Assembly: GCA_031459625.1 (NCBI GenBank)
Contig: JAVKIH010000001.1
Coordinates: 117,187-181,186 of the forward strand
Origin: Candidatus Geohabitans tengchongensis
Lineage (GTDB): Bacteria; Sysuimicrobiota; Sysuimicrobiia; Sysuimicrobiales; Humicultoraceae
DNA length: 64,000 bases
Direction of reading: 5' to 3'
Of this stretch, positions 1 to 64,000 are shown one piece after another. A program made the position numbers and the translations under genes. The notes under the pieces are model-generated. The model was given only the letters and a program-made list of their open reading frames with translations. It searched no databases and had not been told where the DNA came from. The stretch's first letter is position 1; each line of letters opens with the position of its first letter.

Positions 1-109
1 CTTCGACTCCCTGGAGGAGGCCCTCGCCTCGGCCACCGGCGAGGCGTGAGCCCGTGAGCCGGCCGGCCCGGCCGCATCCGGGCGGGTAGCGAGGGCCGGC
101 CGCCGAGCG

Positions 110-1366
110 ATGAGCCCGGTCTGGTACAAAGCCCCCGACCCCCATCCGGGTCCCGACGAGGTCGCGCAGGTTGTGGCCGGCATCCTGGCGGATGTCCGCG
201 CCCGCGGGGATGCAGCGGTGCGCGAACACACGCGGCGCTTCGACGGCGTCGACCGTCCCTCGCCGGTCGTCCCCCGCCAGGCGGCCCTGGCCGCGCTGGA
301 CGGGCTCGACCCCCTCACCCGCGAGGCCCTGCAGTGGGCGCACGACCACATCGCCGCCTTCGCCCGGGCCCAGCGCGACGCGCTGCATCCCCTGGAGGTC
401 GAGGTGGAGCCCGGCGTGCGGGCGGGCCACCGCCTCCTCCCGGTCGGGGCGGCCGGGTGCTACGTCCCGGGCGGACGCCATCCGCTCCCCTCCACCGCGC
501 TCATGACCATCGTGCCGGCGCGCGTCGCCGGGGTGCGGCGGGTGGCGGCCTGCGCCCCACCCGGCCCGGACGGCCAGATCCACCCCGTGACCCTCGCCGC
601 CATGGCCCTCGCCGGCGCCGACGAGATCTACTGCATGGGCGGCGCGCAGGCGGTGGCCGCGTTGGCCTTCGGCACGGCCACGGTCGCCCCGGTCGACGTC
701 GTCGTGGGTCCGGGCAACCGCTACGTGGTGGAGGCGAAGCGGCAGGTCTACGGCACCGTCGGTGTGGACCTCCTCGCCGGCCCCTCCGAGGTGTGCGTGG
801 TGGCCGACGGGAGCGCGGCCCCCGAGCTCGTCGTCGCCGACCTGCTGGCCCAGGCGGAGCACGACCCCGACGCCCGGGCGGTCCTGGTCACCACCGAGGA
901 GCGGCTGGCGCAGGTGGTAGTGGAGGTGGTCGCCGCGCGCCTCCGCACGATGCCCGCCCAGGCGGCGGCCCGCCGGGCCTGGGAGGGGCGCGGAGAGGTC
1001 ATCCTGGTGGCCGACATTGTGGAGGCCGCGAGCGTCGTGGACCGCCTGGCTCCCGAGCACGTCCTGCTCCACCTGCGCGACCCGGCCCCGCTGGCGGAGC
1101 GGCTCACCGCCTACGGGGCCCTCTTCGTCGGACCGAACAGTGCGGAGGTCTTCGGGGACTACGGCGTCGGTCCCACCCACGTCCTGCCCACCGGGGGGGC
1201 GGCCCGCTTCGCCTCGGGCCTCTGGGTGGGGCACTTCCTGCGGGTCGCCCCCTACCTCGAGGTCTCTCCTGCGGGGGCCGCCGCGCTGGTCCCCGTGGCG
1301 ACCCGCCTGGCTGAGATCGAGGGGTTACCCGGCCACGCCTACGCGGCCCGGCTGCGCCTGCCCTGA
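110..1366 (+). CDS. hisD: histidinol dehydrogenase
   Basis: 418-aa ORF with a full-length HisD signature (…GGAQAVAALAFGT…VVGPGNRYVVEAKRQVYGTVGVDLLAGPSEV…AEHDPDA…). ATG start at 110. Confidence 0.9.
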   Translation: MSPVWYKAPDPHPGPDEVAQVVAGILADVRARGDAAVREHTRRFDGVDRPSPVVPRQAALAALDGLDPLTREALQWAHDHIAAFARAQRDALHPLEVEVEPGVRAGHRLLPVGAAGCYVPGGRHPLPSTALMTIVPARVAGVRRVAACAPPGPDGQIHPVTLAAMALAGADEIYCMGGAQAVAALAFGTATVAPVDVVVGPGNRYVVEAKRQVYGTVGVDLLAGPSEVCVVADGSAAPELVVADLLAQAEHDPDARAVLVTTEERLAQVVVEVVAARLRTMPAQAAARRAWEGRGEVILVADIVEAASVVDRLAPEHVLLHLRDPAPLAERLTAYGALFVGPNSAEVFGDYGVGPTHVLPTGGAARFASGLWVGHFLRVAPYLEVSPAGAAALVPVATRLAEIEGLPGHAYAARLRLP

Positions 1367-1475
1367 AATCGGGCCTGGGCTTGACTACGAACATATGTTC
1401 GCGCTAGGGTGGTGCTGAGGGAGATCCACTTCGGCTCTGCGATCCGTCCCGGGCGTCCAGTGTGGAGGACGGGTT

Positions 1476-2714
1476 TTGGCGTGGAAGCTCACCGATCGTA
1501 CGCCGCCGAGCTGCGGTCGCGCGGGGAAGAGGCTGAGTGATTGGGTGATGATACACGGCGCTGCGGCAGAGCCTCACGGACTCCCGCTCATTGCGGCCGC
1601 GGCGGAGGCGGCGCTGAACAGGCTCGCGGCAGAGGCAGGCCCGCCGGTCGCCGTGAGTGCCCCGTCGACGGTCACGCCTCGCCTCTTCCACCCTGTCGGC
1701 GAGCGGTCGACTCCAAGGGTGCAGTGGGTCGAGGTCAGGGTCAGGTCCGTCCTCAACCGCGTCCGCGGCATGCCCTTCCGCTGGTCCATCAACCCCTACC
1801 GGGGATGCCAGATGGCCTGCACCTACTGCTTTGCGCGGGTCACCCACTGGTACCTCGACCAGGACGGCGTGGGGCAGTGGTCCTCGCGCATCTTCGTGAA
1901 GGTGAACGCCCCGGAGGTCCTGCGCCGGGAGCTGGCACGTCCCACGTGGCGGCGGGAACAGGTGCACATCGGCACCGCCACCGACCCGTACCAGCCCGCT
2001 GAGGGCGCCTACCGCCTCACCCGGCGCATCCTGGAAGCCCTGCGCGACTCCGACACCCCCGCGGCGCTGGTGACGAAGTCGACGATGGCCGTGCGGGACG
2101 TGGACGTCCTGGGGCAGCTGGCCGCCGGGCCGGGTGCCTTCGTCTACTTCACCGTGACGACCGTCGACCCGGTCCTGGCCCGGGAGCTGGAACCCGACGC
2201 GCCCCCGCCCCAGCGGCGGCTAGAGGCCATGGCACGCCTGGCCGACGCCGGCATCCCGGTGGGCGTGCTCCTCGCCCCGGTGCTCCCCGGCATCACCGAC
2301 CGCGAGGAGCAGCTGGCCGCGGTGGTCGAGGCCGCGCGGCACTACGGGGCCAGGGCGCTCTCCACCAACACGCTCTACCTGGGGGAGGTGACGCGCGAGG
2401 CCTTCTTCGCCTACCTGACGCAGCGGCGGCCGGCGCTGGTCCCGGAGTACGAGCGGCTCTACCGCGGGACGTACGCACCCCGGAGCTACCAGCGGCGCGT
2501 GCGCGAGGTCGTGGCTGCGCTGAAGGCGCGCGCCGGGTTCAGCACGTCCCCGCAGGCGTCAGCCCGTCCCGGGCCCACTGCGGGCCGCGGAGCGCGCATG
2601 CGCAAGGGGGCGCCTGGGCGTCCTGAGGCGGTGCTGCTGCGTTCGGCAGACGGCCGGGTGCGCCAGACGGCCCCGGCGCTCGAGGTGCGCCAGACCGTGC
2701 TGGCGCTCGGGTGA
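1476..2714 (+). CDS. radical SAM protein, spore-photoproduct-lyase-like DNA repair family (Rv2578c-like)
   Basis: CxxxCxxC motif sits in the conserved context 'INPYRGCQMACTYCFAR'. TTG start at 1476 follows a GGAGGA box by 6 nt. GTG 1545 and ATG 1548 are alternative starts. Confidence 0.7.
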   Translation: MAWKLTDRTPPSCGRAGKRLSDWVMIHGAAAEPHGLPLIAAAAEAALNRLAAEAGPPVAVSAPSTVTPRLFHPVGERSTPRVQWVEVRVRSVLNRVRGMPFRWSINPYRGCQMACTYCFARVTHWYLDQDGVGQWSSRIFVKVNAPEVLRRELARPTWRREQVHIGTATDPYQPAEGAYRLTRRILEALRDSDTPAALVTKSTMAVRDVDVLGQLAAGPGAFVYFTVTTVDPVLARELEPDAPPPQRRLEAMARLADAGIPVGVLLAPVLPGITDREEQLAAVVEAARHYGARALSTNTLYLGEVTREAFFAYLTQRRPALVPEYERLYRGTYAPRSYQRRVREVVAALKARAGFSTSPQASARPGPTAGRGARMRKGAPGRPEAVLLRSADGRVRQTAPALEVRQTVLALG

Positions 2715-2831
2715 CTCCGGCCGGGTGCCCACCCCGGTGCGCCCGCGCCGGCGGCCGATCCCGCCGGCGGCACTTCCGTTGACAGCCCCAGAGACCCTCC
2801 CTACGCTAGATTCGCCAAGGAGGGACACCGC

Positions 2832-3968
2832 GTGTCGCAGGGGGCGCGTCCGCAGGTTCAGGCCGGGCTGGAAGGGGTCGTCGCGGCGGCCTCCGCCATC
2901 TCCTTCGTCGACGGTCAGGAAGGCCGGCTCCTCTACCGCGGGTACGACATCCACGACCTCGCCGAGCACAGCACCTTCGAGGAGGTCGTCTACCTCCTCT
3001 GGCACGGCGAGCTGCCCACCCGGGCCCAGCTCACGGCGCTGCGTCGCGAGCTGGGGGAGGCCCGGGCCCTCCCCGACGGGGCGCTGCGGGTGCTGCGGGT
3101 CCTGCCGGCCAACGCCGACCCCATGGACGCGCTGCGCACGGCCACCTCGGCGCTCGGTGCCCTGGATCCGGACGGGCGTGCGCCGGCGGTGGAGGCGGCG
3201 CGGCGCATCGCCGGGCGGCTGGTGGCGCAGTTCCCCACGGTGGTGGCCGCTTTCCACCGGTTGCGCCAAGGACTCGACCCGGTCGCTCCCACCCCCACCC
3301 GCGGGCACGCCGCCGACTTCCTGGCCATGCTCTTCGGCCGTGAGCCCGAGCCGGAGCTGGCACGGGCGATGGACGTCGCCCTCATCCTCCACGCCGACCA
3401 CGAGCTGAACGCCAGCACCTTCGCCGCGCGCGTCACCGCCGCCACCCTCTCCGACATGTACGCCGCCGTCACCTCGGCGGTGGGGACGCTCAAGGGGCCG
3501 CTCCACGGCGGGGCCAACGAGGACGTCATGCGCGTGCTGCAGGAGATCGGCCGCCTGGAGCGGGTGCGCCAGGTCGTCCACGCGAAGCTGGAGCGCAAGG
3601 AGAAGATCCCCGGCTTCGGCCACCGCGTCTACCGCACCGAGGACCCGCGGGTCCGGCACCTCCGCCGCCTGGCCCGGGAACTGGGAGCGCGGGCCGGCGA
3701 CCTGACCTGGTTCGAGCTGACCCGGGCGCTGGAGGAGGTGGTGCGGGAGGAGAAGGGCCTCTACCCCAACGTCGACCTCTACTCCGCCGCCACCTACCAG
3801 GCCATGGGGATCCCCATGGACCTGTTCACCTCGGTCTTCGCGGTCAGCCGCATCAGCGGCTGGACCGCCCACGTGCTGGAGCAGTACGGCGACAACCGCC
3901 TCATCCGGCCGCGCGCCGAGTACATCGGGCCGCAGCGCCGGGCCTACGTCCCGCTCGACCTGCGCTAG
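2832..3968 (+). CDS. gltA: citrate synthase
   Basis: 378-aa ORF with citrate synthase motifs (…LILHADHELNASTFAARVTAAT…GPLHGGANE…). GTG start is preceded by AGGAGGG. Confidence 0.9.
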   Translation: MSQGARPQVQAGLEGVVAAASAISFVDGQEGRLLYRGYDIHDLAEHSTFEEVVYLLWHGELPTRAQLTALRRELGEARALPDGALRVLRVLPANADPMDALRTATSALGALDPDGRAPAVEAARRIAGRLVAQFPTVVAAFHRLRQGLDPVAPTPTRGHAADFLAMLFGREPEPELARAMDVALILHADHELNASTFAARVTAATLSDMYAAVTSAVGTLKGPLHGGANEDVMRVLQEIGRLERVRQVVHAKLERKEKIPGFGHRVYRTEDPRVRHLRRLARELGARAGDLTWFELTRALEEVVREEKGLYPNVDLYSAATYQAMGIPMDLFTSVFAVSRISGWTAHVLEQYGDNRLIRPRAEYIGPQRRAYVPLDLR

Positions 3969-4176
3969 CCGCTGCCGCCGCCATCTGCCTGCCGGACGAC
4001 CGGTGGCGGGGTGCGCCTCCATGGCTGCCAGGCCGGGAGAGGCCCGAGGCGAGTGGTCGGGCGCCGGCCGGATGGACGCATCGGTCCAGGGTCCGATAGT
4101 CCGATCCCGGTGTGGGCCGTAGGCTGGAGGTAGGCCGTGACGTTGGCCTTCGGGATGGGCGACGGCCGGGGGCGCG

Positions 4177-6363
4177 ATGAGCCTGCGCCGACGGATCATG
4201 GTGCTGGCGGCCATCGGGATGGTGGCCGCCACTGCGCCGTTGGGGCTCATGGGCGTCGGGATGCTCCGTGCCGCCACCGAGCGCGTCCTGGCCGAACGGC
4301 TCGCCCTGACGCGGGTGACGGCGGAGCACCTCGACGGGCGGCTGAGCCGGAGCCGGGACCACCTGGTGGTCCTGGCGCGCCTGGTGGCGGCCGCGCGGGC
4401 GCGCGGCCGTCTCGGGGAGATGCGCCCCGTCCTCGCGGCCATCACCCTCGAGTCCACAGTGTTCACTGGCGGAGTCCTCCTGACGGACGCCGCGGGTGAG
4501 CTGGTCTTCCAGGAACCCGGCACCGACGCTCTGGCGTTGTCCCGTCAGGACCTGCGCCCGGTGATCCACCAGACCCTGAGCACGGGGCGACCGGCCGTCA
4601 GCACGCTGCTCCGCACGGCCGGCAGCCTCCCCGTCGTCGTCATGACGGTGCCGGTTCCCGGTCCGGGACCCCGGCCGGCGGGAGTGCTGGCCGGAGTGAT
4701 CAACCTGGCGGACCCTGCCCTGCAGACGTTCGTGGAGGGCATGGCCGTCGGCACCACGGGGCACGCCGTCGTCGTGGATGCGGACGGCGTCGTCCTGATG
4801 AGCACCGACCGCAGGGAACTCTTCACGCGGGGCGAGCACCCGGAGTTCTTCATCCGGCACATGCGGGCACGGAAGGCCGCCGTGGGGCCGACGGAGGACC
4901 GCGAGGGGCACGCCATGGCCTTCGTGCCCCTGACGACGGTGCCCTGGGGCGTCGCGGCCGGCCAGGACGAAGAGGAGACCTTCGGCCCGATCCGGCGGCT
5001 GCGCGACCGCATCGTGCTCTTCGGGCTGGCGGTGCTGGCCGCCGCCCTCCTCTTCGCGTGGGTGGACACCGGGGCGGTCGCCGCCCCGCTGCGGTTGCTG
5101 CAGGAGAACGCCGAGCGCATTGCCCGCGGCGACCTGGGGCGTCCCGTGGACGTGCAGCGGGGCGACGAGATCGGCGCGCTGGCGCGGAGCTTCGAGACGA
5201 TGCGGGTCAGGCTCCTGGCCTCTCTGGAAGAGATCCAGCGCCGGGCCGTCGCCTCCCAGGCCCTCTACGAGGTGGGCACCGAGGTGTTGAGTCTGCGGGA
5301 CCGGGATGCGGTGCTGCGTTCTGTCGCCGCCCGTGCCGCCTCGCTCCTCCGGGCCGACGTCGCCGTCGTGTGCCTGTTCGCCGGGCGGGGCGACCGGGCC
5401 GTCGTGCGCGCGGCGTCCGGCCCGGCGGCCGGCGCCGTCGCCCGGGGGAGCACCTTCCCGGTGCCGGCCGGTGATCTCCAGCAGGGCTGCGTGACCTGTG
5501 CCAACATCGACGCGGCGCTCCGCTCGTCGCACCTGGCGGTGCCGCTCACCGTCGGTCGCCGCACGGTGGGTGCGCTCTGTGTCGCCTCCTCCACTCCACG
5601 GACCTTCTCCCCGGAGGACCGCGAGATCCTCAACGGCCTGGCCAACCTGGCCGCTATCGCCGTGGAGAATGCACGGCTGCAGGGGCAGGTGCGGTCACTG
5701 GCGGTCGCTGAGGAGCGCGAGCGCATCGCGCGGGAACTCCACGACAGTGTTGGCCAGGTGTTGGGCTACGTCAACACCAAGGTCCAGGCAGTGAAGCTCC
5801 TGCTGGAGGCCGGGAAACTGCCGGAGGCCCTGGCACAGCTGGGGCAGCTGGAGGACGCGGCGCGCACGAGCTACGCTGACCTGCGGGAGGCCATCCTGGG
5901 GCTGCGCACCGAGATCTCGCCCCACTGCCGGCTGGTGGACGCCTTGCGGGAGTATGTCAGCCGTTTCAGTGAGCTGAGCGGTGTGGAGACCCGGTTGCTC
6001 GTCGAGGGCGATCCTGCCGCATACCTCGTGGACCCGCCCGTCGAGCTCCACCTGATCCGCATCGTCCAGGAAGCGCTGGCCAACGTCCGCAAGCACGCGC
6101 GGGCCCGGCGCGCCTGGGTCTGGTTGGTGGAGCGGGGAGGGACCCTGATGGTGTCCGTCAGCGACGACGGCGTGGGGTTCGACCCGGCCCGCGTCGGCGG
6201 GGGGCTGTGGCCGCGGTTCGGCTTGCAGACCATGCGCGAGCGGGCGGAAGCCATCGGCGGTTCGTTCGCGGTTCGCCGCCGCGACGGCGGGGGTACGGTG
6301 GTGAGCGTCTCCCTGCCCGTGCATCGCGGGGGACCTGTGGATGCGCGTGCTGCTGGTGGATGA
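4177..6363 (+). CDS. sensor histidine kinase (TM - extracytoplasmic domain - TM - HAMP - GAF - HisKA_3 - HATPase)
   Basis: 728 aa. Two hydrophobic segments flank a ~250-aa domain. The H-box 'ERERIARELHDSVGQVL' is typical of NarX/DegS-type HisKA_3. The C-terminus is ATPase-like. Confidence 0.85.
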   Translation: MSLRRRIMVLAAIGMVAATAPLGLMGVGMLRAATERVLAERLALTRVTAEHLDGRLSRSRDHLVVLARLVAAARARGRLGEMRPVLAAITLESTVFTGGVLLTDAAGELVFQEPGTDALALSRQDLRPVIHQTLSTGRPAVSTLLRTAGSLPVVVMTVPVPGPGPRPAGVLAGVINLADPALQTFVEGMAVGTTGHAVVVDADGVVLMSTDRRELFTRGEHPEFFIRHMRARKAAVGPTEDREGHAMAFVPLTTVPWGVAAGQDEEETFGPIRRLRDRIVLFGLAVLAAALLFAWVDTGAVAAPLRLLQENAERIARGDLGRPVDVQRGDEIGALARSFETMRVRLLASLEEIQRRAVASQALYEVGTEVLSLRDRDAVLRSVAARAASLLRADVAVVCLFAGRGDRAVVRAASGPAAGAVARGSTFPVPAGDLQQGCVTCANIDAALRSSHLAVPLTVGRRTVGALCVASSTPRTFSPEDREILNGLANLAAIAVENARLQGQVRSLAVAEERERIARELHDSVGQVLGYVNTKVQAVKLLLEAGKLPEALAQLGQLEDAARTSYADLREAILGLRTEISPHCRLVDALREYVSRFSELSGVETRLLVEGDPAAYLVDPPVELHLIRIVQEALANVRKHARARRAWVWLVERGGTLMVSVSDDGVGFDPARVGGGLWPRFGLQTMRERAEAIGGSFAVRRRDGGGTVVSVSLPVHRGGPVDARAAGG

Positions 6364-7009
6364 CCATCCCCTCTTCCGCGACGGCCTCCGAAGCCTGCTC
6401 CAGGCCCGGGGCGTTCAGGTCGTCGGCGAAGCCAGCGACGGGCAGGAAGCGCTCGAGCGCGCCTGGCAGCTTCGGCCCGACGTGGTCCTGATGGACATCA
6501 CCATGCCCCGGATGGATGGCCTGGAGGCCACGCGGCTCATCAAAGCCCGGATGCCCGACGTCAAAGTCGTCATCCTGACCGTCTCTGACGAGGACCGGAT
6601 GCTCTTCGAGGCGATCAAGAGCGGGGCGCAGGGCTACCTGCTCAAGAACCTGCGGGCTGACGAGTTCTTCGACCTGCTGAGTGGGATCGAGCGAGGCGAG
6701 GCTCCCATCACCCGCCGCCTGGCCAGCCGCATCCTGGAGGAGTTCGCCCGGGAACCCGGCGGCCCGAGCCGACCCGGGACGCACGACGCGCTCACCGAAC
6801 GGGAGCGCGACGTGCTCCGCTGCGTCAGCCAGGGCGCTTCCAACCGCGAGATCGCCGTCATGCTTCGCATCTCGGAGAACACGGTCAAATACCACATGAG
6901 GAACATCCTGGAAAAGCTGCACCTGCGGAACCGCGCCGAAGTGGTGGCCTACGCGGCCCGGCGGGGATGGCTCCCGCCGGAGCGGCCCCCGGACTCCGAC
7001 CCGCCCTAA
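6341..7009 (+). CDS. response regulator, NarL/LuxR family
   Basis: Receiver domain (MRVLLVDDHPLFRDGL…DVVLMDITMP) plus a LuxR-type HTH (ERERDVLRCVSQGASNREIAVMLRISENTVKYHMRNILEKL). It overlaps the kinase gene by 23 nt. Confidence 0.9.
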   Translation: MRVLLVDDHPLFRDGLRSLLQARGVQVVGEASDGQEALERAWQLRPDVVLMDITMPRMDGLEATRLIKARMPDVKVVILTVSDEDRMLFEAIKSGAQGYLLKNLRADEFFDLLSGIERGEAPITRRLASRILEEFAREPGGPSRPGTHDALTERERDVLRCVSQGASNREIAVMLRISENTVKYHMRNILEKLHLRNRAEVVAYAARRGWLPPERPPDSDPP

Positions 7010-7045
7010 CCCCGGCGCGGGAGGGCCCCGCCGGGTCCGGCCCCG

Positions 7046-7065
7046 CCCTACCCGAACGGGTAGGG
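7046..7065. promoter_or_regulatory. perfect 9-2-9 inverted repeat CCCTACCCG-AA-CGGGTAGGG, candidate binding site for the adjacent NarL-type regulator
   Basis: Palindrome read directly from the sequence. It lies ~37 nt after the regulator stop and ~140 nt before the cupredoxin operon. The TACCC half-sites resemble NarL heptamers (TACYYMT). Confidence 0.4.
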
Positions 7066-7205
7066 AGCTTGCCCACCTGCCTGGAGGGTCTGCACCACCC
7101 GTCCCCCTGCCCACTGGTGCGTTGTGGGCGGCGACGCGACCGCCTACCGTCGAAGCGGGCCGGCGCAGGAGCGCCGTCCACGTACCTCAGCGGAGGTGAG
7201 CAACG

Positions 7206-7688
7206 ATGGGGCGTGCAGTGGGGCTCGCCACCATGGTGCTCGTCCTGGCTCTCCTCGTGGGTGCTGCCACCGCGGGCGGCGGGCGGCAGGTGACCGTCAC
7301 CATGGGCGAAGACGGCCCGCGCATGTTCTTCCGCCCGGCTCGGATCGTGCTGGCGTCGGGCGTCGAGACGGAGCTCGTCCTGGTGAACCGCGGCAGGCTG
7401 AAGCACGAGTTCATGGTGTACGCGCCGCCGAAGCCCGGCATGTCGCGGGACGCCCTGCACGAGTGGGCCGAGGACAACAACTACTTCAAGGGCCTTGAGG
7501 TCACCGTGGAGGGTAGCGGGCTGGAAGTGGAGACCAGGGAGCTGATCGAGATCGAAGTCGCCGCGGGGAAATCCGCGGAAGTGAAGTTCACGCCGAAGAA
7601 GACCGGAACGTTTGAGATGGCCTGCCTGATCAAGGATCCGGTGGACCACTACCAGGCGGGGATGCGAGGCACGCTCGTGGTGAAGTAG
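7206..7688 (+). CDS. type-1 (blue) copper protein, plastocyanin/auracyanin-like, secreted
   Basis: N-terminal signal peptide. Candidate Cu ligands are His (LKHEF) … Cys-x7-His-x4-Met (FEMACLIKDPVDHYQAGMRGTLVVK), with the characteristic C-terminal GxLVV. GGAGG RBS. Confidence 0.7.
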   Translation: MGRAVGLATMVLVLALLVGAATAGGGRQVTVTMGEDGPRMFFRPARIVLASGVETELVLVNRGRLKHEFMVYAPPKPGMSRDALHEWAEDNNYFKGLEVTVEGSGLEVETRELIEIEVAAGKSAEVKFTPKKTGTFEMACLIKDPVDHYQAGMRGTLVVK

Positions 7689-7703
7689 TGGAGGTGCGGC
7701 GCC

Positions 7704-8153
7704 ATGGGGCAGAGAGCGGTCACCGCCAGCGCGGTCTTCGTGGCGGTCCTGGCGACGGCGGCGGCCATCTATCTGGTGGATCAAGGGTACCGCCCGCCCA
7801 TCTCGGCCGCGCCGCCGGTGACGCCGGAAATCCGCCGGTTCGACCTCTACCTGCACGCCTTCGAGGTGGGGGACCGCCCCGTCTATCACTGGATGCCGCC
7901 GACGCTGGTCGTCAATGCTGGCGACCCGGTGATGCTGCGGGTGATCAACGCCGACCCTGACAGTGCCCACGGGTTCGCCCTGGGCGCCTTCAACCTCGCG
8001 GTCCCCAGCATCCCGCCCGGGCAGGCCACCACCCTCCGCTTCCGGGCCACGCGGCCCGGTGTGTACCACTTCGGCTGCGCCCTCACCGGCTGCGCTGCGG
8101 ATCACGCCAGCCAGGTGGGCCAGCTCGTCGTCCTGGGCGACACGCCGCCGTGA
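7704..8153 (+). CDS. membrane-anchored cupredoxin-domain protein with a CuA-like Cys-x4-Cys-x3-His-x2-Gln motif
   Basis: N-terminal TM anchor (AVFVAVLATAAAIYLV). Sequence runs HGFAL … YHFGCALTGCAADHASQVGQLVV. RBS GGAGGTG. The stop overlaps the next gene's start. Confidence 0.65.
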   Translation: MGQRAVTASAVFVAVLATAAAIYLVDQGYRPPISAAPPVTPEIRRFDLYLHAFEVGDRPVYHWMPPTLVVNAGDPVMLRVINADPDSAHGFALGAFNLAVPSIPPGQATTLRFRATRPGVYHFGCALTGCAADHASQVGQLVVLGDTPP

Positions 8154-9052
8154 GGGTCTCGCGACGGTCCTTCCTCAAGCTTGCCGCCGCCGCCGGGATG
8201 GTCGCGGCATGGGCGGTGGGCGAGCCGGCGGCTCCGGTGCGCCGCCCGTGGGTGGGGGCGGGCCGCGGCGTGCCGGCCCTCGCCCGCAGCACGGGCCAGG
8301 CCGGTCGGCCACGTCGCTGGGTCATGGTGGTGGACCTGGCCAAGTGTGACGGCTGCCAGGAGTGCACCCGGGCGTGCACCGCCATGCACCGCGTCCCGCC
8401 AGGACAGGAGTGGATTCGGGTCTACGAGATGCGGGACGAGGCCACCGGCCTGGCCTACTGGCTGCCGCGTCCCTGCATGCAGTGCGACAACCCGCCGTGC
8501 GTGAAGGTCTGCCCGGTCAGCGCCACGTGGAAGCGCGACGACGGCATCGTCATGCAGGACACCAGCCGGTGCATCGGCTGTCGGTACTGCATCGCCGCGT
8601 GTCCCTACCAGGCCCGGGCCTTCAACTGGCTCGAGCCGGCCGCCACCCCCGAGCGGACCGGGGAGGCGTACGACCCCGAGTGGAACCGCGTGCATTTCAA
8701 GGGCACCACGGAGAAGTGCATCTTCTGCCCCGCCCTGATCAAGGAGGGGAAGCTTCCCGCCTGCGTGGCAGCCTGTCCCATGGGTGCCATCTATTTCGGC
8801 GACCGTGAGGAAGACGCCGTGACCAACTCCCAGGGCGAGACGGTCCGCTTCTCGGCGCTGGTGACCGAGCAGGCCGGCTACCGCCTGTTGGAGGAGCTGG
8901 GCACCGAGCCGCGCGTCTACTACCTGCCGCCGCGCCAGCGCCTCTACCCCGCGCCGCCGGCGGAGCCGGCGGCGGCACCTGTGCCGGCGGCGGCGCCGCG
9001 ACGGACCGTTCCGCCGGACCGGCCTGGCGCCGTCGGAGGTGCGGTGCCATGA
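8150..9052 (+). CDS. Tat-exported 4Fe-4S ferredoxin-type subunit, NrfC/PsrB/ActB2-like
   Basis: Twin-arginine motif RRSFLKLAAAAG. Multiple Cys clusters (CDGCQECTRAC…CMQCDNPPCVKVCP…CIGCRYCIAACP…CIFCP…CVAACP). GTG start overlaps the upstream stop. Confidence 0.85.
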   Translation: MRVSRRSFLKLAAAAGMVAAWAVGEPAAPVRRPWVGAGRGVPALARSTGQAGRPRRWVMVVDLAKCDGCQECTRACTAMHRVPPGQEWIRVYEMRDEATGLAYWLPRPCMQCDNPPCVKVCPVSATWKRDDGIVMQDTSRCIGCRYCIAACPYQARAFNWLEPAATPERTGEAYDPEWNRVHFKGTTEKCIFCPALIKEGKLPACVAACPMGAIYFGDREEDAVTNSQGETVRFSALVTEQAGYRLLEELGTEPRVYYLPPRQRLYPAPPAEPAAAPVPAAAPRRTVPPDRPGAVGGAVP

Positions 9053-10617
9053 GCAGGCCGCCTCACCACGGGTTCTCGGACCGCGAGGAGCGCCTGCTCG
9101 CCTCGCTGTCGGCGGGCGGAACGGGCTTCTCCGCCTTGATCGGGGGGCTGCTGGCGGTGGTCGTCTGGGGCCTGGTGGCGTATGCCACGCAGCTGCGCCA
9201 CGGCCTGGGCGTCACCGGTCTGCGCGACCACGTCCTGTGGGGCGTCTACATCGCCAACTTCGTCTTCTTCATCGGCGTCAGCCACGTGGGCGCCCTGATG
9301 TCGGCCATCCTGCGTCTGACGGGCGCCGAGTGGCGGCGCCCCATCACCCGCATGGCGGAGGCCATCACCTTTGCCTCCCTCCTGATGGGAGCCCTGATGC
9401 CGGTGGTGGACATGGGGCGACCAGACCGGTTGCTGACCCTCATCGGGCATGGCCGACTGCAGTCCCCGATCCTGTGGGACATCCTGTCCATCACGACCTA
9501 CCTGACCGGCAGTACGCTCTTCCTCTACGTGCCCATGATCCCCGACCTCGCCCTCCTGCGCCACCGCTACGCCGGGGGCCCCGCCTGGCGCCGGCGGCTG
9601 TACACCCTCCTGAGCCTCGGGTGGCAGGACACCCCCGCCCAGCGCCACGCCCTGGAGACCATCATGCGGGTGCTGGCGGTGATGATCATCCCGATCGCCG
9701 TCTCCGTGCACACCGTCGTCTCCTGGATCTTCGGCATGACGCTGCGCGCAGGCTGGAACAGCACCATCTTCGGTCCCTACTTCGTCTCGGGGGCCCTGTT
9801 CAGCGGGGCCGCGGCGGTCGTGACAGCCATGGCGACGTTTCGGTGGGCCTACCACCTGGAGGACTACATCACCGAGGCGCACTTCCGGCGCATGGGCTAC
9901 TTGCTCATCGCGCTGGGGCTGGCGTACGGCTACTTCACGTTCGCGGAGTACCTGACGCCCGCCTACAAGATGGCGACCGCCGAGCGGGGGTACCTCACGG
10001 CCGTCTTCAGCGGTCCCTTGGCGCGGCTGTTCTGGTTCACGCAGCTGACTGGCATCTTGCTCCCGGTGCTCCTCCTCACCCTGCCGCGGATCGCCTGGGT
10101 GCCTCGGCTGCACAGGGTACCGCTGTTGCGACCGCGGCCGGCGCTGGCGGCAGCCGTCACGTACGCCGTCGCCACCGTGGTCCTGTCCGCCGCCGGCCCG
10201 CGCATGACGATGGCCCGCGTGAACCTGACCGCGCTGATCCCACCGTGGGCGCTGCCGGCGCTGGTCCTCTGGCTCTTCCTGGCCTGGCTCCCCGTCTTCC
10301 ACGTCCGGCCCATCGCGGCCGCCGTGGTCGCTTCGCTGCTGGTGAACGTCGGCGCATGGCTCAAGCGCTACCTCATCATCGTCCCGACGCTGCTCAACCC
10401 CTTCCTGCCCATCCAGCGTGCACCGACTGGGTGGGCCGCCTACCAGCCCACCTGGGTGGAGTGGTCGATCACGGCCGGCGCGCTGGCGGGTTTCGCGCTC
10501 ATCTACATCGGGTTCAGCAAGGTGTTCCCCATCATCCCCATCTGGGAGACGCGCCAGGAGCCCGCGCCGCTCCGCCCGGCCGGCCAGGAGGGGGTCCCCG
10601 GTGTCCCGGCGCTTTAG
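9049..10617 (+). CDS. NrfD/PsrC-family polytopic membrane quinol-interacting subunit
   Basis: 522-aa highly hydrophobic protein with ~10 predicted TM segments. NrfD-like N-terminal region (GLRDHVLWGVYIANFVFFIGVSHVGALMSAILRLTGAEWRRPITRMAEA). ATGA overlap with the upstream gene. Confidence 0.85.
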   Translation: MSRPPHHGFSDREERLLASLSAGGTGFSALIGGLLAVVVWGLVAYATQLRHGLGVTGLRDHVLWGVYIANFVFFIGVSHVGALMSAILRLTGAEWRRPITRMAEAITFASLLMGALMPVVDMGRPDRLLTLIGHGRLQSPILWDILSITTYLTGSTLFLYVPMIPDLALLRHRYAGGPAWRRRLYTLLSLGWQDTPAQRHALETIMRVLAVMIIPIAVSVHTVVSWIFGMTLRAGWNSTIFGPYFVSGALFSGAAAVVTAMATFRWAYHLEDYITEAHFRRMGYLLIALGLAYGYFTFAEYLTPAYKMATAERGYLTAVFSGPLARLFWFTQLTGILLPVLLLTLPRIAWVPRLHRVPLLRPRPALAAAVTYAVATVVLSAAGPRMTMARVNLTALIPPWALPALVLWLFLAWLPVFHVRPIAAAVVASLLVNVGAWLKRYLIIVPTLLNPFLPIQRAPTGWAAYQPTWVEWSITAGALAGFALIYIGFSKVFPIIPIWETRQEPAPLRPAGQEGVPGVPAL

Positions 10618-11254
10618 CGCTAGCGCGCTGATCGCCGGCCCGGGGGGGGTCTGGCTGGGCCTGGCGGTGGCGGCGCTGTTCGCCTGCCCGGCGTGGGCCG
10701 CCGAGCCGGCCCGCATCACCCTGGAGGTGGCGGGCCTCGAGGACGCGCGGTGGATCATGGCCGTGGTCACCGACGCGACAGGCGCGCCGGTGCCCGAGGC
10801 GCTCATCGTGTTCAAGGCCCGCACGACCTTCGGCTGGCTCCTCCTGGAGGAGCGATCGACGGACGCCGCCGGCCGGGCGCGGATGGGCCTTCCCGCCGGC
10901 GTGCGGGCGACGGCGATCCGAGCGGAGAGCGCGGACATCGGGCAGGTGCACGCGACCGTGCGCGTGGGTGGACCGTCCCCGGCCACTCCGCGGGTGCGAC
11001 CGGACCGCGACGTGCTCAGGGCCCTGAGCCCGCAGCCGGGCGTGATCAGTCCCTATCCCGTGCCGGCGCAGGTGGCGCTGCTCGCGGCGGTCCTGGGCGG
11101 GATCTGGGCGACGTATGGGTATGTGGCCTGGCTCCTGTGGCGCATCCGCACGTCCGGTCGGTCGCAGGGCGTGAGGGCGCCGGCGTCCCCGGAGCGGGAA
11201 CCGCTCACTGCTCGGCTTGGGTGGCCTCCAGGAAGGCGTGCAGGGCTGTCGTGA
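10601..11254 (+). CDS. hypothetical secreted/membrane-anchored beta-sandwich (carboxypeptidase-regulatory-like) protein
   Basis: GTG start overlaps the NrfD-like stop. N-terminal signal peptide. The pattern 'ITLEVAGLEDARWIMAVVTDATGAPVPEALIVF…TDAAGRARMGLPAGV' resembles CarboxypepD_reg/prealbumin-like folds. C-terminal TM helix. Confidence 0.5.
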   Translation: MSRRFSASALIAGPGGVWLGLAVAALFACPAWAAEPARITLEVAGLEDARWIMAVVTDATGAPVPEALIVFKARTTFGWLLLEERSTDAAGRARMGLPAGVRATAIRAESADIGQVHATVRVGGPSPATPRVRPDRDVLRALSPQPGVISPYPVPAQVALLAAVLGGIWATYGYVAWLLWRIRTSGRSQGVRAPASPEREPLTARLGWPPGRRAGLS

Positions 11255-11999
11255 ACGCTTCCGGCGTCTCCAGGTTGCTCAGGTGGCCCGCCTCCGGCAG
11301 CACGATCAGCCGGCTGTTCGGGATGGCTGCGGCCATGGCCCGCGCGACCTCCGGCGGGGTGACCGAGTCCTCCTCCCCGACGAGGACCAGGGTGGGCACG
11401 GTGATCTGGGACAGGAGGGGACGGCTGTCGGGACGGGCCGCCAGCGCCCGCAGGGTGGCCGCCAGCGCCCGCGGATCCGCCGTCGCCGCCAGTGCCTCCA
11501 CGGTGGCGACGACGTGAGGACGGCGGGCGCGGGTCGTAGGACCCACCAGCCCGCCGACGAAGTCGCGCAGGGCCTCGCACCCCTCCTGCGCGACGCGCGC
11601 GGCCAGCGCCAGGCGGCGCGCCCGGCCCTCCTCCGTGTCCGGCTCGGCTCGCGTGTCGGCAAGGACGAGCCGGGTGGCGAAGGTCGGCGCCTGCTCCAGC
11701 AGCCGGAAGGCCACGTAGCCGCCCATGGAGAGACCGATCACGGTGGCCCGGGCGATGCCCAGTGACGCTGCCAGCGCCCTCACGTCGGCGGCGAGCTGCG
11801 CCAGCGTCACCTGGTCGCTGACGGAGGACTCCCCGAAGCCGCGCAAGTCCACGGTGAGCACCTGAAACCGGTCGCGCAGTCCGGCGACCTGGGGCCGCCA
11901 CATGCCCCGGTGGAGGGGGAAGCCGTGCAGGAAAAGGAGGGGCTCGCCGCTCCCCTCCAGGTCGTAGCCCAGCGTCACCCCGTCCACGGTGCGTCGCAT
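11205..11999 (-). CDS. alpha/beta hydrolase fold protein
   Basis: 264 aa. HGFPLHRGMW and the nucleophile elbow GLSMGG are present, with a catalytic His near the C-terminus. Confidence 0.85.
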   Translation of the reverse strand: MRRTVDGVTLGYDLEGSGEPLLFLHGFPLHRGMWRPQVAGLRDRFQVLTVDLRGFGESSVSDQVTLAQLAADVRALAASLGIARATVIGLSMGGYVAFRLLEQAPTFATRLVLADTRAEPDTEEGRARRLALAARVAQEGCEALRDFVGGLVGPTTRARRPHVVATVEALAATADPRALAATLRALAARPDSRPLLSQITVPTLVLVGEEDSVTPPEVARAMAAAIPNSRLIVLPEAGHLSNLETPEAFTTALHAFLEATQAEQ

Positions 12000-12052
12000 C
12001 GTGCCCTCCTCCTCGGGCGGGCTGCCGGCATGCCCTTGCTATCATACAGACC

Positions 12053-12619
12053 GTGCGGATCCTGGCCTGTGCCGACCTCCACGGACGGCCGGCTCGCGTG
12101 GCGCGGGTCCGGGCGCTGGTCGCCGAGCACCGCCCCGATGTCCTCTGTCTGGCGGGAGACCTGACGCACGCTGGCAGCGGCTCCGGGGCCCTCCAGCTGC
12201 TGGAGACCCTGGACGTGCCCATCGTGGCCGTGTCGGGGAACATGGACGACGCCCACACCGTGGAGGCGATGCGGCGGCGCGGGGTCCTCCTCGGCGACTC
12301 CCCCCGGGTCATCGGTGGGGTGACCTTCGCCGGCCCCGAGGTGGCCGGGCCCTGCGACGTGCTGGTGACGCACGAGCCTCCCGCCGGCGTGCTGGACCGC
12401 GTGGGCACCGGCCGGCACATCGGCTCCCCGGCGGTGCGCGCGCTGATCGAGCGCTGGCAACCGCGGCTGCACGTCTGCGGCCACGTCCACGAGTCGCCGG
12501 GCGTGGTCCGCCTGGGCGCCACGACGGTCGTGAACTGCACGCTGGGCCGCGACGAGATCGCCGGCGCCTTGGCCGTCCTCGAGGGCGAAGCGCTGGACGT
12601 GCGCCTCCTCCCCCCGTAA
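12053..12619 (+). CDS. metallophosphoesterase (calcineurin-like)
   Basis: Motifs ACADLHG…GDLTH…GNMD…VTHEPP…CGHVHE. GTG start. Confidence 0.8.
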   Translation: MRILACADLHGRPARVARVRALVAEHRPDVLCLAGDLTHAGSGSGALQLLETLDVPIVAVSGNMDDAHTVEAMRRRGVLLGDSPRVIGGVTFAGPEVAGPCDVLVTHEPPAGVLDRVGTGRHIGSPAVRALIERWQPRLHVCGHVHESPGVVRLGATTVVNCTLGRDEIAGALAVLEGEALDVRLLPP

Positions 12620-12789
12620 CTACTCCGCTCCCCATCGGTGGGTGGGCCCGGTCGTCGGACTGCAGGCCCGCCGCCCACCGCCCTGGTGCGGCCGTTCGTG
12701 CTCCCTTCCGGCTAGTTGTGCGTCACAGTGAGACCGCGGAGAGCGGGCGGTGCAAGCATGGCCTCACACCGACGAGAGGTCAACCAGCC

Positions 12790-13503
12790 GTGGGAGAGCC
12801 GGGGAGGGACGCGCGGAGCGGCGCGGGCCAACAGACGCTCCCGGCGGCGGAGACGCTGCTGCCGCTCGTCCGGGGGATTGCCCGGGGCGTGGCGCAGGCG
12901 TTGCCGCCGTCGGTGGAGGTGGACGACCTCGTACACGACGGGGTCGTGGGGTTGCTCGAGGCGATCGGGCGGTTCGACCCGTCGCGCGGCGTGGACTTCA
13001 GCACCTACGCCACCTACCGCATTCGGGGAGCCATCCTCGACGGCCTGCGCGGGCGCGACCCGCTCCCCCGCAGCCTGCGCCGCCAGCTGGGCGCGGCGCC
13101 CCGCGCATCGGCCCCGCTGGCCGTCGTGCCGCTGAAGGTCGTCCCACTGGATGCGGCCCTCGTCCTCGCCGGCGACGACGGGCAGCCCGAGGAGGCCCTG
13201 CTGGCCGAGGAGTTGCGGGCCGAGGTGGAGCGAGCCCTGCGCGCCCTCCCCCCGCGCCACCGGCGGCTCCTGGCCCTGCGCTTCGGCCGGGGGCTGCGCC
13301 TGCGGGAGGTGGCCGCCTGCTTCGGGATCTCCATGACGCGCGCAGCGGAGCTCCAGGAGCGGGCCATCCGCCGGCTGCGCACAGCCCTGGCGGTGGAACA
13401 CCCCGACGGGCTCTCCCCGAACGGCAAGCCGCGGCGGCGCCGTCCTGCAGCCAACGCCGCTCCGAGCGTCCCGCCGGGCGAGCCAGCCACGGTTTCCAGG
13501 TGA
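12790..13503 (+). CDS. RNA polymerase sigma factor, sigma-28 (FliA/WhiG/SigD) family
   Basis: Region 2 (DDLVHDGVVGLLEAIGRFDPSRGVDFSTYATYRIRGAILDGLRGRDPLPRSLRR) is near-identical in pattern to FliA. Region 4 HTH is LALRFGRGLRLREVAACFGISMTRAAELQERAIRRLR. Start is inferred (GTG 12790; GTG 12718 is possible). Confidence 0.75.
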   Translation: MGEPGRDARSGAGQQTLPAAETLLPLVRGIARGVAQALPPSVEVDDLVHDGVVGLLEAIGRFDPSRGVDFSTYATYRIRGAILDGLRGRDPLPRSLRRQLGAAPRASAPLAVVPLKVVPLDAALVLAGDDGQPEEALLAEELRAEVERALRALPPRHRRLLALRFGRGLRLREVAACFGISMTRAAELQERAIRRLRTALAVEHPDGLSPNGKPRRRRPAANAAPSVPPGEPATVSR

Positions 13504-13519
13504 CCGCCTGGAGGGCATA

Positions 13520-14323
13520 GTGGCCCGCCAGGGTTGGGGAGGGAGCATGGCCGGGCGCGAGGGAGGCGTGTGGTCTGCTCCGGATGCCGTGGCCGCGGTG
13601 GAGCAGATCCACGCCCACTTTCTCTGCAACGCCCTCACCGCGGTCCAGCTCTGGGTGGGGACACACCCCCGCCTCGCCGAGCAGCTCATCGGGTTGCTGG
13701 CCGGATACGTGCAGGCCCGGCTCACCCCGGCCACGGTCGTCCCGCTGCGGCACGAGCTCGAGGTCGTGCTCACCTACCTGGCCCTCGAGCGGGTGCGACT
13801 GGGACCACGTCTGCGCACCCGGCTGGCCATCGCCCCCGAGACGCTGACGGCCGCCATCCCGCCGCTCGTCCTCCAGCCGCTGGTCGAGAACGCGGTGATC
13901 CACGGGGTGAGCGCCCGGCCGCTGGGCGGCACGGTGGAGGTGCACGCCTGCCGGCGGCGAGATCGGCTGCTCCTCCTGGTGGCCGACGACGGGCTCCCGG
14001 TGGCCGCCGACGGGAGGGTCGCCGACGGGCATCGAGCGCAGCGGGCGTGGCTCGGCGGAGGGCGATCACGACCCGGCCCGGGGCTGGCGCTGCGCAACGT
14101 GCGCCGCCGGCTGCACCTGGCGTACGGTCGGCAGGGAGCGGTGCGCGTGGTGCGCCGCCTCGGACGCGGGTGGCTGGCGGTGGCGAGCCTGCCCTTTGAG
14201 GAGGCCGGAGAGACGGAGGCGACCGCAGAGACGGTGGGACCGCCGGCGTGGCCGGAGGAGCGCGGGCAGCGTGCGGAGCAGGGGCACGGAGGGGCGGATG
14301 CGGGCCCTCGTGGTGGACGATGA
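13520..14323 (+). CDS. LytS/YehU-type histidine kinase core (His_kinase + HATPase_c), cytoplasmic, no membrane sensor domain
   Basis: H-box 'QIHAHFLCNALTAV' and ATPase motifs (LVLQPLVENAVIHG…). No hydrophobic segments. ~267 aa. Confidence 0.7.
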   Translation: MARQGWGGSMAGREGGVWSAPDAVAAVEQIHAHFLCNALTAVQLWVGTHPRLAEQLIGLLAGYVQARLTPATVVPLRHELEVVLTYLALERVRLGPRLRTRLAIAPETLTAAIPPLVLQPLVENAVIHGVSARPLGGTVEVHACRRRDRLLLLVADDGLPVAADGRVADGHRAQRAWLGGGRSRPGPGLALRNVRRRLHLAYGRQGAVRVVRRLGRGWLAVASLPFEEAGETEATAETVGPPAWPEERGQRAEQGHGGADAGPRGGR

Positions 14324-15008
14324 GGCAGCGGGGCGCCGGCTGCTCGGCCGGCTGCTCCGCGATCTGGGGCACGCGGTCGTGGCCGAGGCCAGCACCGGCG
14401 CGGAGGCACTGGCCGTGCTGGCGCACCGGACGGTCGATGCCGCCTTCCTCGACATCCGGCTCCCGGACCTGGACGGGCTGGCGGTGGGGGATCGGTGCCG
14501 GCGGGCCGGGATCCCGGTCGTCTTCGTCACCGGGTTTCCGGACTACGCGCTCCCCGCCTACGACGTGGCGGCGGTCGACTACCTGGTGAAACCACCGACC
14601 CTCGACCGGCTGGGGCGGGCCCTGGCTCGCCTGCGCGCGGCCGGGGAACAGACAGCGTCCCAGGGCGGGGCCCCGGACCGGCTGTGCCTGCGCGTGGATG
14701 GCGAGCACCGCCTCATCGCGGTGCGCCACGTGCTGGCGGTGCGGGCCGACGGTGCCGTGGTCACCCTGTGGCTTGAGGAGGGGTCGCTGCGGGCCCGGGT
14801 CCCGCTCGGGCGCCTGGAGCAGCTGCTCGTGCCCCACGGCTTCTTCCGCTGCCACCGCGCCTACCTGGTGAACCTGCGCCGGGTGCGGCGGATCGTCGCC
14901 TGGTCGCGCGAGGCCCACAGCCTCCTGCTCGACGACGCACAGGAAACCCTCATCCCCCTGGCCAAATCCCGCAGGCGGGCGCTGCGCGCGTTGCTCCTCT
15001 GGCCTTAG
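14298..15008 (+). CDS. response regulator, LytTR family
   Basis: Receiver domain (MRALVVDDEAAGRRLL…DAAFLDIRLPDLDGL) plus a LytTR DNA-binding domain (…RLIAVRHVLAVRADGAVVTLWLEEGSLRARVPLGRLEQLL…FFRCHRAYLVNLRRV). Overlaps the kinase gene. Confidence 0.85.
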   Translation: MRALVVDDEAAGRRLLGRLLRDLGHAVVAEASTGAEALAVLAHRTVDAAFLDIRLPDLDGLAVGDRCRRAGIPVVFVTGFPDYALPAYDVAAVDYLVKPPTLDRLGRALARLRAAGEQTASQGGAPDRLCLRVDGEHRLIAVRHVLAVRADGAVVTLWLEEGSLRARVPLGRLEQLLVPHGFFRCHRAYLVNLRRVRRIVAWSREAHSLLLDDAQETLIPLAKSRRRALRALLLWP

Positions 15009-15108
15009 ACTGCCCGGGGCGCCGGCGCAGGGTCCCCTCTGCGGCGTGCCCGCGCGCGGTCCACGCCGGAGGTCTCGGGCAGGCCGGTTCACCGGTGGGG
15101 AGGCAGGG

Positions 15109-15897
15109 ATGGACCTGGGGATCCGGGGACGGGTGGCGCTGGTCACCGGCGCGAGCCGCGGCCTGGGACGGGCCGTGGCGGTGGCGCTGGGGCGGGAGGG
15201 CGCGCGAGTGGCTCTGGCCGCACGCTCGGCCGAGGCGCTGCGGGCAGCGGTGGCCGAGGTGCGCGGCGTCGGCGGCGAGGCGGTGGACATCGTCGCGGAC
15301 GTGGCCACCGCGGAAGGGGCCACCCGGGCCGCGGAGGAGGCGGCGCGGCTGGGCCCCGTGGAGATCCTGGTGGCCAATGCCGGCGGCCCGCCCGCGGGAG
15401 CCTTCCTCGAGGTGGACGACGCGGCGTGGGAGGAGGCCGTCCGCCTCACCCTGCTCAGCGTCGTGCGCCTCTGCCGCGCCGTCATCCCGGGGATGCGTCA
15501 GCGACGGTGGGGGCGGATCATCGCCGTGACTTCCTACGTGATGAAGCAGCCCCTGCGCGGCCTCGTCCTGAGCAACAGCGTGCGCCTGGCCGTGGCGGGC
15601 CTGACGAAGACGCTGGCCGACGAGCTGGGTCCCCACAACATCCTGGTGAACACCGTCTGTCCAGGCCCGATCGCCACCGACCGGCTGGTAGCCCTCACCC
15701 GCACGATGGCGGCGCGCCAGGGGATCTCCGAGGAAGAGGCAACGCAGCGCCTGTGGACCGACGACCTCCCACTAGGACGGCTGGGGCGGCCGGAGGAGTT
15801 CGCCGCGGTGGTGGCCTTCCTGGCCTCGGAGCAGGCCAGCTTCGTCACGGGGACGGTGATCCAGGTGGATGGCGGCAAGATCCGGGGGGTGCTGTGA
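15109..15897 (+). CDS. SDR-family oxidoreductase
   Basis: TGASRGLG Rossmann motif. Classical SDR layout. ATG is preceded by GGGGAGG. Confidence 0.85.
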   Translation: MDLGIRGRVALVTGASRGLGRAVAVALGREGARVALAARSAEALRAAVAEVRGVGGEAVDIVADVATAEGATRAAEEAARLGPVEILVANAGGPPAGAFLEVDDAAWEEAVRLTLLSVVRLCRAVIPGMRQRRWGRIIAVTSYVMKQPLRGLVLSNSVRLAVAGLTKTLADELGPHNILVNTVCPGPIATDRLVALTRTMAARQGISEEEATQRLWTDDLPLGRLGRPEEFAAVVAFLASEQASFVTGTVIQVDGGKIRGVL

Positions 15898-15946
15898 GCG
15901 GCCGCGCCCCGGGGGTGCCGGACGGCCGTGGGGCCGCGCGCGTGCG

Positions 15947-16630
15947 GTGTGGCGGTGGGCGGGTGGGCTGCTCCTCCTGGCCACCGTGGGGGTGCTGGCC
16001 GCCCCGGTCCTGGCCCGGGAGGCGATCGCCTTCCGCGCCGACGACGGGGTGCTCCTCCGCGGCCATGCCTTCGGCACGGGGTGGGGTGTCGTGATCTTCT
16101 CCCACATGTACGGCACCGACCAGCGCATCTGGTTCGACCTGGCCGAAGCGGCCGCACGGCGCGGGCTCACCGCCGTGACCTACGACTACCGGGGGATTGG
16201 CCGGTCGGCGGGCCGCTTCGTCATCGCCCAGACCTGGCGCGACGCGGTGGCGGCGGTCGACCTGGTCCGGCGGCGGGGCTCGGACCGCCCGGTGGTCCTG
16301 GTGGGCGCGAGCATGGGCGGGACGGTCTCGCTGCGCGCGGCCGCGGAGCGGCCGGTGCAGGGGGTCGTCGTGGTGGCGAGCGGCATGCGCTTCCGGGGCC
16401 TGGACGTGCGGCCGCACCTAGCGGCGCTGCGCGCGCCCAAGCTCTTCATCGCCGGCAGCCGGGACGAGCCCTTCGCCACCAGCGTGCGCACGATGTACGC
16501 GCGCACGCCGCCGCCCAAGGCGCTGCGCCTCTACCCGACCGCCGCCCACGGGACCGACCTCTTCGGGACACGCCACGGGCCGGCGGTGCGGCGGGAGATC
16601 CTGGCGTTCGTGGTCCGCCACGCGCGGTAG
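15947..16630 (+). CDS. secreted alpha/beta hydrolase (dienelactone hydrolase/BAAT-like)
   Basis: Signal-peptide-like N-terminus. GASMGG nucleophile elbow. GTG start inferred. Confidence 0.7.
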   Translation: MWRWAGGLLLLATVGVLAAPVLAREAIAFRADDGVLLRGHAFGTGWGVVIFSHMYGTDQRIWFDLAEAAARRGLTAVTYDYRGIGRSAGRFVIAQTWRDAVAAVDLVRRRGSDRPVVLVGASMGGTVSLRAAAERPVQGVVVVASGMRFRGLDVRPHLAALRAPKLFIAGSRDEPFATSVRTMYARTPPPKALRLYPTAAHGTDLFGTRHGPAVRREILAFVVRHAR

Positions 16631-16660
16631 CCGGTCCGCCCGGAGGCCGGGCGGCCCGTC
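16631..16660 (+). terminator. putative GC-rich hairpin (CCGCCCGG-agg-CCGGGCGG) after the hydrolase gene
   Basis: Read from the sequence. 8-bp stem with no U-tract, as expected in high-GC taxa. Confidence 0.25.
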
Positions 16661-16763
16661 ACGGGTTCAGAGCCAGCCTGTCGCGGGTTCAGGGGCAGCC
16701 CGGCGGGCGTGGCGTCGGCGACTGTCACGGCCGGTGTCATGGGCAGCCTCCACGCGGCGTCGA

Positions 16764-16772
16764 TGGTATACT
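16764..16772 (+). promoter_or_regulatory. extended -10 promoter element (TGgTATACT) for tRNA-Glu
   Basis: TGnTATACT lies ~20 nt upstream of the tRNA 5' end. The -35 element is weak. Confidence 0.35.
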
Positions 16773-16794
16773 GAGAAGCGCGTCCTGTTGCTTG

Positions 16795-16872
16795 GCCCCC
16801 ATCGTCTAGCCAGGCCTAGGACCCCGGTCTTTCAAGCCGGTAACGCGGGTTCGAATCCCGCTGGGGGCACCA
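16795..16872 (+). tRNA. tRNA-Glu (anticodon UUC)
   Basis: Cloverleaf built by hand. Acceptor stem GCCCCCA/TGGGGGC, anticodon loop CTTTCAA, T-loop GGTTCGAATCC, encoded CCA. Confidence 0.85.
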
Positions 16873-16914
16873 TGGTCCGGCTGCGCATCGCTCCCATCCC
16901 TCGCGGGCCCCGTC

Positions 16915-16944
16915 ATTGTCAATGCCCGCCCGTTCCCTCTATAC
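16915..16944 (+). promoter_or_regulatory. sigma70-like promoter (TTGTCA-18-TATACT) followed by an A-rich tract, upstream of the sugar ABC operon
   Basis: AT-rich island in a ~72% GC background, read from the sequence. Confidence 0.4.
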
Positions 16945-17086
16945 TTGCTAAAAAATCCCGTTGTGTCGGGTTTGTCAGGCGACTTGGCGCTGCGGGCCGC
17001 GGCCGTCGGGAGGGGCGGTCCCGACGGCCTGCGGTCCTGGGGAGCATCTGCGGTCCACACCGATGGATCGAGGAGGTGGGCGGGGA

Positions 17087-18553
17087 GTGAGTGAGCCGCA
17101 GGAGAAGTGGGTCAAGGTCGCGGACGGGCGCTGGCGGCGCCTCTCCCGACGCGACTTCCTGAAACTGGCGGTGGCTGGTGCGGCCGGGGCAGGGCTCGCC
17201 GCCACCGGCACCGCGGTCTTCGGTCCCACCATCGTCCGCGCCCAGCCGCGCACGCTGCGCATCCTGACGTGGAGCCACTTCGTGCCGGCCTTCGATGCCT
17301 GGTTCGACCCCTGGGCGGAGCGATGGGGACGAGAGAAGGGGATCCAGGTGACGGTCGACCACATCTCCTTCGCCGACATCGTCCCCCGGGCGAACGCGGA
17401 GGTCGCGGCGCAGCAGGGCCACGACCTCTTTTTCTTCCTGTCGCCCCCGTCGGCGTTCGAGCCACAGGTACTCGACCTGACCGACATCAACCGCGAGGCC
17501 GAGCGGCGCTACGGCCCCATGGTGCCGCTCGTCCGCAAGTCCGTCTACAACGCCAACACCCGTAAGTACTTCGGCTTCTCCGACAACTGGGTGCCCGACC
17601 CGGGCGACTACCTCAAGAGCGTGTGGACGGCCGTGGGCTTCCCCAACGGCCCCGCCACCTGGGACGACCTGCTCGTCGCCGGGCGGCGCATCAAGGAGCG
17701 CTTCCGGGAGATCCAGATCCCCATCGGCATCGGCTTCTCCCAGGACATCGACTCCAACATGGCCACCCACGCCATCATGTGGTCCTTCGGGGCCTCCGAG
17801 CAGGACGCCCAGGAGAACGTGACCGTGAACACGGAGGAGATGGTGCGCGCCGTCGAGTACGGCGTCCGCCTCTTCCGCGAGGTGATGAACCCGGCGGTGC
17901 TCAGCTGGAACGCCGCCAGCAACAACCAGGCGCTGAACGCCCGGCAGACGGCCTACATCCTGAACTCGATCTCCGCCTACCGTACGGCCCAGGACAACAA
18001 CCTGCCGGTGGCGGACGACATCCACTTCGTCCCGGCCCTGCGCGGGCCCCGCGCCCGGTGGGCCAGCGAGCACGTCATGGGGGTGTGGGTGATCTGGCGC
18101 TTCGCCCGCAGCCCCGACCACGCCAAGCAGTTCCTCCTGGACCTGGTGGACAACTACCGGGAGGCGGTGCTGGCCAGCAAGCTGTACAACTTCCCCTCCT
18201 TCATGGGCTCGGTGGCGCCGCGCAACGTCCCGGTGGCCCAGAGGCCCGACGAGGGGCGGAAGTGGGTGCGGGCGGCGGTGCTGCGGGACCCCTTCGGGTC
18301 GAAGCCGGAGAACAAGCTGGCGGTCCTGGCCGACGCCGAGGAGTGGTCCACCAACCCCGGTCACCCGGGCCCGGCCAACCCGGCCATCGGCGAGATCTTC
18401 GACACCTTCGTCATCCCCGACATGTTCGCCAAGGCCGCCACCGGGCAGCTGAGCCCGCGGGACGCAGTGCGCGAGACGGACCGGCGGGTGAAGGCGATCT
18501 TCGAGAAGTGGCGCCGCGCCGGGCTGGTGGGCGGCGGGACCCGGGACCGGTAG
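17087..18553 (+). CDS. ABC transporter substrate-binding protein (carbohydrate family) with a Tat signal
   Basis: RRDFLKLAVAGAAGAG twin-arginine motif. SBP_bac_1-like body. GTG start is 10 nt after AGGAGG. Confidence 0.85.
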   Translation: MSEPQEKWVKVADGRWRRLSRRDFLKLAVAGAAGAGLAATGTAVFGPTIVRAQPRTLRILTWSHFVPAFDAWFDPWAERWGREKGIQVTVDHISFADIVPRANAEVAAQQGHDLFFFLSPPSAFEPQVLDLTDINREAERRYGPMVPLVRKSVYNANTRKYFGFSDNWVPDPGDYLKSVWTAVGFPNGPATWDDLLVAGRRIKERFREIQIPIGIGFSQDIDSNMATHAIMWSFGASEQDAQENVTVNTEEMVRAVEYGVRLFREVMNPAVLSWNAASNNQALNARQTAYILNSISAYRTAQDNNLPVADDIHFVPALRGPRARWASEHVMGVWVIWRFARSPDHAKQFLLDLVDNYREAVLASKLYNFPSFMGSVAPRNVPVAQRPDEGRKWVRAAVLRDPFGSKPENKLAVLADAEEWSTNPGHPGPANPAIGEIFDTFVIPDMFAKAATGQLSPRDAVRETDRRVKAIFEKWRRAGLVGGGTRDR

Positions 18554-18611
18554 GCGGATCGGGGACGGCACCTGGGCCCGGCCGGCGGGACCGCCGGACG
18601 GGACTCGGGGT

Positions 18612-18632
18612 CCGTCAGGTAACGGCTGACGG
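18612..18632 (+). terminator. intra-operon hairpin CCGTCAG-gtaacgg-CTGACGG after the SBP gene
   Basis: 7-bp inverted repeat read from the sequence. Typical position for an SBP/permease expression-ratio attenuator. Confidence 0.3.
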
Positions 18633-18730
18633 CGGCGGGGGTAGTCCGGGGGGGCCCGCAGGCGGGAGGCGGGTCCCGCGGACGCCCCCGCCGCTGCGCC
18701 CGGCGCCGGTGATGGGGTGAAGGGGCAGCG

Positions 18731-19768
18731 ATGGGGTACGTGGAGACGCACGACCTGCACAAGCACTTCGGCGAGGTGCGCGCCGTCGACGGCGTGAACC
18801 TCGATGTCGCCGAGGGGGAACTCCTGGTCCTGCTGGGCCCGTCGGGGTGCGGCAAGACCACTCTCATGCGCATGATCGCCGGCCTGGAGACGCCGACCTC
18901 CGGCCGGATCGTCATCGGCGGGGAGGAGGTGGACGAGGACGTCCCGCCGCGCGCCCGCGGCGTGGCCATGGTCTTCCAGAGCTACGCCCTCTACCCGCAC
19001 AAGACGGCCTTCGGCAACATCGCCTTCCCGCTGGAGGCGCTGGGGCTGGCCCAGGCGCAGATCGCCGAGAAGGTGGACGCCGGCGCCCGCATGTTCGGCA
19101 TCGGCCACCTGTTGCGGCGCCTGCCTCGCCAGCTCTCCGGCGGGGAGCGGCAGCGCGTGGCGCTGGCCCGGGCGGTCGTGCGGGACCCGCGGGTCTTCCT
19201 CTTCGACGAGCCGCTGAGCAACCTGGACGCCCAGCTGCGGGCCATCGCCCGCTACGAGCTGAAGGAATTCCAGCGGCAGATCGGCACGACGACCATCTAC
19301 GTCACCCACGACCAGGTGGAGGCGATGGGGCTGGGCGACCGCATCGCCGTGATGGATCGCGGGAAGGTGCGCCAGATCGGCACGCCCCAGGAGGTCTACG
19401 ACTACCCGGCGGACACCTTCGTCGCCACCTTCCTGGGCTCGCCCCCCATGAACCTGGTGGAGCACGACAGCGAGACGCTGCTGGGCTTCCGCCCGGAGCA
19501 CTTCCTCCCCCGGGAGGTCTTTCCTTCGGAGGAGCCGGTGGTGACCTTCCACCTGCGCGTGCGCCAGATCGAGCACCTGGGCGCCGACCGCCTCCTCTAC
19601 GGGACGCTGGAGGAGCAGGCGCGCCGGGACCAGACGGTGATCGCCGCCCTGCCGGTGACGATCCGCACCCCCATCCAGGAGGGGGAGGTGTACCGCTTCG
19701 CCGTGCCGCAGCGGGCGCTGCGCACCTTCGACCGTGCTACCGGCCGCGCCCGCGACGGCGCCCGCTGA
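18731..19768 (+). CDS. ABC transporter ATP-binding protein (MalK/UgpC-like)
   Basis: Walker A GPSGCGKTT, signature LSGGERQRVALARA, Walker B LFDEPLSNLDA, plus a C-terminal MalK-like regulatory domain. Confidence 0.9.
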   Translation: MGYVETHDLHKHFGEVRAVDGVNLDVAEGELLVLLGPSGCGKTTLMRMIAGLETPTSGRIVIGGEEVDEDVPPRARGVAMVFQSYALYPHKTAFGNIAFPLEALGLAQAQIAEKVDAGARMFGIGHLLRRLPRQLSGGERQRVALARAVVRDPRVFLFDEPLSNLDAQLRAIARYELKEFQRQIGTTTIYVTHDQVEAMGLGDRIAVMDRGKVRQIGTPQEVYDYPADTFVATFLGSPPMNLVEHDSETLLGFRPEHFLPREVFPSEEPVVTFHLRVRQIEHLGADRLLYGTLEEQARRDQTVIAALPVTIRTPIQEGEVYRFAVPQRALRTFDRATGRARDGAR

Positions 19769-19771
19769 CCC

Positions 19772-20719
19772 ATGGCGTTGCGCCGCCAGGCCGGGGAAGC
19801 CGCGCTGGCCCCGCCGCGGGTCGTCGCGCCGCGGCGCACCCTGGCCGACCGGGAGGACCTGCTGGCGCGGATCATGCTCACGCCGGCCCTCCTCTACGTC
19901 CTCCTCCTGGTGGGGCTGCCCTTCGTGCTGGCCATCCTGCTGAGCTTCAGCGCCGCCACGGCCGGCAGCCTGGACTTCACCTGGGTGGGGCTGCGCAACT
20001 TCGCCCGCTTGCTGCCCGACCCGCAGTTCCGCCTGGCGCTGCGCAACACGTTCCTCTTCACCGCCGTCTCCCAGGCCATCGTCATCCTGCTGGCGGTGGT
20101 GGCGGCGAACGTCCTCGACGCCGCCTTCATCGGCCGCCGGGCGGTGCGCTTCCTCCTGCTGCTGCCGTGGGCGGTGCCGGTCTCGCTGGCGGCCATGGCC
20201 TGGACCTGGATCTTCGACTCCACCTTCAGCGTGGTGAACTGGACGCTCAAGGTCCTGGGGCTGCTGCAGGGGTGGCTCTACTGGTTCGGCGACCCCACCC
20301 TGGCGATGATCGCCATCATCACGGTGCACGTCTGGCGGATGTTCCCCTTCGCCACGGTGATCGTGCTCGCGGGGATGACCGCGCTGCCCCAGGAGATCCG
20401 GGAGGCGGCCGTGGTGGACGGGGCCGGCTTCTTCCGCCGGCTCTTCCAGGTGCAGCTGCCCCTGCTGCTGCCCATCGTCACCGTCTCGGTGCTCTTCGGA
20501 GTGGTCTTCACCGCCACCGACCTGGGCGTGGTCTGGCTGCTCACGCGCGGCGGCCCCTACAACAGCACCCACGTGCTGGCCACGCTGGCCTTCCAGCGGG
20601 GGATCCTAGCGGCCGACCTGGGCCAGGGGGCGGCCATCGCCCTCTTCCTGCTGCCGGTGCTGGTGGTGGTGGCCTGGGTGATGCTGCGGACGGCGCGGCG
20701 GACCGAGGTGGGCGGATGA
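19772..20719 (+). CDS. sugar ABC transporter permease (MalF/UgpA-like)
   Basis: Six TM segments. EAA-like loop region. Confidence 0.85.
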   Translation: MALRRQAGEAALAPPRVVAPRRTLADREDLLARIMLTPALLYVLLLVGLPFVLAILLSFSAATAGSLDFTWVGLRNFARLLPDPQFRLALRNTFLFTAVSQAIVILLAVVAANVLDAAFIGRRAVRFLLLLPWAVPVSLAAMAWTWIFDSTFSVVNWTLKVLGLLQGWLYWFGDPTLAMIAIITVHVWRMFPFATVIVLAGMTALPQEIREAAVVDGAGFFRRLFQVQLPLLLPIVTVSVLFGVVFTATDLGVVWLLTRGGPYNSTHVLATLAFQRGILAADLGQGAAIALFLLPVLVVVAWVMLRTARRTEVGG

Positions 20720-21663
20720 GGCGCTGGCAGTCGCGTGACGCCCGCGCCGCGTCAGTGGCCACGCTGCGGGGGACGGGACGGCCAGCCGGGGTTGCCCCGC
20801 GCCGGCGGCGGCGGGCCGTCCGTGCCCTCAAGCGCACCGCCCTCTACCTGGCGGCGCTGGCCTTCACCCTCTTCGCGGTCTTCCCCTTCTACTGGATGTT
20901 CCTCACCGCCTTCAAGACCAACCGCGACCTCTACGTGGGGGCCACCAACCTGCAGCACATCCCCTGGATCTTCAACGAGCCGCCCACCCTGCAGCACGTG
21001 CGCCTCCTCTTCCTGGAGACCCAGTACCTGGTGTGGGTGCGCAACACGGTCCTGGTCGGGGCGCTGGTCGTGCTCATCACCCTGCTGGTGGCGGTGCCGG
21101 CGGGGTACGCCCTGGCGCGCCTGGCCGGGCGCTGGGGCGAGCGGCTGGGCATCGCCATCTTCCTCACCTACCTCATCCCGCCCACGCTGCTCTTCATCCC
21201 CTTCGCCCGGGTCATCGCCATGCTCCACCTGCAGAACACCCTGTGGGCGCTGGTGCTCATCTACCCCACCTTCACCATCCCCTTCTGCACCTGGCTGCTC
21301 ATGGGGTTCTTCCGCGCCATCCCGCGGGACATCGAGGAGCAGGGGATGATCGACGGCTACAGCCGGCTGGCGGTGATCCGCCGGGTGATGTTCCCGCTGG
21401 CCGTCTCCGGGATCCTCACCGCGGCCATGTTCGCCTTCACCCTGGTGATGCAGGAGTTCGTCTACGCGCTGACCTTCATCAGCGCGGTGGGGCGGATGAC
21501 CGTCAGCCTGGGGGTGCCGGTGGCGCTGGTGCGGGGGGACGTCTTCTACTGGGGCTCGCTGATGGCGGCGGCGCTCATCACCAGCATCCCCATCGCCATC
21601 GTCTACAACCTCTTCATCGACCGCTTCATCCAGGGCCTCACGGCCGGCGCGGTGAAGGGCTGA
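20716..21663 (+). CDS. sugar ABC transporter permease (MalG/UgpE-like)
   Basis: ATGA overlap with the upstream permease. The C-terminus (…IDRFIQGLTAGAVKG) is shared with the permease at 55996. Confidence 0.85.
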   Translation: MRRWQSRDARAASVATLRGTGRPAGVAPRRRRRAVRALKRTALYLAALAFTLFAVFPFYWMFLTAFKTNRDLYVGATNLQHIPWIFNEPPTLQHVRLLFLETQYLVWVRNTVLVGALVVLITLLVAVPAGYALARLAGRWGERLGIAIFLTYLIPPTLLFIPFARVIAMLHLQNTLWALVLIYPTFTIPFCTWLLMGFFRAIPRDIEEQGMIDGYSRLAVIRRVMFPLAVSGILTAAMFAFTLVMQEFVYALTFISAVGRMTVSLGVPVALVRGDVFYWGSLMAAALITSIPIAIVYNLFIDRFIQGLTAGAVKG

Positions 21664-21741
21664 TCCGCCGGCCCGCCGGCGCCGCCGGGCGCCATCCGCC
21701 CGCCCGGCCCGGCGTCCGCCCACGCGGACGGGGCCTCCCGG

Positions 21742-23166
21742 TCACTCGTACAGGAGGTAGCGGCTCCGCAGCGCCTCGAACCGGCGCAGCGCCGGTTGCC
21801 AGCGCGCCACGATGGCCTCCGCGGGCAGCCCGCGCGTGAGGTCCACCCGCACCTGCTTGGTCCCCCAGACCACGTCGAAGAGGGCCCGGCCGCGGCGGGG
21901 CAGCCGGAAGCGCAGCTGCCCCGGGTGGAGGTCGCGGATCTCCGCCAGCACGTAGACGGTCGTGGTGGCCGGGCGGAAGGCGGCGCGGTCCGTCACGTGC
22001 AGCCGCACTCCGCGCCACACCCGTCCCGTGCGCGGGTGGGGGACGGCAGAGGGGGAGAAGCGCACCCCCGGCAGCCCGCGGCGGTTGAGGCGGGCGGCCA
22101 GGCGCTCGCCGTCCATCCAGGGCGCCAGCACCACCTGGAAGCGCGAGGTGGTGGCCACCCCGTTCCACAGGTTCGTCCCGTCGAGCGGGCCGGTGGCGGC
22201 GTAGTAGAAGGGGGCGTCGGCGTGGGTGAGGCCCGGGGAGGGGTTCACCCAGGGCAGCCCCGTCTCGGTCCAGGGCATGCTCCGGCTCCACCCCTGCATG
22301 GGCACGACGGTGAGCTGGGCGCCGATGCCGAAGGCGTCGTTGTACAGGCGGGCGAGTTCCCCGAGCGTCATCCCGTGCACCAGCGGGATCGGGTAGAGCC
22401 CGATGAAGGAGCGGAAGGCGGGCTCGAGCACCGGGCCGTCGACGACGGTGCCGCCGAGCGGGTTGGGCCGGTCGAGGACGACGACGGGCTTGCCGGCCTC
22501 GCGGGCGGCCGCCATCACCAGCGCCATCGTGGAGGCGTAGGTGTACGGGCGCGTACCGGCGTCCTGCAGGTCGACCACGAGGACGTCCACGCGCGCCAGC
22601 ATCTGCCGCGTCGGCCGGAAGGCGCCGCCGTAGAGGCTGTACACCGGCGTCCGCGAGGGGAGGATCGCCCCCGGTGCGCCGCCGATGTGGGTGCTGGCCA
22701 CGGGGACGCCCGCGCCCGCACTGCCGTCGAACCCGTGCTCGGGGGCGAAGAGCGCGGTGAGGCGCACCCCGGGCGTGCGGGCCAGCGCCGCCGCGGTGAG
22801 GTCGCCCGCGGCGGTCGTGCCGGCCAGGTGGGTGACCAGGCCGACGCGCTTGCCAGCGAGCGGTGCCGGGTCGGTGAGCAGGGTGTCGGCCCCGAGACGG
22901 ACCTCGGGGCGGAGGTCCGACCCGCCGGCCCACAGCGCCGGGCCCCACGACCAGAGGACCAGGAGGACGACGACCGCGACGAGACGCAAGACGCGAGGGC
23001 TCCGAGACCGGTCACGCGCCGGACCGTGGACCGGTGGCGCGTTGGTCGGTAAGATTCGGTTGATCGCTGACGGGTTCCTGCCCAGGCCCGCCGCCGCGTA
23101 GACGTCTCGTGCAGCCCTGAGGAGGTCTCCTGTGGTGACGCTCCCTCCCGAGGCCTTCGAGGCCAA
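21742..23166 (-). CDS. namZ: DUF1343 protein, exo-beta-N-acetylmuramidase NamZ-like
   Basis: Conserved DUF1343 blocks (VGLVTHLAGT…DVLVVDLQDAGTRPYTYASTMALVMAAA…VLDRPNPLGG). N-terminal TM/signal. True start uncertain (ATG 23166 or TTG ~22989). Confidence 0.75.
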   Translation of the reverse strand: MASKASGGSVTTGDLLRAARDVYAAAGLGRNPSAINRILPTNAPPVHGPARDRSRSPRVLRLVAVVVLLVLWSWGPALWAGGSDLRPEVRLGADTLLTDPAPLAGKRVGLVTHLAGTTAAGDLTAAALARTPGVRLTALFAPEHGFDGSAGAGVPVASTHIGGAPGAILPSRTPVYSLYGGAFRPTRQMLARVDVLVVDLQDAGTRPYTYASTMALVMAAAREAGKPVVVLDRPNPLGGTVVDGPVLEPAFRSFIGLYPIPLVHGMTLGELARLYNDAFGIGAQLTVVPMQGWSRSMPWTETGLPWVNPSPGLTHADAPFYYAATGPLDGTNLWNGVATTSRFQVVLAPWMDGERLAARLNRRGLPGVRFSPSAVPHPRTGRVWRGVRLHVTDRAAFRPATTTVYVLAEIRDLHPGQLRFRLPRRGRALFDVVWGTKQVRVDLTRGLPAEAIVARWQPALRRFEALRSRYLLYE

Positions 23167-23638
23167 CGCGCAGGTGGACCGCCTGCGCCAGGCGGCGTTG
23201 GTGGTGCGGCGCGTCGCTGGCGAACTGCGCTACCACCCCGCCACCGGACTGGCCCGTCGGCCGGAGCCGCCCTTTGAGGAGGCGCTGCGCACGCTGCACG
23301 AGGTCCTGGGGGTGGTGCGCCGCCTGGCCGACCGCTTCGACGCGGAGGAGGCCGCCATCCGCGGTGCCGAGCCGACCGCGCTGGAGGAGGTGCGCGCGGG
23401 GCACCAGCGCGTGCGCGAGCTGGCCGGAGCCCTGGCGGCGGCGCTGCGCGTGCTGGAGGAGGTGCTGGCCCATCCCGAGCGCGCGCCGCTCGATGCGCCC
23501 TACGGGCTGGGGGCGCCGCGCCGTCCCCATCCGGGCGCGCAGGCCACCTGGGTGGCGGAGCGCGCGGAGAGCCTGGCCCGGGAGCTGGCGTACGTGACGG
23601 CGGTGAAGTCTTCAGCCATTCGCGCAGCGAATGGCTGA
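23132..23638 (+). CDS. hypothetical protein (helical)
   Basis: 168-aa ORF with a non-repetitive, helix-like composition. No recognisable motif. Overlaps the 5' end of the ATG-start model of namZ. Confidence 0.3.
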   Translation: MVTLPPEAFEANAQVDRLRQAALVVRRVAGELRYHPATGLARRPEPPFEEALRTLHEVLGVVRRLADRFDAEEAAIRGAEPTALEEVRAGHQRVRELAGALAAALRVLEEVLAHPERAPLDAPYGLGAPRRPHPGAQATWVAERAESLARELAYVTAVKSSAIRAANG

Positions 23639-23647
23639 CCGCTTCGT

Positions 23648-25024
23648 CTACCGCGCCGTATACCCCCGGTAGATCGCAAAGCTCCGGCACCGGTAGAGCA
23701 CCGCCTCCTGTCCCGGGCGCAGCGCGAACGGCCCGACCCGCCGGATGTCCCGGCAGTACAGCCGGAGCGCCCGGTTCCACTCCCCGCCGTCCACGTCCAC
23801 GTAGACTGCGTCCTGGCCGATGAACTCCCCCGGCCGCCGCAGCAGCGCGTAGTAGTCGTGCAGGGTGGTGACCGGCACCCGGCCCCACAGGCGGTAGGTG
23901 AGCTGGCTGGCCGCCTGGTAGCCGTCGATGAGGATGAAGGCGGGACGCGGTCCGCTGCGCGCCGCCGCCGCCGCCGCGGCAGCCAGCCCGTCCCACCGAC
24001 CATTCCCCTCGCGGATGGCCGCCCGGTACGGGTCGACCATCAGCACCACCCCGGCGACCGTGAGCGTGGCCACCGTGAGCGCGGCTGTGAGCCCCGCGGC
24101 CACCAGGGCCCCGCGCCGCGCCGCCGGCCGCAGCTGGGGCCAGAGGGCACCGAGGGCGACCGCCGCGCTCAGGTAGGCGGGGGAGGGCCAGTGGGGTTTC
24201 GCGCGCGCGGCCAAGGCGCTCACCACCACTGCCCCCATGAGCGGCAGCGTCGTCCACGCCAGGTACCGCCAGGCGGGTGCAGCCGCCCGGCGCAGCGCCT
24301 GCCCGGCCGCGGCCACGAGCCAGGGGGCGATGGGGCCGAAGTAGCCCAGCTGGGAAGCGGCGAAGAGCGCCAGGTTGATGGCGGGCAAGCGCGGGGTGAT
24401 CCACACCGGCCCGGCCAGCGCGGTGCGCACCGTCGGCCAGCCGTGCCCGGCATTCCACACCGCCGCCGGGATGACGAGGCCCGCGGCCGCCGCGACCCCG
24501 ACGTACCACCAGGGGTCGCGCAGGCTGCGCCGCCAGGGACCGGTGAGCCAGGCCCCGGCCAGTCCTGCGGCCAGGAGGAGCGCGGTGAGCTTGCTGAGCA
24601 CCGCCGCGCCCACCGCCGCGCCGGCGGGCAGCCACCACCAGCCGCCACGCCTCAGGGCATACCAGCCCGTCCACAGCGCCAGGAGCCAGCAGGTGCCCAG
24701 CGGCCCGTCGGGGAAGGCGAGGGTGCTCGCGGTGGCGACGATGGGCAGGATGCTGACGACGACGGCGGCGCGCACGCCGGTGCGGGCGTCGAAGAGCGCC
24801 CGGCCCACTCCGAAGGTCAGCACGGGCAGCGGCGCGCTGAGCACCAGGAAGGGCCAGCGGATCCCGATGGCACCGTCACCGGCCAGCCGCGTGCCCAGCG
24901 CCACCAGCACCGCCACCATGGGCGGGTGGTCCGGGTAGCTCCAGGCCAGCCGGCGGGACCAGACCCAGTAGTAGGCCTCGTCGTCCATCACCGGCAGCAG
25001 CGCCGCCATCAGCGCCCGCGCCAC
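23648..25024 (-). CDS. glycosyltransferase family 39 (ArnT/PMT-like) membrane protein
   Basis: DDEAYYW motif after the first TM segment. Polytopic body. No canonical start codon lies upstream of the first TM segment, so the start (GTG 25024 or ATG 25009) is unsettled. Confidence 0.65.
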   Translation of the reverse strand: MARALMAALLPVMDDEAYYWVWSRRLAWSYPDHPPMVAVLVALGTRLAGDGAIGIRWPFLVLSAPLPVLTFGVGRALFDARTGVRAAVVVSILPIVATASTLAFPDGPLGTCWLLALWTGWYALRRGGWWWLPAGAAVGAAVLSKLTALLLAAGLAGAWLTGPWRRSLRDPWWYVGVAAAAGLVIPAAVWNAGHGWPTVRTALAGPVWITPRLPAINLALFAASQLGYFGPIAPWLVAAAGQALRRAAAPAWRYLAWTTLPLMGAVVVSALAARAKPHWPSPAYLSAAVALGALWPQLRPAARRGALVAAGLTAALTVATLTVAGVVLMVDPYRAAIREGNGRWDGLAAAAAAAARSGPRPAFILIDGYQAASQLTYRLWGRVPVTTLHDYYALLRRPGEFIGQDAVYVDVDGGEWNRALRLYCRDIRRVGPFALRPGQEAVLYRCRSFAIYRGYTAR

Positions 25025-25086
25025 CGTGCCGGCGAGGACCAGGGCGAGGAGGACCGCAAAGGCGCGGCGCGGTAGGGCGGGCGGAC

Positions 25087-25827
25087 TCAGCAGAGCGCTC
25101 TCGCCCGCAGGAACACCCCGACCAGCATGTCCACCGTGAGGCGGCCGGTCTGGGTGTTCTGGCGGCTGGGGTGGTAGGTGTCGAGGAGGGCCAGCGAGCG
25201 CGCCCCCCACGGCAGCACCACTTCCGCTCCGTGGGCGAAGGCGGGGCGCGGGCGCGGCACGGTCACCCCGGCGCTCTGCGCCGCCGCCAGCACCGCGTCG
25301 TGGGCCAGTCGCCCCAGTGCCACGACGACGCGGAGGTGGGGGAGCGTCACGAGCTCCGTGCCCAGGTAGTCGCGGCAGCGCGCCACCTCCTCCGGGGTGG
25401 GACGGTTGTCCGGCGGGGCGCAGCGGACCGCCGCCGTGAGCCACAGGTCCCGCAGGCGCAGGCCGTCGTCGCGCGCCACCGAGGTGGGCTGCGAGGCGAA
25501 GCCCGCGGCGTAGAGCGCGCGCATCAGGGTCGCCCCGGCGCCGTCCCCCGTGAACATGCGCCCGGTGCGGTTGGCCCCGTGCGCGCCCGGCGCGAGCCCG
25601 ACCACCAGCACGCGCGCCTGCGGGTCGCCGAAGCCGGGGACGGGCCGGCCCCAGTAGACCTGGTCGCGGTAGGCGCGCCGCCGGACGCGGGCGACGGCGC
25701 GGCAATACGCCCGCAGGCGGGGGCAGCGGTGACAGCGGACGATGGCCGCCGCCAGCGCCTTCAGCACCGCCGCCGGTCCCACGGCGGCGGCCACCCCGGC
25801 CTTCCTTGACGCTCCGTTCGCCCGCAT
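25087..25827 (-). CDS. uracil-DNA glycosylase, family 4 (Fe-S type)
   Basis: CHRCPRL…GxAPG…RTGRMFTGDGAG…HPS family-4 motifs. The start may instead be GTG at 25767. Confidence 0.8.
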   Translation of the reverse strand: MRANGASRKAGVAAAVGPAAVLKALAAAIVRCHRCPRLRAYCRAVARVRRRAYRDQVYWGRPVPGFGDPQARVLVVGLAPGAHGANRTGRMFTGDGAGATLMRALYAAGFASQPTSVARDDGLRLRDLWLTAAVRCAPPDNRPTPEEVARCRDYLGTELVTLPHLRVVVALGRLAHDAVLAAAQSAGVTVPRPRPAFAHGAEVVLPWGARSLALLDTYHPSRQNTQTGRLTVDMLVGVFLRARALC

Positions 25828-25835
25828 CCTACAAT
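25806..25835 (+). promoter_or_regulatory. sigma70-like promoter TTGACG-18-TACAAT for tRNA-Val
   Basis: Near-consensus hexamers ~13 nt upstream of the tRNA 5' end. Overlaps the annotated 5' end of the divergent UDG ORF. Confidence 0.5.
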
Positions 25836-25848
25836 GAGCGTGCGTCGT

Positions 25849-25923
25849 GGGCGGTTAGCTCAGCGGGAGAGCGCATGCTTCACACGCATGAGGTCGCAGG
25901 TTCGAGCCCTGCACCGCCCACCA
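25849..25923 (+). tRNA. tRNA-Val (anticodon CAC)
   Basis: Manual cloverleaf. Acceptor GGGCGGT/ACCGCCC, anticodon stem CATGC/GCATG, loop TTCACAC, T-loop GGTTCGAGCCC, encoded CCA. Confidence 0.9.
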
Positions 25924-26203
25924 CCCCGCATCTGTCACGCGGTTTCGCATTTTTGCCCCTTCGGTTATTCACAGAAAACGGCAGGCGCTCACCCCTTTCA
26001 CGACACGGTCGAGGCGTTCCTGCTGGCGAGGCGGGTCGCTGGGTGCACCGAGCCGCGCTCGCCGTGCGCTGGCGCTGCTGCGCCCCTTGTCAGGCTGCGC
26101 ATCGGGTCACCACCCGATCGAGCGGACGGCCATCAGGTTCTGGAACCGTCCCGACGAAATCGTTACACTAGTGCCATTCATAGGCAGTAAAGGAGGAAGG
26201 CCT

Positions 26204-27781
26204 ATGCGCCCAAGGCTCGCCGTTGTCGTGCTTCTGGCGGCGCTATTCTGGCCCTTCGGGACCGGAGGGTTTGCCGCACCGGCTCGGGACACGTTGGTCT
26301 ACGTTTCGGACATCAGCGACATGATCTCCCTGGATCCAGCTGTGGCATACGAGTTCAGCGGGATCCTGGTGGCCCAGAACGTCTATGACACGCTGGTCGC
26401 CTTCGAGGGTGAGGATCTCTCCACGCTCAAACCCCGGCTGGCTACCTCCTGGAGGATCCGCGACGCGGGGAGCGCATGGAAAGTCACTTTCAAACTGCGC
26501 CCGGGTGTGCGGTTCAGCACCGGCCGCCCCCTCACGGCCAGGGCGGTAGCCTTCTCGCTGGACCGCGTCATCGCCCTGAACAAGTCCCCCGCCTTTCTCC
26601 TCAAGGATGTCGCCGGGCTGAAGGAAGGAGACACCAAAGCCATCGGCAACGACACGGTCGAAGTCACCCTGCCCAAGACGGCCAGCCCCCAGGCCTTCCT
26701 CTCCATCCTCACCTTCACCGTCGGGGCCGTCGTCGATCCGGAGGAAGCCCTGGCCCATCAGAGCGGGACCGACCGGGGGGAGGCCTGGCTGCGCAACCAC
26801 TCTGCGGGCACCGGGCCTTACAGGCTAGAGCGGTGGGATGCGGAGGCGCGGGCCGTCCTGGTGGCCAACCCCAACTACTGGGGACCCAGGCCCAAAGTCT
26901 CGCGTGTCATCATCCAGCACGTCCCGGAGACCAGCACGCAGAAGTTCATGGTGGCCTCGGGCGACGCCGACATCGCCGCCAACCTCACCCCGGAGCAGGC
27001 CCGGGAGATGGCGGGGGACCAGAATGTGAAGATCCAGCGTGGCAAGCTGCTGCAGCTCGTCTACATCGGCATGAACGTCAAACACCCGCCGCTGGACAAG
27101 GCCCAGGTACGGGAGGCGATCCGCTGGAGCATCGACTATGACGGGACCGTGCGCAACCTCCTGCGGGGCGAAGCCCGTAAAGTGCAGACCATCATCCCGG
27201 AGGGGCTGTTCGGCTTCAACCCGGCCACGCCGTTCCAGCAGAATCCCGCGCGGGCCAAGGCCCTGCTGAGGGAGGCGGGCCTGGGTGGCGGGTTCACCGT
27301 GGAACTCCTCGTGCCCACAGGGCCCGCTCCTGGCGGAGTGAAGTGGTCAGACATCGCCGCCAAGGTCCAGAGCGACCTGGCCAAGAGCGGGATCACCCTG
27401 CAGATCAAGGAGACCGCACAGGCGCAGCTGCTCAACATCTACCGCGCCCAGAAGGGCCAGATGGTCCTGATCCTCTGGGGGCCGGACTTCCCCGACCCGG
27501 ACGGCAATGCGACACCCTTTACCGATTTCGCCGCCAAGTCCATCGCCTGGCGCAACCAGTACGATGACCCGGTGGCGGCCCGGCTCGCCAAGCAGGCGGC
27601 CCTGGAGACCAACCGGAGCCGGCGGCTGGCGCTGTACAAGCAGCTCACCGACAGGGTGCTGCACGAAGGCCCGTACGTCGTCCTCTACCAGCCGACGACC
27701 CGGTTTGCGCTGCGGAAAGGCGTGCAGGGATTCGTCTGGAACCCGATGGCCTTTGCCGAGTTCCGCACGGTCAGCAAGTAG
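26204..27781 (+). CDS. ABC transporter substrate-binding protein, family 5 (peptide/nickel/muropeptide type)
   Basis: Signal peptide followed by an SBP_bac_5 body. ATG follows AAGGAGGA. Confidence 0.85.
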   Translation: MRPRLAVVVLLAALFWPFGTGGFAAPARDTLVYVSDISDMISLDPAVAYEFSGILVAQNVYDTLVAFEGEDLSTLKPRLATSWRIRDAGSAWKVTFKLRPGVRFSTGRPLTARAVAFSLDRVIALNKSPAFLLKDVAGLKEGDTKAIGNDTVEVTLPKTASPQAFLSILTFTVGAVVDPEEALAHQSGTDRGEAWLRNHSAGTGPYRLERWDAEARAVLVANPNYWGPRPKVSRVIIQHVPETSTQKFMVASGDADIAANLTPEQAREMAGDQNVKIQRGKLLQLVYIGMNVKHPPLDKAQVREAIRWSIDYDGTVRNLLRGEARKVQTIIPEGLFGFNPATPFQQNPARAKALLREAGLGGGFTVELLVPTGPAPGGVKWSDIAAKVQSDLAKSGITLQIKETAQAQLLNIYRAQKGQMVLILWGPDFPDPDGNATPFTDFAAKSIAWRNQYDDPVAARLAKQAALETNRSRRLALYKQLTDRVLHEGPYVVLYQPTTRFALRKGVQGFVWNPMAFAEFRTVSK

Positions 27782-27784
27782 GAT

Positions 27785-28792
27785 GTGAGCCAGTACCTCC
27801 TGGGGCGGATCGCCTCCACGGGGCTGGTCCTCGTGGGGGTCTCCGCCCTCACGTTCTTCATCGCCCACGTCGTCCCGGCCGACCCGGTCCTGGTCGCCCT
27901 CGGCGAGCACGCTCGCGAAGACCAGATCCAGGCCTACCGCCGCGCCTACGGACTGGACCGTCCGGTCCTGGTCCAGTACCTGCTCTACATGGGCCGCCTG
28001 GCCCAGGGAGACCTTGGCGTCTCGATCCGCACGCGGCGTCCCGTCGCCGATGACCTGCGCGAGTTTCTCCCGGCCACCATCGAGCTGGGGACGGCGGCCT
28101 GGGTTGTCGCCCTCCTCCTCGGCGTACCTGCGGGGATCGTCTCGGCGATCTACAAGGACCGGCTCTTCGACCACCTCTGCCGCATCGCCGCGCTGATGGG
28201 CGCCTCCATGCCCGTGTTCTGGCTAGGGCTCCTGCTGCTGGGCAACGTCTACTATCGTCTGCGCTGGCTTCCCGGACCCGGCCGGCTGGACATCGCCCTC
28301 AGCCCCCCGCCGTCGCGGACGGGGCTGCTGCTGGTCGATGCCCTGCTCGCGGGCGACGGCGCCGTCTTCGGCAACGCCCTCCTCCACCTGGTCCTGCCCG
28401 GCCTGACCCTGGGCCTCTTCTCCACTGCCGTGGTCGCCCGGATGACGCGCTCCGCCATGCTGGAGGTGCTCTACCAGGACTACGTCCGAACGGCCTGGGC
28501 GAAGGGGCTCCCCGGACGCCGGGTAGTCCTCCGGCATGCCCTGAGGAACGCCATGATCCCGACCCTGACCATCATCGGGATCGCCTTCGGCAATCTGCTC
28601 TCCGGAGCCGTACTCACGGAAACCGTCTTCGCCTGGCCCGGGCTGGGGCGCTACGCCACCACCTCAGCGGTCAGCCTCGACTTCCCCGCGGTCGTGGGCG
28701 TGACGCTCGTCGCGGCCGTGATCTACACCCTTGTCAACCTCGTGGTCGACCTGCTGTATGTGCGTCTCGACCCGCGGGTGCGTTATGACTGA
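27785..28792 (+). CDS. ABC permease, DppB/OppB-like
   Basis: N-terminal region typical of OppB. Six TM segments. Confidence 0.85.
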   Translation: MSQYLLGRIASTGLVLVGVSALTFFIAHVVPADPVLVALGEHAREDQIQAYRRAYGLDRPVLVQYLLYMGRLAQGDLGVSIRTRRPVADDLREFLPATIELGTAAWVVALLLGVPAGIVSAIYKDRLFDHLCRIAALMGASMPVFWLGLLLLGNVYYRLRWLPGPGRLDIALSPPPSRTGLLLVDALLAGDGAVFGNALLHLVLPGLTLGLFSTAVVARMTRSAMLEVLYQDYVRTAWAKGLPGRRVVLRHALRNAMIPTLTIIGIAFGNLLSGAVLTETVFAWPGLGRYATTSAVSLDFPAVVGVTLVAAVIYTLVNLVVDLLYVRLDPRVRYD

Positions 28793-29684
28793 CCGTAGGC
28801 GTATGACCGAGCACACGGCCGGTCCGCCTGTCCGCCAGCCCGTACGTCGCCGCCGCGGGATGCTCCGCGGGATGGGACGCAGCCGCCTGGTGACCGCGGG
28901 TGCGGTCGTCGTCCTGGGCTACGTCCTGGCCGCCGTCGCGGCGCCGCTGCTGGCCCCCCACCCGCCGCTGGCCCAGTCCCTGGACCACCGGCTGGAACCG
29001 CCCCAGCCGGGGCATCCGCTCGGGCTCGACCAGCTCGGGAGGGACATTGCCAGCCGGTTGTTGTTCGGCGCGCGGCTATCGCTGCTCGTCGGCCTGGTCG
29101 TCGTCGCCCTGGGCGGCAGTCTGGGGACGGCGGTGGGCGTGCTCGCGGGGTTCGCCGGGGGGCGCATCGACCACGTCCTCATGCGCATCACCGACGTCTT
29201 CTTCGCCTTTCCCCCGCTCATCCTGGCCATGGCCATCGCCGCCGCCCTCGGCCCCAGTCTGGTCAATGCCATGGTGGCCATCGCCCTGGTGACCTGGCCG
29301 GTCTATGCACGCCTGAGCCGCGCGCAGACGCTGGTGTTGCGCCGGCAGGAGTTCGTGGAGGCGGCCCGCGCCGTCGGTGCCAGCGACCTCCGGGTCATCA
29401 CACGGCACTTGCTGCCCAACACGCTCTCCCCGCTGATCGTGCAGGCCTCCTTCAACATGGGCGAGGCGATCCTGATTGCCGCCGGCCTGAGCTTCATCGG
29501 TTTCGGCGCGCAGCCGCCCACGCCGGAGTGGGGGGTGATGATCAGCGAAGGCCGGGACTACATCACGACCCAGTGGTGGGTCCCGACCTTCCCTGGCTTG
29601 GCCATCCTCTTTGCCGTGACCGGGTTCAACCTCGTTGGCGATGGCCTGCGCGACCTGCTGGATCCGCGTCTGCGCGGCCGCTGA
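28785..29684 (+). CDS. ABC permease, DppC/OppC-like
   Basis: OppC-like N-domain and EAA region. Overlaps the upstream gene by 8 nt. Confidence 0.85.
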   Translation: MTDRRRMTEHTAGPPVRQPVRRRRGMLRGMGRSRLVTAGAVVVLGYVLAAVAAPLLAPHPPLAQSLDHRLEPPQPGHPLGLDQLGRDIASRLLFGARLSLLVGLVVVALGGSLGTAVGVLAGFAGGRIDHVLMRITDVFFAFPPLILAMAIAAALGPSLVNAMVAIALVTWPVYARLSRAQTLVLRRQEFVEAARAVGASDLRVITRHLLPNTLSPLIVQASFNMGEAILIAAGLSFIGFGAQPPTPEWGVMISEGRDYITTQWWVPTFPGLAILFAVTGFNLVGDGLRDLLDPRLRGR

Positions 29685-29833
29685 GCGGGTATCGGTGCGT
29701 GACGAGCGGGTGAGATCCACTCGCCCGCCCGGAGGCTCTCGCGGTCCGCAGCAGGACTACATCACCGGAAACCGCGAAGCATGAGCGCGGCTCCATCGTC
29801 GGGAATTCGGCACGCACCATCACCGGGGGAAGG

Positions 29834-29849
29834 TGACCAGTCATGGTCA
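29834..29849. promoter_or_regulatory. palindrome TGACCA-gtca-TGGTCA upstream of the M29 aminopeptidase gene
   Basis: Perfect 6-4-6 inverted repeat read from the sequence. Its half-site is related to the TetR operator at 32629. Confidence 0.25.
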
Positions 29850-30038
29850 GGGGGGGTCATGCAGGCAAGTGGCCTGGGAGAGGAGGTGAAGGAGATACCG
29901 CCCTCATCCATCGACGGTCACGCCCGCGGTTCCTGCGCCGCCATCCGGTGACGACGTGCGCCCCTGTCCTGTGACACGGCCGGCACGGCGGCAACGGGCC
30001 GCAGCCGGCTGCACCCCACCCGACCGAGGAGGTTCCCC

Positions 30039-31142
30039 ATGATCGACCCGCGGCTCCAGAAGCTCGCCCGCGTGCTCGTCCACTATTCGGTGAAGGTCCG
30101 CCCGGGACACCTGGTGCGCCTGAGCGGTCCCATGGTGGCGGCGCCCCTGCTCGGCGCGCTCTACGAGGAGGTGCTGCGCGCCGGCGGCCACCCGCTCGTC
30201 CGGGTGGGGCTGGAGGGCGCGGAGGAAGTCTTCTACGCCCTGGCCTCCGACGAGCAGCTGGCATTCGTCTCCGAGGTCGAGCGGGTGGAGGTCGAACGGG
30301 TGGACGCCCACATCGGCGTCTGGGCCAACACCAACACGCGCGCCCTCACCAACGTGGACCCGCGGCGGATCGCCCGCCGGCAGGAGGCGTGGCGGCCAAT
30401 CCAGGAGCGGTTCCTGGAGCGGGCCGCCGCCCAGGCCCTGCGCTGGTGCGGCACCCAGTTCCCGACGGCCGCCGACGCCCAGGAGGCGGACATGTCGCTG
30501 CGGGAGTGGGAGGAGTTCGTCTTCGGGGCGGGGATGCTCGACCAGGAGGACCCCGTGGCGGCCTGGGAGGCGATGGGGCGCGAGCAGGAGCGCCTGATCG
30601 CCTACCTGGAGCGGTGCGGCACCCTGGAGCTGCACGGACGCGACATCGACCTGGTCGTCGGGATCCGGGGGCGCAAGTGGATCAAGGCCGCGGGGGAGTA
30701 CAACTTCCCGGACGGGGAGATCTTCACCGGCCCGGTCGAGGACGACGTGGACGGGCGCGTGCGCTTCTCCTTCCCCGCCGTCTCCCAGGGGCGGGTGGTG
30801 GAGGGGGTGGAGCTGGTCTTCGAGCGGGGGCGCGTGGTCCAGGCGCGCGCCGACCGGGGCCAGGACTTCCTGCTGGCGATGCTGGAGGTGGACGAGGGGG
30901 CGCGGAGGCTCGGGGAGTTCGCCTTCGGGCTCAACGAGCGCATCACGCGCTTCACCAAGCACATCCTCTTCGACGAGAAGATCGGGGGGACGGTGCACAT
31001 GGCGCTGGGGAGCGGGTATCCGGAGACCGGGTCGCGCAACCGCTCCGGTCTGCACTGGGACCTCATCTGCGACCTGCGGGAGGGGAGCGAGGTCCGCGCC
31101 GACGGCCAGGTGATCTACCGCGACGGCCGCTTCCTGATCTGA
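30039..31142 (+). CDS. aminopeptidase, M29 (thermophilic metalloprotease AmpS/PepS) family
   Basis: 367 aa. M29-typical C-terminal block (…RFTKHILFDEKIGGTVHMALGSGYPETGS…HWDLI). GAGGAGG RBS. Confidence 0.8.
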   Translation: MIDPRLQKLARVLVHYSVKVRPGHLVRLSGPMVAAPLLGALYEEVLRAGGHPLVRVGLEGAEEVFYALASDEQLAFVSEVERVEVERVDAHIGVWANTNTRALTNVDPRRIARRQEAWRPIQERFLERAAAQALRWCGTQFPTAADAQEADMSLREWEEFVFGAGMLDQEDPVAAWEAMGREQERLIAYLERCGTLELHGRDIDLVVGIRGRKWIKAAGEYNFPDGEIFTGPVEDDVDGRVRFSFPAVSQGRVVEGVELVFERGRVVQARADRGQDFLLAMLEVDEGARRLGEFAFGLNERITRFTKHILFDEKIGGTVHMALGSGYPETGSRNRSGLHWDLICDLREGSEVRADGQVIYRDGRFLI

Positions 31143-31238
31143 GGGCGTGCGCGGCGGGCCGGCCCCGCGACCGGCGGGGGCCCTGGCCTGCCCGGCCTGG
31201 GGCGGTCGACGCTCGCGCCGGAGCAGCGGCCGGCGGGG

Positions 31239-31511
31239 TCAGGCGCGCTCGAGCTCGTCGATCAGCTCGTCGAACATGCTCTGCGTCTCCGCCGTGACCT
31301 CGTCGGCCATCTCGGCGTAGGCGTCGTGCTCCTGGGCCTTCGTCTGGATGTTGTCGAGCATGTTGGCTTCGATCTCCCGCAGGAAGGCCACGATGTCCTC
31401 CCGGGGGAACTCGCCGAACTCGCCCGCCTTCACCCGACGCACGAACTCATCGAGGCCCCGGAGCTCCACGAGGCAGAGCTGCTCGTAGATCTCCCACAGC
31501 CGTTCCACCAT
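31239..31511 (-). CDS. small acidic hypothetical protein (90 aa)
   Basis: Clean ORF with atypical, lower-GC codon usage. Composition is not GC-artefact-like. No recognisable family. Confidence 0.45.
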   Translation of the reverse strand: MVERLWEIYEQLCLVELRGLDEFVRRVKAGEFGEFPREDIVAFLREIEANMLDNIQTKAQEHDAYAEMADEVTAETQSMFDELIDELERA

Positions 31512-32022
31512 GCCTCCCGCCCCCCAATGGAGTCGTGCACGTCATCGAGGTCGGGTCGTCGTCTCGTCTCGCTCTTCGCGCACCCGGCGGAGATTCCTCT
31601 CGGCATTCCCCCGGCGTGGGGAGGGCGCTCCGGCGTGGGAGAGGGGCACGGGGCTCCCTCAGGGGCGCAGGAGCACGGCCCGGACGGGGCTGCGTCCCGG
31701 CCGCGCAGCCGCAGCGGCAGGGCCACCAGGACGTAGGACCCCTCCTCGACGTCGCTGAGGTCGATCGTCTCCAGCACCGCCACGCCGGCGGCGAGGAGGG
31801 TCGCGTGCATGGGGAGAGTCGTCCCCGGCGCGCGCTCCACCGTGAGGTAGTCGAGGCCCACCAGCCGCACCCGGCGGTCTGCCAGGATCGCGGCCGCGCC
31901 CGGATCGAGGTGGACGCAGGCGTCGGTGACCCGGCCGGCGCGGAGCAGAGCGGAGTTGCGCGTGCGGAAGAGGAGCCGCTCACCCGGCTGTGGGGCCAGG
32001 CTGCGGACGACGCCGGCGTCGA
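31430..32022 (-). pseudogene. cyclase-family (kynurenine formamidase-like) gene remnant, C-terminal half only
   Basis: The translated C-terminus (…GSGPRELAGVIDAGVVRSLAPQPGERLLFRTRNSALL…VHLDPGAAAILADRRVRLVGLDYLTVE…LVALPLRLRG) matches cyclase proteins. A stop lies immediately upstream, and the N-terminal HxGTHxDAPxH half is absent in all three frames. Confidence 0.5.
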
Positions 32023-32380
32023 TGACCCCGGCAAGCTCTCGCGGACCACTCCCCCGGCGCCATAGCGCTCACCCCCACCACCCTTTCCCCGCCTTCGGGC
32101 GCTCCCCTTCGCGGGCTGCCCTTCGGGGAGTCGAGGCGCGGCGGCTGCCGGGGCGCCCTCCGCTTCACCCTGACGAAGGGGACCTTCAGCCACACCGACG
32201 TGCTGCCCGCCGCCATCCTGCGCGACCCGTTGCAGGCCCGCCAGCGCGTCAACCTGATCGTGACCCGGCTGAGCAAGCAGGTGGAGCGGGCCCACCTGGA
32301 GGAGGCGGGGCGCGGGTCGTAGGTGGGCGGCTGCGAAGTTGCATCGCCGGCCCCGGTGGTGGCTCACGGCGCGGCGGCTC

Positions 32381-32389
32381 TGCTAGAAT
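32381..32389 (+). promoter_or_regulatory. extended -10 element (TGcTAGAAT) for tRNA-Thr
   Basis: Read from the sequence ~34 nt upstream of the tRNA. Confidence 0.35.
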
Positions 32390-32422
32390 GGCTGTGGTCT
32401 CCGCTCGAGGAGCTGCCAGCGG

Positions 32423-32498
<76 letters not shown>

Positions 32499-32628
32499 GC
32501 GATGTCCGCGGATCGGTCCTGCGCAGAGACCTCGTCGGTGGCGCGTCCTGCTCGACCGTCGCGGCCTCGTCCTGCTGAACCCCCTCGCCGTCCTGCTCAT
32601 TCCGGTGACCCTGGTGGACGGGGATTGT

Positions 32629-32646
32629 TGACCGACCGGTCGGTCA
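32629..32646. promoter_or_regulatory. perfect 18-bp palindrome TGACCGACC|GGTCGGTCA (TetR operator) overlapping a TTGACC…TATACT promoter. The -10 element lies only 12 nt before the tetR ATG.
   Basis: Read from the sequence. Classic autoregulatory layout, and a near-leaderless transcript is implied. Confidence 0.5.
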
Positions 32647-32665
32647 GCTATACTGGGGCGCGCCC

Positions 32666-33547
32666 ATGACCGCCCGCCCGGCCCTCGCCGCCCGGACCCG
32701 CGCCGCCATCTTGGGCGCGGCGCGGCGGCTCTTCGCGCGCCGGGGCTTCGCCGGCACGGCCGTCCGGGAGATCGCCGTGGCGGCGGGCGTCTCGAAGGCG
32801 CTCATCTACCACCACTTCCGCGACAAGGACCGCCTCTTCTCCCTGCTACTGGCGCAGGCGGCGGGGCTGGTGCGCCGGGAAGTCGTGGCGCTCCCGCCGG
32901 AGGAGCCGCCGGTGCGGCAGATGGCCCGGCTGATCCTCCAGTACCTGCGCTTCGCGGAATCCCACCCGGACCTGCTGCGCCTCCTGCTGCGGGAGGAGGC
33001 GCACGGCGAGGCCGGGCGGGCTCCAGCCCTGCTGGCGCGGCTGCGCCGGGAGGAGCAGGCGGCGTTCGAGGCGGTGATCCGGCGCGGCGTCGCCGCGGGG
33101 GCCTTCAAGGAGGTCGACCCCGCCGTCTCTGCCTCGGCGGTGGCGAGCGCCGTCCGGCTGCTGGCGGCGGCGTTCGCCGGGGCGCCGCACCTCACGGCGG
33201 ACGGCCGGCGTCCCCCCGCCGTGGAGGTGGCGGCCAATGCGCTCGACATCCTCCTCAACGGCCTGGCCCGCCGGCCGCACCCGCGGCGCGAGGTCGAGAC
33301 CCTGCTGACCGGTATGGCGGGCCCCGCCCATACCCCGCCGCGGACCTCGCGCCCGAGCGGCGCTCGCGAGGCGAGCAGCGCAGCCACGGCGCGGGCAGCA
33401 CGGGGGCGCGGGAGCGGGAGGCCGCGGCGGGGGGGGCGCAGGATCGGTGGGACCGGCGGAACAGGAAGCGGGCACGGTGAACGGGCGTTCACCTCACTTG
33501 AACGTCTGAGGGGTCGGGCGCACCGCCCGCGGGAGGCATCGGCGTGA
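32666..33547 (+). CDS. TetR/AcrR-family transcriptional regulator
   Basis: N-terminal HTH (ILGAARRLFARRGFAGTAVREIAVAAGVSKALIYHHFRDK). The C-terminal ~80 aa is low-complexity run-on before the first stop. Confidence 0.8.
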   Translation: MTARPALAARTRAAILGAARRLFARRGFAGTAVREIAVAAGVSKALIYHHFRDKDRLFSLLLAQAAGLVRREVVALPPEEPPVRQMARLILQYLRFAESHPDLLRLLLREEAHGEAGRAPALLARLRREEQAAFEAVIRRGVAAGAFKEVDPAVSASAVASAVRLLAAAFAGAPHLTADGRRPPAVEVAANALDILLNGLARRPHPRREVETLLTGMAGPAHTPPRTSRPSGAREASSAATARAARGRGSGRPRRGGRRIGGTGGTGSGHGERAFTSLERLRGRAHRPREASA

Positions 33548-35136
33548 GGGCTCGGGTCTGGTGGATCGTCGTGGTCATCGTCCTGGCGGCAGGGGGAGCG
33601 CTGCTGGTCGGACGGGTGCGGCCCCGCACCGGCGCGCAGGTGGCTGCGCCGGCACCGGGCGCGACGGCGTCCGGGCCGGGGCCGCAGGCGGCATCTCCGG
33701 CGGCGCTGCCCGTGGAGGCGGTGCGGGTACAGCAGGGGACCATCGAACGGCGCGTGGCCGTGAGCGGCAGCGTCACCTCGGTGCAGCTGGTCCGCCTCTT
33801 CGCCAAGCGCTCGGGCCAGGTGGTCGCCGTCCTCGTCCGGGAGGGTGACCGCGTCGCAGCTGGGCAGGCGCTCGTGCAGCTCGACACGACCGACGCCGCC
33901 ATTCGCGTCCGGCAGGCCGAGGCCGCCGCGCGCGTCGCCGAGGCCCAGTACGCCCTGGTGGCCCAGGGAACCCGGCCGGAGCAGGTGGCCCAGGCCGAAG
34001 AAGCGGTGCGGCAGGCGCGCGCGCAGGTGCGCGCGGCCGAAGCCCGTCTGGCGCTCCTGCGTGCCGGCGCCCGGCCGCAGGAACGGGAGCAGGCGCGCCA
34101 GGCCGTCCGCCAGGCGGAGAGCGCCCTGGCCACGGCCGAAGCCCAGCGGCGCGCCGCGCTCAGCGCCGCCGAGACGGCGGAGGCCCACCTGCAGCGCATG
34201 GAGACGTTGCTGCGCGAAGGGGCGGTGGCCCAGGTGCAGGTGGACCAGGCGCGGCTGGAGGCCGAGCGGGCCCGCGCCCAGGTCCGCACGGCCGAAGCCC
34301 AGGTGGCTGCGGCCCGCGCGCAGCTGGAGAGCGCGCGCCAGCAGGCCAGCCTGGTTGAGAGCGGTCCCCGCGCGGAGGAGGTCCAGGCGGCCGATGCGCA
34401 GGTGGCGCAGGCGCGCGCCGCGCTGCGGCAGGCGGAGCAGGCGCTGCTGCTGGCGCGGCGGGGGGCGCGGGCGCCGGAGGTGGCTGCCGCCGCGGCCCAG
34501 CGCGACCAGGCGCGGGCTGTGCTGGCCGAGGCCCGGCAGGCCCTGGCCGACCTCACCCTGCGCGCGCCGTTCGCGGGCCGGGTGGCGCAGGTCCGCGTGG
34601 CGCGGGGGGACCTGGTGACCGCAGGGGAGTTCGGCCAGCCGGTGGTCGTCGTCTACGACGACCGCGCCCTCGAGGCCGAGGTGACGGTCGGCGAGCGCGA
34701 GGCGCCGCTGGTGCGCCCGGGACAGCCGGCCGTGCTGCGGGCCGAGTCGGCGGGCGGGGCGGCGGTGTCCGCGGTGGTGCGCACCGTGGCCTTGCTGGCC
34801 CAGCCCGGCAGCCGCACCGTCAGCGTCCGGCTGCGGCTGGCCGCGCCGCCCCCGGGCGTGCTGCCCGGGACCTTCGTCCGCGGGGCCATCGCGGTGGAGC
34901 GTCGCCGCGGCGTCCTCACCGTGCCCCGGGCCGCCGTCCGCCGGGTCGACGGCCGGGACGTCGTCTGGCTCGTCGAGGGGGGCGTGGTGCGGGTCCGTCC
35001 CGTGGCGGTGGGCCTGATCCAGGACGCCCGGGTGGAGGTGCGGCGCGGCGTGCGGGCGGGCGACCTGGTGGTCACGCTCGGTCCCGAGGCGGTGACGGAG
35101 GGCACACGGGTCACCGTGGTGCGGGAGGTGCGCTGA
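33544..35136 (+). CDS. efflux RND periplasmic adaptor (membrane fusion protein, HlyD family) with an extended coiled coil
   Basis: N-terminal TM anchor. Long Ala/Gln/Arg-rich helical hairpin region. C-terminal beta-barrel block (…LTLRAPFAGRVAQVRVARGDLV…). GTGA overlap with tetR. Confidence 0.8.
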   Translation: MRARVWWIVVVIVLAAGGALLVGRVRPRTGAQVAAPAPGATASGPGPQAASPAALPVEAVRVQQGTIERRVAVSGSVTSVQLVRLFAKRSGQVVAVLVREGDRVAAGQALVQLDTTDAAIRVRQAEAAARVAEAQYALVAQGTRPEQVAQAEEAVRQARAQVRAAEARLALLRAGARPQEREQARQAVRQAESALATAEAQRRAALSAAETAEAHLQRMETLLREGAVAQVQVDQARLEAERARAQVRTAEAQVAAARAQLESARQQASLVESGPRAEEVQAADAQVAQARAALRQAEQALLLARRGARAPEVAAAAAQRDQARAVLAEARQALADLTLRAPFAGRVAQVRVARGDLVTAGEFGQPVVVVYDDRALEAEVTVGEREAPLVRPGQPAVLRAESAGGAAVSAVVRTVALLAQPGSRTVSVRLRLAAPPPGVLPGTFVRGAIAVERRRGVLTVPRAAVRRVDGRDVVWLVEGGVVRVRPVAVGLIQDARVEVRRGVRAGDLVVTLGPEAVTEGTRVTVVREVR

Positions 35137-38100
35137 TGTCGCTGGCCGCCCTGGCGGTCCGCCGCCAGGTCCTCGTCCTCATGGTGATCGCGGGCCTGCT
35201 CGTCCTGGGCCTCATCGCCTACGGCCGCCTGCCGGTGGAGCTCTTCCCCAACGTGCAGTTCCCTTTCGTCAGCGTCGTCACCGCCTACCCGGGGGCCGGG
35301 CCGGAGGAGGTGGAGCGCCTCATCACCCGGCCGCTGGAGGAGCAACTTAGCTCGCTGACCAACGTGCGCACCATCCGCTCGATCTCCGCCGAGGGCGCCT
35401 CCACGGTGGGCATCGAGTTCGCCCTGGGGACGGACATCGACGCGGCGGCCGCGGACGTCCGCCAGCGCGTCGACCTGGTGAAGGCCGGCTTCCCCCGGGA
35501 CGCGCAGGATCCCATCGTGCAGAAGTTCGACTTCAGCGCCCTGCCGGTGGTGCTGCTGGGGGTGAGCGGGCCGAGCGGGCTCGGGTTGCGCGAGCTGGCC
35601 GAGGAGGTGATCAAGCCGCGCCTGGAGCGCGTCCCCGGCGTCGCCGCCGTCACGGTCTCGGGAGGCCGCGAGCGGGAGATCGAGGTGGCGGTGGCGCAGG
35701 ACCGCCTGCGCGCCGAGGGGTTCACCATCGACCAGGTGGAGGAGGCCTTGCGCCTGGCCAACCTCAACATCCCGGCGGGTCGCCTGCGGGCGGGGGACGA
35801 GGAGTTCCTGGTGCGGGTGGTGGGGCAGTTCGGCCGCGTGGAGGCCATCGGGGACCTGGTCCTGCAGCGCGGCGACGGCTACACCATCCCCCTGCGCGCG
35901 GTGGCCGAGGTCCGGGAGACCTTCCGCGAGCCCGATCAGTTCACGCGCCTCAACGGCCGGGACAGCGTGGGCCTGAGCGTGCAGAAGCAGGCCGGGGCGA
36001 ACACCGTGGAGGTGGCCGAGGGGGTGCGGCGGGTCGTCCGCGACCTGCGTGGGATCCTGCCGCCGGGCACGGCCATCGCGGTGGCCCGGGACGACTCCCT
36101 CTTCATCCGGGACGCCATCGCCGACGTGCAGGGGAACCTCCTCCTGGGCGCCGCCCTGGCCACGCTCGTGGTCCTCCTCTTCCTGCACGACCTGCGCTCC
36201 ACGGTCATCATCGCCCTCGCCCTGCCGGCGGCGATCGTCGCCACCTACATCCCCATGTTCTTCTTCGGCTTCTCCCTCAACACCCTCTCCCTGCTGGCGC
36301 TGGCCATCGCCATCGGGCTGATGGTGGACAACGCCATCGTGGTGAACGAGAACATCAGCCGGCACCTGGCCCTGGAGCCCACACCGGCCCTGGCGGCCGA
36401 GCGGGGCGCGCGCGAGGTGGAGCTGGCCGTGTGGGCCAGCAACCTGGCCAACGTCGCCGTCTTCATCCCCATCGCCTTTACCCGCGGGCTGGTGGGGCAG
36501 TTCTTCCGCCAGTTCGGCCTCACCGTGGTCTTCGCCAACCTCTTCAGCATCCTCATCGGCTTCACGCTCACGCCGATGCTCTCAGCCCGCTGGCTGCGGC
36601 CGCGCCGCCCGGAGGACCGCCCCGGGCGCTTCGCCACCTGGTGGGACCGCGGGTTCGGCCGCCTGCAGGACCGCTACGCCGGGCTGTTGCGGTGGGCGCT
36701 GGGGCGCCGCTGGACGGTGGTGGGCGGCGCGGCCCTGCTCTTCGCGGCCAGCCTGGCCCTGGTGGCCTCGCCGCTCATCGGCAAGGAGTTCTTCCCCACG
36801 GGGGACTACGGGCAGTTCCAGGTGAGCGTGACCATGCCGCCCGGCACGGCCTTGCGCCAGACCGACCGGGCGGTGCGGGCCGTGGAGGCGGTGCTGCGCG
36901 ACCTCCCCGAGGTGGAGGCGGTCTTCGCCCTGGTGGGCGGCGCCGAGGACCCCTTTCTCGGGACGACCAGCGGGAGCCAGCGGGGGCAGATCTTCGTGAA
37001 CCTGGTGCCCCGGGAGCGGCGCACCCGCTCGGTGGACGAGGTGATGGCGGAGGTGCGCGCCCGCACCCGCCGCATCGCCGGCGCGGAGGTCCACGTGGCC
37101 GCCCAGGGCGGTGCCGGCCCGGGCACGGCGCCGGTGCAGGTGGAGCTGAGCGGGCCCGACGTGGCCGTGCTGCAGCGCCTGGCCGCGCAGGTGGAGCGCA
37201 TCGTGGCCCGCACGCCCGGGACGACCAACGTGGACACGAACCTGGACGCCGGGACGAGCGAAGTGCAGGTCCGGCTGGACCAGGCGCGCCTGGCCGAGCT
37301 GGGGCTCACTACCGCCCGCGTGGGCACGGCGGTGCGCCAGGCCCTGGCCGGGGTGGCGGCCAGCCGCTACCGCGGCGTCGGCCAGGAGGTCGACATCGTC
37401 GTGCGGGCCGGCGCCGCGGACCGCGCCGCCGTGGAACGGCTGGCCGACCTGCACGTGGCCACGGTCGGCGGCCGCCCGGTGCGCCTGGGGGACGTGGCCA
37501 CCCTGGAGGTGCGGCGGGGCCCGGCGGTCATCGAGCGCAAGGACCGGCAGCGCCTGGCCGTGGTCTCGGCCAGCCTGCTGGGCCGGCCGCTGAGCGCCGT
37601 GGTGAACGACATCCAGCGCGCCCTGCCCGCCGTCGCGCTGCCCCCGGGCTATACCGTGCGCTTCGGCGGCGAGGCCGAGTTCCAGCGCGAGACCTTCGGG
37701 GACATGCTCTTCGCCCTGGGATTGGGGTCGCTGCTGGTCTACATGACCATGGCCGCGCAGTTCGAGTCCCTGGTGCAGCCCTTCGTCATCATGTTCAGCC
37801 TGCCGCTGGCGTCCATCGGCACCTTCCTGCTGCTGCTGCTCACGCGCACGACGGTGTCGCTGATCTCGCTGCTCGGCATCGTCATGCTCGCCGGCATCGT
37901 GGTGAACAACGCCATCCTGCTGGTGGAGTTCATCACGCAGCGGCGCCGCGAGGGCGCGCCGCGCCAGGAGGCCATCCTGGCGGCGGCGCGCACACGGTTG
38001 CGCCCCATCCTGATGACGGCGCTGGTCTCCATCATGGGCGGGCTGCCGGTGGCGCTGGGGCTGGGGGCGAGCGGGGCGGAGTGGCGCCGTCCGCTGGGCG

Positions 38101-38330
38101 TGGCCGTGCTGGGCGGCATGTTCACCTCCACCGCCCTCACCCTGGTGGTGATCCCGACGGTCTACACGCTGCTGGACGACCTGCTGGCACGGGCGCGTGA
38201 GGTGCGCCTGCGGGGAGTCCGCGTGCGCCAGCCGCTCCCGGTCACCGGCGGGGCGGGGGCCGCAGGCGAGGCCCGTGGCCGCCAGGCAGACCACCCCGGC
38301 GGCCCCACCCCCCCGGGCGCGCACGCCTGA
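35136..38330 (+). CDS. RND efflux transporter permease (AcrB/HAE1-like)
   Basis: 1064 aa with 12 TM segments and two large periplasmic loops. N-terminus MSLAALAVRRQVLVLMVIAGLLVLGLIAYGRLPVELFPNVQFPFVSV. ATGA overlap with the adaptor gene. Confidence 0.9.
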   Translation: MSLAALAVRRQVLVLMVIAGLLVLGLIAYGRLPVELFPNVQFPFVSVVTAYPGAGPEEVERLITRPLEEQLSSLTNVRTIRSISAEGASTVGIEFALGTDIDAAAADVRQRVDLVKAGFPRDAQDPIVQKFDFSALPVVLLGVSGPSGLGLRELAEEVIKPRLERVPGVAAVTVSGGREREIEVAVAQDRLRAEGFTIDQVEEALRLANLNIPAGRLRAGDEEFLVRVVGQFGRVEAIGDLVLQRGDGYTIPLRAVAEVRETFREPDQFTRLNGRDSVGLSVQKQAGANTVEVAEGVRRVVRDLRGILPPGTAIAVARDDSLFIRDAIADVQGNLLLGAALATLVVLLFLHDLRSTVIIALALPAAIVATYIPMFFFGFSLNTLSLLALAIAIGLMVDNAIVVNENISRHLALEPTPALAAERGAREVELAVWASNLANVAVFIPIAFTRGLVGQFFRQFGLTVVFANLFSILIGFTLTPMLSARWLRPRRPEDRPGRFATWWDRGFGRLQDRYAGLLRWALGRRWTVVGGAALLFAASLALVASPLIGKEFFPTGDYGQFQVSVTMPPGTALRQTDRAVRAVEAVLRDLPEVEAVFALVGGAEDPFLGTTSGSQRGQIFVNLVPRERRTRSVDEVMAEVRARTRRIAGAEVHVAAQGGAGPGTAPVQVELSGPDVAVLQRLAAQVERIVARTPGTTNVDTNLDAGTSEVQVRLDQARLAELGLTTARVGTAVRQALAGVAASRYRGVGQEVDIVVRAGAADRAAVERLADLHVATVGGRPVRLGDVATLEVRRGPAVIERKDRQRLAVVSASLLGRPLSAVVNDIQRALPAVALPPGYTVRFGGEAEFQRETFGDMLFALGLGSLLVYMTMAAQFESLVQPFVIMFSLPLASIGTFLLLLLTRTTVSLISLLGIVMLAGIVVNNAILLVEFITQRRREGAPRQEAILAAARTRLRPILMTALVSIMGGLPVALGLGASGAEWRRPLGVAVLGGMFTSTALTLVVIPTVYTLLDDLLARAREVRLRGVRVRQPLPVTGGAGAAGEARGRQADHPGGPTPPGAHA

Positions 38331-38784
38331 GCGCAGGCCCTGGTGGCCGGGGTCCTCCCGGTCAGGGCACGGTGCGGCCCGTGGCCAGGTTCCCCCGCCG
38401 GGTGCGGTCGCGAAACCTTCCCAACCCCCGAGCCACTGACGGCGTGTCGGTGCACGGCGGCGGGGTAATGGTTCAAGCAGACGGCCAGCGAGCGGGGTGT
38501 GCCGGGGCCGGAGCCGGCCGCTCCGGCCCTCGCCGCGGGGCGCCGCAGGAGGGCAGCACGGCGACGCTGGAGGTCCGCGGGCGCACGGTCGGCGTCGCCG
38601 GGGTCAAGGGGTTCTGCGGCGGTTTCGCCCCGCACGCGGTCCAGCCGTTCGGGGAGCAGCAGCTCGAGGCCTTCATCGCCGAGGCGGTGCACGAAGCCAA
38701 GAAGCTGGCGGCCGCACGCGCGCCCGCGCACCGGCGTGCCGCCTACAACGTGGCCATGCCGGTCATCCGCGCCCCTAACCCTCG

Positions 38785-40617
38785 TCACGCTTTGAGGTCG
38801 TCCACCACCAGGTCGACGAAGCGGGGCGCCACTCCGACCGGCAGCTCCACCAGCCCGGTGGCGCGGTTGGTCAGGCGCAGCTCGGGGATGACGATCAGCG
38901 GCAGGAGGCTGAGCGTCATCTCGATCCCGGACGCCGGGCAGCCGGCCGCCCGCAGGGCCGCCTCCAGGGCTTCGACCTGTTCGGCCACCATCTCCACGGG
39001 CTCCAGCGACATCAACCCGCCCAGCGGCAGGGGGACGGCGGCCCGCACCGCACCGCCCGCCACCACCACCATGCCTCCGCCCATGGCGATGAGCGCGTTG
39101 CCGGCCGCCACCATGTCGTCGTCGTCCGTCCCGACGAGGAGGAGGTTGTGGCTGTCGTGGGCCACGGTGGAGCCGAAGGCCACGTGCGGCCCGAAGCCGA
39201 GTCCCGTGACGAACCCCGCCCCCCGCCGCGGCGCGTCGCCGCCGTGGCGGTAGAAGAGGACAGCCTTGGCCAGGTCGCGCGCGGGATCGGCGGCCAGCGC
39301 GCCGTCGCGTACGGCCAGCACGGCCGTCTCCTGCACCGTGCGGGCGCTGCCGGGGACGACGCGGATCACCCGCACGGTCGCCCGCGCGCCGCGATGGGGC
39401 AGGCGCACGTCCTGGCTCCCGAGCGGCGCCAGGTGCACCGAGCGCAGCGCCCAGGCCGGGTAGGGGTACGGGGGGATGTCGACGACGAGCCGGCCGTCCT
39501 CCGCCACCAGCACCCCGTCCGCGTAGACCTGGTCGACGGCCACGGCGGCGAGGTCCCGCAGCACCAGGATGTCGGCGGCCCGGCCGGGGGAGAGGGTGCC
39601 GATCCACCGGCTGCGCTCCAGGAGCTGCGCGGCATTGAGGGTGGCCATCTGGATGGCCACCAGCGGCGGGACCCCGTGGGCGACGGCCGCACGCACGGCG
39701 CGGTCCATGTGCCCCTCGCGCACCAGCGTGGCCGGGGTGACGTCGTCGGTGACGATGGTGAAGAAGCGCGTGTCCAGCCCGGGGCGCTCGGTCACCGCGC
39801 GCACCAGGCGCGGCAGGTCGAGCCAGGCGGTGCCGTAGCGCTGCTGCGCGTAGCAGCCCAGGCGGGCCCGCGCCAGCGCGTCCTCCGGGGTGGTGCCCTC
39901 GTGGCAGGCGACGAGCCCTGCCGCCACGAAGGCCTGCAGCCCCGGGTGGAGGGCCGGGCTGGCGTAGTGCCCGGTGGGGACCACCCCGGCGCGCAGCGAG
40001 GCGGCGGTGATGGCGTGCACCTGCGGGTCGCCGTAGATCACCCCGGGGAAGTTCATCTGCTCCCCCTGCAGCTGCGCCCACCCGCGCCGGTACGCCTCGG
40101 CCACCTCCTCCGGCCCCAGCGTCGCCCCCGCGTCCTCCATCCCCGGGATGGAGGGGACGCACACCGGCATGGCCAGGAGGACCTTGAGGGGGAGCCCTGC
40201 CGCGGCGGCGTGGAAGAGCTCCACCGCCCGCAGGCCGAAGACGTTGGCCAGCTCGTGGTTATCGCAGGCGATGGTGGTCGTGCCGTGCGGCAGGACCGCC
40301 CGGGCGAAGCTGCGCACGTCCACCATGCTGCTCTCCACGTGCAGGTGGGTGTCGATGAAGCCCGGCGCGAGGTAGCGGCCGGCGACGTCCACGACGGTGG
40401 TGTGCGGGCCGATGGGGAGGTGGCCGGCGTCGCCGACCAGCGCGATGAACCCCTCCCGCACGGCCACGTCGACCCCCTCCAGCACCTCGGCCGTGTTCAC
40501 GTTCACCAGCCGGCCGCCGCGCAGCAGCAGGTCGGGCGGCTCGCGCCCCATGGCGGTGGCGGCGAGCGCCTGCGTCACCTGGTCGAGCGTGCGCCGGCGG
40601 TGCCCGGCAACGGTCAT
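38785..40617 (-). CDS. ade: adenine deaminase
   Basis: 610 aa. Amidohydrolase metal-binding motifs (FIDTHLHVESS…). Length and overall layout match Ade. Confidence 0.85.
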   Translation of the reverse strand: MTVAGHRRRTLDQVTQALAATAMGREPPDLLLRGGRLVNVNTAEVLEGVDVAVREGFIALVGDAGHLPIGPHTTVVDVAGRYLAPGFIDTHLHVESSMVDVRSFARAVLPHGTTTIACDNHELANVFGLRAVELFHAAAAGLPLKVLLAMPVCVPSIPGMEDAGATLGPEEVAEAYRRGWAQLQGEQMNFPGVIYGDPQVHAITAASLRAGVVPTGHYASPALHPGLQAFVAAGLVACHEGTTPEDALARARLGCYAQQRYGTAWLDLPRLVRAVTERPGLDTRFFTIVTDDVTPATLVREGHMDRAVRAAVAHGVPPLVAIQMATLNAAQLLERSRWIGTLSPGRAADILVLRDLAAVAVDQVYADGVLVAEDGRLVVDIPPYPYPAWALRSVHLAPLGSQDVRLPHRGARATVRVIRVVPGSARTVQETAVLAVRDGALAADPARDLAKAVLFYRHGGDAPRRGAGFVTGLGFGPHVAFGSTVAHDSHNLLLVGTDDDDMVAAGNALIAMGGGMVVVAGGAVRAAVPLPLGGLMSLEPVEMVAEQVEALEAALRAAGCPASGIEMTLSLLPLIVIPELRLTNRATGLVELPVGVAPRFVDLVVDDLKA

Positions 40618-40894
40618 GGACGGCCTCCCGGGTGAGGGTTGCCGCTGTATTGGACGTCGGGCCGGGCGGCCCCTACAGGCCGGCTGCGGCGGCGGACTCC
40701 GGGCAGACCCCCTCCGGCGGGGAGCGCTCCTCGCTGTGCGCGGGTCGGGCGGGAACCCGACCCGCGCCCGCCGGAGGACGAGGCCGGTGAAGGGATTGGT
40801 GGAGTCTCGGGAGCGATAGACGACCTGTACACTTCCAGGGTGGGTTCTGCCCGATGGCGGGTCCGGCTAGGGGCCGGGACGGCGGCGCCGGGGG

Positions 40895-41548
40895 ATGTCG
40901 GCGTCGGGAAGGAGGCAGGCGGAGACGCGCGCGCTGCTCGCGGCGGTGACGGATGCCGGCTACCTGCTGCAGGTGCGCTTTCCGGGGCTGGGCGTGGCCG
41001 GCGCCCTGTGGAGCCGACTCCGCTACGGCCGCCTCTCGGCCGGGTACGCGCGCGCGGTCGCCCGCGACCCGGCCTACCTGGCGCCGCTCGAGGTCCTGCT
41101 GAGCGTGCTTGGCCCTGTGGAAGGGATGATCGTCGAGAGCGGGGCCGGCACGGGGACCGCCACGGCGCGGTTGCTGGAGGCGAACCCCGACGCTCCGGTC
41201 GTGGCCGTGGACCGGTCGGCGGCGATGCTGTCCCTCATGGAGAAGAGGTCCGGGCGGGTCGTCGGGGTGGTGGGCGACGCCTTCCGCCTGCCGGTCGCCC
41301 GGGATGTGGCGGCGCTGGCCATCAGCCACAACGCCCCCTGCTCGCTGGTGGAACTGGCCCGGGTTACACGCCGCGGCGGCCACGTCGCCCTGGTCCTCTC
41401 GGCGGCCGGGCGGTTGCCGGCCTGCTTCTGCACGTGGGCGCTACGCGCCCGGCCGGCCGACCTGGTGCCGGTCCGCACGGTGTCGGCCGGCCGAGGCCGG
41501 GGGTGGCTCTTCCGGAAATCCGAGGAGAGCGCCGCCGGCCTCAGGTGA
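40895..41548 (+). CDS. class I SAM-dependent methyltransferase
   Basis: Motif I VESGAGTGTATARLL and motif II/III (VVGDAFRLP). Start uncertain. Confidence 0.6.
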   Translation: MSASGRRQAETRALLAAVTDAGYLLQVRFPGLGVAGALWSRLRYGRLSAGYARAVARDPAYLAPLEVLLSVLGPVEGMIVESGAGTGTATARLLEANPDAPVVAVDRSAAMLSLMEKRSGRVVGVVGDAFRLPVARDVAALAISHNAPCSLVELARVTRRGGHVALVLSAAGRLPACFCTWALRARPADLVPVRTVSAGRGRGWLFRKSEESAAGLR

Positions 41549-42542
41549 AGCGCACGACCTCTTCGGGGTCGAGGAGCTGCAGCGGGCGCGGGCTGAGGGG
41601 CGCGGGCGCGACGAGGTCGACTTCCACCTCGTCCGGGCCGCGCAGCCGCAGGCCCACCTCGCTGCCGGCGTCGTACGCTCCCAGGACCCGCTCCGGTGCG
41701 GCCGCGAGCACCCGCTGCGCCAGCGCCTGCAGGGCTTCCCGGCGCGGGAGCGCGACGGCCCACGCCACCAGCCGCACACTGTCCGGCGGCGGCGGCGGGA
41801 CCCCCACCCCTGCCCACGTGTTGAGGCCGATGTGGTGGTGGTAGCCGCCCGCGGCCAGGAAGAGGGCCCGCGGGCCGTACCAGGCGACCTCCTCGAAGCC
41901 CAGCAGGTCCCGGTAGAACGCGGCCGCGGCGGCGATGTCCGCGGTGCGCAGGTGGATGTGCCCGATGCGGGCGGCGGGGTGGGCGCCGGTCCAGGGCGCG
42001 TCGGGAGGGGCCTGCGCCAGCAGGTCGACCAGGTCCAGCGGCAGCGTGTCGATCTGCAGCTGCCCGTCCCGGCGCGGCCAGCGGTCGCGCGGCCGGTCGG
42101 CGTACACCTCGATGCCGTGGCCGTCGGGGTCGGCCAGGTAGATCGCCTCGCTCACCAGGTGGTCGGAGGCGCCTTCCAGGGGGACCTCAAGCCTCAGCAG
42201 GCGGCGCAGCAGGCGCGCCAGCGTGGCCCGGTCCGGGTGGAGGAAGGCAACGTGGTAGAGCCCGCTCGTCCGCGCCGGCTGGGGTCGCGCGCCCGGCTGC
42301 TCGGTGAGGACCAGGGCGGCCGGCGGCTCCCCGCTGGCCGAGAGGCCCACCGTGCGCCCGCCCCCGGCCCCTGCCGCGGCGTGGATCGGGACGGGCACCT
42401 CGCCGGCGACCACGCGCCACCCCAGGGCATCGCGGTAGAAGGCCAGCGCCCGGTCGAGGTCGGCCACCGTGAGGTGGACGCGGCCCACGGTGGCATCCGG
42501 AGGAAGCGGGGGACCGGCCTCAGATCGCGCGGGAGACGTCAC
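41541..42542 (-). CDS. VOC-family (glyoxalase/bleomycin resistance/extradiol dioxygenase-like) two-domain protein
   Basis: Two tandem VOC modules (RVHLTVADLDRALAFYRDALGW…; RIGHIHLRTADIAAAAAFYRDLLGF…). GTGA overlap with the htrA-like stop. Confidence 0.75.
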   Translation of the reverse strand: MTSPARSEAGPPLPPDATVGRVHLTVADLDRALAFYRDALGWRVVAGEVPVPIHAAAGAGGGRTVGLSASGEPPAALVLTEQPGARPQPARTSGLYHVAFLHPDRATLARLLRRLLRLEVPLEGASDHLVSEAIYLADPDGHGIEVYADRPRDRWPRRDGQLQIDTLPLDLVDLLAQAPPDAPWTGAHPAARIGHIHLRTADIAAAAAFYRDLLGFEEVAWYGPRALFLAAGGYHHHIGLNTWAGVGVPPPPPDSVRLVAWAVALPRREALQALAQRVLAAAPERVLGAYDAGSEVGLRLRGPDEVEVDLVAPAPLSPRPLQLLDPEEVVRFT

Positions 42543-43624
42543 GGCGCGGCGGGCAACTCGTCGTCGCGCAACTCGCCCGGCACCACCGTCAGCTCGAGGG
42601 GCTCGACCCCGCGCAGCACGGCCACGCGCAGCGGGCGTCCGATGGCCTGCTCCGTCCCCAGCACCCGCTGCAGGTCGTCGGGGGACGTCACGGGCTGCCC
42701 GTCGAGGCCGACGACCACGTCGCCCGGACGGATCCCGCCGGCCGCCGCCGGCGTCCCCGGGAGGACCTCCACCACGCGCACGGCCGTCTCGGCCGGCAGG
42801 TGGTGTTGCAGCACCAGCCGCCGGTCCAGCCGGTGGGGCTGCGCGGAGATGCCCAGGTAGGCCCGCCGGACCCGTCCGTGCCGGATGAGCTGCGCCGCCA
42901 CCTGCGCCGCCGTGTTGGCGGGGATGGCGAAGCAGATCCCCTGCGAGCCGGCGATGACGGCGGTGTTGATGCCCACGACGCGGCCGCGGAAGTCGACCAG
43001 CGGCCCGCCCGAGTTGCCGGGATTGAGGGGCGCGTCGGTCTGGATGACGTTCTCGATGAGGCGGCCCGTCTCGGTGCGCAGCGTGCGCCCCAGCGCGCTG
43101 ACCACGCCCGTCGTCACCGTGGCCTGGAACCCCAGCGGGTTGCCGATGGCCACCACCAGCTGCCCCGGGCGCAGGCGCGAGGAGTCGCCGAACTCCACCG
43201 CCGGCAACCCGGTCTCGGGGACGGCGATCACCGCCAGGTCGGTGTGCGGGTCGGCGCCGACGAGGCGGGCCTGCAGCTCCCGCCCGTCGGGCAGCCGCAC
43301 CGCGATGCGGTCGGCGCCCCGCACGACGTGGCGGTTGGTGAGGATGTAGCCGTCGGGGGTGATGATGGCGCCGCTCCCGGCCCCGCGCAGCTCCGGCCAG
43401 CCGCGGCGCTGCAGGGACGCCGGCGCCCGGCGGGCCAGGCCGACGCTGACCACCGCCGGGCCCACTCGCTCGACGGCCCGGACCACGGTCCGGGAGTAGG
43501 CGTCGAGGGCCTCGACCTCCACCGCGGCCGTCTCCTCCCGAGCCGGCGGACCGTTCGCGCCGGGGGCGGGGAGGTCGTCGCGGACTTCGGGGTCGTGCTG
43601 GGTCACCAGCTGCGCCAGTCGCAT
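42539..43624 (-). CDS. HtrA/DegP-family serine protease with a C-terminal PDZ domain
   Basis: Catalytic triad context (TNRHVV…D…GNSGGPL). PDZ region (GIRPGDVVVGLDGQPV). Start is ATG 43624, or TTG 43648. Confidence 0.85.
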   Translation of the reverse strand: MRLAQLVTQHDPEVRDDLPAPGANGPPAREETAAVEVEALDAYSRTVVRAVERVGPAVVSVGLARRAPASLQRRGWPELRGAGSGAIITPDGYILTNRHVVRGADRIAVRLPDGRELQARLVGADPHTDLAVIAVPETGLPAVEFGDSSRLRPGQLVVAIGNPLGFQATVTTGVVSALGRTLRTETGRLIENVIQTDAPLNPGNSGGPLVDFRGRVVGINTAVIAGSQGICFAIPANTAAQVAAQLIRHGRVRRAYLGISAQPHRLDRRLVLQHHLPAETAVRVVEVLPGTPAAAGGIRPGDVVVGLDGQPVTSPDDLQRVLGTEQAIGRPLRVAVLRGVEPLELTVVPGELRDDELPAAP

Positions 43625-43773
43625 CGTCTGCTCCTCAGCAAGGCACAACGGCTCCCCCGCAGCCGGTATTCCAGCCCGAGGCCGGCGGCCCTGCCGGTCG
43701 ACGGTCCCCGGGCAGGCGTCGGTGCCCCGCGGGTGGAACTCTCCGGGGTCGGCGAGAGAAGGAGGGATCCCCG

Positions 43774-44130
43774 GTGAAGCGTGTGGCGCACCACCGCCTG
43801 GCCGAGCTCCCGGCCGAGGCGGTCAACCCGTACATGACCCGGCGGCTGGTGTGGGGCGAGCGCGTCATGGCGGCCTTCATGGAGTTCAAGCAGGGCGCCG
43901 TGGTCCCGGTCCATGCGCACGACAACGAGCAGATCACCTACTGCATCTCCGGGTTGATGCGCTTCACGCTGCCCGACGGCGAGCTGCTGCTGCGGCCCGG
44001 CGAGGTGCTGGTGATCCCCGGCGGCGTGCCGCACGGAGCGGAGTGCCCCGAGGACACGGTGGAGATGGACATCTTCAGCCCGCCCCGCCAGGACTGGATC
44101 GACCGCACCGACGACTACCTGCGGCGCTGA
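43774..44130 (+). CDS. cupin-domain protein
   Basis: Cupin motifs (VVPVHAHDNEQITYCISG…PGEVLVIPGGVPHGAE). AGGAGGG RBS. Confidence 0.75.
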   Translation: MKRVAHHRLAELPAEAVNPYMTRRLVWGERVMAAFMEFKQGAVVPVHAHDNEQITYCISGLMRFTLPDGELLLRPGEVLVIPGGVPHGAECPEDTVEMDIFSPPRQDWIDRTDDYLRR

Positions 44131-44142
44131 GGGGGGCGGGAC

Positions 44143-44577
44143 GTGCAGGCGCAGCGGCCGGCCATGGATGACCGCATCGACATCCTGGCGGGGATGGCGC
44201 TCTTCGCCGACCTCTCCCGCGCCCAGCTCGAGGCCGTGGCCCACACCTTCGAGGAGGAGTGGTTCAGCGAGGGCCAGCGCATCCTGCGGCAGGGGCTCTC
44301 CGGGGCGGGGTTCTACGTGATCCTGGATGGCGAGGTGGCGGTGCGCGTGGACGGGGAAACGCGCGCCACCCTGGCGCGCGGGGACGTCTTCGGCGAGGTC
44401 TCGGCGCTGCTGGGCGAGCCGCCGGTGGCCGACGTGGTGGCCCTGCGGCCGCTGCGCTGCCTGGTGCTGGCGGCGCCGGAGGTGAAGGGGTTCCTGCTGG
44501 CCTATCCGACGGTGATGTACCGGATGCTCCAGGTCGTGGCGCGGCGGCTCCGCCACGCCACCCAGTGGCGCGCGTGA
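44143..44577 (+). CDS. cyclic-nucleotide-binding (CAP-effector) domain protein with no DNA-binding domain
   Basis: cNMP-binding signatures (FSEGQRILRQGLSGAGFYVILDGEV…GDVFGEVSALLGEP…RCLVL). Confidence 0.75.
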   Translation: MQAQRPAMDDRIDILAGMALFADLSRAQLEAVAHTFEEEWFSEGQRILRQGLSGAGFYVILDGEVAVRVDGETRATLARGDVFGEVSALLGEPPVADVVALRPLRCLVLAAPEVKGFLLAYPTVMYRMLQVVARRLRHATQWRA

Positions 44578-46103
44578 CCCAGATCCCCGGCGCCGGGAGT
44601 GGGCGCCTCCAACCTGCCGCACGCCCCTTCCCGCCGGGGCGCTACCCGGTCGTCGTGGTGGGCAGCGGCCCCGGGGCGCTGCAGGTGGCCTACGCGCTGC
44701 GGCGGCTGGGCGTCGAGCCCGCCGTCCTCTCGGGAGACGACGCCCCCGGGGGGATGTTCCGGCACTACCCGCTCTTCCAGCGGCTTATCACCTGGTCGAA
44801 GGCCTATCCTCCGGGCGGGCCTGACGGGCGCCTGTACTACTGGCACGACTGGAACTCGCTCATCGTCGACGACCCGCGGGAGCGGGCGCTCCTCCCCGAG
44901 TTCATGGACGGGAGCTCCATCTTCCCCTCGCGCGAGGAGATGGCCCGCAGCCTCGTGGCCTTCGCGGAGCGCACCCGCCTGCGCGTGCGCTACGGGGTGA
45001 CCTGGGAGGGGACGCGGCGGGAGGCGGAGGGCTTCACGCTCCTCACCAGCGACGGGGCCTACCAGGCGCGCGTCCTGGTCTTCGCCGTCGGGATGGCCCA
45101 GCCGTGGAAGGCGCCTATCCCCGGGATCGAGCCCGTCCCGCACTACGTCGAGGCGAAGCCGCTCGCCGCCTACACCGGCAAGCGAGTCCTCATCATCGGC
45201 AAGCGCAACAGCGCCTTCGAGCTGGCCGACGCGCTCCTCCCGGTGGCCCGCCAGCTCGTCCTCCTCTCGCCCCGGCCGCCGCTCCTCTCCCTGCTGCACC
45301 GCTCCACGGCCGGCGTGCGGGCCCGGTACGCCGTGCCGTACGAGGACCACGCGCTGGGCGGCAACGTCTTCGTCCTGGACGCCGCCGTCGAGCGGGTGGA
45401 GCGCACCGCAGACGGCTACCGAGTGCACGCGCAGGGGACCACACGTCCCGGGCCGCTGGTGCTGGAGAGGGAGGAGGCCATCGTGGCCACCGGTTTCGCC
45501 GCGCCGCTCGGCGACCTGCGCGCGCTCGGGGTGGCCACCTTCGCCCAGGACCGGCTGCCGGGCCTCACGCCATTCTGGGAGAGCGCCACCGTCCCGGGGA
45601 TCTACTTCGCCGGTGCCGCCTCCCAGGGCGCCGTGGGGCTGCGCAAGCACGGCGTTCCCAGCAATTCCGGGGGGATTGGCGGCTTCCGGCACAACGCCCG
45701 CGTGCTGGCCCGCCACCTGGTGGAGACGCACTTCGGGCAGCGCCTGCCGCGGCCCACGCTGCACCCCGAGGCCGTCGTCCCCTACCTGCTCGGCGAGGCC
45801 ACCCGCGCCTCGGAGCTGTGGAACCAGCGCTCCTACCTGGCGCGGGTGGTGGCCTTCGACCGCGAGCGCGGCATCACCGACGAGGGGATCCTGCCGCTGG
45901 CCTGGTTCGTGGACGCGCCGGGGCCCGACGCGGTGGCCATCGTGCTGGAGACGGACGCCACCGGCGACCACCACCCGGCGGTGTACGTGCGCCGGGGCGG
46001 GCGGGTGACGGAGCACGTCCTCCCCGGCGACCCGCTCCTCACCTTCGAGCGCCCCGACCACCACGCGCAGCTCGCCGACATCCTGCGGGGCCTGCTGGCC
46101 TGA
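44574..46103 (+). CDS. NAD(P)/FAD-dependent oxidoreductase (flavin-monooxygenase / pyridine-nucleotide-disulfide-like)
   Basis: Two Rossmann GxGxxG/A motifs (VVVVGSGPGALQVAYAL; VLIIGKRNSAFELADAL). GTGA overlap with the upstream gene. Confidence 0.75.
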   Translation: MTQIPGAGSGRLQPAARPFPPGRYPVVVVGSGPGALQVAYALRRLGVEPAVLSGDDAPGGMFRHYPLFQRLITWSKAYPPGGPDGRLYYWHDWNSLIVDDPRERALLPEFMDGSSIFPSREEMARSLVAFAERTRLRVRYGVTWEGTRREAEGFTLLTSDGAYQARVLVFAVGMAQPWKAPIPGIEPVPHYVEAKPLAAYTGKRVLIIGKRNSAFELADALLPVARQLVLLSPRPPLLSLLHRSTAGVRARYAVPYEDHALGGNVFVLDAAVERVERTADGYRVHAQGTTRPGPLVLEREEAIVATGFAAPLGDLRALGVATFAQDRLPGLTPFWESATVPGIYFAGAASQGAVGLRKHGVPSNSGGIGGFRHNARVLARHLVETHFGQRLPRPTLHPEAVVPYLLGEATRASELWNQRSYLARVVAFDRERGITDEGILPLAWFVDAPGPDAVAIVLETDATGDHHPAVYVRRGGRVTEHVLPGDPLLTFERPDHHAQLADILRGLLA

Positions 46104-46182
46104 CGGCACGCCGCAGCAGCGGGTGACGGGGCCGGCCTCATCTGCCGAAGGTGGCCGTTTGCAACTGGGCCCGGGGCGAGTG

Positions 46183-46611
46183 TCAGTGGTGGACCTGGTC
46201 GGTGACGGCGCGGAGCCGGCGCACCACCTCGCGCAGGATGGCCAGGGTGATGCGGGGGTGCCGCTCCAGCAGCCGGGTGAAGTCCCAGGAGGCCAAGGCG
46301 AGGCAGGTCGTGGGTTCCTCGGTGATCACGTGCGCCAGGCGCGGGGCCCGGTCGAGCACGGAGACCTCGCCGAAGAACTCGCCGGGCCCCAGGCGGTTCA
46401 GGACCTCGTGGCCCCGCACCACGCGCACGCGTCCGCGCACGATCATGTAGAAGCCCGTGCCCACCTGACCCTGGCGCACGATGTAGCGGTTGGCGGGGAA
46501 CTCGATCTCCTGCGCGCGGTCCGCGATCATGCCCAGCGCCCGGCCGGAGATCCCGGAGAAGAGGGCGACGCGGCGCAGGAGCTGGACTCTCTGACGGCGG
46601 GTCATGGGCAT
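46183..46611 (-). CDS. cyclic-nucleotide-binding domain protein (standalone)
   Basis: FPANRYIVRQGQVGTGFYMIVRGRVRV…GPGEFFGEVSVLDRAPRLAHVI. Confidence 0.7.
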   Translation of the reverse strand: MPMTRRQRVQLLRRVALFSGISGRALGMIADRAQEIEFPANRYIVRQGQVGTGFYMIVRGRVRVVRGHEVLNRLGPGEFFGEVSVLDRAPRLAHVITEEPTTCLALASWDFTRLLERHPRITLAILREVVRRLRAVTDQVHH

Positions 46612-47561
46612 GAGCGTCCCTCGCGGGCGCCATCGTCTTCGACGTCGCTTCGGGCGGTCCTCTCCCGGGCGCCCGCCCGGTAGATGGTCGGTCCGGCGGC
46701 CGACGCTTCCTCCACGACCCGGCCGTCCGTCACCAGCAGGTCGAGGTGCCCGACCACCTCGGCCACCGCCAGCATCACGTGCACCGCGTCCGTGCCGGGG
46801 AAGAGACGCTGCGCCAGGGTGAAGGCGGTCTGCGGCCCCATGGCGGCCAAGAGTCGGGCCACCTCCTCGGCCCGCCGCACGTGGTGGTCGAGGAGGGCTG
46901 CCGCCCGGGCCGCGGGGTCGCGGAAGGGCGGGCCGTGCCCGGGGAAGACCGTCTCCGCCGGCAGGGCGGCCAGGCGGCGCAGCGAGGTCAGGAGGAGCGG
47001 CAGGGTGCGCACCCGCCGGCCCTCCGGGGTGAACTCGACGAGCGGGTTGGCGCTGGTCTCCTCCAGCAGGACGTCCCCGGCGATGAGGGCGTCGTCGGCG
47101 ACGAGGGCGATGTGCCCGGCAGAGTGCCCCGGCGTGTGCACCACCCGCAGCGCCCCCTCCCCGCAGGGCAGCGTGGCACCGTCGGCGAGCGGGGTGACGG
47201 CGGACAGCGGGTCGAACAGCTTCCGACTCTGCCGCAGCGCGTCGAGGACCGCCGGGCCGAAGGCCTGGGGCACCCCGGCCAGCCGCAGCGCCTCCAGGAC
47301 CTGGTCCGCAACGCTCCGGTCGGCGGTGTACTTGGGACTGTCCGCCGGGTGGGCCAGCACCTCGGCACCGCTGACCCCGGCCAGCGCGGCGGCCTGACCG
47401 AAGTGGTCGGGGTGGCCGTGGGTGAGGACGATGCGCCGGATGTCCGCGGGCGCACGTCCGTAGGCGCGCAGGCCGGCGAGCAGGGCCTCCCACGCCTGCG
47501 GTGTCTTCGGGCCCGCATCCACCAGCGTGACGGGCGGGCCGGGCAGGAGGTAGGCGTTCAC
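46602..47561 (-). CDS. MBL-fold metallo-hydrolase
   Basis: HxHxDH motif (LTHGHPDHFG) plus downstream His and Asp. Start inferred (GTG 47561). The longer ATG model would overlap the divergent fadD start. Confidence 0.7.
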   Translation of the reverse strand: MNAYLLPGPPVTLVDAGPKTPQAWEALLAGLRAYGRAPADIRRIVLTHGHPDHFGQAAALAGVSGAEVLAHPADSPKYTADRSVADQVLEALRLAGVPQAFGPAVLDALRQSRKLFDPLSAVTPLADGATLPCGEGALRVVHTPGHSAGHIALVADDALIAGDVLLEETSANPLVEFTPEGRRVRTLPLLLTSLRRLAALPAETVFPGHGPPFRDPAARAAALLDHHVRRAEEVARLLAAMGPQTAFTLAQRLFPGTDAVHVMLAVAEVVGHLDLLVTDGRVVEEASAAGPTIYRAGARERTARSDVEDDGAREGRSCP

Positions 47562-47673
47562 CGGCCCGACAGGGAGCGGCGTGGGGAGGGTGAGGGGGAG
47601 GATCTCCGTGAGAGGGCAATTCGCCCTTCCGGCGAAGAATCCCGCCGTGGCCCTGCTCCAGGCACCGCCCAGG

Positions 47674-49488
47674 ATGGGGGAGCGCGCCCCGGCGACCGCG
47701 AGCGTCCCCGCGGCCTTCTTCGCCCGCGCGGCACGCCACCCCCACAAGGTGGCCCTGCGGCGCAAGCGCCTGGGGCTGTGGGAGCCGATCACCTGGGGAG
47801 CCTACGCGGAGGCGGTGCAGCTGGTGGGGCACGCCCTGCTGGCCCTGGGGGTGCAGCCGGGAGAGCGGGTCGGGGTGGTGGGGGAGAACCGGCCCGAGTG
47901 GCTGATGAGCGACCTGGGCATCCAGGCCGCCGGCGGGTGGACCGTGGGGATTTACACCACCAGCAGCCCCGAACAGGTGGCCTACATCCTCGACCACGCC
48001 GGGTGCCGCCTGTACATCGTCGAGGGCGAGGAGCAGCTCGACAAAGCCCTGGAGGTGCGCGGCAGGCTGCCGGCCCTCGAGCGCATCGTCGTCATGGACC
48101 CGGAGGGGTTGCGCGGCTTCCGCGACCCGCAGGTGCTGCTGTGGGAGGACTTCCTGGCGCTGGGGCGGGCGCACCGGCAGGCCCACCCCGACGCCCTGGA
48201 TGCGCGCTGGAGCGGCATCGGCCCCGACGACGTGGCGGTGCTGATCTACACCTCGGGGACCACCGGGCCGCCCAAGGGGGCGATGCTCACCCACGGGAAC
48301 ATCCTGTGGACGCTCGAGGCCCTCGACCAGGCCCTGGACTTCCGCCCCACCGACGAGGTCCTCTCCTACCTACCGCTCTCCCACATCGCCGAGCGCCTCC
48401 TCTCCGTCTTCGGGCCGATCCGCATTGGCTACACCGTCAACTTCATCGAGAACGTCGACACGGTGCTGGAGAACCTGCGCGAGGTGGCCCCGACCATCCT
48501 CTTCGTCGTGCCGCGCATCCTGGAGAAGCTCCACTCCGCGGTGACGCTGCGGCTGCAGGAGGTCGATCCGGTCAAGCGCACCGCCTGCCGGCTGGCCATG
48601 GCGGTGGGCCGGCGCGCCGCACCGCCACGCTGGCGGGGGGGGCGGGCCGCGCTGCCGGTGGAGGCGCTGTACCGGCTCGCGGACCTGCTGGTGCTGGGGC
48701 CGCTGCGCCGCCGGCTGGGCCTCCACCGGGCGCGCTGGGTCCTCTGCGGCGCCGCGCCCGTCGCCCCCGACGTGCTGGCGGCGTTCTGGGCGCTGGGCGT
48801 GCCGGTGCGCCAGGTCTACGGCCAGACCGAGGGGAGCGGGCCGACCACGGTCCACCGCGACGGGGACATCCGCCTGGAGACGGTGGGGCGGCCGCTGCCG
48901 GGCGTGGAGGTGCGCCTGGCCCCCGACGGGGAGATCCTGGTGCGGGGCGGGAACGTCTTCCGCGGCTACTACCGCGACCCGGAGGCCACCGCGGCGGCGC
49001 TGCAGGACGGGTGGCTCTGCTCCGGCGACGTCGGGGTGCTCGACCCCGACGGCCACCTGCGCATCACCGACCGCAAGAAGGACCTGATCATCACCGCCGG
49101 CGGCAAGAACATCGCCCCGCAGGCCATCGAGAACCGGCTGAAGTTCTCCCCCTACATCCACGACGCGGTCGTCATCGGCGAGGGGCGCCGCTACCTGGTG
49201 GCGCTGGTCGTCATCGACGAGGAGAACGTCTCGCGCTGGGCGCAGGAACGCCGGCTGCCCTTCACCACCTACAGCGACCTGGCCGCGCACCCGGAGGTCC
49301 ACCGCCTGGTGGCGCAGGAGGTGGAGGCGGTGAACCGCACGCTCTCCTCCCCCGAGCAGGTCAAGCGCTTCGCCATCTTGCCCAAACGGCTCTACGCTGA
49401 GGACGGCGATGTGACGCCCACGCTGAAGGTACGCCGCAAGGCGATCATGGAGAAGTACCGGGACCTGGTCGAGAGCCTCTACCGGTAG
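47674..49488 (+). CDS. long-chain-fatty-acid--CoA ligase (AMP-dependent synthetase)
   Basis: AMP-binding motif IYTSGTTGPPKGAML. Other motifs: …YGQTEG…; …GWLCSGDVG…DRKKDLIITAGGKNI…. Confidence 0.85.
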   Translation: MGERAPATASVPAAFFARAARHPHKVALRRKRLGLWEPITWGAYAEAVQLVGHALLALGVQPGERVGVVGENRPEWLMSDLGIQAAGGWTVGIYTTSSPEQVAYILDHAGCRLYIVEGEEQLDKALEVRGRLPALERIVVMDPEGLRGFRDPQVLLWEDFLALGRAHRQAHPDALDARWSGIGPDDVAVLIYTSGTTGPPKGAMLTHGNILWTLEALDQALDFRPTDEVLSYLPLSHIAERLLSVFGPIRIGYTVNFIENVDTVLENLREVAPTILFVVPRILEKLHSAVTLRLQEVDPVKRTACRLAMAVGRRAAPPRWRGGRAALPVEALYRLADLLVLGPLRRRLGLHRARWVLCGAAPVAPDVLAAFWALGVPVRQVYGQTEGSGPTTVHRDGDIRLETVGRPLPGVEVRLAPDGEILVRGGNVFRGYYRDPEATAAALQDGWLCSGDVGVLDPDGHLRITDRKKDLIITAGGKNIAPQAIENRLKFSPYIHDAVVIGEGRRYLVALVVIDEENVSRWAQERRLPFTTYSDLAAHPEVHRLVAQEVEAVNRTLSSPEQVKRFAILPKRLYAEDGDVTPTLKVRRKAIMEKYRDLVESLYR

Positions 49489-49495
49489 GGCACCC

Positions 49496-51193
49496 GTGCA
49501 CCCGTTGGTCCGCCCCCTCGGGGTCTGCTTCCTGCTGGCGGCGCTCCTCGCCGCCCCGGGCCCGGCGTCCGTCACCGGCTTCGGGACCGCCGCCACCGCT
49601 CCCGCCCTCGGGGGATCCCGCGACACGCTCGTCATCGGGATGAACCAGGAGCCGGACCGCCTGGGCCGCTTCTCGGTGATGTCTGCGGCGCGGGTGGTGG
49701 AGGGGGCGCTCTTCGCCCATATCGCCCCCTACACGGAGCGGTGGGTGCGCCGCCCCGTGCTGGTGGAGGACTTCCCGACGCTGGCCAACGGCCGCTGGCA
49801 GGTGCGGCCCGACGGGCGGATGCGCCTGGTGTGGCGGGTCCGCCGCGGCTTCCGCTGGCACGACGGGCGCCCGGTGACCGCGCTGGACTTCCGGTTCACC
49901 TTCGCCATGGTGCGCCACCCGGCCACCCCGGGGGTGAGCCGGGCGGTACTCGGCAAGGTGGAGCACGTCTTCGTCCCCAATCCGGACGACCCCTACACGC
50001 TGGTGGTGCAGTGGCGGGAGCGCTACCCCTTCGCCGGCACGCTGCCCTTCGGGGAGCCCGTGGTCTTCCCCCGCCACCGCCTGGAGGCGGCCTTCCTGCG
50101 CTCGCCGGCGCGCCTGCCGCTCGACCCCTACTGGCGCGCGCCGCTCGGCAACGGCCCCTACCGGTTCGTGGAGTGGGTGCCCGGCAGCCACATCCTGCTC
50201 GAGGCGGTGCCCCACTTCCCCCTTGGCGCCCCCCGCATCCGCCGCCTCCTCTTCCGCTTCGTGCCGGACGCCACGGTGCTGCAGACGCTGGCCATCGCCG
50301 GTCAGGTGGACGCCACCGAGATCAGCGGCTTCGGGGTGGAGCAGGCTCTGGAGGTGCAGCGGCGGAGCTCGGGGGCGGTGGCCCTCTTCACGCCGTCGCT
50401 GCGCTGGGAGCGCATCCTCTTCAACCTGGACGACCCCTGGCTGGCCGACCGGCGGGTGCGCTGGGCCATCGCCCACGCCATCGACCGCGAGGGCATCGTG
50501 CGCACGCTCTTCCAGGGACGCTACCCGCTGGCCCACACCTGGCTCGCCCCCCGCCACCCGGCCAGCAACCCGCACGTGCGCCGCTACGCCTACGACCCGG
50601 CGCGGGCCCGGCAGCTGCTGGCGGAGGCGGGCTTCACCCCCGGACCCGACGGCGTGCTGCGCGACGCGGCGGGGCGGCGGGTGGAGCTGACCATCATGTC
50701 CACCGCCGGGGTGGCCGTGCGGGAACAGATCGAGGAGATCGTCCAGGACCAGCTACGCGCCGTGGGCATCGCCCTGCGCATCGACAACCGCCCCGCGTCG
50801 GTGCTGCTGGGGCAGATCACCGTGCGGCGGCAGTTCCCGCACCTGGCGCTCTACTCCACCCTCTTCAGCCTCGAGTCCACGGGGTTCGAGGGGTTCCACA
50901 GCAGCCAGATCCCCTCGCCGGCCAACAACTGGGAGGGCTTCAACGTCATGGGGTGGCGCCACCCCGAGAACGACCGCCTGCTGGAGGCCATCACCACCGA
51001 GCTGGACGAGCGGCGCCGCCACGAGCTGCTGCGGCGGCAGCAGGCCATCTTCGCCGAGGAGCTGCCGGCGCTCCCGCTGTACTTCGTGCCGGCGATCGTC
51101 ACCGTGCCCCGCACGCTGCGCGGCGTGCGCCCCACCGGCCTCTTTGGCTCCTTCCTCACCTGGAACGCCTGGGAGTGGGCGTGGGCGGAGTGA
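49496..51193 (+). CDS. ABC transporter substrate-binding protein, family 5
   Basis: Signal peptide plus SBP_bac_5 architecture. GTG start. Confidence 0.85.
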   Translation: MHPLVRPLGVCFLLAALLAAPGPASVTGFGTAATAPALGGSRDTLVIGMNQEPDRLGRFSVMSAARVVEGALFAHIAPYTERWVRRPVLVEDFPTLANGRWQVRPDGRMRLVWRVRRGFRWHDGRPVTALDFRFTFAMVRHPATPGVSRAVLGKVEHVFVPNPDDPYTLVVQWRERYPFAGTLPFGEPVVFPRHRLEAAFLRSPARLPLDPYWRAPLGNGPYRFVEWVPGSHILLEAVPHFPLGAPRIRRLLFRFVPDATVLQTLAIAGQVDATEISGFGVEQALEVQRRSSGAVALFTPSLRWERILFNLDDPWLADRRVRWAIAHAIDREGIVRTLFQGRYPLAHTWLAPRHPASNPHVRRYAYDPARARQLLAEAGFTPGPDGVLRDAAGRRVELTIMSTAGVAVREQIEEIVQDQLRAVGIALRIDNRPASVLLGQITVRRQFPHLALYSTLFSLESTGFEGFHSSQIPSPANNWEGFNVMGWRHPENDRLLEAITTELDERRRHELLRRQQAIFAEELPALPLYFVPAIVTVPRTLRGVRPTGLFGSFLTWNAWEWAWAE

Positions 51194-51298
51194 CGGCGTG
51201 AGCCGCGTGAGGGGCGCGGGCGCCGCGCGCTGCCGTTGCGGCGGTGTCGCGGCCCTCATCCCGGCGGCGATCCCGTGAGCGCGCCCCCCACCGGCCAC

Positions 51299-52327
51299 AT
51301 GCTCCGCGAGATCCGGGAGCAGCCCCAGGTGGCCGCGCGCCTGCTGACCGAGGGGAGGGGGGAGGTGGCGGCGCTGGCTCGCGTCCTGCGCCGCCGTCAG
51401 CCCCCGTTCGTCGTCTTCGCGGCGCGCGGCTCCTCGGACAACGCCGCCGTCTATGGCAAGTACCTGGTGGAGACCCTGCTGGGGGTGCCGGCGGCTCTGG
51501 CCGCGCCCTCGACCGTGACGCTGTACCGGCGGTCCCTGCGGTTGCGCGGGGCCCTCGTGGTCGGCCTCTCCCAGTCGGGGGCGTCTCCCGACGTCGTCGA
51601 GTTCGTGGCGGCGGCACGCCGGGCCGGGGCGCTCGCGGTGGCGGTGACGAACCGCCCGCGCTCGCCGCTCGCGGACGCGGCCGCCCACGTCCTGTGGCTG
51701 CGCGCCGGCGCGGAGCGCAGCGTGGCGGCCACCAAGACCTTCCTGGCGCAGCTCCTGGTGCTGGCGATGCTCGTGGGAGCCTGGGGGCGGGTGGGGACGC
51801 TGCGCCGAGGTCTGGCGCGGGTGCCGGGGGCGGTGGAGGAGGCGCTGGCGCTGGACGCCCCCGTGACCGCGCTGGCGCGGCGGTGGCGCGACGCCACCGG
51901 CTGTCTCGTCACCGGCCGCGGCTACGGCTATCCCGTGGCGCTGGAGACCGCCCTCAAGCTGAAGGAGGCCTGCTACCTGATGGCGGAGGCGCTGTCGGGC
52001 GCGGACCTGCTCCACGGCCCGATCGCGCTGGCGGCACCGGGCGTGCCGGTGCTGCTCGTGGCCCTGCGGGGACCGTCGCTGGCGGCGCAGCGCGCGGTGA
52101 CGCGGCGGCTGGCCGCGCGCGGTGCCGAGGTCGCCCTGGTGACGGATGCGCGCCGCGCCGGCCCGCCTGCCGCCACGGTCCTCCCGCTCCCGCAGGACCT
52201 CCCCGAACCGCTGGCCGCCATCCCGGCAGCCGTCCCCGCCCAGCTGCTGGCGTGGCATTTGGCCGTCCAGCGCGGCATCGACCCCGACCGGCCCCGCGGG
52301 CTACGCAAGGTGACCCGCACCCGGTGA
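51299..52327 (+). CDS. SIS-domain sugar-phosphate isomerase/deaminase (GlmS-C-terminal-like, candidate NagB-II glucosamine-6-P deaminase)
   Basis: Two SIS modules (…VFAARGSSDNAAVYGKYLVE…; …GLSQSGASPDVVEFV…). No HTH. Sits immediately upstream of nagA. Confidence 0.7.
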   Translation: MLREIREQPQVAARLLTEGRGEVAALARVLRRRQPPFVVFAARGSSDNAAVYGKYLVETLLGVPAALAAPSTVTLYRRSLRLRGALVVGLSQSGASPDVVEFVAAARRAGALAVAVTNRPRSPLADAAAHVLWLRAGAERSVAATKTFLAQLLVLAMLVGAWGRVGTLRRGLARVPGAVEEALALDAPVTALARRWRDATGCLVTGRGYGYPVALETALKLKEACYLMAEALSGADLLHGPIALAAPGVPVLLVALRGPSLAAQRAVTRRLAARGAEVALVTDARRAGPPAATVLPLPQDLPEPLAAIPAAVPAQLLAWHLAVQRGIDPDRPRGLRKVTRTR

Positions 52328-52331
52328 CCCC

Positions 52332-53519
52332 GTGACCCCCGCGTCCCCATCCCGTCCGCTGCGCACGGCCGCCGGCCGCGTGCGCATCGCCGCCGGCCGC
52401 GTGGTGGCGCCGGACGGCGACCTCACGCCCGGCTGGGTGGAGGTGGCGGACGGCCGGATCGCCGTGGTGCAGGCGGGGTGGCCGGACGCGGCGGACGTGG
52501 CGCTGCCGCGCGGAGTCGTCCTGCCGGGGTTCGTCGACCTGCAGGTGAACGGCGCGGCCGGCGTGGACTTCCTCACGGTCGAAGACCCGGCCGCGCTGGA
52601 CCCGGCGCTCCGCCACCTCGCCGCCACGGGGGTGACGGGCTTCCTCCCCACCCTCATCAGCGCGCCCCTGCCGGTGGTGCGCCGCGCGCTGGAGGTGCTC
52701 AGCGCGGCGCGTGCCGCGGACCGGCCGGGGCCGCGCATCCTGGGCGTGCACCTGGAAGGGCCCTTCCTCGACCCCGCCCACGCCGGCGCCCACGACGTCG
52801 CCTGGCTGCAGGCGCCGTCGGTGGAGCTGGCCGAGGCACTCCTGGATGGCTCCGGCGCGGCGGTGCGCCTGGTGACGCTCGCGCCGGAGCTGCCCGGCGC
52901 AGGCGCGGTGATCGCCGCGCTGCGGGCGCGGGGAGTCGTCGTGGCTGCCGGCCACACCGGCGCCGACTTCGCCGCCGCCCGCGCGGCCTTCGACGCGGGC
53001 GTGGCGATGGTCACGCACCTGTTCAACGCCATGCGCCCGTTCCACCACCGCGAGCCGGGGCTCGTCGGTGCCGCCCTCCTGGACGGTCGGGTGTGCGCCT
53101 CGCTCATCCTCGACGACGTCCACCTCCATCCGGCCGCGGCGGCGCTGGCGATGCGGCTGCTCGGGCCGGAGCGGGCGGTCCTGGTGACGGACGCGGTGGC
53201 GGCGGCGGGCGCGCCTCCGGGGACCTACCGGCTGGGGACGCGCGAGGTCGTGGCACAGGACGGTGCGGTGCGTCTGCCCGACGGCACGCTGGCCGGCAGC
53301 CTCCTGACCATGGACGCGGCGGTGCGGCGCGCCTTGGCGCTCGGGGCGACCTGCCGCGACGTGGCCCGCATGGCGGCGCTGACCCCTGCAGCGCTCCTGG
53401 GGGTCCCGGCCGGCCTCCGCCCCGGGAACCCCGCGGACCTGGTCGTGCTCGATGAGGGTGGGCAGGTGGAGCTGACCCTGGTGGGCGGGGCCGTCGTCTT
53501 CCAGGCTGGCCGGTCCTGA
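52332..53519 (+). CDS. nagA: N-acetylglucosamine-6-phosphate deacetylase
   Basis: Amidohydrolase NagA motifs (GFVDLQVNG…HLEGPF…AAGHT…VTHLFNAM…). GTG start 4 nt after the upstream stop. Confidence 0.85.
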   Translation: MTPASPSRPLRTAAGRVRIAAGRVVAPDGDLTPGWVEVADGRIAVVQAGWPDAADVALPRGVVLPGFVDLQVNGAAGVDFLTVEDPAALDPALRHLAATGVTGFLPTLISAPLPVVRRALEVLSAARAADRPGPRILGVHLEGPFLDPAHAGAHDVAWLQAPSVELAEALLDGSGAAVRLVTLAPELPGAGAVIAALRARGVVVAAGHTGADFAAARAAFDAGVAMVTHLFNAMRPFHHREPGLVGAALLDGRVCASLILDDVHLHPAAAALAMRLLGPERAVLVTDAVAAAGAPPGTYRLGTREVVAQDGAVRLPDGTLAGSLLTMDAAVRRALALGATCRDVARMAALTPAALLGVPAGLRPGNPADLVVLDEGGQVELTLVGGAVVFQAGRS

Positions 53520-53650
53520 CGCGAGAGCCGCCTGCCGTCACCCGGGCGCACGGGGAAGCCCTCGCGGCGGACGGTCCCGTCGGTGGACCAGGGCGGGCGG
53601 CGGGCGGCGGCGAAGTGTGCTTGTACCGAGAGTCGCGGAGGTGACCGCAC

Positions 53651-54910
53651 ATGCGACGACGTCTCGTCGCCGGGGTACTCGTGGGGGTGCTGCTCGCGGG
53701 GCTTGGCGTCGCGGCCGCGCAGGCCCAGCAGCCCGTCAGGCTGACTTTCTGGAGCTGGCGGGTGGAGGACAAGTGGGCCTACGACCGGATGATCCGGGTC
53801 TTCCAGCAGCGCAACCCCGGGATCACCGTCGAGTTCATCCCCTACAAGGCCACCGAGTACAACACCATCCTCTCGTCGGCACTGACCGCCGGGAAGGGGC
53901 CCGACATCATCCACCTGCGGGCCTACGGCGGGCTGGAGACCTTCGCCGCGCCCGGCTTCATCCTCCCGCTGGACACGACGAAGGTGCCGGAGCTACGGCG
54001 CTTCCCGCTGCAGACGCTGGCGGGCGCGCGCAGCCGCAAGGACGGGCAGATCTACGGGGTGCCCTTCGCCACGCAGACCCTGGTCATCTACTACAACAAG
54101 AAGATCTTCGCGCAGCACAACCTCTCGGTGCCGCGCAGCTGGGACGAGTTTCTGACGGTGCTGCGCACCCTCAAGGAGAAGGGCGTCCTGCCCCTGGCCA
54201 ACGGCGGCAAGGAGGGGTGGACGCTCGAGGTGATGGCCGGCGTGCTCACCCCGAACTTCTACGGCGGCACGAGCTTCTACGAGGCGGTGATCCGCGGGCA
54301 CACCACCTTCAAGGACCCGAAGTTCACCGGCGCGCTGGCGAAGCTGCTGGAGCTGCGCCCGTACATGGCGGACGGGTTCATGGGGATCGACTACGCCACC
54401 ATGCAGCAGCTCTTCATCAACGAGCAGGCCGCTATGTTCATCGGCGGGTCGTGGGAGATCGGCTTCTTCAAGGCGCAGAACCGCAACCTCGACTTCGGCG
54501 TGTTCGCCGGCCCGCCGGAGAAGCCGGGGCAGGTGCCCTGGGTCTCCTCCTTCGCCGACGGGAACTACGGCATCAACGCCAAGACCCCGTACCCGGAGCA
54601 GGCGGTGAAGTTCATCCGCTTCACCGCCACGACCGAGTGGGGGCAGATGTTCACCGACCTGCTGGCCCAGCTCTCCGCCGTGCCGCGGGTCGTCGTGCGG
54701 GACCCCGTGCTGAAGCAGGTCCAGGCCCTCAACCGCAAGGCCACGCCCTACATCATGCTGGTCGGGTTCCGGTGGCAGACGCCGACGGGCTCCACCCTGC
54801 TGCAGAACGCCCTGCAGGCGATGCTGGCCGGCCGGATGACCCCTGTGCAGGTGGGGGAGGAGGTCACCCGCGGGCTGGCGAGCTGGTTTGAGCCCTTCCG
54901 CGGGCGGTAG
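53651..54910 (+). CDS. ABC transporter substrate-binding protein (carbohydrate family)
   Basis: Signal peptide plus SBP_bac_1-like sequence. Confidence 0.85.
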   Translation: MRRRLVAGVLVGVLLAGLGVAAAQAQQPVRLTFWSWRVEDKWAYDRMIRVFQQRNPGITVEFIPYKATEYNTILSSALTAGKGPDIIHLRAYGGLETFAAPGFILPLDTTKVPELRRFPLQTLAGARSRKDGQIYGVPFATQTLVIYYNKKIFAQHNLSVPRSWDEFLTVLRTLKEKGVLPLANGGKEGWTLEVMAGVLTPNFYGGTSFYEAVIRGHTTFKDPKFTGALAKLLELRPYMADGFMGIDYATMQQLFINEQAAMFIGGSWEIGFFKAQNRNLDFGVFAGPPEKPGQVPWVSSFADGNYGINAKTPYPEQAVKFIRFTATTEWGQMFTDLLAQLSAVPRVVVRDPVLKQVQALNRKATPYIMLVGFRWQTPTGSTLLQNALQAMLAGRMTPVQVGEEVTRGLASWFEPFRGR

Positions 54911-54982
54911 GGGCTCCCGGGGGGAGGGTCCGAACCGGGCCCGCCCCCCGGTCGCCGACCGGAGGTCGCCGCAGGCCGCGAC

Positions 54983-55999
54983 ATGACCGTCGGTCGCACC
55001 GGGGAGGAGCAGCCCGGGGCCCTCGCCGTCAGGGGGCGCGACACCGCGCGCGGGGAGGTGGCCCGGGCCCGCCGCCGACGCCTCAGCCTGCGGGCGACGC
55101 GGCGGCTGTGGCTCGTGGTCTTCCTGGGACCGGCGACCGCGCTGTTTGCGCTCTTCGTCACCTACCCGATCCTCTCGGCGCTGGCCTACAGCCTCTTCGC
55201 CTGGGAGGGCATCGGCCGCCGCGAGTTCATCGGGCTGGGCAACTTCGTCCGGCTCGTCCAGACCTTCCCCTACCCGCGCCTGTTGGTGAACGCCTTCTGG
55301 CACAACGTCCTGGTCTTCGTCCTGACCATGGTCGTCCAGAACGGGACGGCCCTGGGGCTGGCCCTGCTGCTGGCGCGGGATCCCTGGGGGGCGCGGGTGT
55401 ACCGGGTCATCTTCTTCCTCCCCGTGACCCTGTCGCTCGTCATCGTGGGCTTCCTGTGGCTGCTCTTCCTCAACCCCGTCTTTGGGGCGGTGAACAAGGT
55501 CCTGGCGCTGGCCGGGGTGGGCCACCTGGCCCGCCCCTGGCTGGGCGACCCGCACACGGCCCTGGTCACGCTCGTCCTGGTGAATGCCTGGCGCTGGCTG
55601 GGCTTCCCCACGCTGGTCTTCCTGGCGGCGATCCACGCCATCCCCGAGGAGTACCTGGAGGCGGCGCGCATCGACGGGGCCGGGGAGGGGGCGGCGGTGC
55701 GGCACGTCGTCCTGCCGCTGCTCGCCCCCGCGGTGACGATCATCGTGCTCCTGACCTTCCTTGGCGCCTTCAACTGGTTCGAGCTCCCCTACGTGATGCA
55801 GGGGGTCGCCGGCGCGCCCGACCGGGCCACCGACGTGCTGGGGCTGCTCTTCTACCGCACCGCCTTCGGCGAAGTGGACACCGGCCTGCAGGACATCGGC
55901 ATCGGCTCGGCCATCGCGGTGCTGATGTTCGCGCTGTTGGGGTCGGTCTCGGCGGTGGCCGCCGTCCTGCTGCGACGGCGGGAGGTGGAGTACGCGTGA
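54983..55999 (+). CDS. sugar ABC permease (MalF-like)
   Basis: Polytopic protein with an EAA loop. The first ~40 residues may be run-on upstream of the true start. Confidence 0.8.
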   Translation: MTVGRTGEEQPGALAVRGRDTARGEVARARRRRLSLRATRRLWLVVFLGPATALFALFVTYPILSALAYSLFAWEGIGRREFIGLGNFVRLVQTFPYPRLLVNAFWHNVLVFVLTMVVQNGTALGLALLLARDPWGARVYRVIFFLPVTLSLVIVGFLWLLFLNPVFGAVNKVLALAGVGHLARPWLGDPHTALVTLVLVNAWRWLGFPTLVFLAAIHAIPEEYLEAARIDGAGEGAAVRHVVLPLLAPAVTIIVLLTFLGAFNWFELPYVMQGVAGAPDRATDVLGLLFYRTAFGEVDTGLQDIGIGSAIAVLMFALLGSVSAVAAVLLRRREVEYA

Positions 56000-56850
56000 A
56001 CGTGGCGGCCGCGGGCCTGCGCCGGAGGCGCCCGCGCGGCTGGGCGTGGGCCGGGCAGCTGGTGCTGACTGCCAACGCCCTGCTCGTCCTGGCGCCCATG
56101 GTCATCATGGTCCTCTCCGCCTTCAAGACCACGCGGGAGATCTTCCAGCACCCCTTCGGGCTGCCGCAGGCCTGGCGCCTGGAGAACTTCGCCCGGGTGT
56201 GGGTGGAGGCCCACTTCGCCCGGTACGTGCAGAACAGCCTGATCGTCACGGCGGCCGCGGTGCTGCTGATCCTCGTGCTGGGCGCCATGGCGGGCTACGC
56301 GCTCGGGCGGTTCCGCTTCGGCGGGAACGACCTCCTCTACCTGTACTTCCTCAGCGGGCTGATGCTGCCGCTGCGGCTGGGGGTGATCCCGCTCTTCCTG
56401 CTGATGCGCAACCTCCACCTCCTCGACACGCTGTGGGCCCTGATCCTCATCTACGCCGCCTCGGGGCTGCCGAGCGCCGTCTTCATCCTCACGGGGTTCT
56501 TCCGCACCCTGCCCCAGGACCTGGACAGCGCCGCGCGCATCGACGGCGCCGGGGAGTGGCGCATCTTCACCACCATCATGCTGCCGCTGGTGCGCCCGGC
56601 CCTGGTGATCGTGGCCATCTACAACATCATCCCGGTGTGGAACGACGTCTTCTTCCCGCTGGTCTTCATCCAGTCGGACGCGCGCAAGACGCTGCCGCTG
56701 GGGATGACCACCTTCTTCGGGCAGTACTTCACCGACTGGGCCACGCTCTTCGCCGGCCTCACCCTGGCCGCGCTCCCGGTGATCGCCACCTACGCGCTCC
56801 TCTCCGGGCAGTTCATCCGGGGCCTCACCGCCGGCGCCGTGAAGGGGTGA
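55996..56850 (+). CDS. sugar ABC permease (MalG-like)
   Basis: GTGA overlap with the upstream gene. C-terminus …GQFIRGLTAGAVKG. Confidence 0.85.
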   Translation: MNVAAAGLRRRRPRGWAWAGQLVLTANALLVLAPMVIMVLSAFKTTREIFQHPFGLPQAWRLENFARVWVEAHFARYVQNSLIVTAAAVLLILVLGAMAGYALGRFRFGGNDLLYLYFLSGLMLPLRLGVIPLFLLMRNLHLLDTLWALILIYAASGLPSAVFILTGFFRTLPQDLDSAARIDGAGEWRIFTTIMLPLVRPALVIVAIYNIIPVWNDVFFPLVFIQSDARKTLPLGMTTFFGQYFTDWATLFAGLTLAALPVIATYALLSGQFIRGLTAGAVKG

Positions 56851-57539
56851 GGGCGCTCCACCCCGTCCTCGAGCGGGTGCGTGGCGGGCTGGTGGTCTCC
56901 TGCCAGGCCCGGCCGGGGCACCCGTTCCGCGACCCCGCGCGCATCCTGGCGATGGCCGAGGCGGCCGCCGCCGGCGGGGCCGCGGGCCTGCGCCTGGCCG
57001 GGGAGGAGGACATCCGCGTCGTGCGGGCAGCCCTCGACCTGCCCATCATCGGCCTGCGCAAGGTGACCTCCCCCGGCTCCCCTGTTTACATCACGCCCAC
57101 CCTCGAGGACGCGCGCGCGGTCGTGGAAGCCGGAGCCGACCTGGTGGCGGTGGACGCCACCGCCCGGCCGCGTCCCGGCGGGGTGGAGGCGGCGGCGCTG
57201 ATCGCCGCGGTGCGCGCGCAGCTGGGCCGCCCGGTCCTGGCGGACGTCTCCACGGTGGAGGAGGGTATCGCCGCAGCCGCCGCCGGGGCCGACGCGGTGG
57301 CCACGACGCTCGCGGGGTACACGGGGCCGGGGGCGCCGCCGGGGGAACCGGACCTGGCGCTGGTCGAGGTGCTGGTCGGGCGGGTCGAGGTGCCGGTGAT
57401 CGCAGAAGGCCGCTATCGGACCCCGGAGGAGGTGGCGCGGGCGTTTCAGGCGGGAGCGTTCGCCGTCGTGGTGGGGCGGGCCATCACCGACCCCGTCCAC
57501 CTCACGCGCCGGTTCGTCGCCGCCACGCCGCGCCGATAG
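56847..57539 (+). CDS. nanE: N-acylglucosamine/mannosamine-6-phosphate 2-epimerase
   Basis: ~230 aa. NanE-like sequence (…GGLVVSCQA…PIIGLRK…DLVAVDAT…VPVIAEGR…). GTG start overlaps the upstream stop. Confidence 0.75.
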   Translation: MRALHPVLERVRGGLVVSCQARPGHPFRDPARILAMAEAAAAGGAAGLRLAGEEDIRVVRAALDLPIIGLRKVTSPGSPVYITPTLEDARAVVEAGADLVAVDATARPRPGGVEAAALIAAVRAQLGRPVLADVSTVEEGIAAAAAGADAVATTLAGYTGPGAPPGEPDLALVEVLVGRVEVPVIAEGRYRTPEEVARAFQAGAFAVVVGRAITDPVHLTRRFVAATPRR

Positions 57540-57548
57540 GGAAACCCG

Positions 57549-58595
57549 ATGGGCCGCATCCGGACGGGGAGCGTCCCCCTCTTCCTCGGGGTCGACGGCG
57601 GTGCCACCTCCACGAGCTGCGTCGTCGCCGACCTGCACGGCCGCGTGGTGGGTGTGGGCCAGGCCGGGCCGGTGGACCACCTCTACCGCCCCGCGGGGCG
57701 GCGGCAGACCCGCGAGGCGCTGCGCCAGGCGGTCGGGGAGGCGCTGCGGGGATCGGGAGCGCGCCGCATGCGCGCCGCCGTGGCCGGCCTGACGGGCTTG
57801 GAACCGGCCTCGCCGGAGTCGGCGCTGGCCACGAGACTCCTCAGCGAGGCGGCACGGGCACAGGGCGCGCAGGTGGAGGCGCTGCGGGTGACGTGGGACG
57901 TCGAGGTGGCGTTCGCCGGGGCCACGGTGGGACGCCCCGGGGTGATGGTGGTGGCGGGCACGGGCTCGGTGGCCTTCGGTCGCGACGCTGCCGGGCGGAC
58001 GGCGCGCGCCGGCGGCTACGGGTTCCTGATCGACGACGCCGGCGGCGGCGTGGCCATCGGGCGGGCGGCGCTGGCCGCGGCGCTGCGCGCGCAGGACGGC
58101 CGCGGGCCGGCGACGCGCCTGGAGGAGGCGGTGGCGGCGCGGCTGGGCCCGTGGCCGGCCATCCGGCGGGCGGTGTACGGGGAGGAGGGGCGCAGGGTGC
58201 TGGCCTCGCTCGTCCCCCTGGTGGTGCAGGCGGCGCGGCGCGGGGACGTGCAGGCACAGGCCATCCTGGGGGAGGCGGGGCAGGCGCTCGCCACCCTGGC
58301 CCTGGCCGTCGTGCGCCGCCTGGACCTGCCGCGGGCCGACCTCTACCCGGTGGGCGGCGTCTTCGAGTCGGGCCCTCTTCTCCTCGCCCCGCTGCGCGCC
58401 GCCCTGGCCGAGGCCGGCGTGCCGGTGCGCCTGCGGCGGCCGGTCCTCCCGCCGGCGCTGGGAGCGGTGCTGCTGGCCATGGACCTGGCGGGCATGGCCC
58501 CGCCGCCGGCAACGGTGCGGCGGCTGCGCCGAGCCCGGATGGCCAAGCGCGCCCGCGCCGGCCCACCGTCCCGCGCCGACCTGTGGTCCCGCTGA
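57549..58595 (+). CDS. N-acetylglucosamine kinase, BadF/BadG/BcrA/BcrD ATPase family
   Basis: ASKHA-fold motifs (LGVDGGATST…; VVAGTGSVAFG…; GYGFLIDDAGGG). The tail is low-complexity run-on. Confidence 0.75.
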   Translation: MGRIRTGSVPLFLGVDGGATSTSCVVADLHGRVVGVGQAGPVDHLYRPAGRRQTREALRQAVGEALRGSGARRMRAAVAGLTGLEPASPESALATRLLSEAARAQGAQVEALRVTWDVEVAFAGATVGRPGVMVVAGTGSVAFGRDAAGRTARAGGYGFLIDDAGGGVAIGRAALAAALRAQDGRGPATRLEEAVAARLGPWPAIRRAVYGEEGRRVLASLVPLVVQAARRGDVQAQAILGEAGQALATLALAVVRRLDLPRADLYPVGGVFESGPLLLAPLRAALAEAGVPVRLRRPVLPPALGAVLLAMDLAGMAPPPATVRRLRRARMAKRARAGPPSRADLWSR

Positions 58596-59512
58596 CGCAA
58601 CGGCCTCCCGGCGAGCGCCAGCCGGACCGCCCCGCCGCCGAACGCCACCCTGACTGACCCGCCGGCGAGCGCCACCCGGATCGAGCCTCCTGCGCGGCGC
58701 AGGCGGCGGCGGGCCTCCTCCGCGTCCGTGCCGAGCCGCGCCATCACGATCGCCGTCTTCACCTCGCCGCCCGCCGCCGCCAGCAGGCGCGCAGCGGTGC
58801 GCGGCGGCACCCCGGCGGCCTGCGCCACGATCGCGCGGGCCCGTGCGCGCAGCTTGGCGTTCAGCGGCCGCACCCCCACCATCAGGTCGCCGTAGACGTG
58901 CCCCAGCCGCACCATCGTGGCCGTGCTCAGCATGTTCAGGACGAGCTTCTGCGCCGTGCCGGCCTTGAGGCGCGTCGAGCCGCGCACCGCCTCCTCGCCG
59001 GTCTGGGGCACGATGGCGATGTTGGCCGCGCGCACGAGCGGCGTGCGCGGGCGGGCCGCCAGCGCCACCGTCGTGGCCCCCCGACGGCGTGCCTCGGCCA
59101 GCGCGGCCACGGTGAAGGGGGTGGAGCCGCTGGCGGCGATGCCGACCACCACGTCGCGCCGTCCCACCCGCAGGCGCCGCATCTCCCGCCGCCCCAGCGC
59201 CGCGTCGTCCTCGAGCGGCGAGGTGGCCTCCACGGTGGCGCCGATGCCGCCGGCCACGACCGCCTGCACTGTCTCCGGGCGGACCCCGAAGGTGGGCGGG
59301 ACCTCCAGGGCGTCCAGCAGGCCGATGCGCCCGCTGGTGCCGGCGCCCACGTAGATCAGCCGCCCGCCGCGTCGCAACGCCGCCACGGCGGCGCGCACCG
59401 CCCGCGCCACCTGCGGCAGGACGCGCTCCACGGCCGGCAGCACCCGGCGGTCCTCCTCGTGGAGGCGGCGCAGCAGGGCCGGCAGCGGCAGCGCGTCGAG
59501 GGGGACGGTCAC
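58343..59512 (-). CDS. murQ: N-acetylmuramic acid 6-phosphate etherase
   Basis: SIS-domain MurQ signature (…LIYVGAGTSGRIG…; …VGIAASGSTPFT…; …TRLKAGTAQKLVLNMLST…). ORF is ~80 aa longer than typical MurQ, with a low-complexity tail. Confidence 0.8.
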   Translation of the reverse strand: MTVPLDALPLPALLRRLHEEDRRVLPAVERVLPQVARAVRAAVAALRRGGRLIYVGAGTSGRIGLLDALEVPPTFGVRPETVQAVVAGGIGATVEATSPLEDDAALGRREMRRLRVGRRDVVVGIAASGSTPFTVAALAEARRRGATTVALAARPRTPLVRAANIAIVPQTGEEAVRGSTRLKAGTAQKLVLNMLSTATMVRLGHVYGDLMVGVRPLNAKLRARARAIVAQAAGVPPRTAARLLAAAGGEVKTAIVMARLGTDAEEARRRLRRAGGSIRVALAGGSVRVAFGGGAVRLALAGRPLRQRDHRSARDGGPARARLAIRARRSRRTVAGGGAMPARSMASSTAPSAGGRTGRRRRTGTPASARAARSGARRRGPDSKTPPTG

Positions 59513-59519
59513 GGAGCGG

Positions 59520-60695
59520 TCACGGCGGGTTGGGCGGGTAGATGGCCCCGAGCACGACGGGGTGGCGCGCGCCGGTGGCGCGCGGGATGTTGGTGGCCAG
59601 CCCCAGGAGGGCGTCGTGCCCGAGGATGGCGAAGGCCACCGCCTCCTTGGCGTCGTCGTCCACCCCGAACTCGGAGGCGCGCCGCACCGCCCGCGGGGCC
59701 AGCCGCCGGCGCAGCCGCTCCATCAAGGTGCGGTTGTGCACCCCGCCGCCGCTGACGATGACCTCGTGCACGTCGTGGCGCGGGAAGATGAACCGCTCGT
59801 AGTTCAGCACGATGGCCTCGGCGGTGAGCGCCGTCACCGTGGCCAGGGCGTCGTGGGGGGAGAGGTCCTTGCGCCGCGCCCGGGCCAGCACCGCCTCGGC
59901 GTAGGCACGCCCGTAGCGCTCCCGGCCGGTGCTCTTGGGGGGCGGGGCGATGATGTACTCGTCCCACAGCAGGTCGCCGAGCAGGGTCTCGTCCACGGTG
60001 CCCTGGGCGGCGGCCTGGCCGTCCGCGTCGAGGGCGCGCCCGAGCAGCATCTCCGCCAGCAGGTCGATGACCATGTTCCCCGGGCCGGTGTCGAAGGCGA
60101 GGACCTCTTCCGGCCCGGCTCCCGCCGGCAGCACCGTGGCGTTGGCGATGCCGCCGATGTTCTGGGCGATGCGCGTGCGCGTCCGGTCGGCGAAGAGGAC
60201 GAAGTCCGCGTACGGCACGAGCGGGGCGCCCTGACCGCCGGCGGCCATGTCCCGGGCGCGGAAGTGGGCCACCGTGCACGTCCCCGTGCGCTCGGCGATG
60301 ACCGCCGGCTCCCCGATCTGCAGCGTCGCCCCCGGCTGCCCGGGGCCGGGCGGGATGTGGTAGACCGTCTGCCCGTGCGAGGCGATGAGGTCCACCTCGC
60401 CCACGCGCGCCATCACCCCCAGCGCCGCCTCGGCGAAGACCTCCCCCACCGCCACGTTCAGCTCGCACACCTCGCGCGTCGAGCCCGCGGCGGTGAGGGC
60501 CAGCACCCGTTCCCGCACCTCCGGCGGGTAGGGGTAGGAGGCGGTGGCCAGCGTGGCCACCCACCGCGCCCGGTCCTTCCCCTCCACCCGCACCGCCGCG
60601 GCGTCCACCGCGTCGGCCGAGGTGCCGGAGATGAGCCCGATGACGGTGCGCGCCGGCTTGCGGGCGATGGCGTCCAGGACGCGGGCCAGCCGCAT
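59520..60695 (-). CDS. anmK: anhydro-N-acetylmuramic acid kinase
   Basis: AnmK N-terminus (IGLISGTSADAVDAAAV…) and ASKHA-fold body. ATG at 60695 chosen; upstream run-on ORF discarded. Confidence 0.85.
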   Translation of the reverse strand: MRLARVLDAIARKPARTVIGLISGTSADAVDAAAVRVEGKDRARWVATLATASYPYPPEVRERVLALTAAGSTREVCELNVAVGEVFAEAALGVMARVGEVDLIASHGQTVYHIPPGPGQPGATLQIGEPAVIAERTGTCTVAHFRARDMAAGGQGAPLVPYADFVLFADRTRTRIAQNIGGIANATVLPAGAGPEEVLAFDTGPGNMVIDLLAEMLLGRALDADGQAAAQGTVDETLLGDLLWDEYIIAPPPKSTGRERYGRAYAEAVLARARRKDLSPHDALATVTALTAEAIVLNYERFIFPRHDVHEVIVSGGGVHNRTLMERLRRRLAPRAVRRASEFGVDDDAKEAVAFAILGHDALLGLATNIPRATGARHPVVLGAIYPPNPP

Positions 60696-61813
60696 CAGCG
60701 CAGCGCCCCGTAGAGGGCGTCGTGGAAGGGGCCGCGGAAGGTCTCGATGGCCGGGTCGACGCGGGGGTGGACGCGGTTGGTCAGGAGGACGACGACGAGG
60801 GCGCGGTCCGGGTCGACGACGATGGAGGTGCCGGTGAAGCCGGTGTGGCCGAAGGCGCGTGGCGAGGCGCCCTCGCCCATGAAGGTCGTGCCCGTGCGGG
60901 TGCGCCACCCGAGGCCGCACCCGCTGCCCAGTGCGGCCCCGGTATGGTCGCGCACCGCCTCGGCAACGGTGGATGGAGCGAGCAGCCGCCGTCCCGCCAG
61001 CACGCCCCCGTCGAGCATGGCCTGTCCCAGGCGCGCCACCTCCTCGGCCGGTCCGAAGAGCCCGGCGTGCCCGGCCACACCGCCGAAGGCGTAGTGGGCA
61101 TTGCCGTCGTGGACCTCCCCCACGATGACCTCCCTACGCCACGGGAAGCCCGGCCCCTCCTCCCCCGCCTGCGCCTCTTCGTAGCCATTGCCCAGCTCGG
61201 TCGCCGCACAGGTCCGCCGCCACGACGGCGGCGGGCGGAAGCGCGTCCGCCGCCACCCCAGCACCGGGGCCACGTGCGCGGCCAGGTAGCGGTCGAGCGG
61301 CAGGCCGCTGGCCAGCCGCACCAGTTCGCCCAGCAGGATGAACCCCAGGTCGCTGTACTCGAAGCGCGTCCCCGGCGGCGCCGCCGGCGGTGTGGCGCAG
61401 ATCTGGGCGACCGCCGCCTCCGCTGTGGCGGCGCGCAGGTAGAGGCGGATCCACGCCGGCAGCCCGGAGGTGTGGGTGAGCAGGTGGCGCACCGTGACCG
61501 CCCCCTTGCCGGCCTGCGCGAAGGCGGGCAGCCAGGCCGCCACGGGACGGTCGATGTCCAGCGCCCCGCGCTCCCACAGCTGCAGCACCGCCGTGGCGGT
61601 GACGGGCTTGGTGAGCGAGGCCAGGTCGAAGAGGGTCCCGGCGGTCATGGGCCGCCGGTGGGGGACGACCTGCGCCCAGCCGAAGGCTCGGTGGTGGACC
61701 ACCCGCCCGTCCTGGCGCACGTGCAGGACCGCCCCCGGGAAGACGCCGCGCGCGATGGCCTCCGCGAGCAGGGCCTCCACCGGGGTCAGGCGTCCGTCGC
61801 GCCGCGCCGTCAC
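60695..61813 (-). CDS. serine hydrolase, beta-lactamase/transpeptidase-like fold (class C beta-lactamase / D-aminopeptidase family)
   Basis: SxxK motif 'SLTKP'. ~372 aa. GTG start forms a GTGA overlap with the upstream permease stop. Confidence 0.8.
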   Translation of the reverse strand: MTARRDGRLTPVEALLAEAIARGVFPGAVLHVRQDGRVVHHRAFGWAQVVPHRRPMTAGTLFDLASLTKPVTATAVLQLWERGALDIDRPVAAWLPAFAQAGKGAVTVRHLLTHTSGLPAWIRLYLRAATAEAAVAQICATPPAAPPGTRFEYSDLGFILLGELVRLASGLPLDRYLAAHVAPVLGWRRTRFRPPPSWRRTCAATELGNGYEEAQAGEEGPGFPWRREVIVGEVHDGNAHYAFGGVAGHAGLFGPAEEVARLGQAMLDGGVLAGRRLLAPSTVAEAVRDHTGAALGSGCGLGWRTRTGTTFMGEGASPRAFGHTGFTGTSIVVDPDRALVVVLLTNRVHPRVDPAIETFRGPFHDALYGALR

Positions 61814-62715
61814 GCCGCCGTCCAGGTGGGGCGCAGGCGCGGGTCGAGGAGCTCCTGCAGCGCGTCGCCGAGCAGGTTGATCCCCAGCACGGCCACGACG
61901 ATGGCCAGCCCCGGGCCCAGCGTCGGCCAGGGGCTCACCTCCAGGTAATTGCGCCCCTCGCTGACCATCAGCCCCAGCGACGGATACGGCGGCTGGGTGC
62001 CCAGGCCGAGGAAGCTCAGCGCCGACTCGAAGAGGATGGCCGTGGCCAGGTTGATGGTGGCCTGCACCAGGACCGGCGTGGCGGCGTTGGGCATGACGTG
62101 GCGGGTGACGATGCGCGACGGGCGCTGCCCCAGCGCCCGCGCCGCCTCCACGTAGGCCTGCGCCGTCACCACCAGGGTGGGGCCGCGGGCGATGCGGGCG
62201 AAGATGGGGACGTAGACCAGGCCGATGGCCAGCACGGTGGTGGCGATCCCCGGGCCCAGGATCACCACGATGGTGATGGCCAGCAGCAGCACGGGGAAGG
62301 CGAAGGCCACGTCCATCACCCGCATGATGACGGTGTCGACGGCTCCGCCGACGAAGCCGGCGACCACCCCGAGGGTGCCGCCCAGCGCCAGGGCGAAGGC
62401 CACGGCCAGCGCCGCCACCGCCAGCGAGGTGCGGTAGCCCCACAGGATGCGGCTGAGCAGGTCGCGGCCGTAGAAGTCGGTGCCGAGCAGGTAGGGGCGG
62501 CCGGGCGGCGCGAAGCGCGCCTCCGGGTGCATCTCGGTCACCGGGAAGGGGGCGAGCACGGGCGCGAGCAGCGCCGCGGCGAGGACCGCCAGGAGCAGCG
62601 CCGCCCCCGTGGCGGCTTTCGGGGCGCGGCGGACCAGGCGCAGGGGGCCGGCGGACGGCCGGACGGCCCTCAGGGCGGGGCGGGAGGCGGCGCCCTCAGC
62701 CATGCCCTCAGCCAT
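61810..62715 (-). CDS. ABC permease, DppC/OppC-like
   Basis: Six TM segments. EAA-region conservation. Confidence 0.85.
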   Translation of the reverse strand: MAEGMAEGAASRPALRAVRPSAGPLRLVRRAPKAATGAALLLAVLAAALLAPVLAPFPVTEMHPEARFAPPGRPYLLGTDFYGRDLLSRILWGYRTSLAVAALAVAFALALGGTLGVVAGFVGGAVDTVIMRVMDVAFAFPVLLLAITIVVILGPGIATTVLAIGLVYVPIFARIARGPTLVVTAQAYVEAARALGQRPSRIVTRHVMPNAATPVLVQATINLATAILFESALSFLGLGTQPPYPSLGLMVSEGRNYLEVSPWPTLGPGLAIVVAVLGINLLGDALQELLDPRLRPTWTAA

Positions 62716-63655
62716 AGCGGATGCGCGGGTCGAGCAGGACGTAGGCCAGGTCCACCGCCAGGTTGATCAGGACGAAGAGGCCGGTGACCAGCAGCACCAC
62801 CGCCTGCAGCACCGGGTAGTCCCGCTGCACGATGGCCAGCAGCCCCAGCCGCCCCAACCCCGGGATGGCGAAGACCTGCTCCACCACGATCGACCCCCCC
62901 ACCAGGTAGCCGGCCACGATCCCGATGAGGGTCACCACGGGGATGAGGGCGTTCGGCAGCATGTGCCGGCGCACCACCGCCACCTCCCCCAGCCCCTTGG
63001 CCCGGGCCACGGTGACGTACTCCTCCCCGCGCACCCCCACCAGGGACGCCCGCACCATGCGGGCGATGGCCGCCGCGTTGGGCACGGCCAGCGTGAGCGC
63101 CGGGAGGAAGAAGCCCCAGAGGTTGCCCAGCGGGTCGCGCCACAGCGGCGGGTAGGCCAGCACGGGGAACCAGCGCAGGTGGACGCTGAAGGTGAGGATG
63201 AGCACCGCCCCCACCCAGAAGGCCGGCAGGGAGAGGCCGAGCAGCGTGAAGGTCTGCATCGCCGCGTCGGCCAGGCGGGAGCGCGTGGTGCCGGCGGCGA
63301 CCCCCAGCGGCAGGGCCAGGGCCACGGCCAGCCCCAGCCCGTAGGCGGCCAGCTCCAGCGTGTAGGGGAGGGCCTCCCCCACCAGGTCGGCGATGGGACG
63401 GCCGGTGCGCACCGAGGTGCCCAGGTCCCCGCGCAGCAGCCGTCCCATCCACCGCAGGTACTGGACCGGGACCGGCCGGTCGAGTCCCAGGTCGCGGCGC
63501 ACGCGGGCCAGCTGCTCGGGATCGGTGGACTCGAAGCCCAGCAGCACCTGCGCCGGGTCCCCGGGGATGAGGTGCATCAACCCGAAGACCAGCATGGAGA
63601 TGACCAGCAGGACGGGGAGGAGCAGGAGGAGGCGCTGGGCCAGGTAGCGTTGCAT
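62708..63655 (-). CDS. ABC permease, DppB/OppB-like
   Basis: MQRYLAQRLLLLLPVLLVISMLVFGLMHLIPGDP N-terminus is typical of OppB. Confidence 0.85.
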   Translation of the reverse strand: MQRYLAQRLLLLLPVLLVISMLVFGLMHLIPGDPAQVLLGFESTDPEQLARVRRDLGLDRPVPVQYLRWMGRLLRGDLGTSVRTGRPIADLVGEALPYTLELAAYGLGLAVALALPLGVAAGTTRSRLADAAMQTFTLLGLSLPAFWVGAVLILTFSVHLRWFPVLAYPPLWRDPLGNLWGFFLPALTLAVPNAAAIARMVRASLVGVRGEEYVTVARAKGLGEVAVVRRHMLPNALIPVVTLIGIVAGYLVGGSIVVEQVFAIPGLGRLGLLAIVQRDYPVLQAVVLLVTGLFVLINLAVDLAYVLLDPRIRYG

Positions 63656-63706
63656 GGGACGCGCGCGGGCCCCGGTCCACGGACCGCGACCGCGACCCGC
63701 GCGGGC

Positions 63707-64000
63707 CTACCGGCTCGCCGTCACCCAGCTCTCCGCCAGCGGGGCCATCGAGCGCGTGGAGGTGAGGACGAACCCCTGCAGCTGCGTGCGCATGACCGCG
63801 AAGAGGTCGGCGTAGGCGATGAAGAGGAAGGGCACCTGGTCGGCGATGCGCTGCTGGGCCTGGACGTAGAGCTGGACGCGGCGCCTGGGGTCCGGGGTGG
63901 CGCGCGCCTGGTCCAGGAGCTGGTCCAGCGTCGGGTCCTTGAACTTGAAGACGTTCGTGCTGCCGGTGGAGTGGAGGTGGCGGTACAGGTGGATGTCGGG
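63707..64000 (-). CDS. ABC substrate-binding protein, family 5 (C-terminal end; gene continues beyond the window)
   Basis: Minus-strand translation ends …VMRTQLQGFVLTSTRSMAPLAESWVTASR*, typical of an SBP_bac_5 C-terminus. Confidence 0.6.
   Translation of the reverse strand, partial: PDIHLYRHLHSTGSTNVFKFKDPTLDQLLDQARATPDPRRRVQLYVQAQQRIADQVPFLFIAYADLFAVMRTQLQGFVLTSTRSMAPLAESWVTASR

Follow-up and report, generated by a model that had tools for sequence, protein, structure and literature searches.

A putative cell-wall amino-sugar salvage locus combining a Dpp-type ABC importer with an AmiE/PBP4B-family hydrolase in an Armatimonadota genome

Introduction

Removal of the stem peptide from the sugar is performed in Escherichia coli by AmpD. 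In Bacillus subtilis the same cleavage is carried out by the secreted protein AmiE, a PF00144 member belonging to the murR regulon (PMC10653849) with MurNAc-L-Ala amidase activity (PMC8054146). For PBP4B (YfeW), encoded in the E. coli murQ-murP-yfeW operon, the activity reported is that of a DD-carboxypeptidase (Vega and Ayala 2006, as relayed in PMC5061867). In Listeria, NanE is known to serve ManNAc utilization in the absence of a sialic-acid lyase (PMC10667646).

The individual parts of an amino-sugar salvage system are already known, but we found no description in the literature of a peptide-type ABC importer paired with an apparently cytoplasmic beta-lactamase-fold amidase, a combination that, as far as we could find, is apparently undescribed. 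Here we analyze a locus that likely contains such a pairing, in which the role of AmpD is proposed for a beta-lactamase-fold hydrolase.

Results

The locus lies in a 64-kb window of a 74% GC metagenome-assembled genome (MAG) from an uncultured member of the Armatimonadota, and coding frames were called via GC3 frame plots and checked with Pfam and NCBIfam. It comprises two convergent operons, with profile-match E-values across the genes ranging from 1e-29 to 1e-143, far beyond chance. All genes named in a preliminary description of this DNA are present where it had placed them, and its overall interpretation, salvage of peptidoglycan and amino sugars by a locus with two kinds of ABC transporter, is upheld. 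Screening every GC3-supported ORF in the window against Pfam detected no RpiR/MurR, ROK/NagC or GntR-UTRA/NagR regulator, bearing out the reported lack of a MurR/NagC/NagR-type regulator there, and likewise detected neither a NanA lyase nor a GH3 NagZ.

The minus-strand operon has the order SBP5, DppB, DppC, beta-lactamase-fold hydrolase, AnmK and MurQ, and in the parent contig neighbouring genes either overlap or are separated by no more than about 50 nt. The SBP5 gene runs past the window end, leaving the C-terminal 97 of 519 aa at 63707-64000 (full gene at 8390-9949 of parent contig L001). Its product, a PF00496 protein with a signal peptide, scores below every curated cut-off and matches dipeptide binders such as DppA (149 bits) more closely than it does MppA, which binds murein tripeptide (103 bits). 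The two permeases are DppB/OppB-like (62708-63655; PF00528 and BPD_transp_1_N, with NikB/GsiC/Opp-like matches below cut-off) and DppC/OppC-like (61810-62715; PF00528 and OppC_N, with NCBIfam Opp1C/Opp4C/DdpC-like matches, all below cut-off), and genes for DppD/F ATPases are found in an Opp supercluster on a different contig of the same MAG (L097). AnmK, the anhydro-MurNAc kinase (59520-60695; NF007148, 478 bits, cut-off 387; PF03702, 340 bits), is encoded by a gene whose start overlaps the hydrolase stop codon.

MurQ, the MurNAc-6-P etherase (58343-59512, minus strand; NF003915, 361 bits, cut-off 168), was missed by the MAG gene callers. It has a core spanning approximately aa 1-285, followed by a tail of some 100 aa, rich in Arg and Ala, that arises because the stop codon is absent at the usual place (alignment A1), and the tail region overlaps the 3' end of the convergent kinase gene by 253 nt. 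The missing stop, the overlap and the omission from automated annotation could all indicate a decaying locus, with murQ a pseudogene and the MurNAc branch inactive. We regard this as very improbable: the core is intact and free of frameshifts, shares 48% identity with E. coli MurQ and keeps the equivalents of the catalytic Glu83 and Glu114, the reading frame has a GC3 of 0.93, the DNA of the region is 99.9-100% identical across three assemblies, and a C-terminal extension need not abolish enzyme function.

The hydrolase (60695-61813, minus strand; 372 aa; PF00144, 262 bits) belongs to the AmiE/PBP4B (YfeW) family. Its top NCBIfam model is PBP4B, at 180 bits (runner-up 84) and below the equivalog cut-off of 385, and it aligns over its full length with E. 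coli PBP4B/YfeW (35% identity, E 3e-54); the SxxK, YSD and HTG motifs are invariant. Family members in 80 genomes of other phyla have as neighbours NamZ (50), NagZ (21, often fused), MurQ (18) and MurK (17). A hydrophobic N-terminus is present in 59 of these 80 homologues, in none of 120 from the Armatimonadota clade and in none of 18 that are linked to the transporter. A crude hydrophobicity scan detected no signal peptide or hydrophobic N-terminus in the hydrolase itself, which thus appears signal-less, unlike B. subtilis AmiE. Family membership together with the lack of a signal peptide suggests that this protein is probably a cytoplasmic (anhydro)MurNAc-L-Ala amidase. The DD-carboxypeptidase activity reported for E. 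coli PBP4B speaks against this assignment. The preliminary description had correctly recognized a serine hydrolase but overlooked that an amidase of this family would supply a step the pathway needs.

Operons of the type SBP5-DppB-DppC-hydrolase-(kinase)-AnmK/MurQ are likewise present in the Armatimonadota loci L006, L007 and L009 (53-60% identity) and in MAG L014, and cultured Georgenia sp. 1P01AC has the order SBP5-DppB-DppC-AnmK-DppD-DppF-hydrolase. A metagenome scan with the operon SBP5 showed SBP5-DppBC adjoining MurQ, AnmK or the hydrolase in 29 of 80 loci, concentrated at SBP5 identities of about 32% or higher. The association of two transporter types with MurNAc enzymes, as first described for this window, is no peculiarity of this genome and recurs in unrelated loci such as L107, L122, L133 and L138. 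A NagA gene borders the operon in L103, L105, L120, L122, L133 and L138, with DppD/F and NagA interleaved in the L138 variant; in Georgenia and in L138 and L112, AnmK or MurQ is inserted among the genes for the transporter; and L122 and L133 carry MurK and NanE within a MurQ-AnmK operon. Regulators accompany several of the loci, with a divergent MurR gene in L140, L144, L146, L151 and L164 and a GntR/UTRA regulator in L105 and L107. The L151 operon also encodes a member of the mandelate-racemase family, perhaps an L-Ala-D/L-Glu epimerase, which points to a peptide-bearing cargo.

These observations bear on what the Dpp-type transporter carries. Some family-5 binding proteins take sugars (chitobiose, cellobiose, sialic acid), free sugar would suffice for AnmK and MurQ, and among solved structures the hydrolase matches carboxylesterases best, so that the transporter might import peptide-free anhMurNAc, MurNAc or GlcNAc-anhMurNAc, with the hydrolase otherwise employed, for instance as an esterase or de-O-acetylase. 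We consider this unlikely, given that the operon almost always includes the hydrolase, that its AmiE/YfeW family is linked to NagZ and NamZ, that the L151 enzyme may act on stem dipeptides, and that peptide binders are the closest to the operon SBP5 by sequence. Conversely, the transporter might handle free stem peptides only, as do MppA-Opp and DppE. In that case the hydrolase would trim these peptides, acting as a D-aminopeptidase or DD-carboxypeptidase, AnmK and MurQ would be linked to the transporter by co-regulation alone, and CUT1 systems would bring in the sugars. The activity reported for PBP4B, weak matches of the hydrolase to the NCBIfam D-aminopeptidase and AmpH models, the resemblance of the SBP5 to DppA and the placement of CUT1 systems next to NamZ and the kinase are in line with this possibility. 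It is nevertheless improbable, as the insertion of AnmK or MurQ between transporter genes is tighter than co-regulation needs, the family's characterized member, AmiE, has amidase activity, and no other amidase is present for freeing anhMurNAc. Import of sugar-linked peptides followed by cytoplasmic cleavage is thus the reading we favour.

On the plus strand, a stand-alone protein with two SIS domains (51296-52327, likely ATG at 51296, ORF open from 51236) matches the NagB-II model NF046059 at 267 bits (cut-off 430), above the GlmS C-terminal half (227 bits), and Pfam and NCBIfam profiles detect no glutaminase domain in it. It shares 44% identity with the SIS gene of a NanE-GntR-SIS-NagA cluster (L012) and is probably the GlcN-6-P deaminase NagB-II. 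Such a deaminase had been singled out as notable, which it is not, because the family is established and has its own NCBIfam model. Four nt downstream starts the gene for NagA, the GlcNAc-6-P deacetylase (52332-53519; TIGR00221, 270.7 bits, cut-off 225.65).

A five-gene module, conserved in L011 and L012, follows on the same strand. It consists of a CUT1-type SBP_bac_1 sugar-binding protein with a signal peptide (53651-54910; PF01547, 133 bits), a MalF/UgpA-like permease (54983-55999; PF00528, BPD_transp_1; NCBIfam GlcT/UgpA/MalF-like), a MalG/UgpE-like permease called in the parent MAG (55996-56850; PF00528, BPD_transp_1; GlcU/UgpE-like) whose gene has 4-nt overlaps with both neighbours, the ManNAc-6-P 2-epimerase NanE (56847-57539; PF04131, 181 bits; NF002231, 266.6 bits, cut-off 189) and a BadF/BadG-family (BcrAD_BadFG), MurK/NagK-like N-acetylhexosamine kinase (57549-58595; PF01869, 119 bits). 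The binding protein counts the chitin-oligosaccharide binders NagB2 and NagB1 among its top solved relatives and is 76% identical to its L011 counterpart and 46% identical to that of L107, where the orthologous CUT1 system sits between AnmK and NamZ. For the kinase, the top solved structure is the MurNAc/GlcNAc kinase MurK (8zo3, 93 bits); sequence identity is 54% with the kinase next to NanE in L011 and 44% with the one inside the L006 MurQ operon. The annotation of this protein as a kinase stands, but the GlcNAc specificity originally assigned is too narrow, with MurK as solved relative and NanE as closest context partner. In L011, L012, L122 and L133, NanE likewise has a BadF/G kinase as its partner. 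Its occurrence outside a sialic-acid context, also flagged as notable, has a precedent in Listeria, but its recurrence within the MurQ operons of L122 and L133 is real.

Because the module also stands alone, in L011, it need not be tied to peptidoglycan. CUT1, NanE, kinase, NagA and NagB-II could accordingly form an independent ManNAc/GlcNAc nutrient pathway, facing the MurQ operon by coincidence, as would also fit the Listeria ManNAc route and L012, where the module is combined with another transporter and accompanied by a GntR regulator. We deem such independence unlikely, in view of the MurK-like kinase and NanE inside the L122 and L133 operons, the L107 arrangement and the recurrent flanking NagA, and because NagA and NagB are required for catabolism of the MurQ product.

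The plus-strand SBP_bac_5 protein (49496-51193; PF00496, 203 bits; 565 aa, signal peptide) is an orphan whose gene begins 7 nt downstream of that for a FadD11-like acyl-CoA ligase, and it scores far under all NCBIfam equivalog cut-offs. It had been counted as an amino-sugar component, a link that is not conserved: every relative in the 55-70% identity range is located in a generic multi-Opp cluster, none beside nagA/nagB. Its membership in the system is doubtful, and it looks like a generic peptide binder.

Elsewhere in the window, NamZ, a secreted exo-beta-N-acetylmuramidase with NamZ_N and NamZ_C domains, is encoded on the minus strand (21742-23229), with a probable start at the TTG at 22989 that precedes its signal peptide. 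Beside it on the plus strand lies a second CUT1 sugar ABC system (16961-21663) comprising two permeases, a MalK/UgpC-type ATPase (18713-19768) and an SBP1 that carries a TAT signal and shares 43% identity with the SBP1 immediately preceding the L007 SBP5-...-MurQ operon. In L007, NamZ is convergent with that operon. The ATPase could power the CUT1 system at 53651 as well.

Discussion

On the sequence evidence, we consider it likely that this locus serves cell-wall amino-sugar salvage through a Dpp-type importer of (anhydro)MurNAc-peptides and their de-peptidation in the cytoplasm. The importer would take in MurNAc- or 1,6-anhydroMurNAc-peptides from turnover of the bacterium's own wall, and the hydrolase would cut the stem peptide off the sugar inside the cell. 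AnmK would open and phosphorylate anhMurNAc to MurNAc-6-P, MurQ would remove the lactyl ether to yield GlcNAc-6-P, and NagA and NagB-II would convert this to fructose-6-P. If disaccharide-peptides are the substrate, GlcNAc removal would take place elsewhere, as no NagZ lies nearby. The CUT1-NanE-kinase module would channel free N-acetylhexosamines into that GlcNAc-6-P pool too, possibly ManNAc by way of NanE and probably GlcNAc or MurNAc by way of the kinase, and the secreted NamZ and second CUT1 system (16.9-23 kb) would supply the pathway from outside. The ATPases would act in trans, the MalK-type protein at 18713-19768 for CUT1 transport and DppD/F from the other contig for Dpp-type transport. 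In this organism, Dpp-type import and a cytoplasmic hydrolase would stand in for AmpG/AmpD.

The facing operons and their conservation across assemblies

Because of the high GC content of the window (74%), genes were called from third-position GC content (GC3). Pfam and NCBIfam profile matches recovered every gene named in the preliminary description, which had read the two facing operons, from sequence alone, as a locus for MurNAc and GlcNAc recycling with two transporter types. An exact-protein look-up placed the same region in the Armatimonadota MAGs GCA_031458815.1 (JAVKJR010000014.1) and GCA_031459055.1. The 52.7-64 kb segment is 99.99% identical to two loci from sister assemblies (L001 and L003) across the common spans, and 100% identical to a third (L002, from GCA_031459055.1) except for one insertion in L002. 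This insertion (L002 11973-12072, against window 61684-61810) lengthens the stretch between dppC and the hydrolase gene by ~227 bases, of which 127 duplicate the 5' end of the hydrolase gene and 100 are unmatched; it may be a strain indel or an artefact of assembly.

Genes in the minus-strand operon overlap or are separated by no more than ~50 nt and thus form one transcription unit, which ends in anmK and murQ. AnmK (59520-60695) matches NF007148 over its full length (478 bits, cut-off 387) and PF03702 with 340 bits. MurQ (58343-59512) is likewise matched over its full length, by NF003915 (361 bits, cut-off 168) and NF009222 (332 bits, cut-off 255), and is borderline for TIGR00274 (301.1 bits against 302). 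The MurQ core is intact, with 48% identity to E. coli MurQ, whose catalytic residues Glu83 and Glu114 correspond to Glu70 and Glu101 in the window protein. At 389 aa the predicted product exceeds the usual ~300 aa, and its relatives (294-325 aa) lack the ~100-aa tail. The usual murQ stop codon is absent, and the reading frame adds ~100 Arg/Ala-rich residues by running antisense through the kinase 3' end (tail region 58343-58650); the kinase itself ends ~30 aa beyond its relatives (58500-58595), and the two convergent genes overlap by 253 nt. An assembly error at the absent stop codon was rejected, the DNA being 99.9-100% identical in three assemblies. Automated annotation of the MAGs omitted murQ. 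In L007, a locus from an Armatimonadota relative, MurQ is directly followed by a HAD-family hydrolase (13187-13849) that is absent from the window; this protein might be a MupP-like MurNAc-6-P phosphatase, in which case it would hint at an anabolic branch.

A family-5 importer linked to MurNAc catabolism

The minus-strand operon also carries an Opp/Dpp, family-5 importer set, comprising DppC-like (61810-62715) and DppB-like (62708-63655) permeases and an SBP5 gene whose 3' end (63707-64000) lies in the window and which encodes 519 aa when complete in the parent contig JAVKJR010000014.1. The DNA past the window end encodes a Liv-type amino-acid ABC system and a second, divergent SBP5. Three Armatimonadota relatives (L006, L007 and L009) share the order SBP5-DppB-DppC-hydrolase-(kinase)-AnmK/MurQ at 53-60% identity, and it is seen again in a further MAG (L014). 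In the cultured Georgenia sp. 1P01AC, at about 1.74-1.76 Mb of NZ_CP154855.1, the arrangement is SBP5-DppB-DppC-AnmK-DppD-DppF-hydrolase.

Used as query against metagenomes, an alignment of the minus-strand SBP5 yielded 80 loci, in 29 of which MurQ, AnmK or the hydrolase adjoins SBP5-DppBC. These linked loci cluster at SBP5 identities of at least ~32%, with mostly generic Dpp systems below ~31%. Gene order varies among them, from SBP5-B-C-hydrolase-MurK-MurQ-AnmK (L110) to hydrolase ... SBP5-B-C-?-MurQ-AnmK-DppD-DppF-NagA (L138), AnmK, hydrolase, DppF and DppD divergent from SBP5-B-C (L112), and NagA divergent from SBP5-B-C-MurQ-AnmK-hydrolase-MurK-NanE (L122 and L133). A divergent MurR-like gene accompanies five loci (L140, L144, L146, L151 and L164) and a GntR/UTRA regulator two others (L105 and L107). 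Taken together, the genomic context provides strong evidence for a dedicated importer whose predicted cargo would contain both MurNAc and peptide.

The MurR-controlled operon version in L151 includes a gene of the MR/MLE enolase superfamily (mandelate-racemase family; 13425-14552) between AnmK and the AmiE-like gene. The mandelate-racemase family includes L-Ala-D/L-Glu epimerases of murein-peptide catabolism, and the L151 enzyme is possibly one of these.

The minus-strand SBP5 reaches no curated NCBIfam model cut-off. Among solved structures its relatives include DppA (149 bits), MppA (103 bits) and DppE (86 bits), which places it closer in sequence to binders of dipeptides than to MppA, and this sequence search, performed for SBP5, SBP1 and the hydrolase, did not discriminate substrates. 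E. coli MppA (with OppBCDF) and B. subtilis DppE are family-5 SBPs for peptidoglycan-fragment recycling that act in murein tripeptide uptake and bind peptide without sugar. The minus-strand SBP5 is no nearer to them than to generic DppA, and orthology with MppA was therefore not borne out.

Neither transporter of the two facing operons has its own ATPase gene, and no DppD/F ATPases were found within the window or within 10 kb past its end. DppD/F are present in an Opp supercluster of the same MAG (contig JAVKJR010000006.1), as well as inside the homologous operons of Georgenia, L112, L138, L140 and L151, and a MalK/UgpC-type ATPase is encoded at 18713-19768 in the NamZ-adjacent CUT1 operon. 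ATPases are presumably shared in trans with both transporters. A second Dpp-type set in the window (SBP5, DppB and DppC, followed by an M29 aminopeptidase; 25892-31142) again has no ATPase genes; outside the Opp supercluster, all three Dpp-type permease sets seen for the MAG are without DppD/F.

A PBP4B/YfeW-like hydrolase without an apparent leader

The gene between dppC and anmK, and hence in one operon with AnmK and MurQ, encodes a PF00144 hydrolase resembling AmiE and PBP4B (60695-61813). Its best curated model is E. coli PBP4B (180 bits, cut-off 385), followed by a model at 84 bits, and it aligns with E. coli YfeW over its full length at 35% identity (E 3e-54). S66, K69, Y153-S154-D155 and H323-T324-G325 (the SxxK, YSD and HTG motifs) are invariant in the hydrolase alignment (A2), YfeW included. 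A sequence search of solved structures returned no close relative. The likeness to AmiE rests on the shared Pfam family and on the comparison with YfeW. B. subtilis AmiE, a PF00144 protein and member of the murR regulon (PMC10653849), is the exo-MurNAc-L-Ala amidase of the murQ-murR-murP-amiE-nagZ-namZ operon (PMC8054146), and in E. coli K-12 yfeW belongs to the murQ-murP-yfeW operon (PMC5061867).

Scanning species-representative genomes with the hydrolase identified 80 homologous loci in Acidobacteriota, Gemmatimonadota, Planctomycetota, Bacteroidota and other phyla. In 50 of these 80 loci a NamZ gene lies within 10 kb, usually 70-280 nt downstream of the homologue, and 21 have NagZ immediately upstream of it, often as an in-frame fusion. 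Over the same distance MurQ is encoded in 18 loci and a MurK-like kinase is present in 17. These neighborhoods, together with the kinship to YfeW and AmiE, argue that hydrolases of the AmiE/PBP4B (YfeW) type are a predicted peptidoglycan-salvage family. From family membership and pathway logic, we infer that the window enzyme would act as a MurNAc-L-Ala amidase.

In 14 of the scanned loci (L016, L021, L022, L028, L030, L034, L036, L040, L045, L061, L064, L066, L078 and L087) the AmiE-like reading frame stays open for ~600-840 codons upstream, over the NagZ-matching region. Such frames point to signal-peptide-bearing NagZ-AmiE fusions in Gemmatimonadota, Bacteroidota, Acidobacteriota and others. 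The NagZ fusions in homologue loci match the architecture of RmNag3, a published enzyme joining NagZ to a beta-lactamase domain (PMC6987092).

A crude hydrophobicity scan marked the N-terminus as hydrophobic in 59 of the 80 homologues from other phyla, and in neither the window hydrolase nor any of its 120 closest homologues, nor in any of 18 metagenome homologues adjoining SBP5-DppBC, AnmK or MurQ. E. coli YfeW, used as a control, has a clearly hydrophobic leader yet scored just below the scan threshold. By this crude measure the split is clean: NagZ- and NamZ-linked hydrolases look secreted, and transporter-linked ones look cytoplasmic.

The plus-strand operon and the recurrence of NanE

On the plus strand, a double-SIS protein (51296-52327; two PF01380 domains, 343-363 aa) stands between an SBP5 gene and nagA, which starts 4 nt downstream (52332-53519; TIGR00221, 270.7 bits against a cut-off of 225.65). 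NagB-II (NF046059) is its best model with 267 bits (cut-off 430), ahead of GlmS with 227 bits, and it has no glutaminase domain. The alternative that it is a GlmS fragment needing a glutaminase was rejected: the gene stands alone, NagB-II outscores GlmS and the protein pairs with NagA, a pairing also seen in L012, a NanE-kinase locus. BadF/G-type NagK and SIS-type NagB-II are known replacements of ROK-type NagK and NagB-I, and the locus would use the same two non-orthologous replacements as Shewanella-type systems (NagK, NF046058; NagB-II, NF046059), next to NagA. The preliminary description had singled out the SIS-type deaminase as notable; NagB-II, with an NCBIfam model to its name, is ordinary, and that choice of emphasis did not hold up, although the interpretation of the locus was largely right. 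Interest lies in features whose functions are all predicted: the hydrolase, its coupled importer and the recurrence of NanE.

NanE (56847-57539) matches NF002231 with 266.6 bits (cut-off 189) and PF04131 with 181 bits. The adjacent BadF/G kinase (57549-58595) matches PF01869 with 119 bits (cut-off 31.5), and its best solved relative is the MurNAc/GlcNAc kinase MurK (8zo3). Like the SIS protein, it falls below the Shewanella-type equivalog cut-off (94 bits against 370 for NagK_SO3507), and unlike Shewanella NagK it is paired with NanE and lies nearer to MurK among solved structures. Its relatives are split between NanE-linked and MurQ-linked kinases, and with the kinase encoded within the L006 MurQ operon it shares 44% identity. 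Upstream of NanE are a CUT1 SBP (SBP1) and two permeases (53651-56850), and SBP1-permease-permease-NanE-kinase is a conserved unit (76% identity for SBP1 and 54% for the kinase in L011, another NanE-kinase locus). Because NanE and the kinase lie inside MurQ operons in L122 and L133, and an orthologous CUT1 system lies between AnmK and NamZ in L107, the link of NanE, kinase and CUT1 system to MurNAc salvage is recurrent.

No NanA/DHDPS lyase was found in the window (Pfam scan of GC3-supported ORFs) or in L011 and L012, and with NanA absent from the window and related NanE loci a sialic-acid locus was rejected. NanE without NanA fits ManNAc catabolism, as in Listeria monocytogenes, where NanE serves ManNAc catabolism without growth on sialic acid (PMC10667646). 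The lmo2795-nanE system resembles the window in using NanE for free ManNAc, and differs from it in its PTS, ROK protein and RpiR activator, in place of which the window has a CUT1 ABC importer and a BadF/G kinase. Unlike in Listeria, NanE occurs inside MurQ-AnmK operons in related loci, where it may serve salvage of ManNAc from wall-linked polymers.

Relatives of the plus-strand SBP5 (49496-51193, Pfam) at 55-70% identity, one of them a paralogue from this MAG, occur in Opp superclusters of the form [SBP5-B-C]n-SBP5-DppD-DppF. The idea that it is a conserved amino-sugar binder was rejected after four context look-ups (55-66% identity), all of which led to generic Opp superclusters. Speculatively, it could be an MppA- or YepA-like orphan. 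A FadD11-like acyl-CoA ligase gene with no obvious amino-sugar link (47581-49488) ends 7 nt before this SBP5, and given this short gap the plus-strand operon may begin there.

The NamZ neighborhood and candidate regulators

NamZ (21742-22989), which carries a signal peptide, matches NamZ_N with 243 bits and NamZ_C with 122 bits and shows a hydrophobic leader after a TTG at 22989. The SBP1 encoded at 16961-18553 shares 43% identity with an L007 SBP1 whose gene immediately precedes the SBP5-...-MurQ operon, and that operon is followed by NamZ, a PMT_2 glycosyltransferase and a UDG-family gene, matching window 21.7-25.9 kb. From this arrangement, the NamZ region and the MurQ locus are parts of one ancestral neighborhood, and in this genome the MurQ operon has moved ~35 kb away from the conserved NamZ neighborhood. 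The PMT_2 and UDG-family genes adjoin NamZ both in the window (23648-25854) and in L007 (16860-19015), a relative at ~60% identity. Upstream of an SDR gene, an alpha/beta hydrolase gene and the NamZ-adjacent sugar ABC operon are encoded a sigma-70-family factor, a LytS-type histidine kinase (PF06580) and a LytTR response regulator (12750-15008), possible candidate regulators of the NamZ-adjacent cluster.

The statement that the window contains no MurR-, NagC- or NagR-type regulator was borne out by a Pfam scan of every GC3-supported ORF, which likewise returned no RpiR, ROK or GntR protein and no NagZ. The flanking DNA past the window end contains no regulator. A search for DasR/NagR-type operators gave one match, within a gene, against 1.2 expected; the four upstream regions share no palindromes, promoter and terminator scans were at background level, and the sole Rfam matches in the window are three tRNAs (16795-16869, 25849-25920 and 32423-32495). 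Just upstream of the locus, two small proteins with cNMP-binding domains (44131-44577 and 46183-46650), in neither of which a DNA-binding domain was detected, flank a pyridine-nucleotide-disulphide oxidoreductase gene and a metallo-beta-lactamase-fold gene.

Comparison with known recycling systems

What is known of peptidoglycan recycling comes mainly from a few Proteobacteria and Firmicutes; uptake routes in other bacteria are poorly known. The B. subtilis recycling operon, like the locus, brings together MurQ, an AmiE-family PF00144 enzyme and NamZ for MurNAc salvage, and it mirrors the neighborhoods of the hydrolase family, with NagZ, NamZ and MurQ. B. subtilis, however, secretes AmiE, NagZ and NamZ and takes up free MurNAc via the PTS transporter MurP, whereas the window locus has no PTS, MurR or NagZ, and its AmiE-like enzyme is encoded without a signal peptide in an ABC-importer/AnmK operon. 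With the AmpG-AmpD-NagZ-AnmK-MurQ pathway of E. coli the locus has in common the route from anhMurNAc-peptide through anhMurNAc, MurNAc-6-P and GlcNAc-6-P to NagA, and YfeW is murQ-linked like its window homologue. Unlike E. coli, the locus lacks the MFS permease AmpG and the Amidase_2 enzyme AmpD; an ABC system would take over uptake, and the YfeW-like enzyme, in which no N-terminal hydrophobic leader like that of E. coli YfeW was detected, is proposed to remove the peptide.

In transporter type, a peptide-type ABC importer with a family-5 SBP, the window importer resembles YejBEF-YepA of Agrobacterium tumefaciens, which imports anhydromuropeptides in place of AmpG (PMC9790009). YepA is an orphan SBP that acts through a broad-specificity transporter and alongside AmpD and NagZ, and it is reported to be confined to Alphaproteobacteria (PMC9790009). 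In contrast, the SBP and permeases of the window share an operon with catabolic enzymes, and importers of this operon type are found in Armatimonadota, Actinomycetota and other lineages. In the limited literature searched we found no published description of an operon-encoded Dpp-type importer combined with a signal-less AmiE/PBP4B-type enzyme, AnmK and MurQ, an absence that is not proof of novelty.

We tentatively propose, at somewhat less than an even chance, that Dpp-type ABC importers for MurNAc- and anhydroMurNAc-peptides, together with a cytoplasmic AmiE/PBP4B-type amidase, replace AmpG and AmpD, with NanE and the MurK-like kinase as integral parts of the pathway. Such an importer family may be widespread and uncharacterized in Armatimonadota, at least one actinomycete and other lineages. 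Should the proposal fail, the locus would be an ordinary amino-sugar catabolic cluster. If it is true, deep-branching and Gram-positive lineages would recurrently rely on ABC-type muropeptide import coupled to a cytoplasmic amidase other than AmpD, and the cultured Georgenia sp. 1P01AC would gain a testable substrate hypothesis. Were NanE and the MurK-like kinase integral to it, a ManNAc-type wall-polymer sugar or a manno-configured intermediate would be salvaged along with MurNAc, and the recurrence of NanE in MurQ operons would suggest an unrecognized link between peptidoglycan salvage and ManNAc-containing wall polymers. The PBP4B/YfeW family, finally, would be assigned a physiological role.
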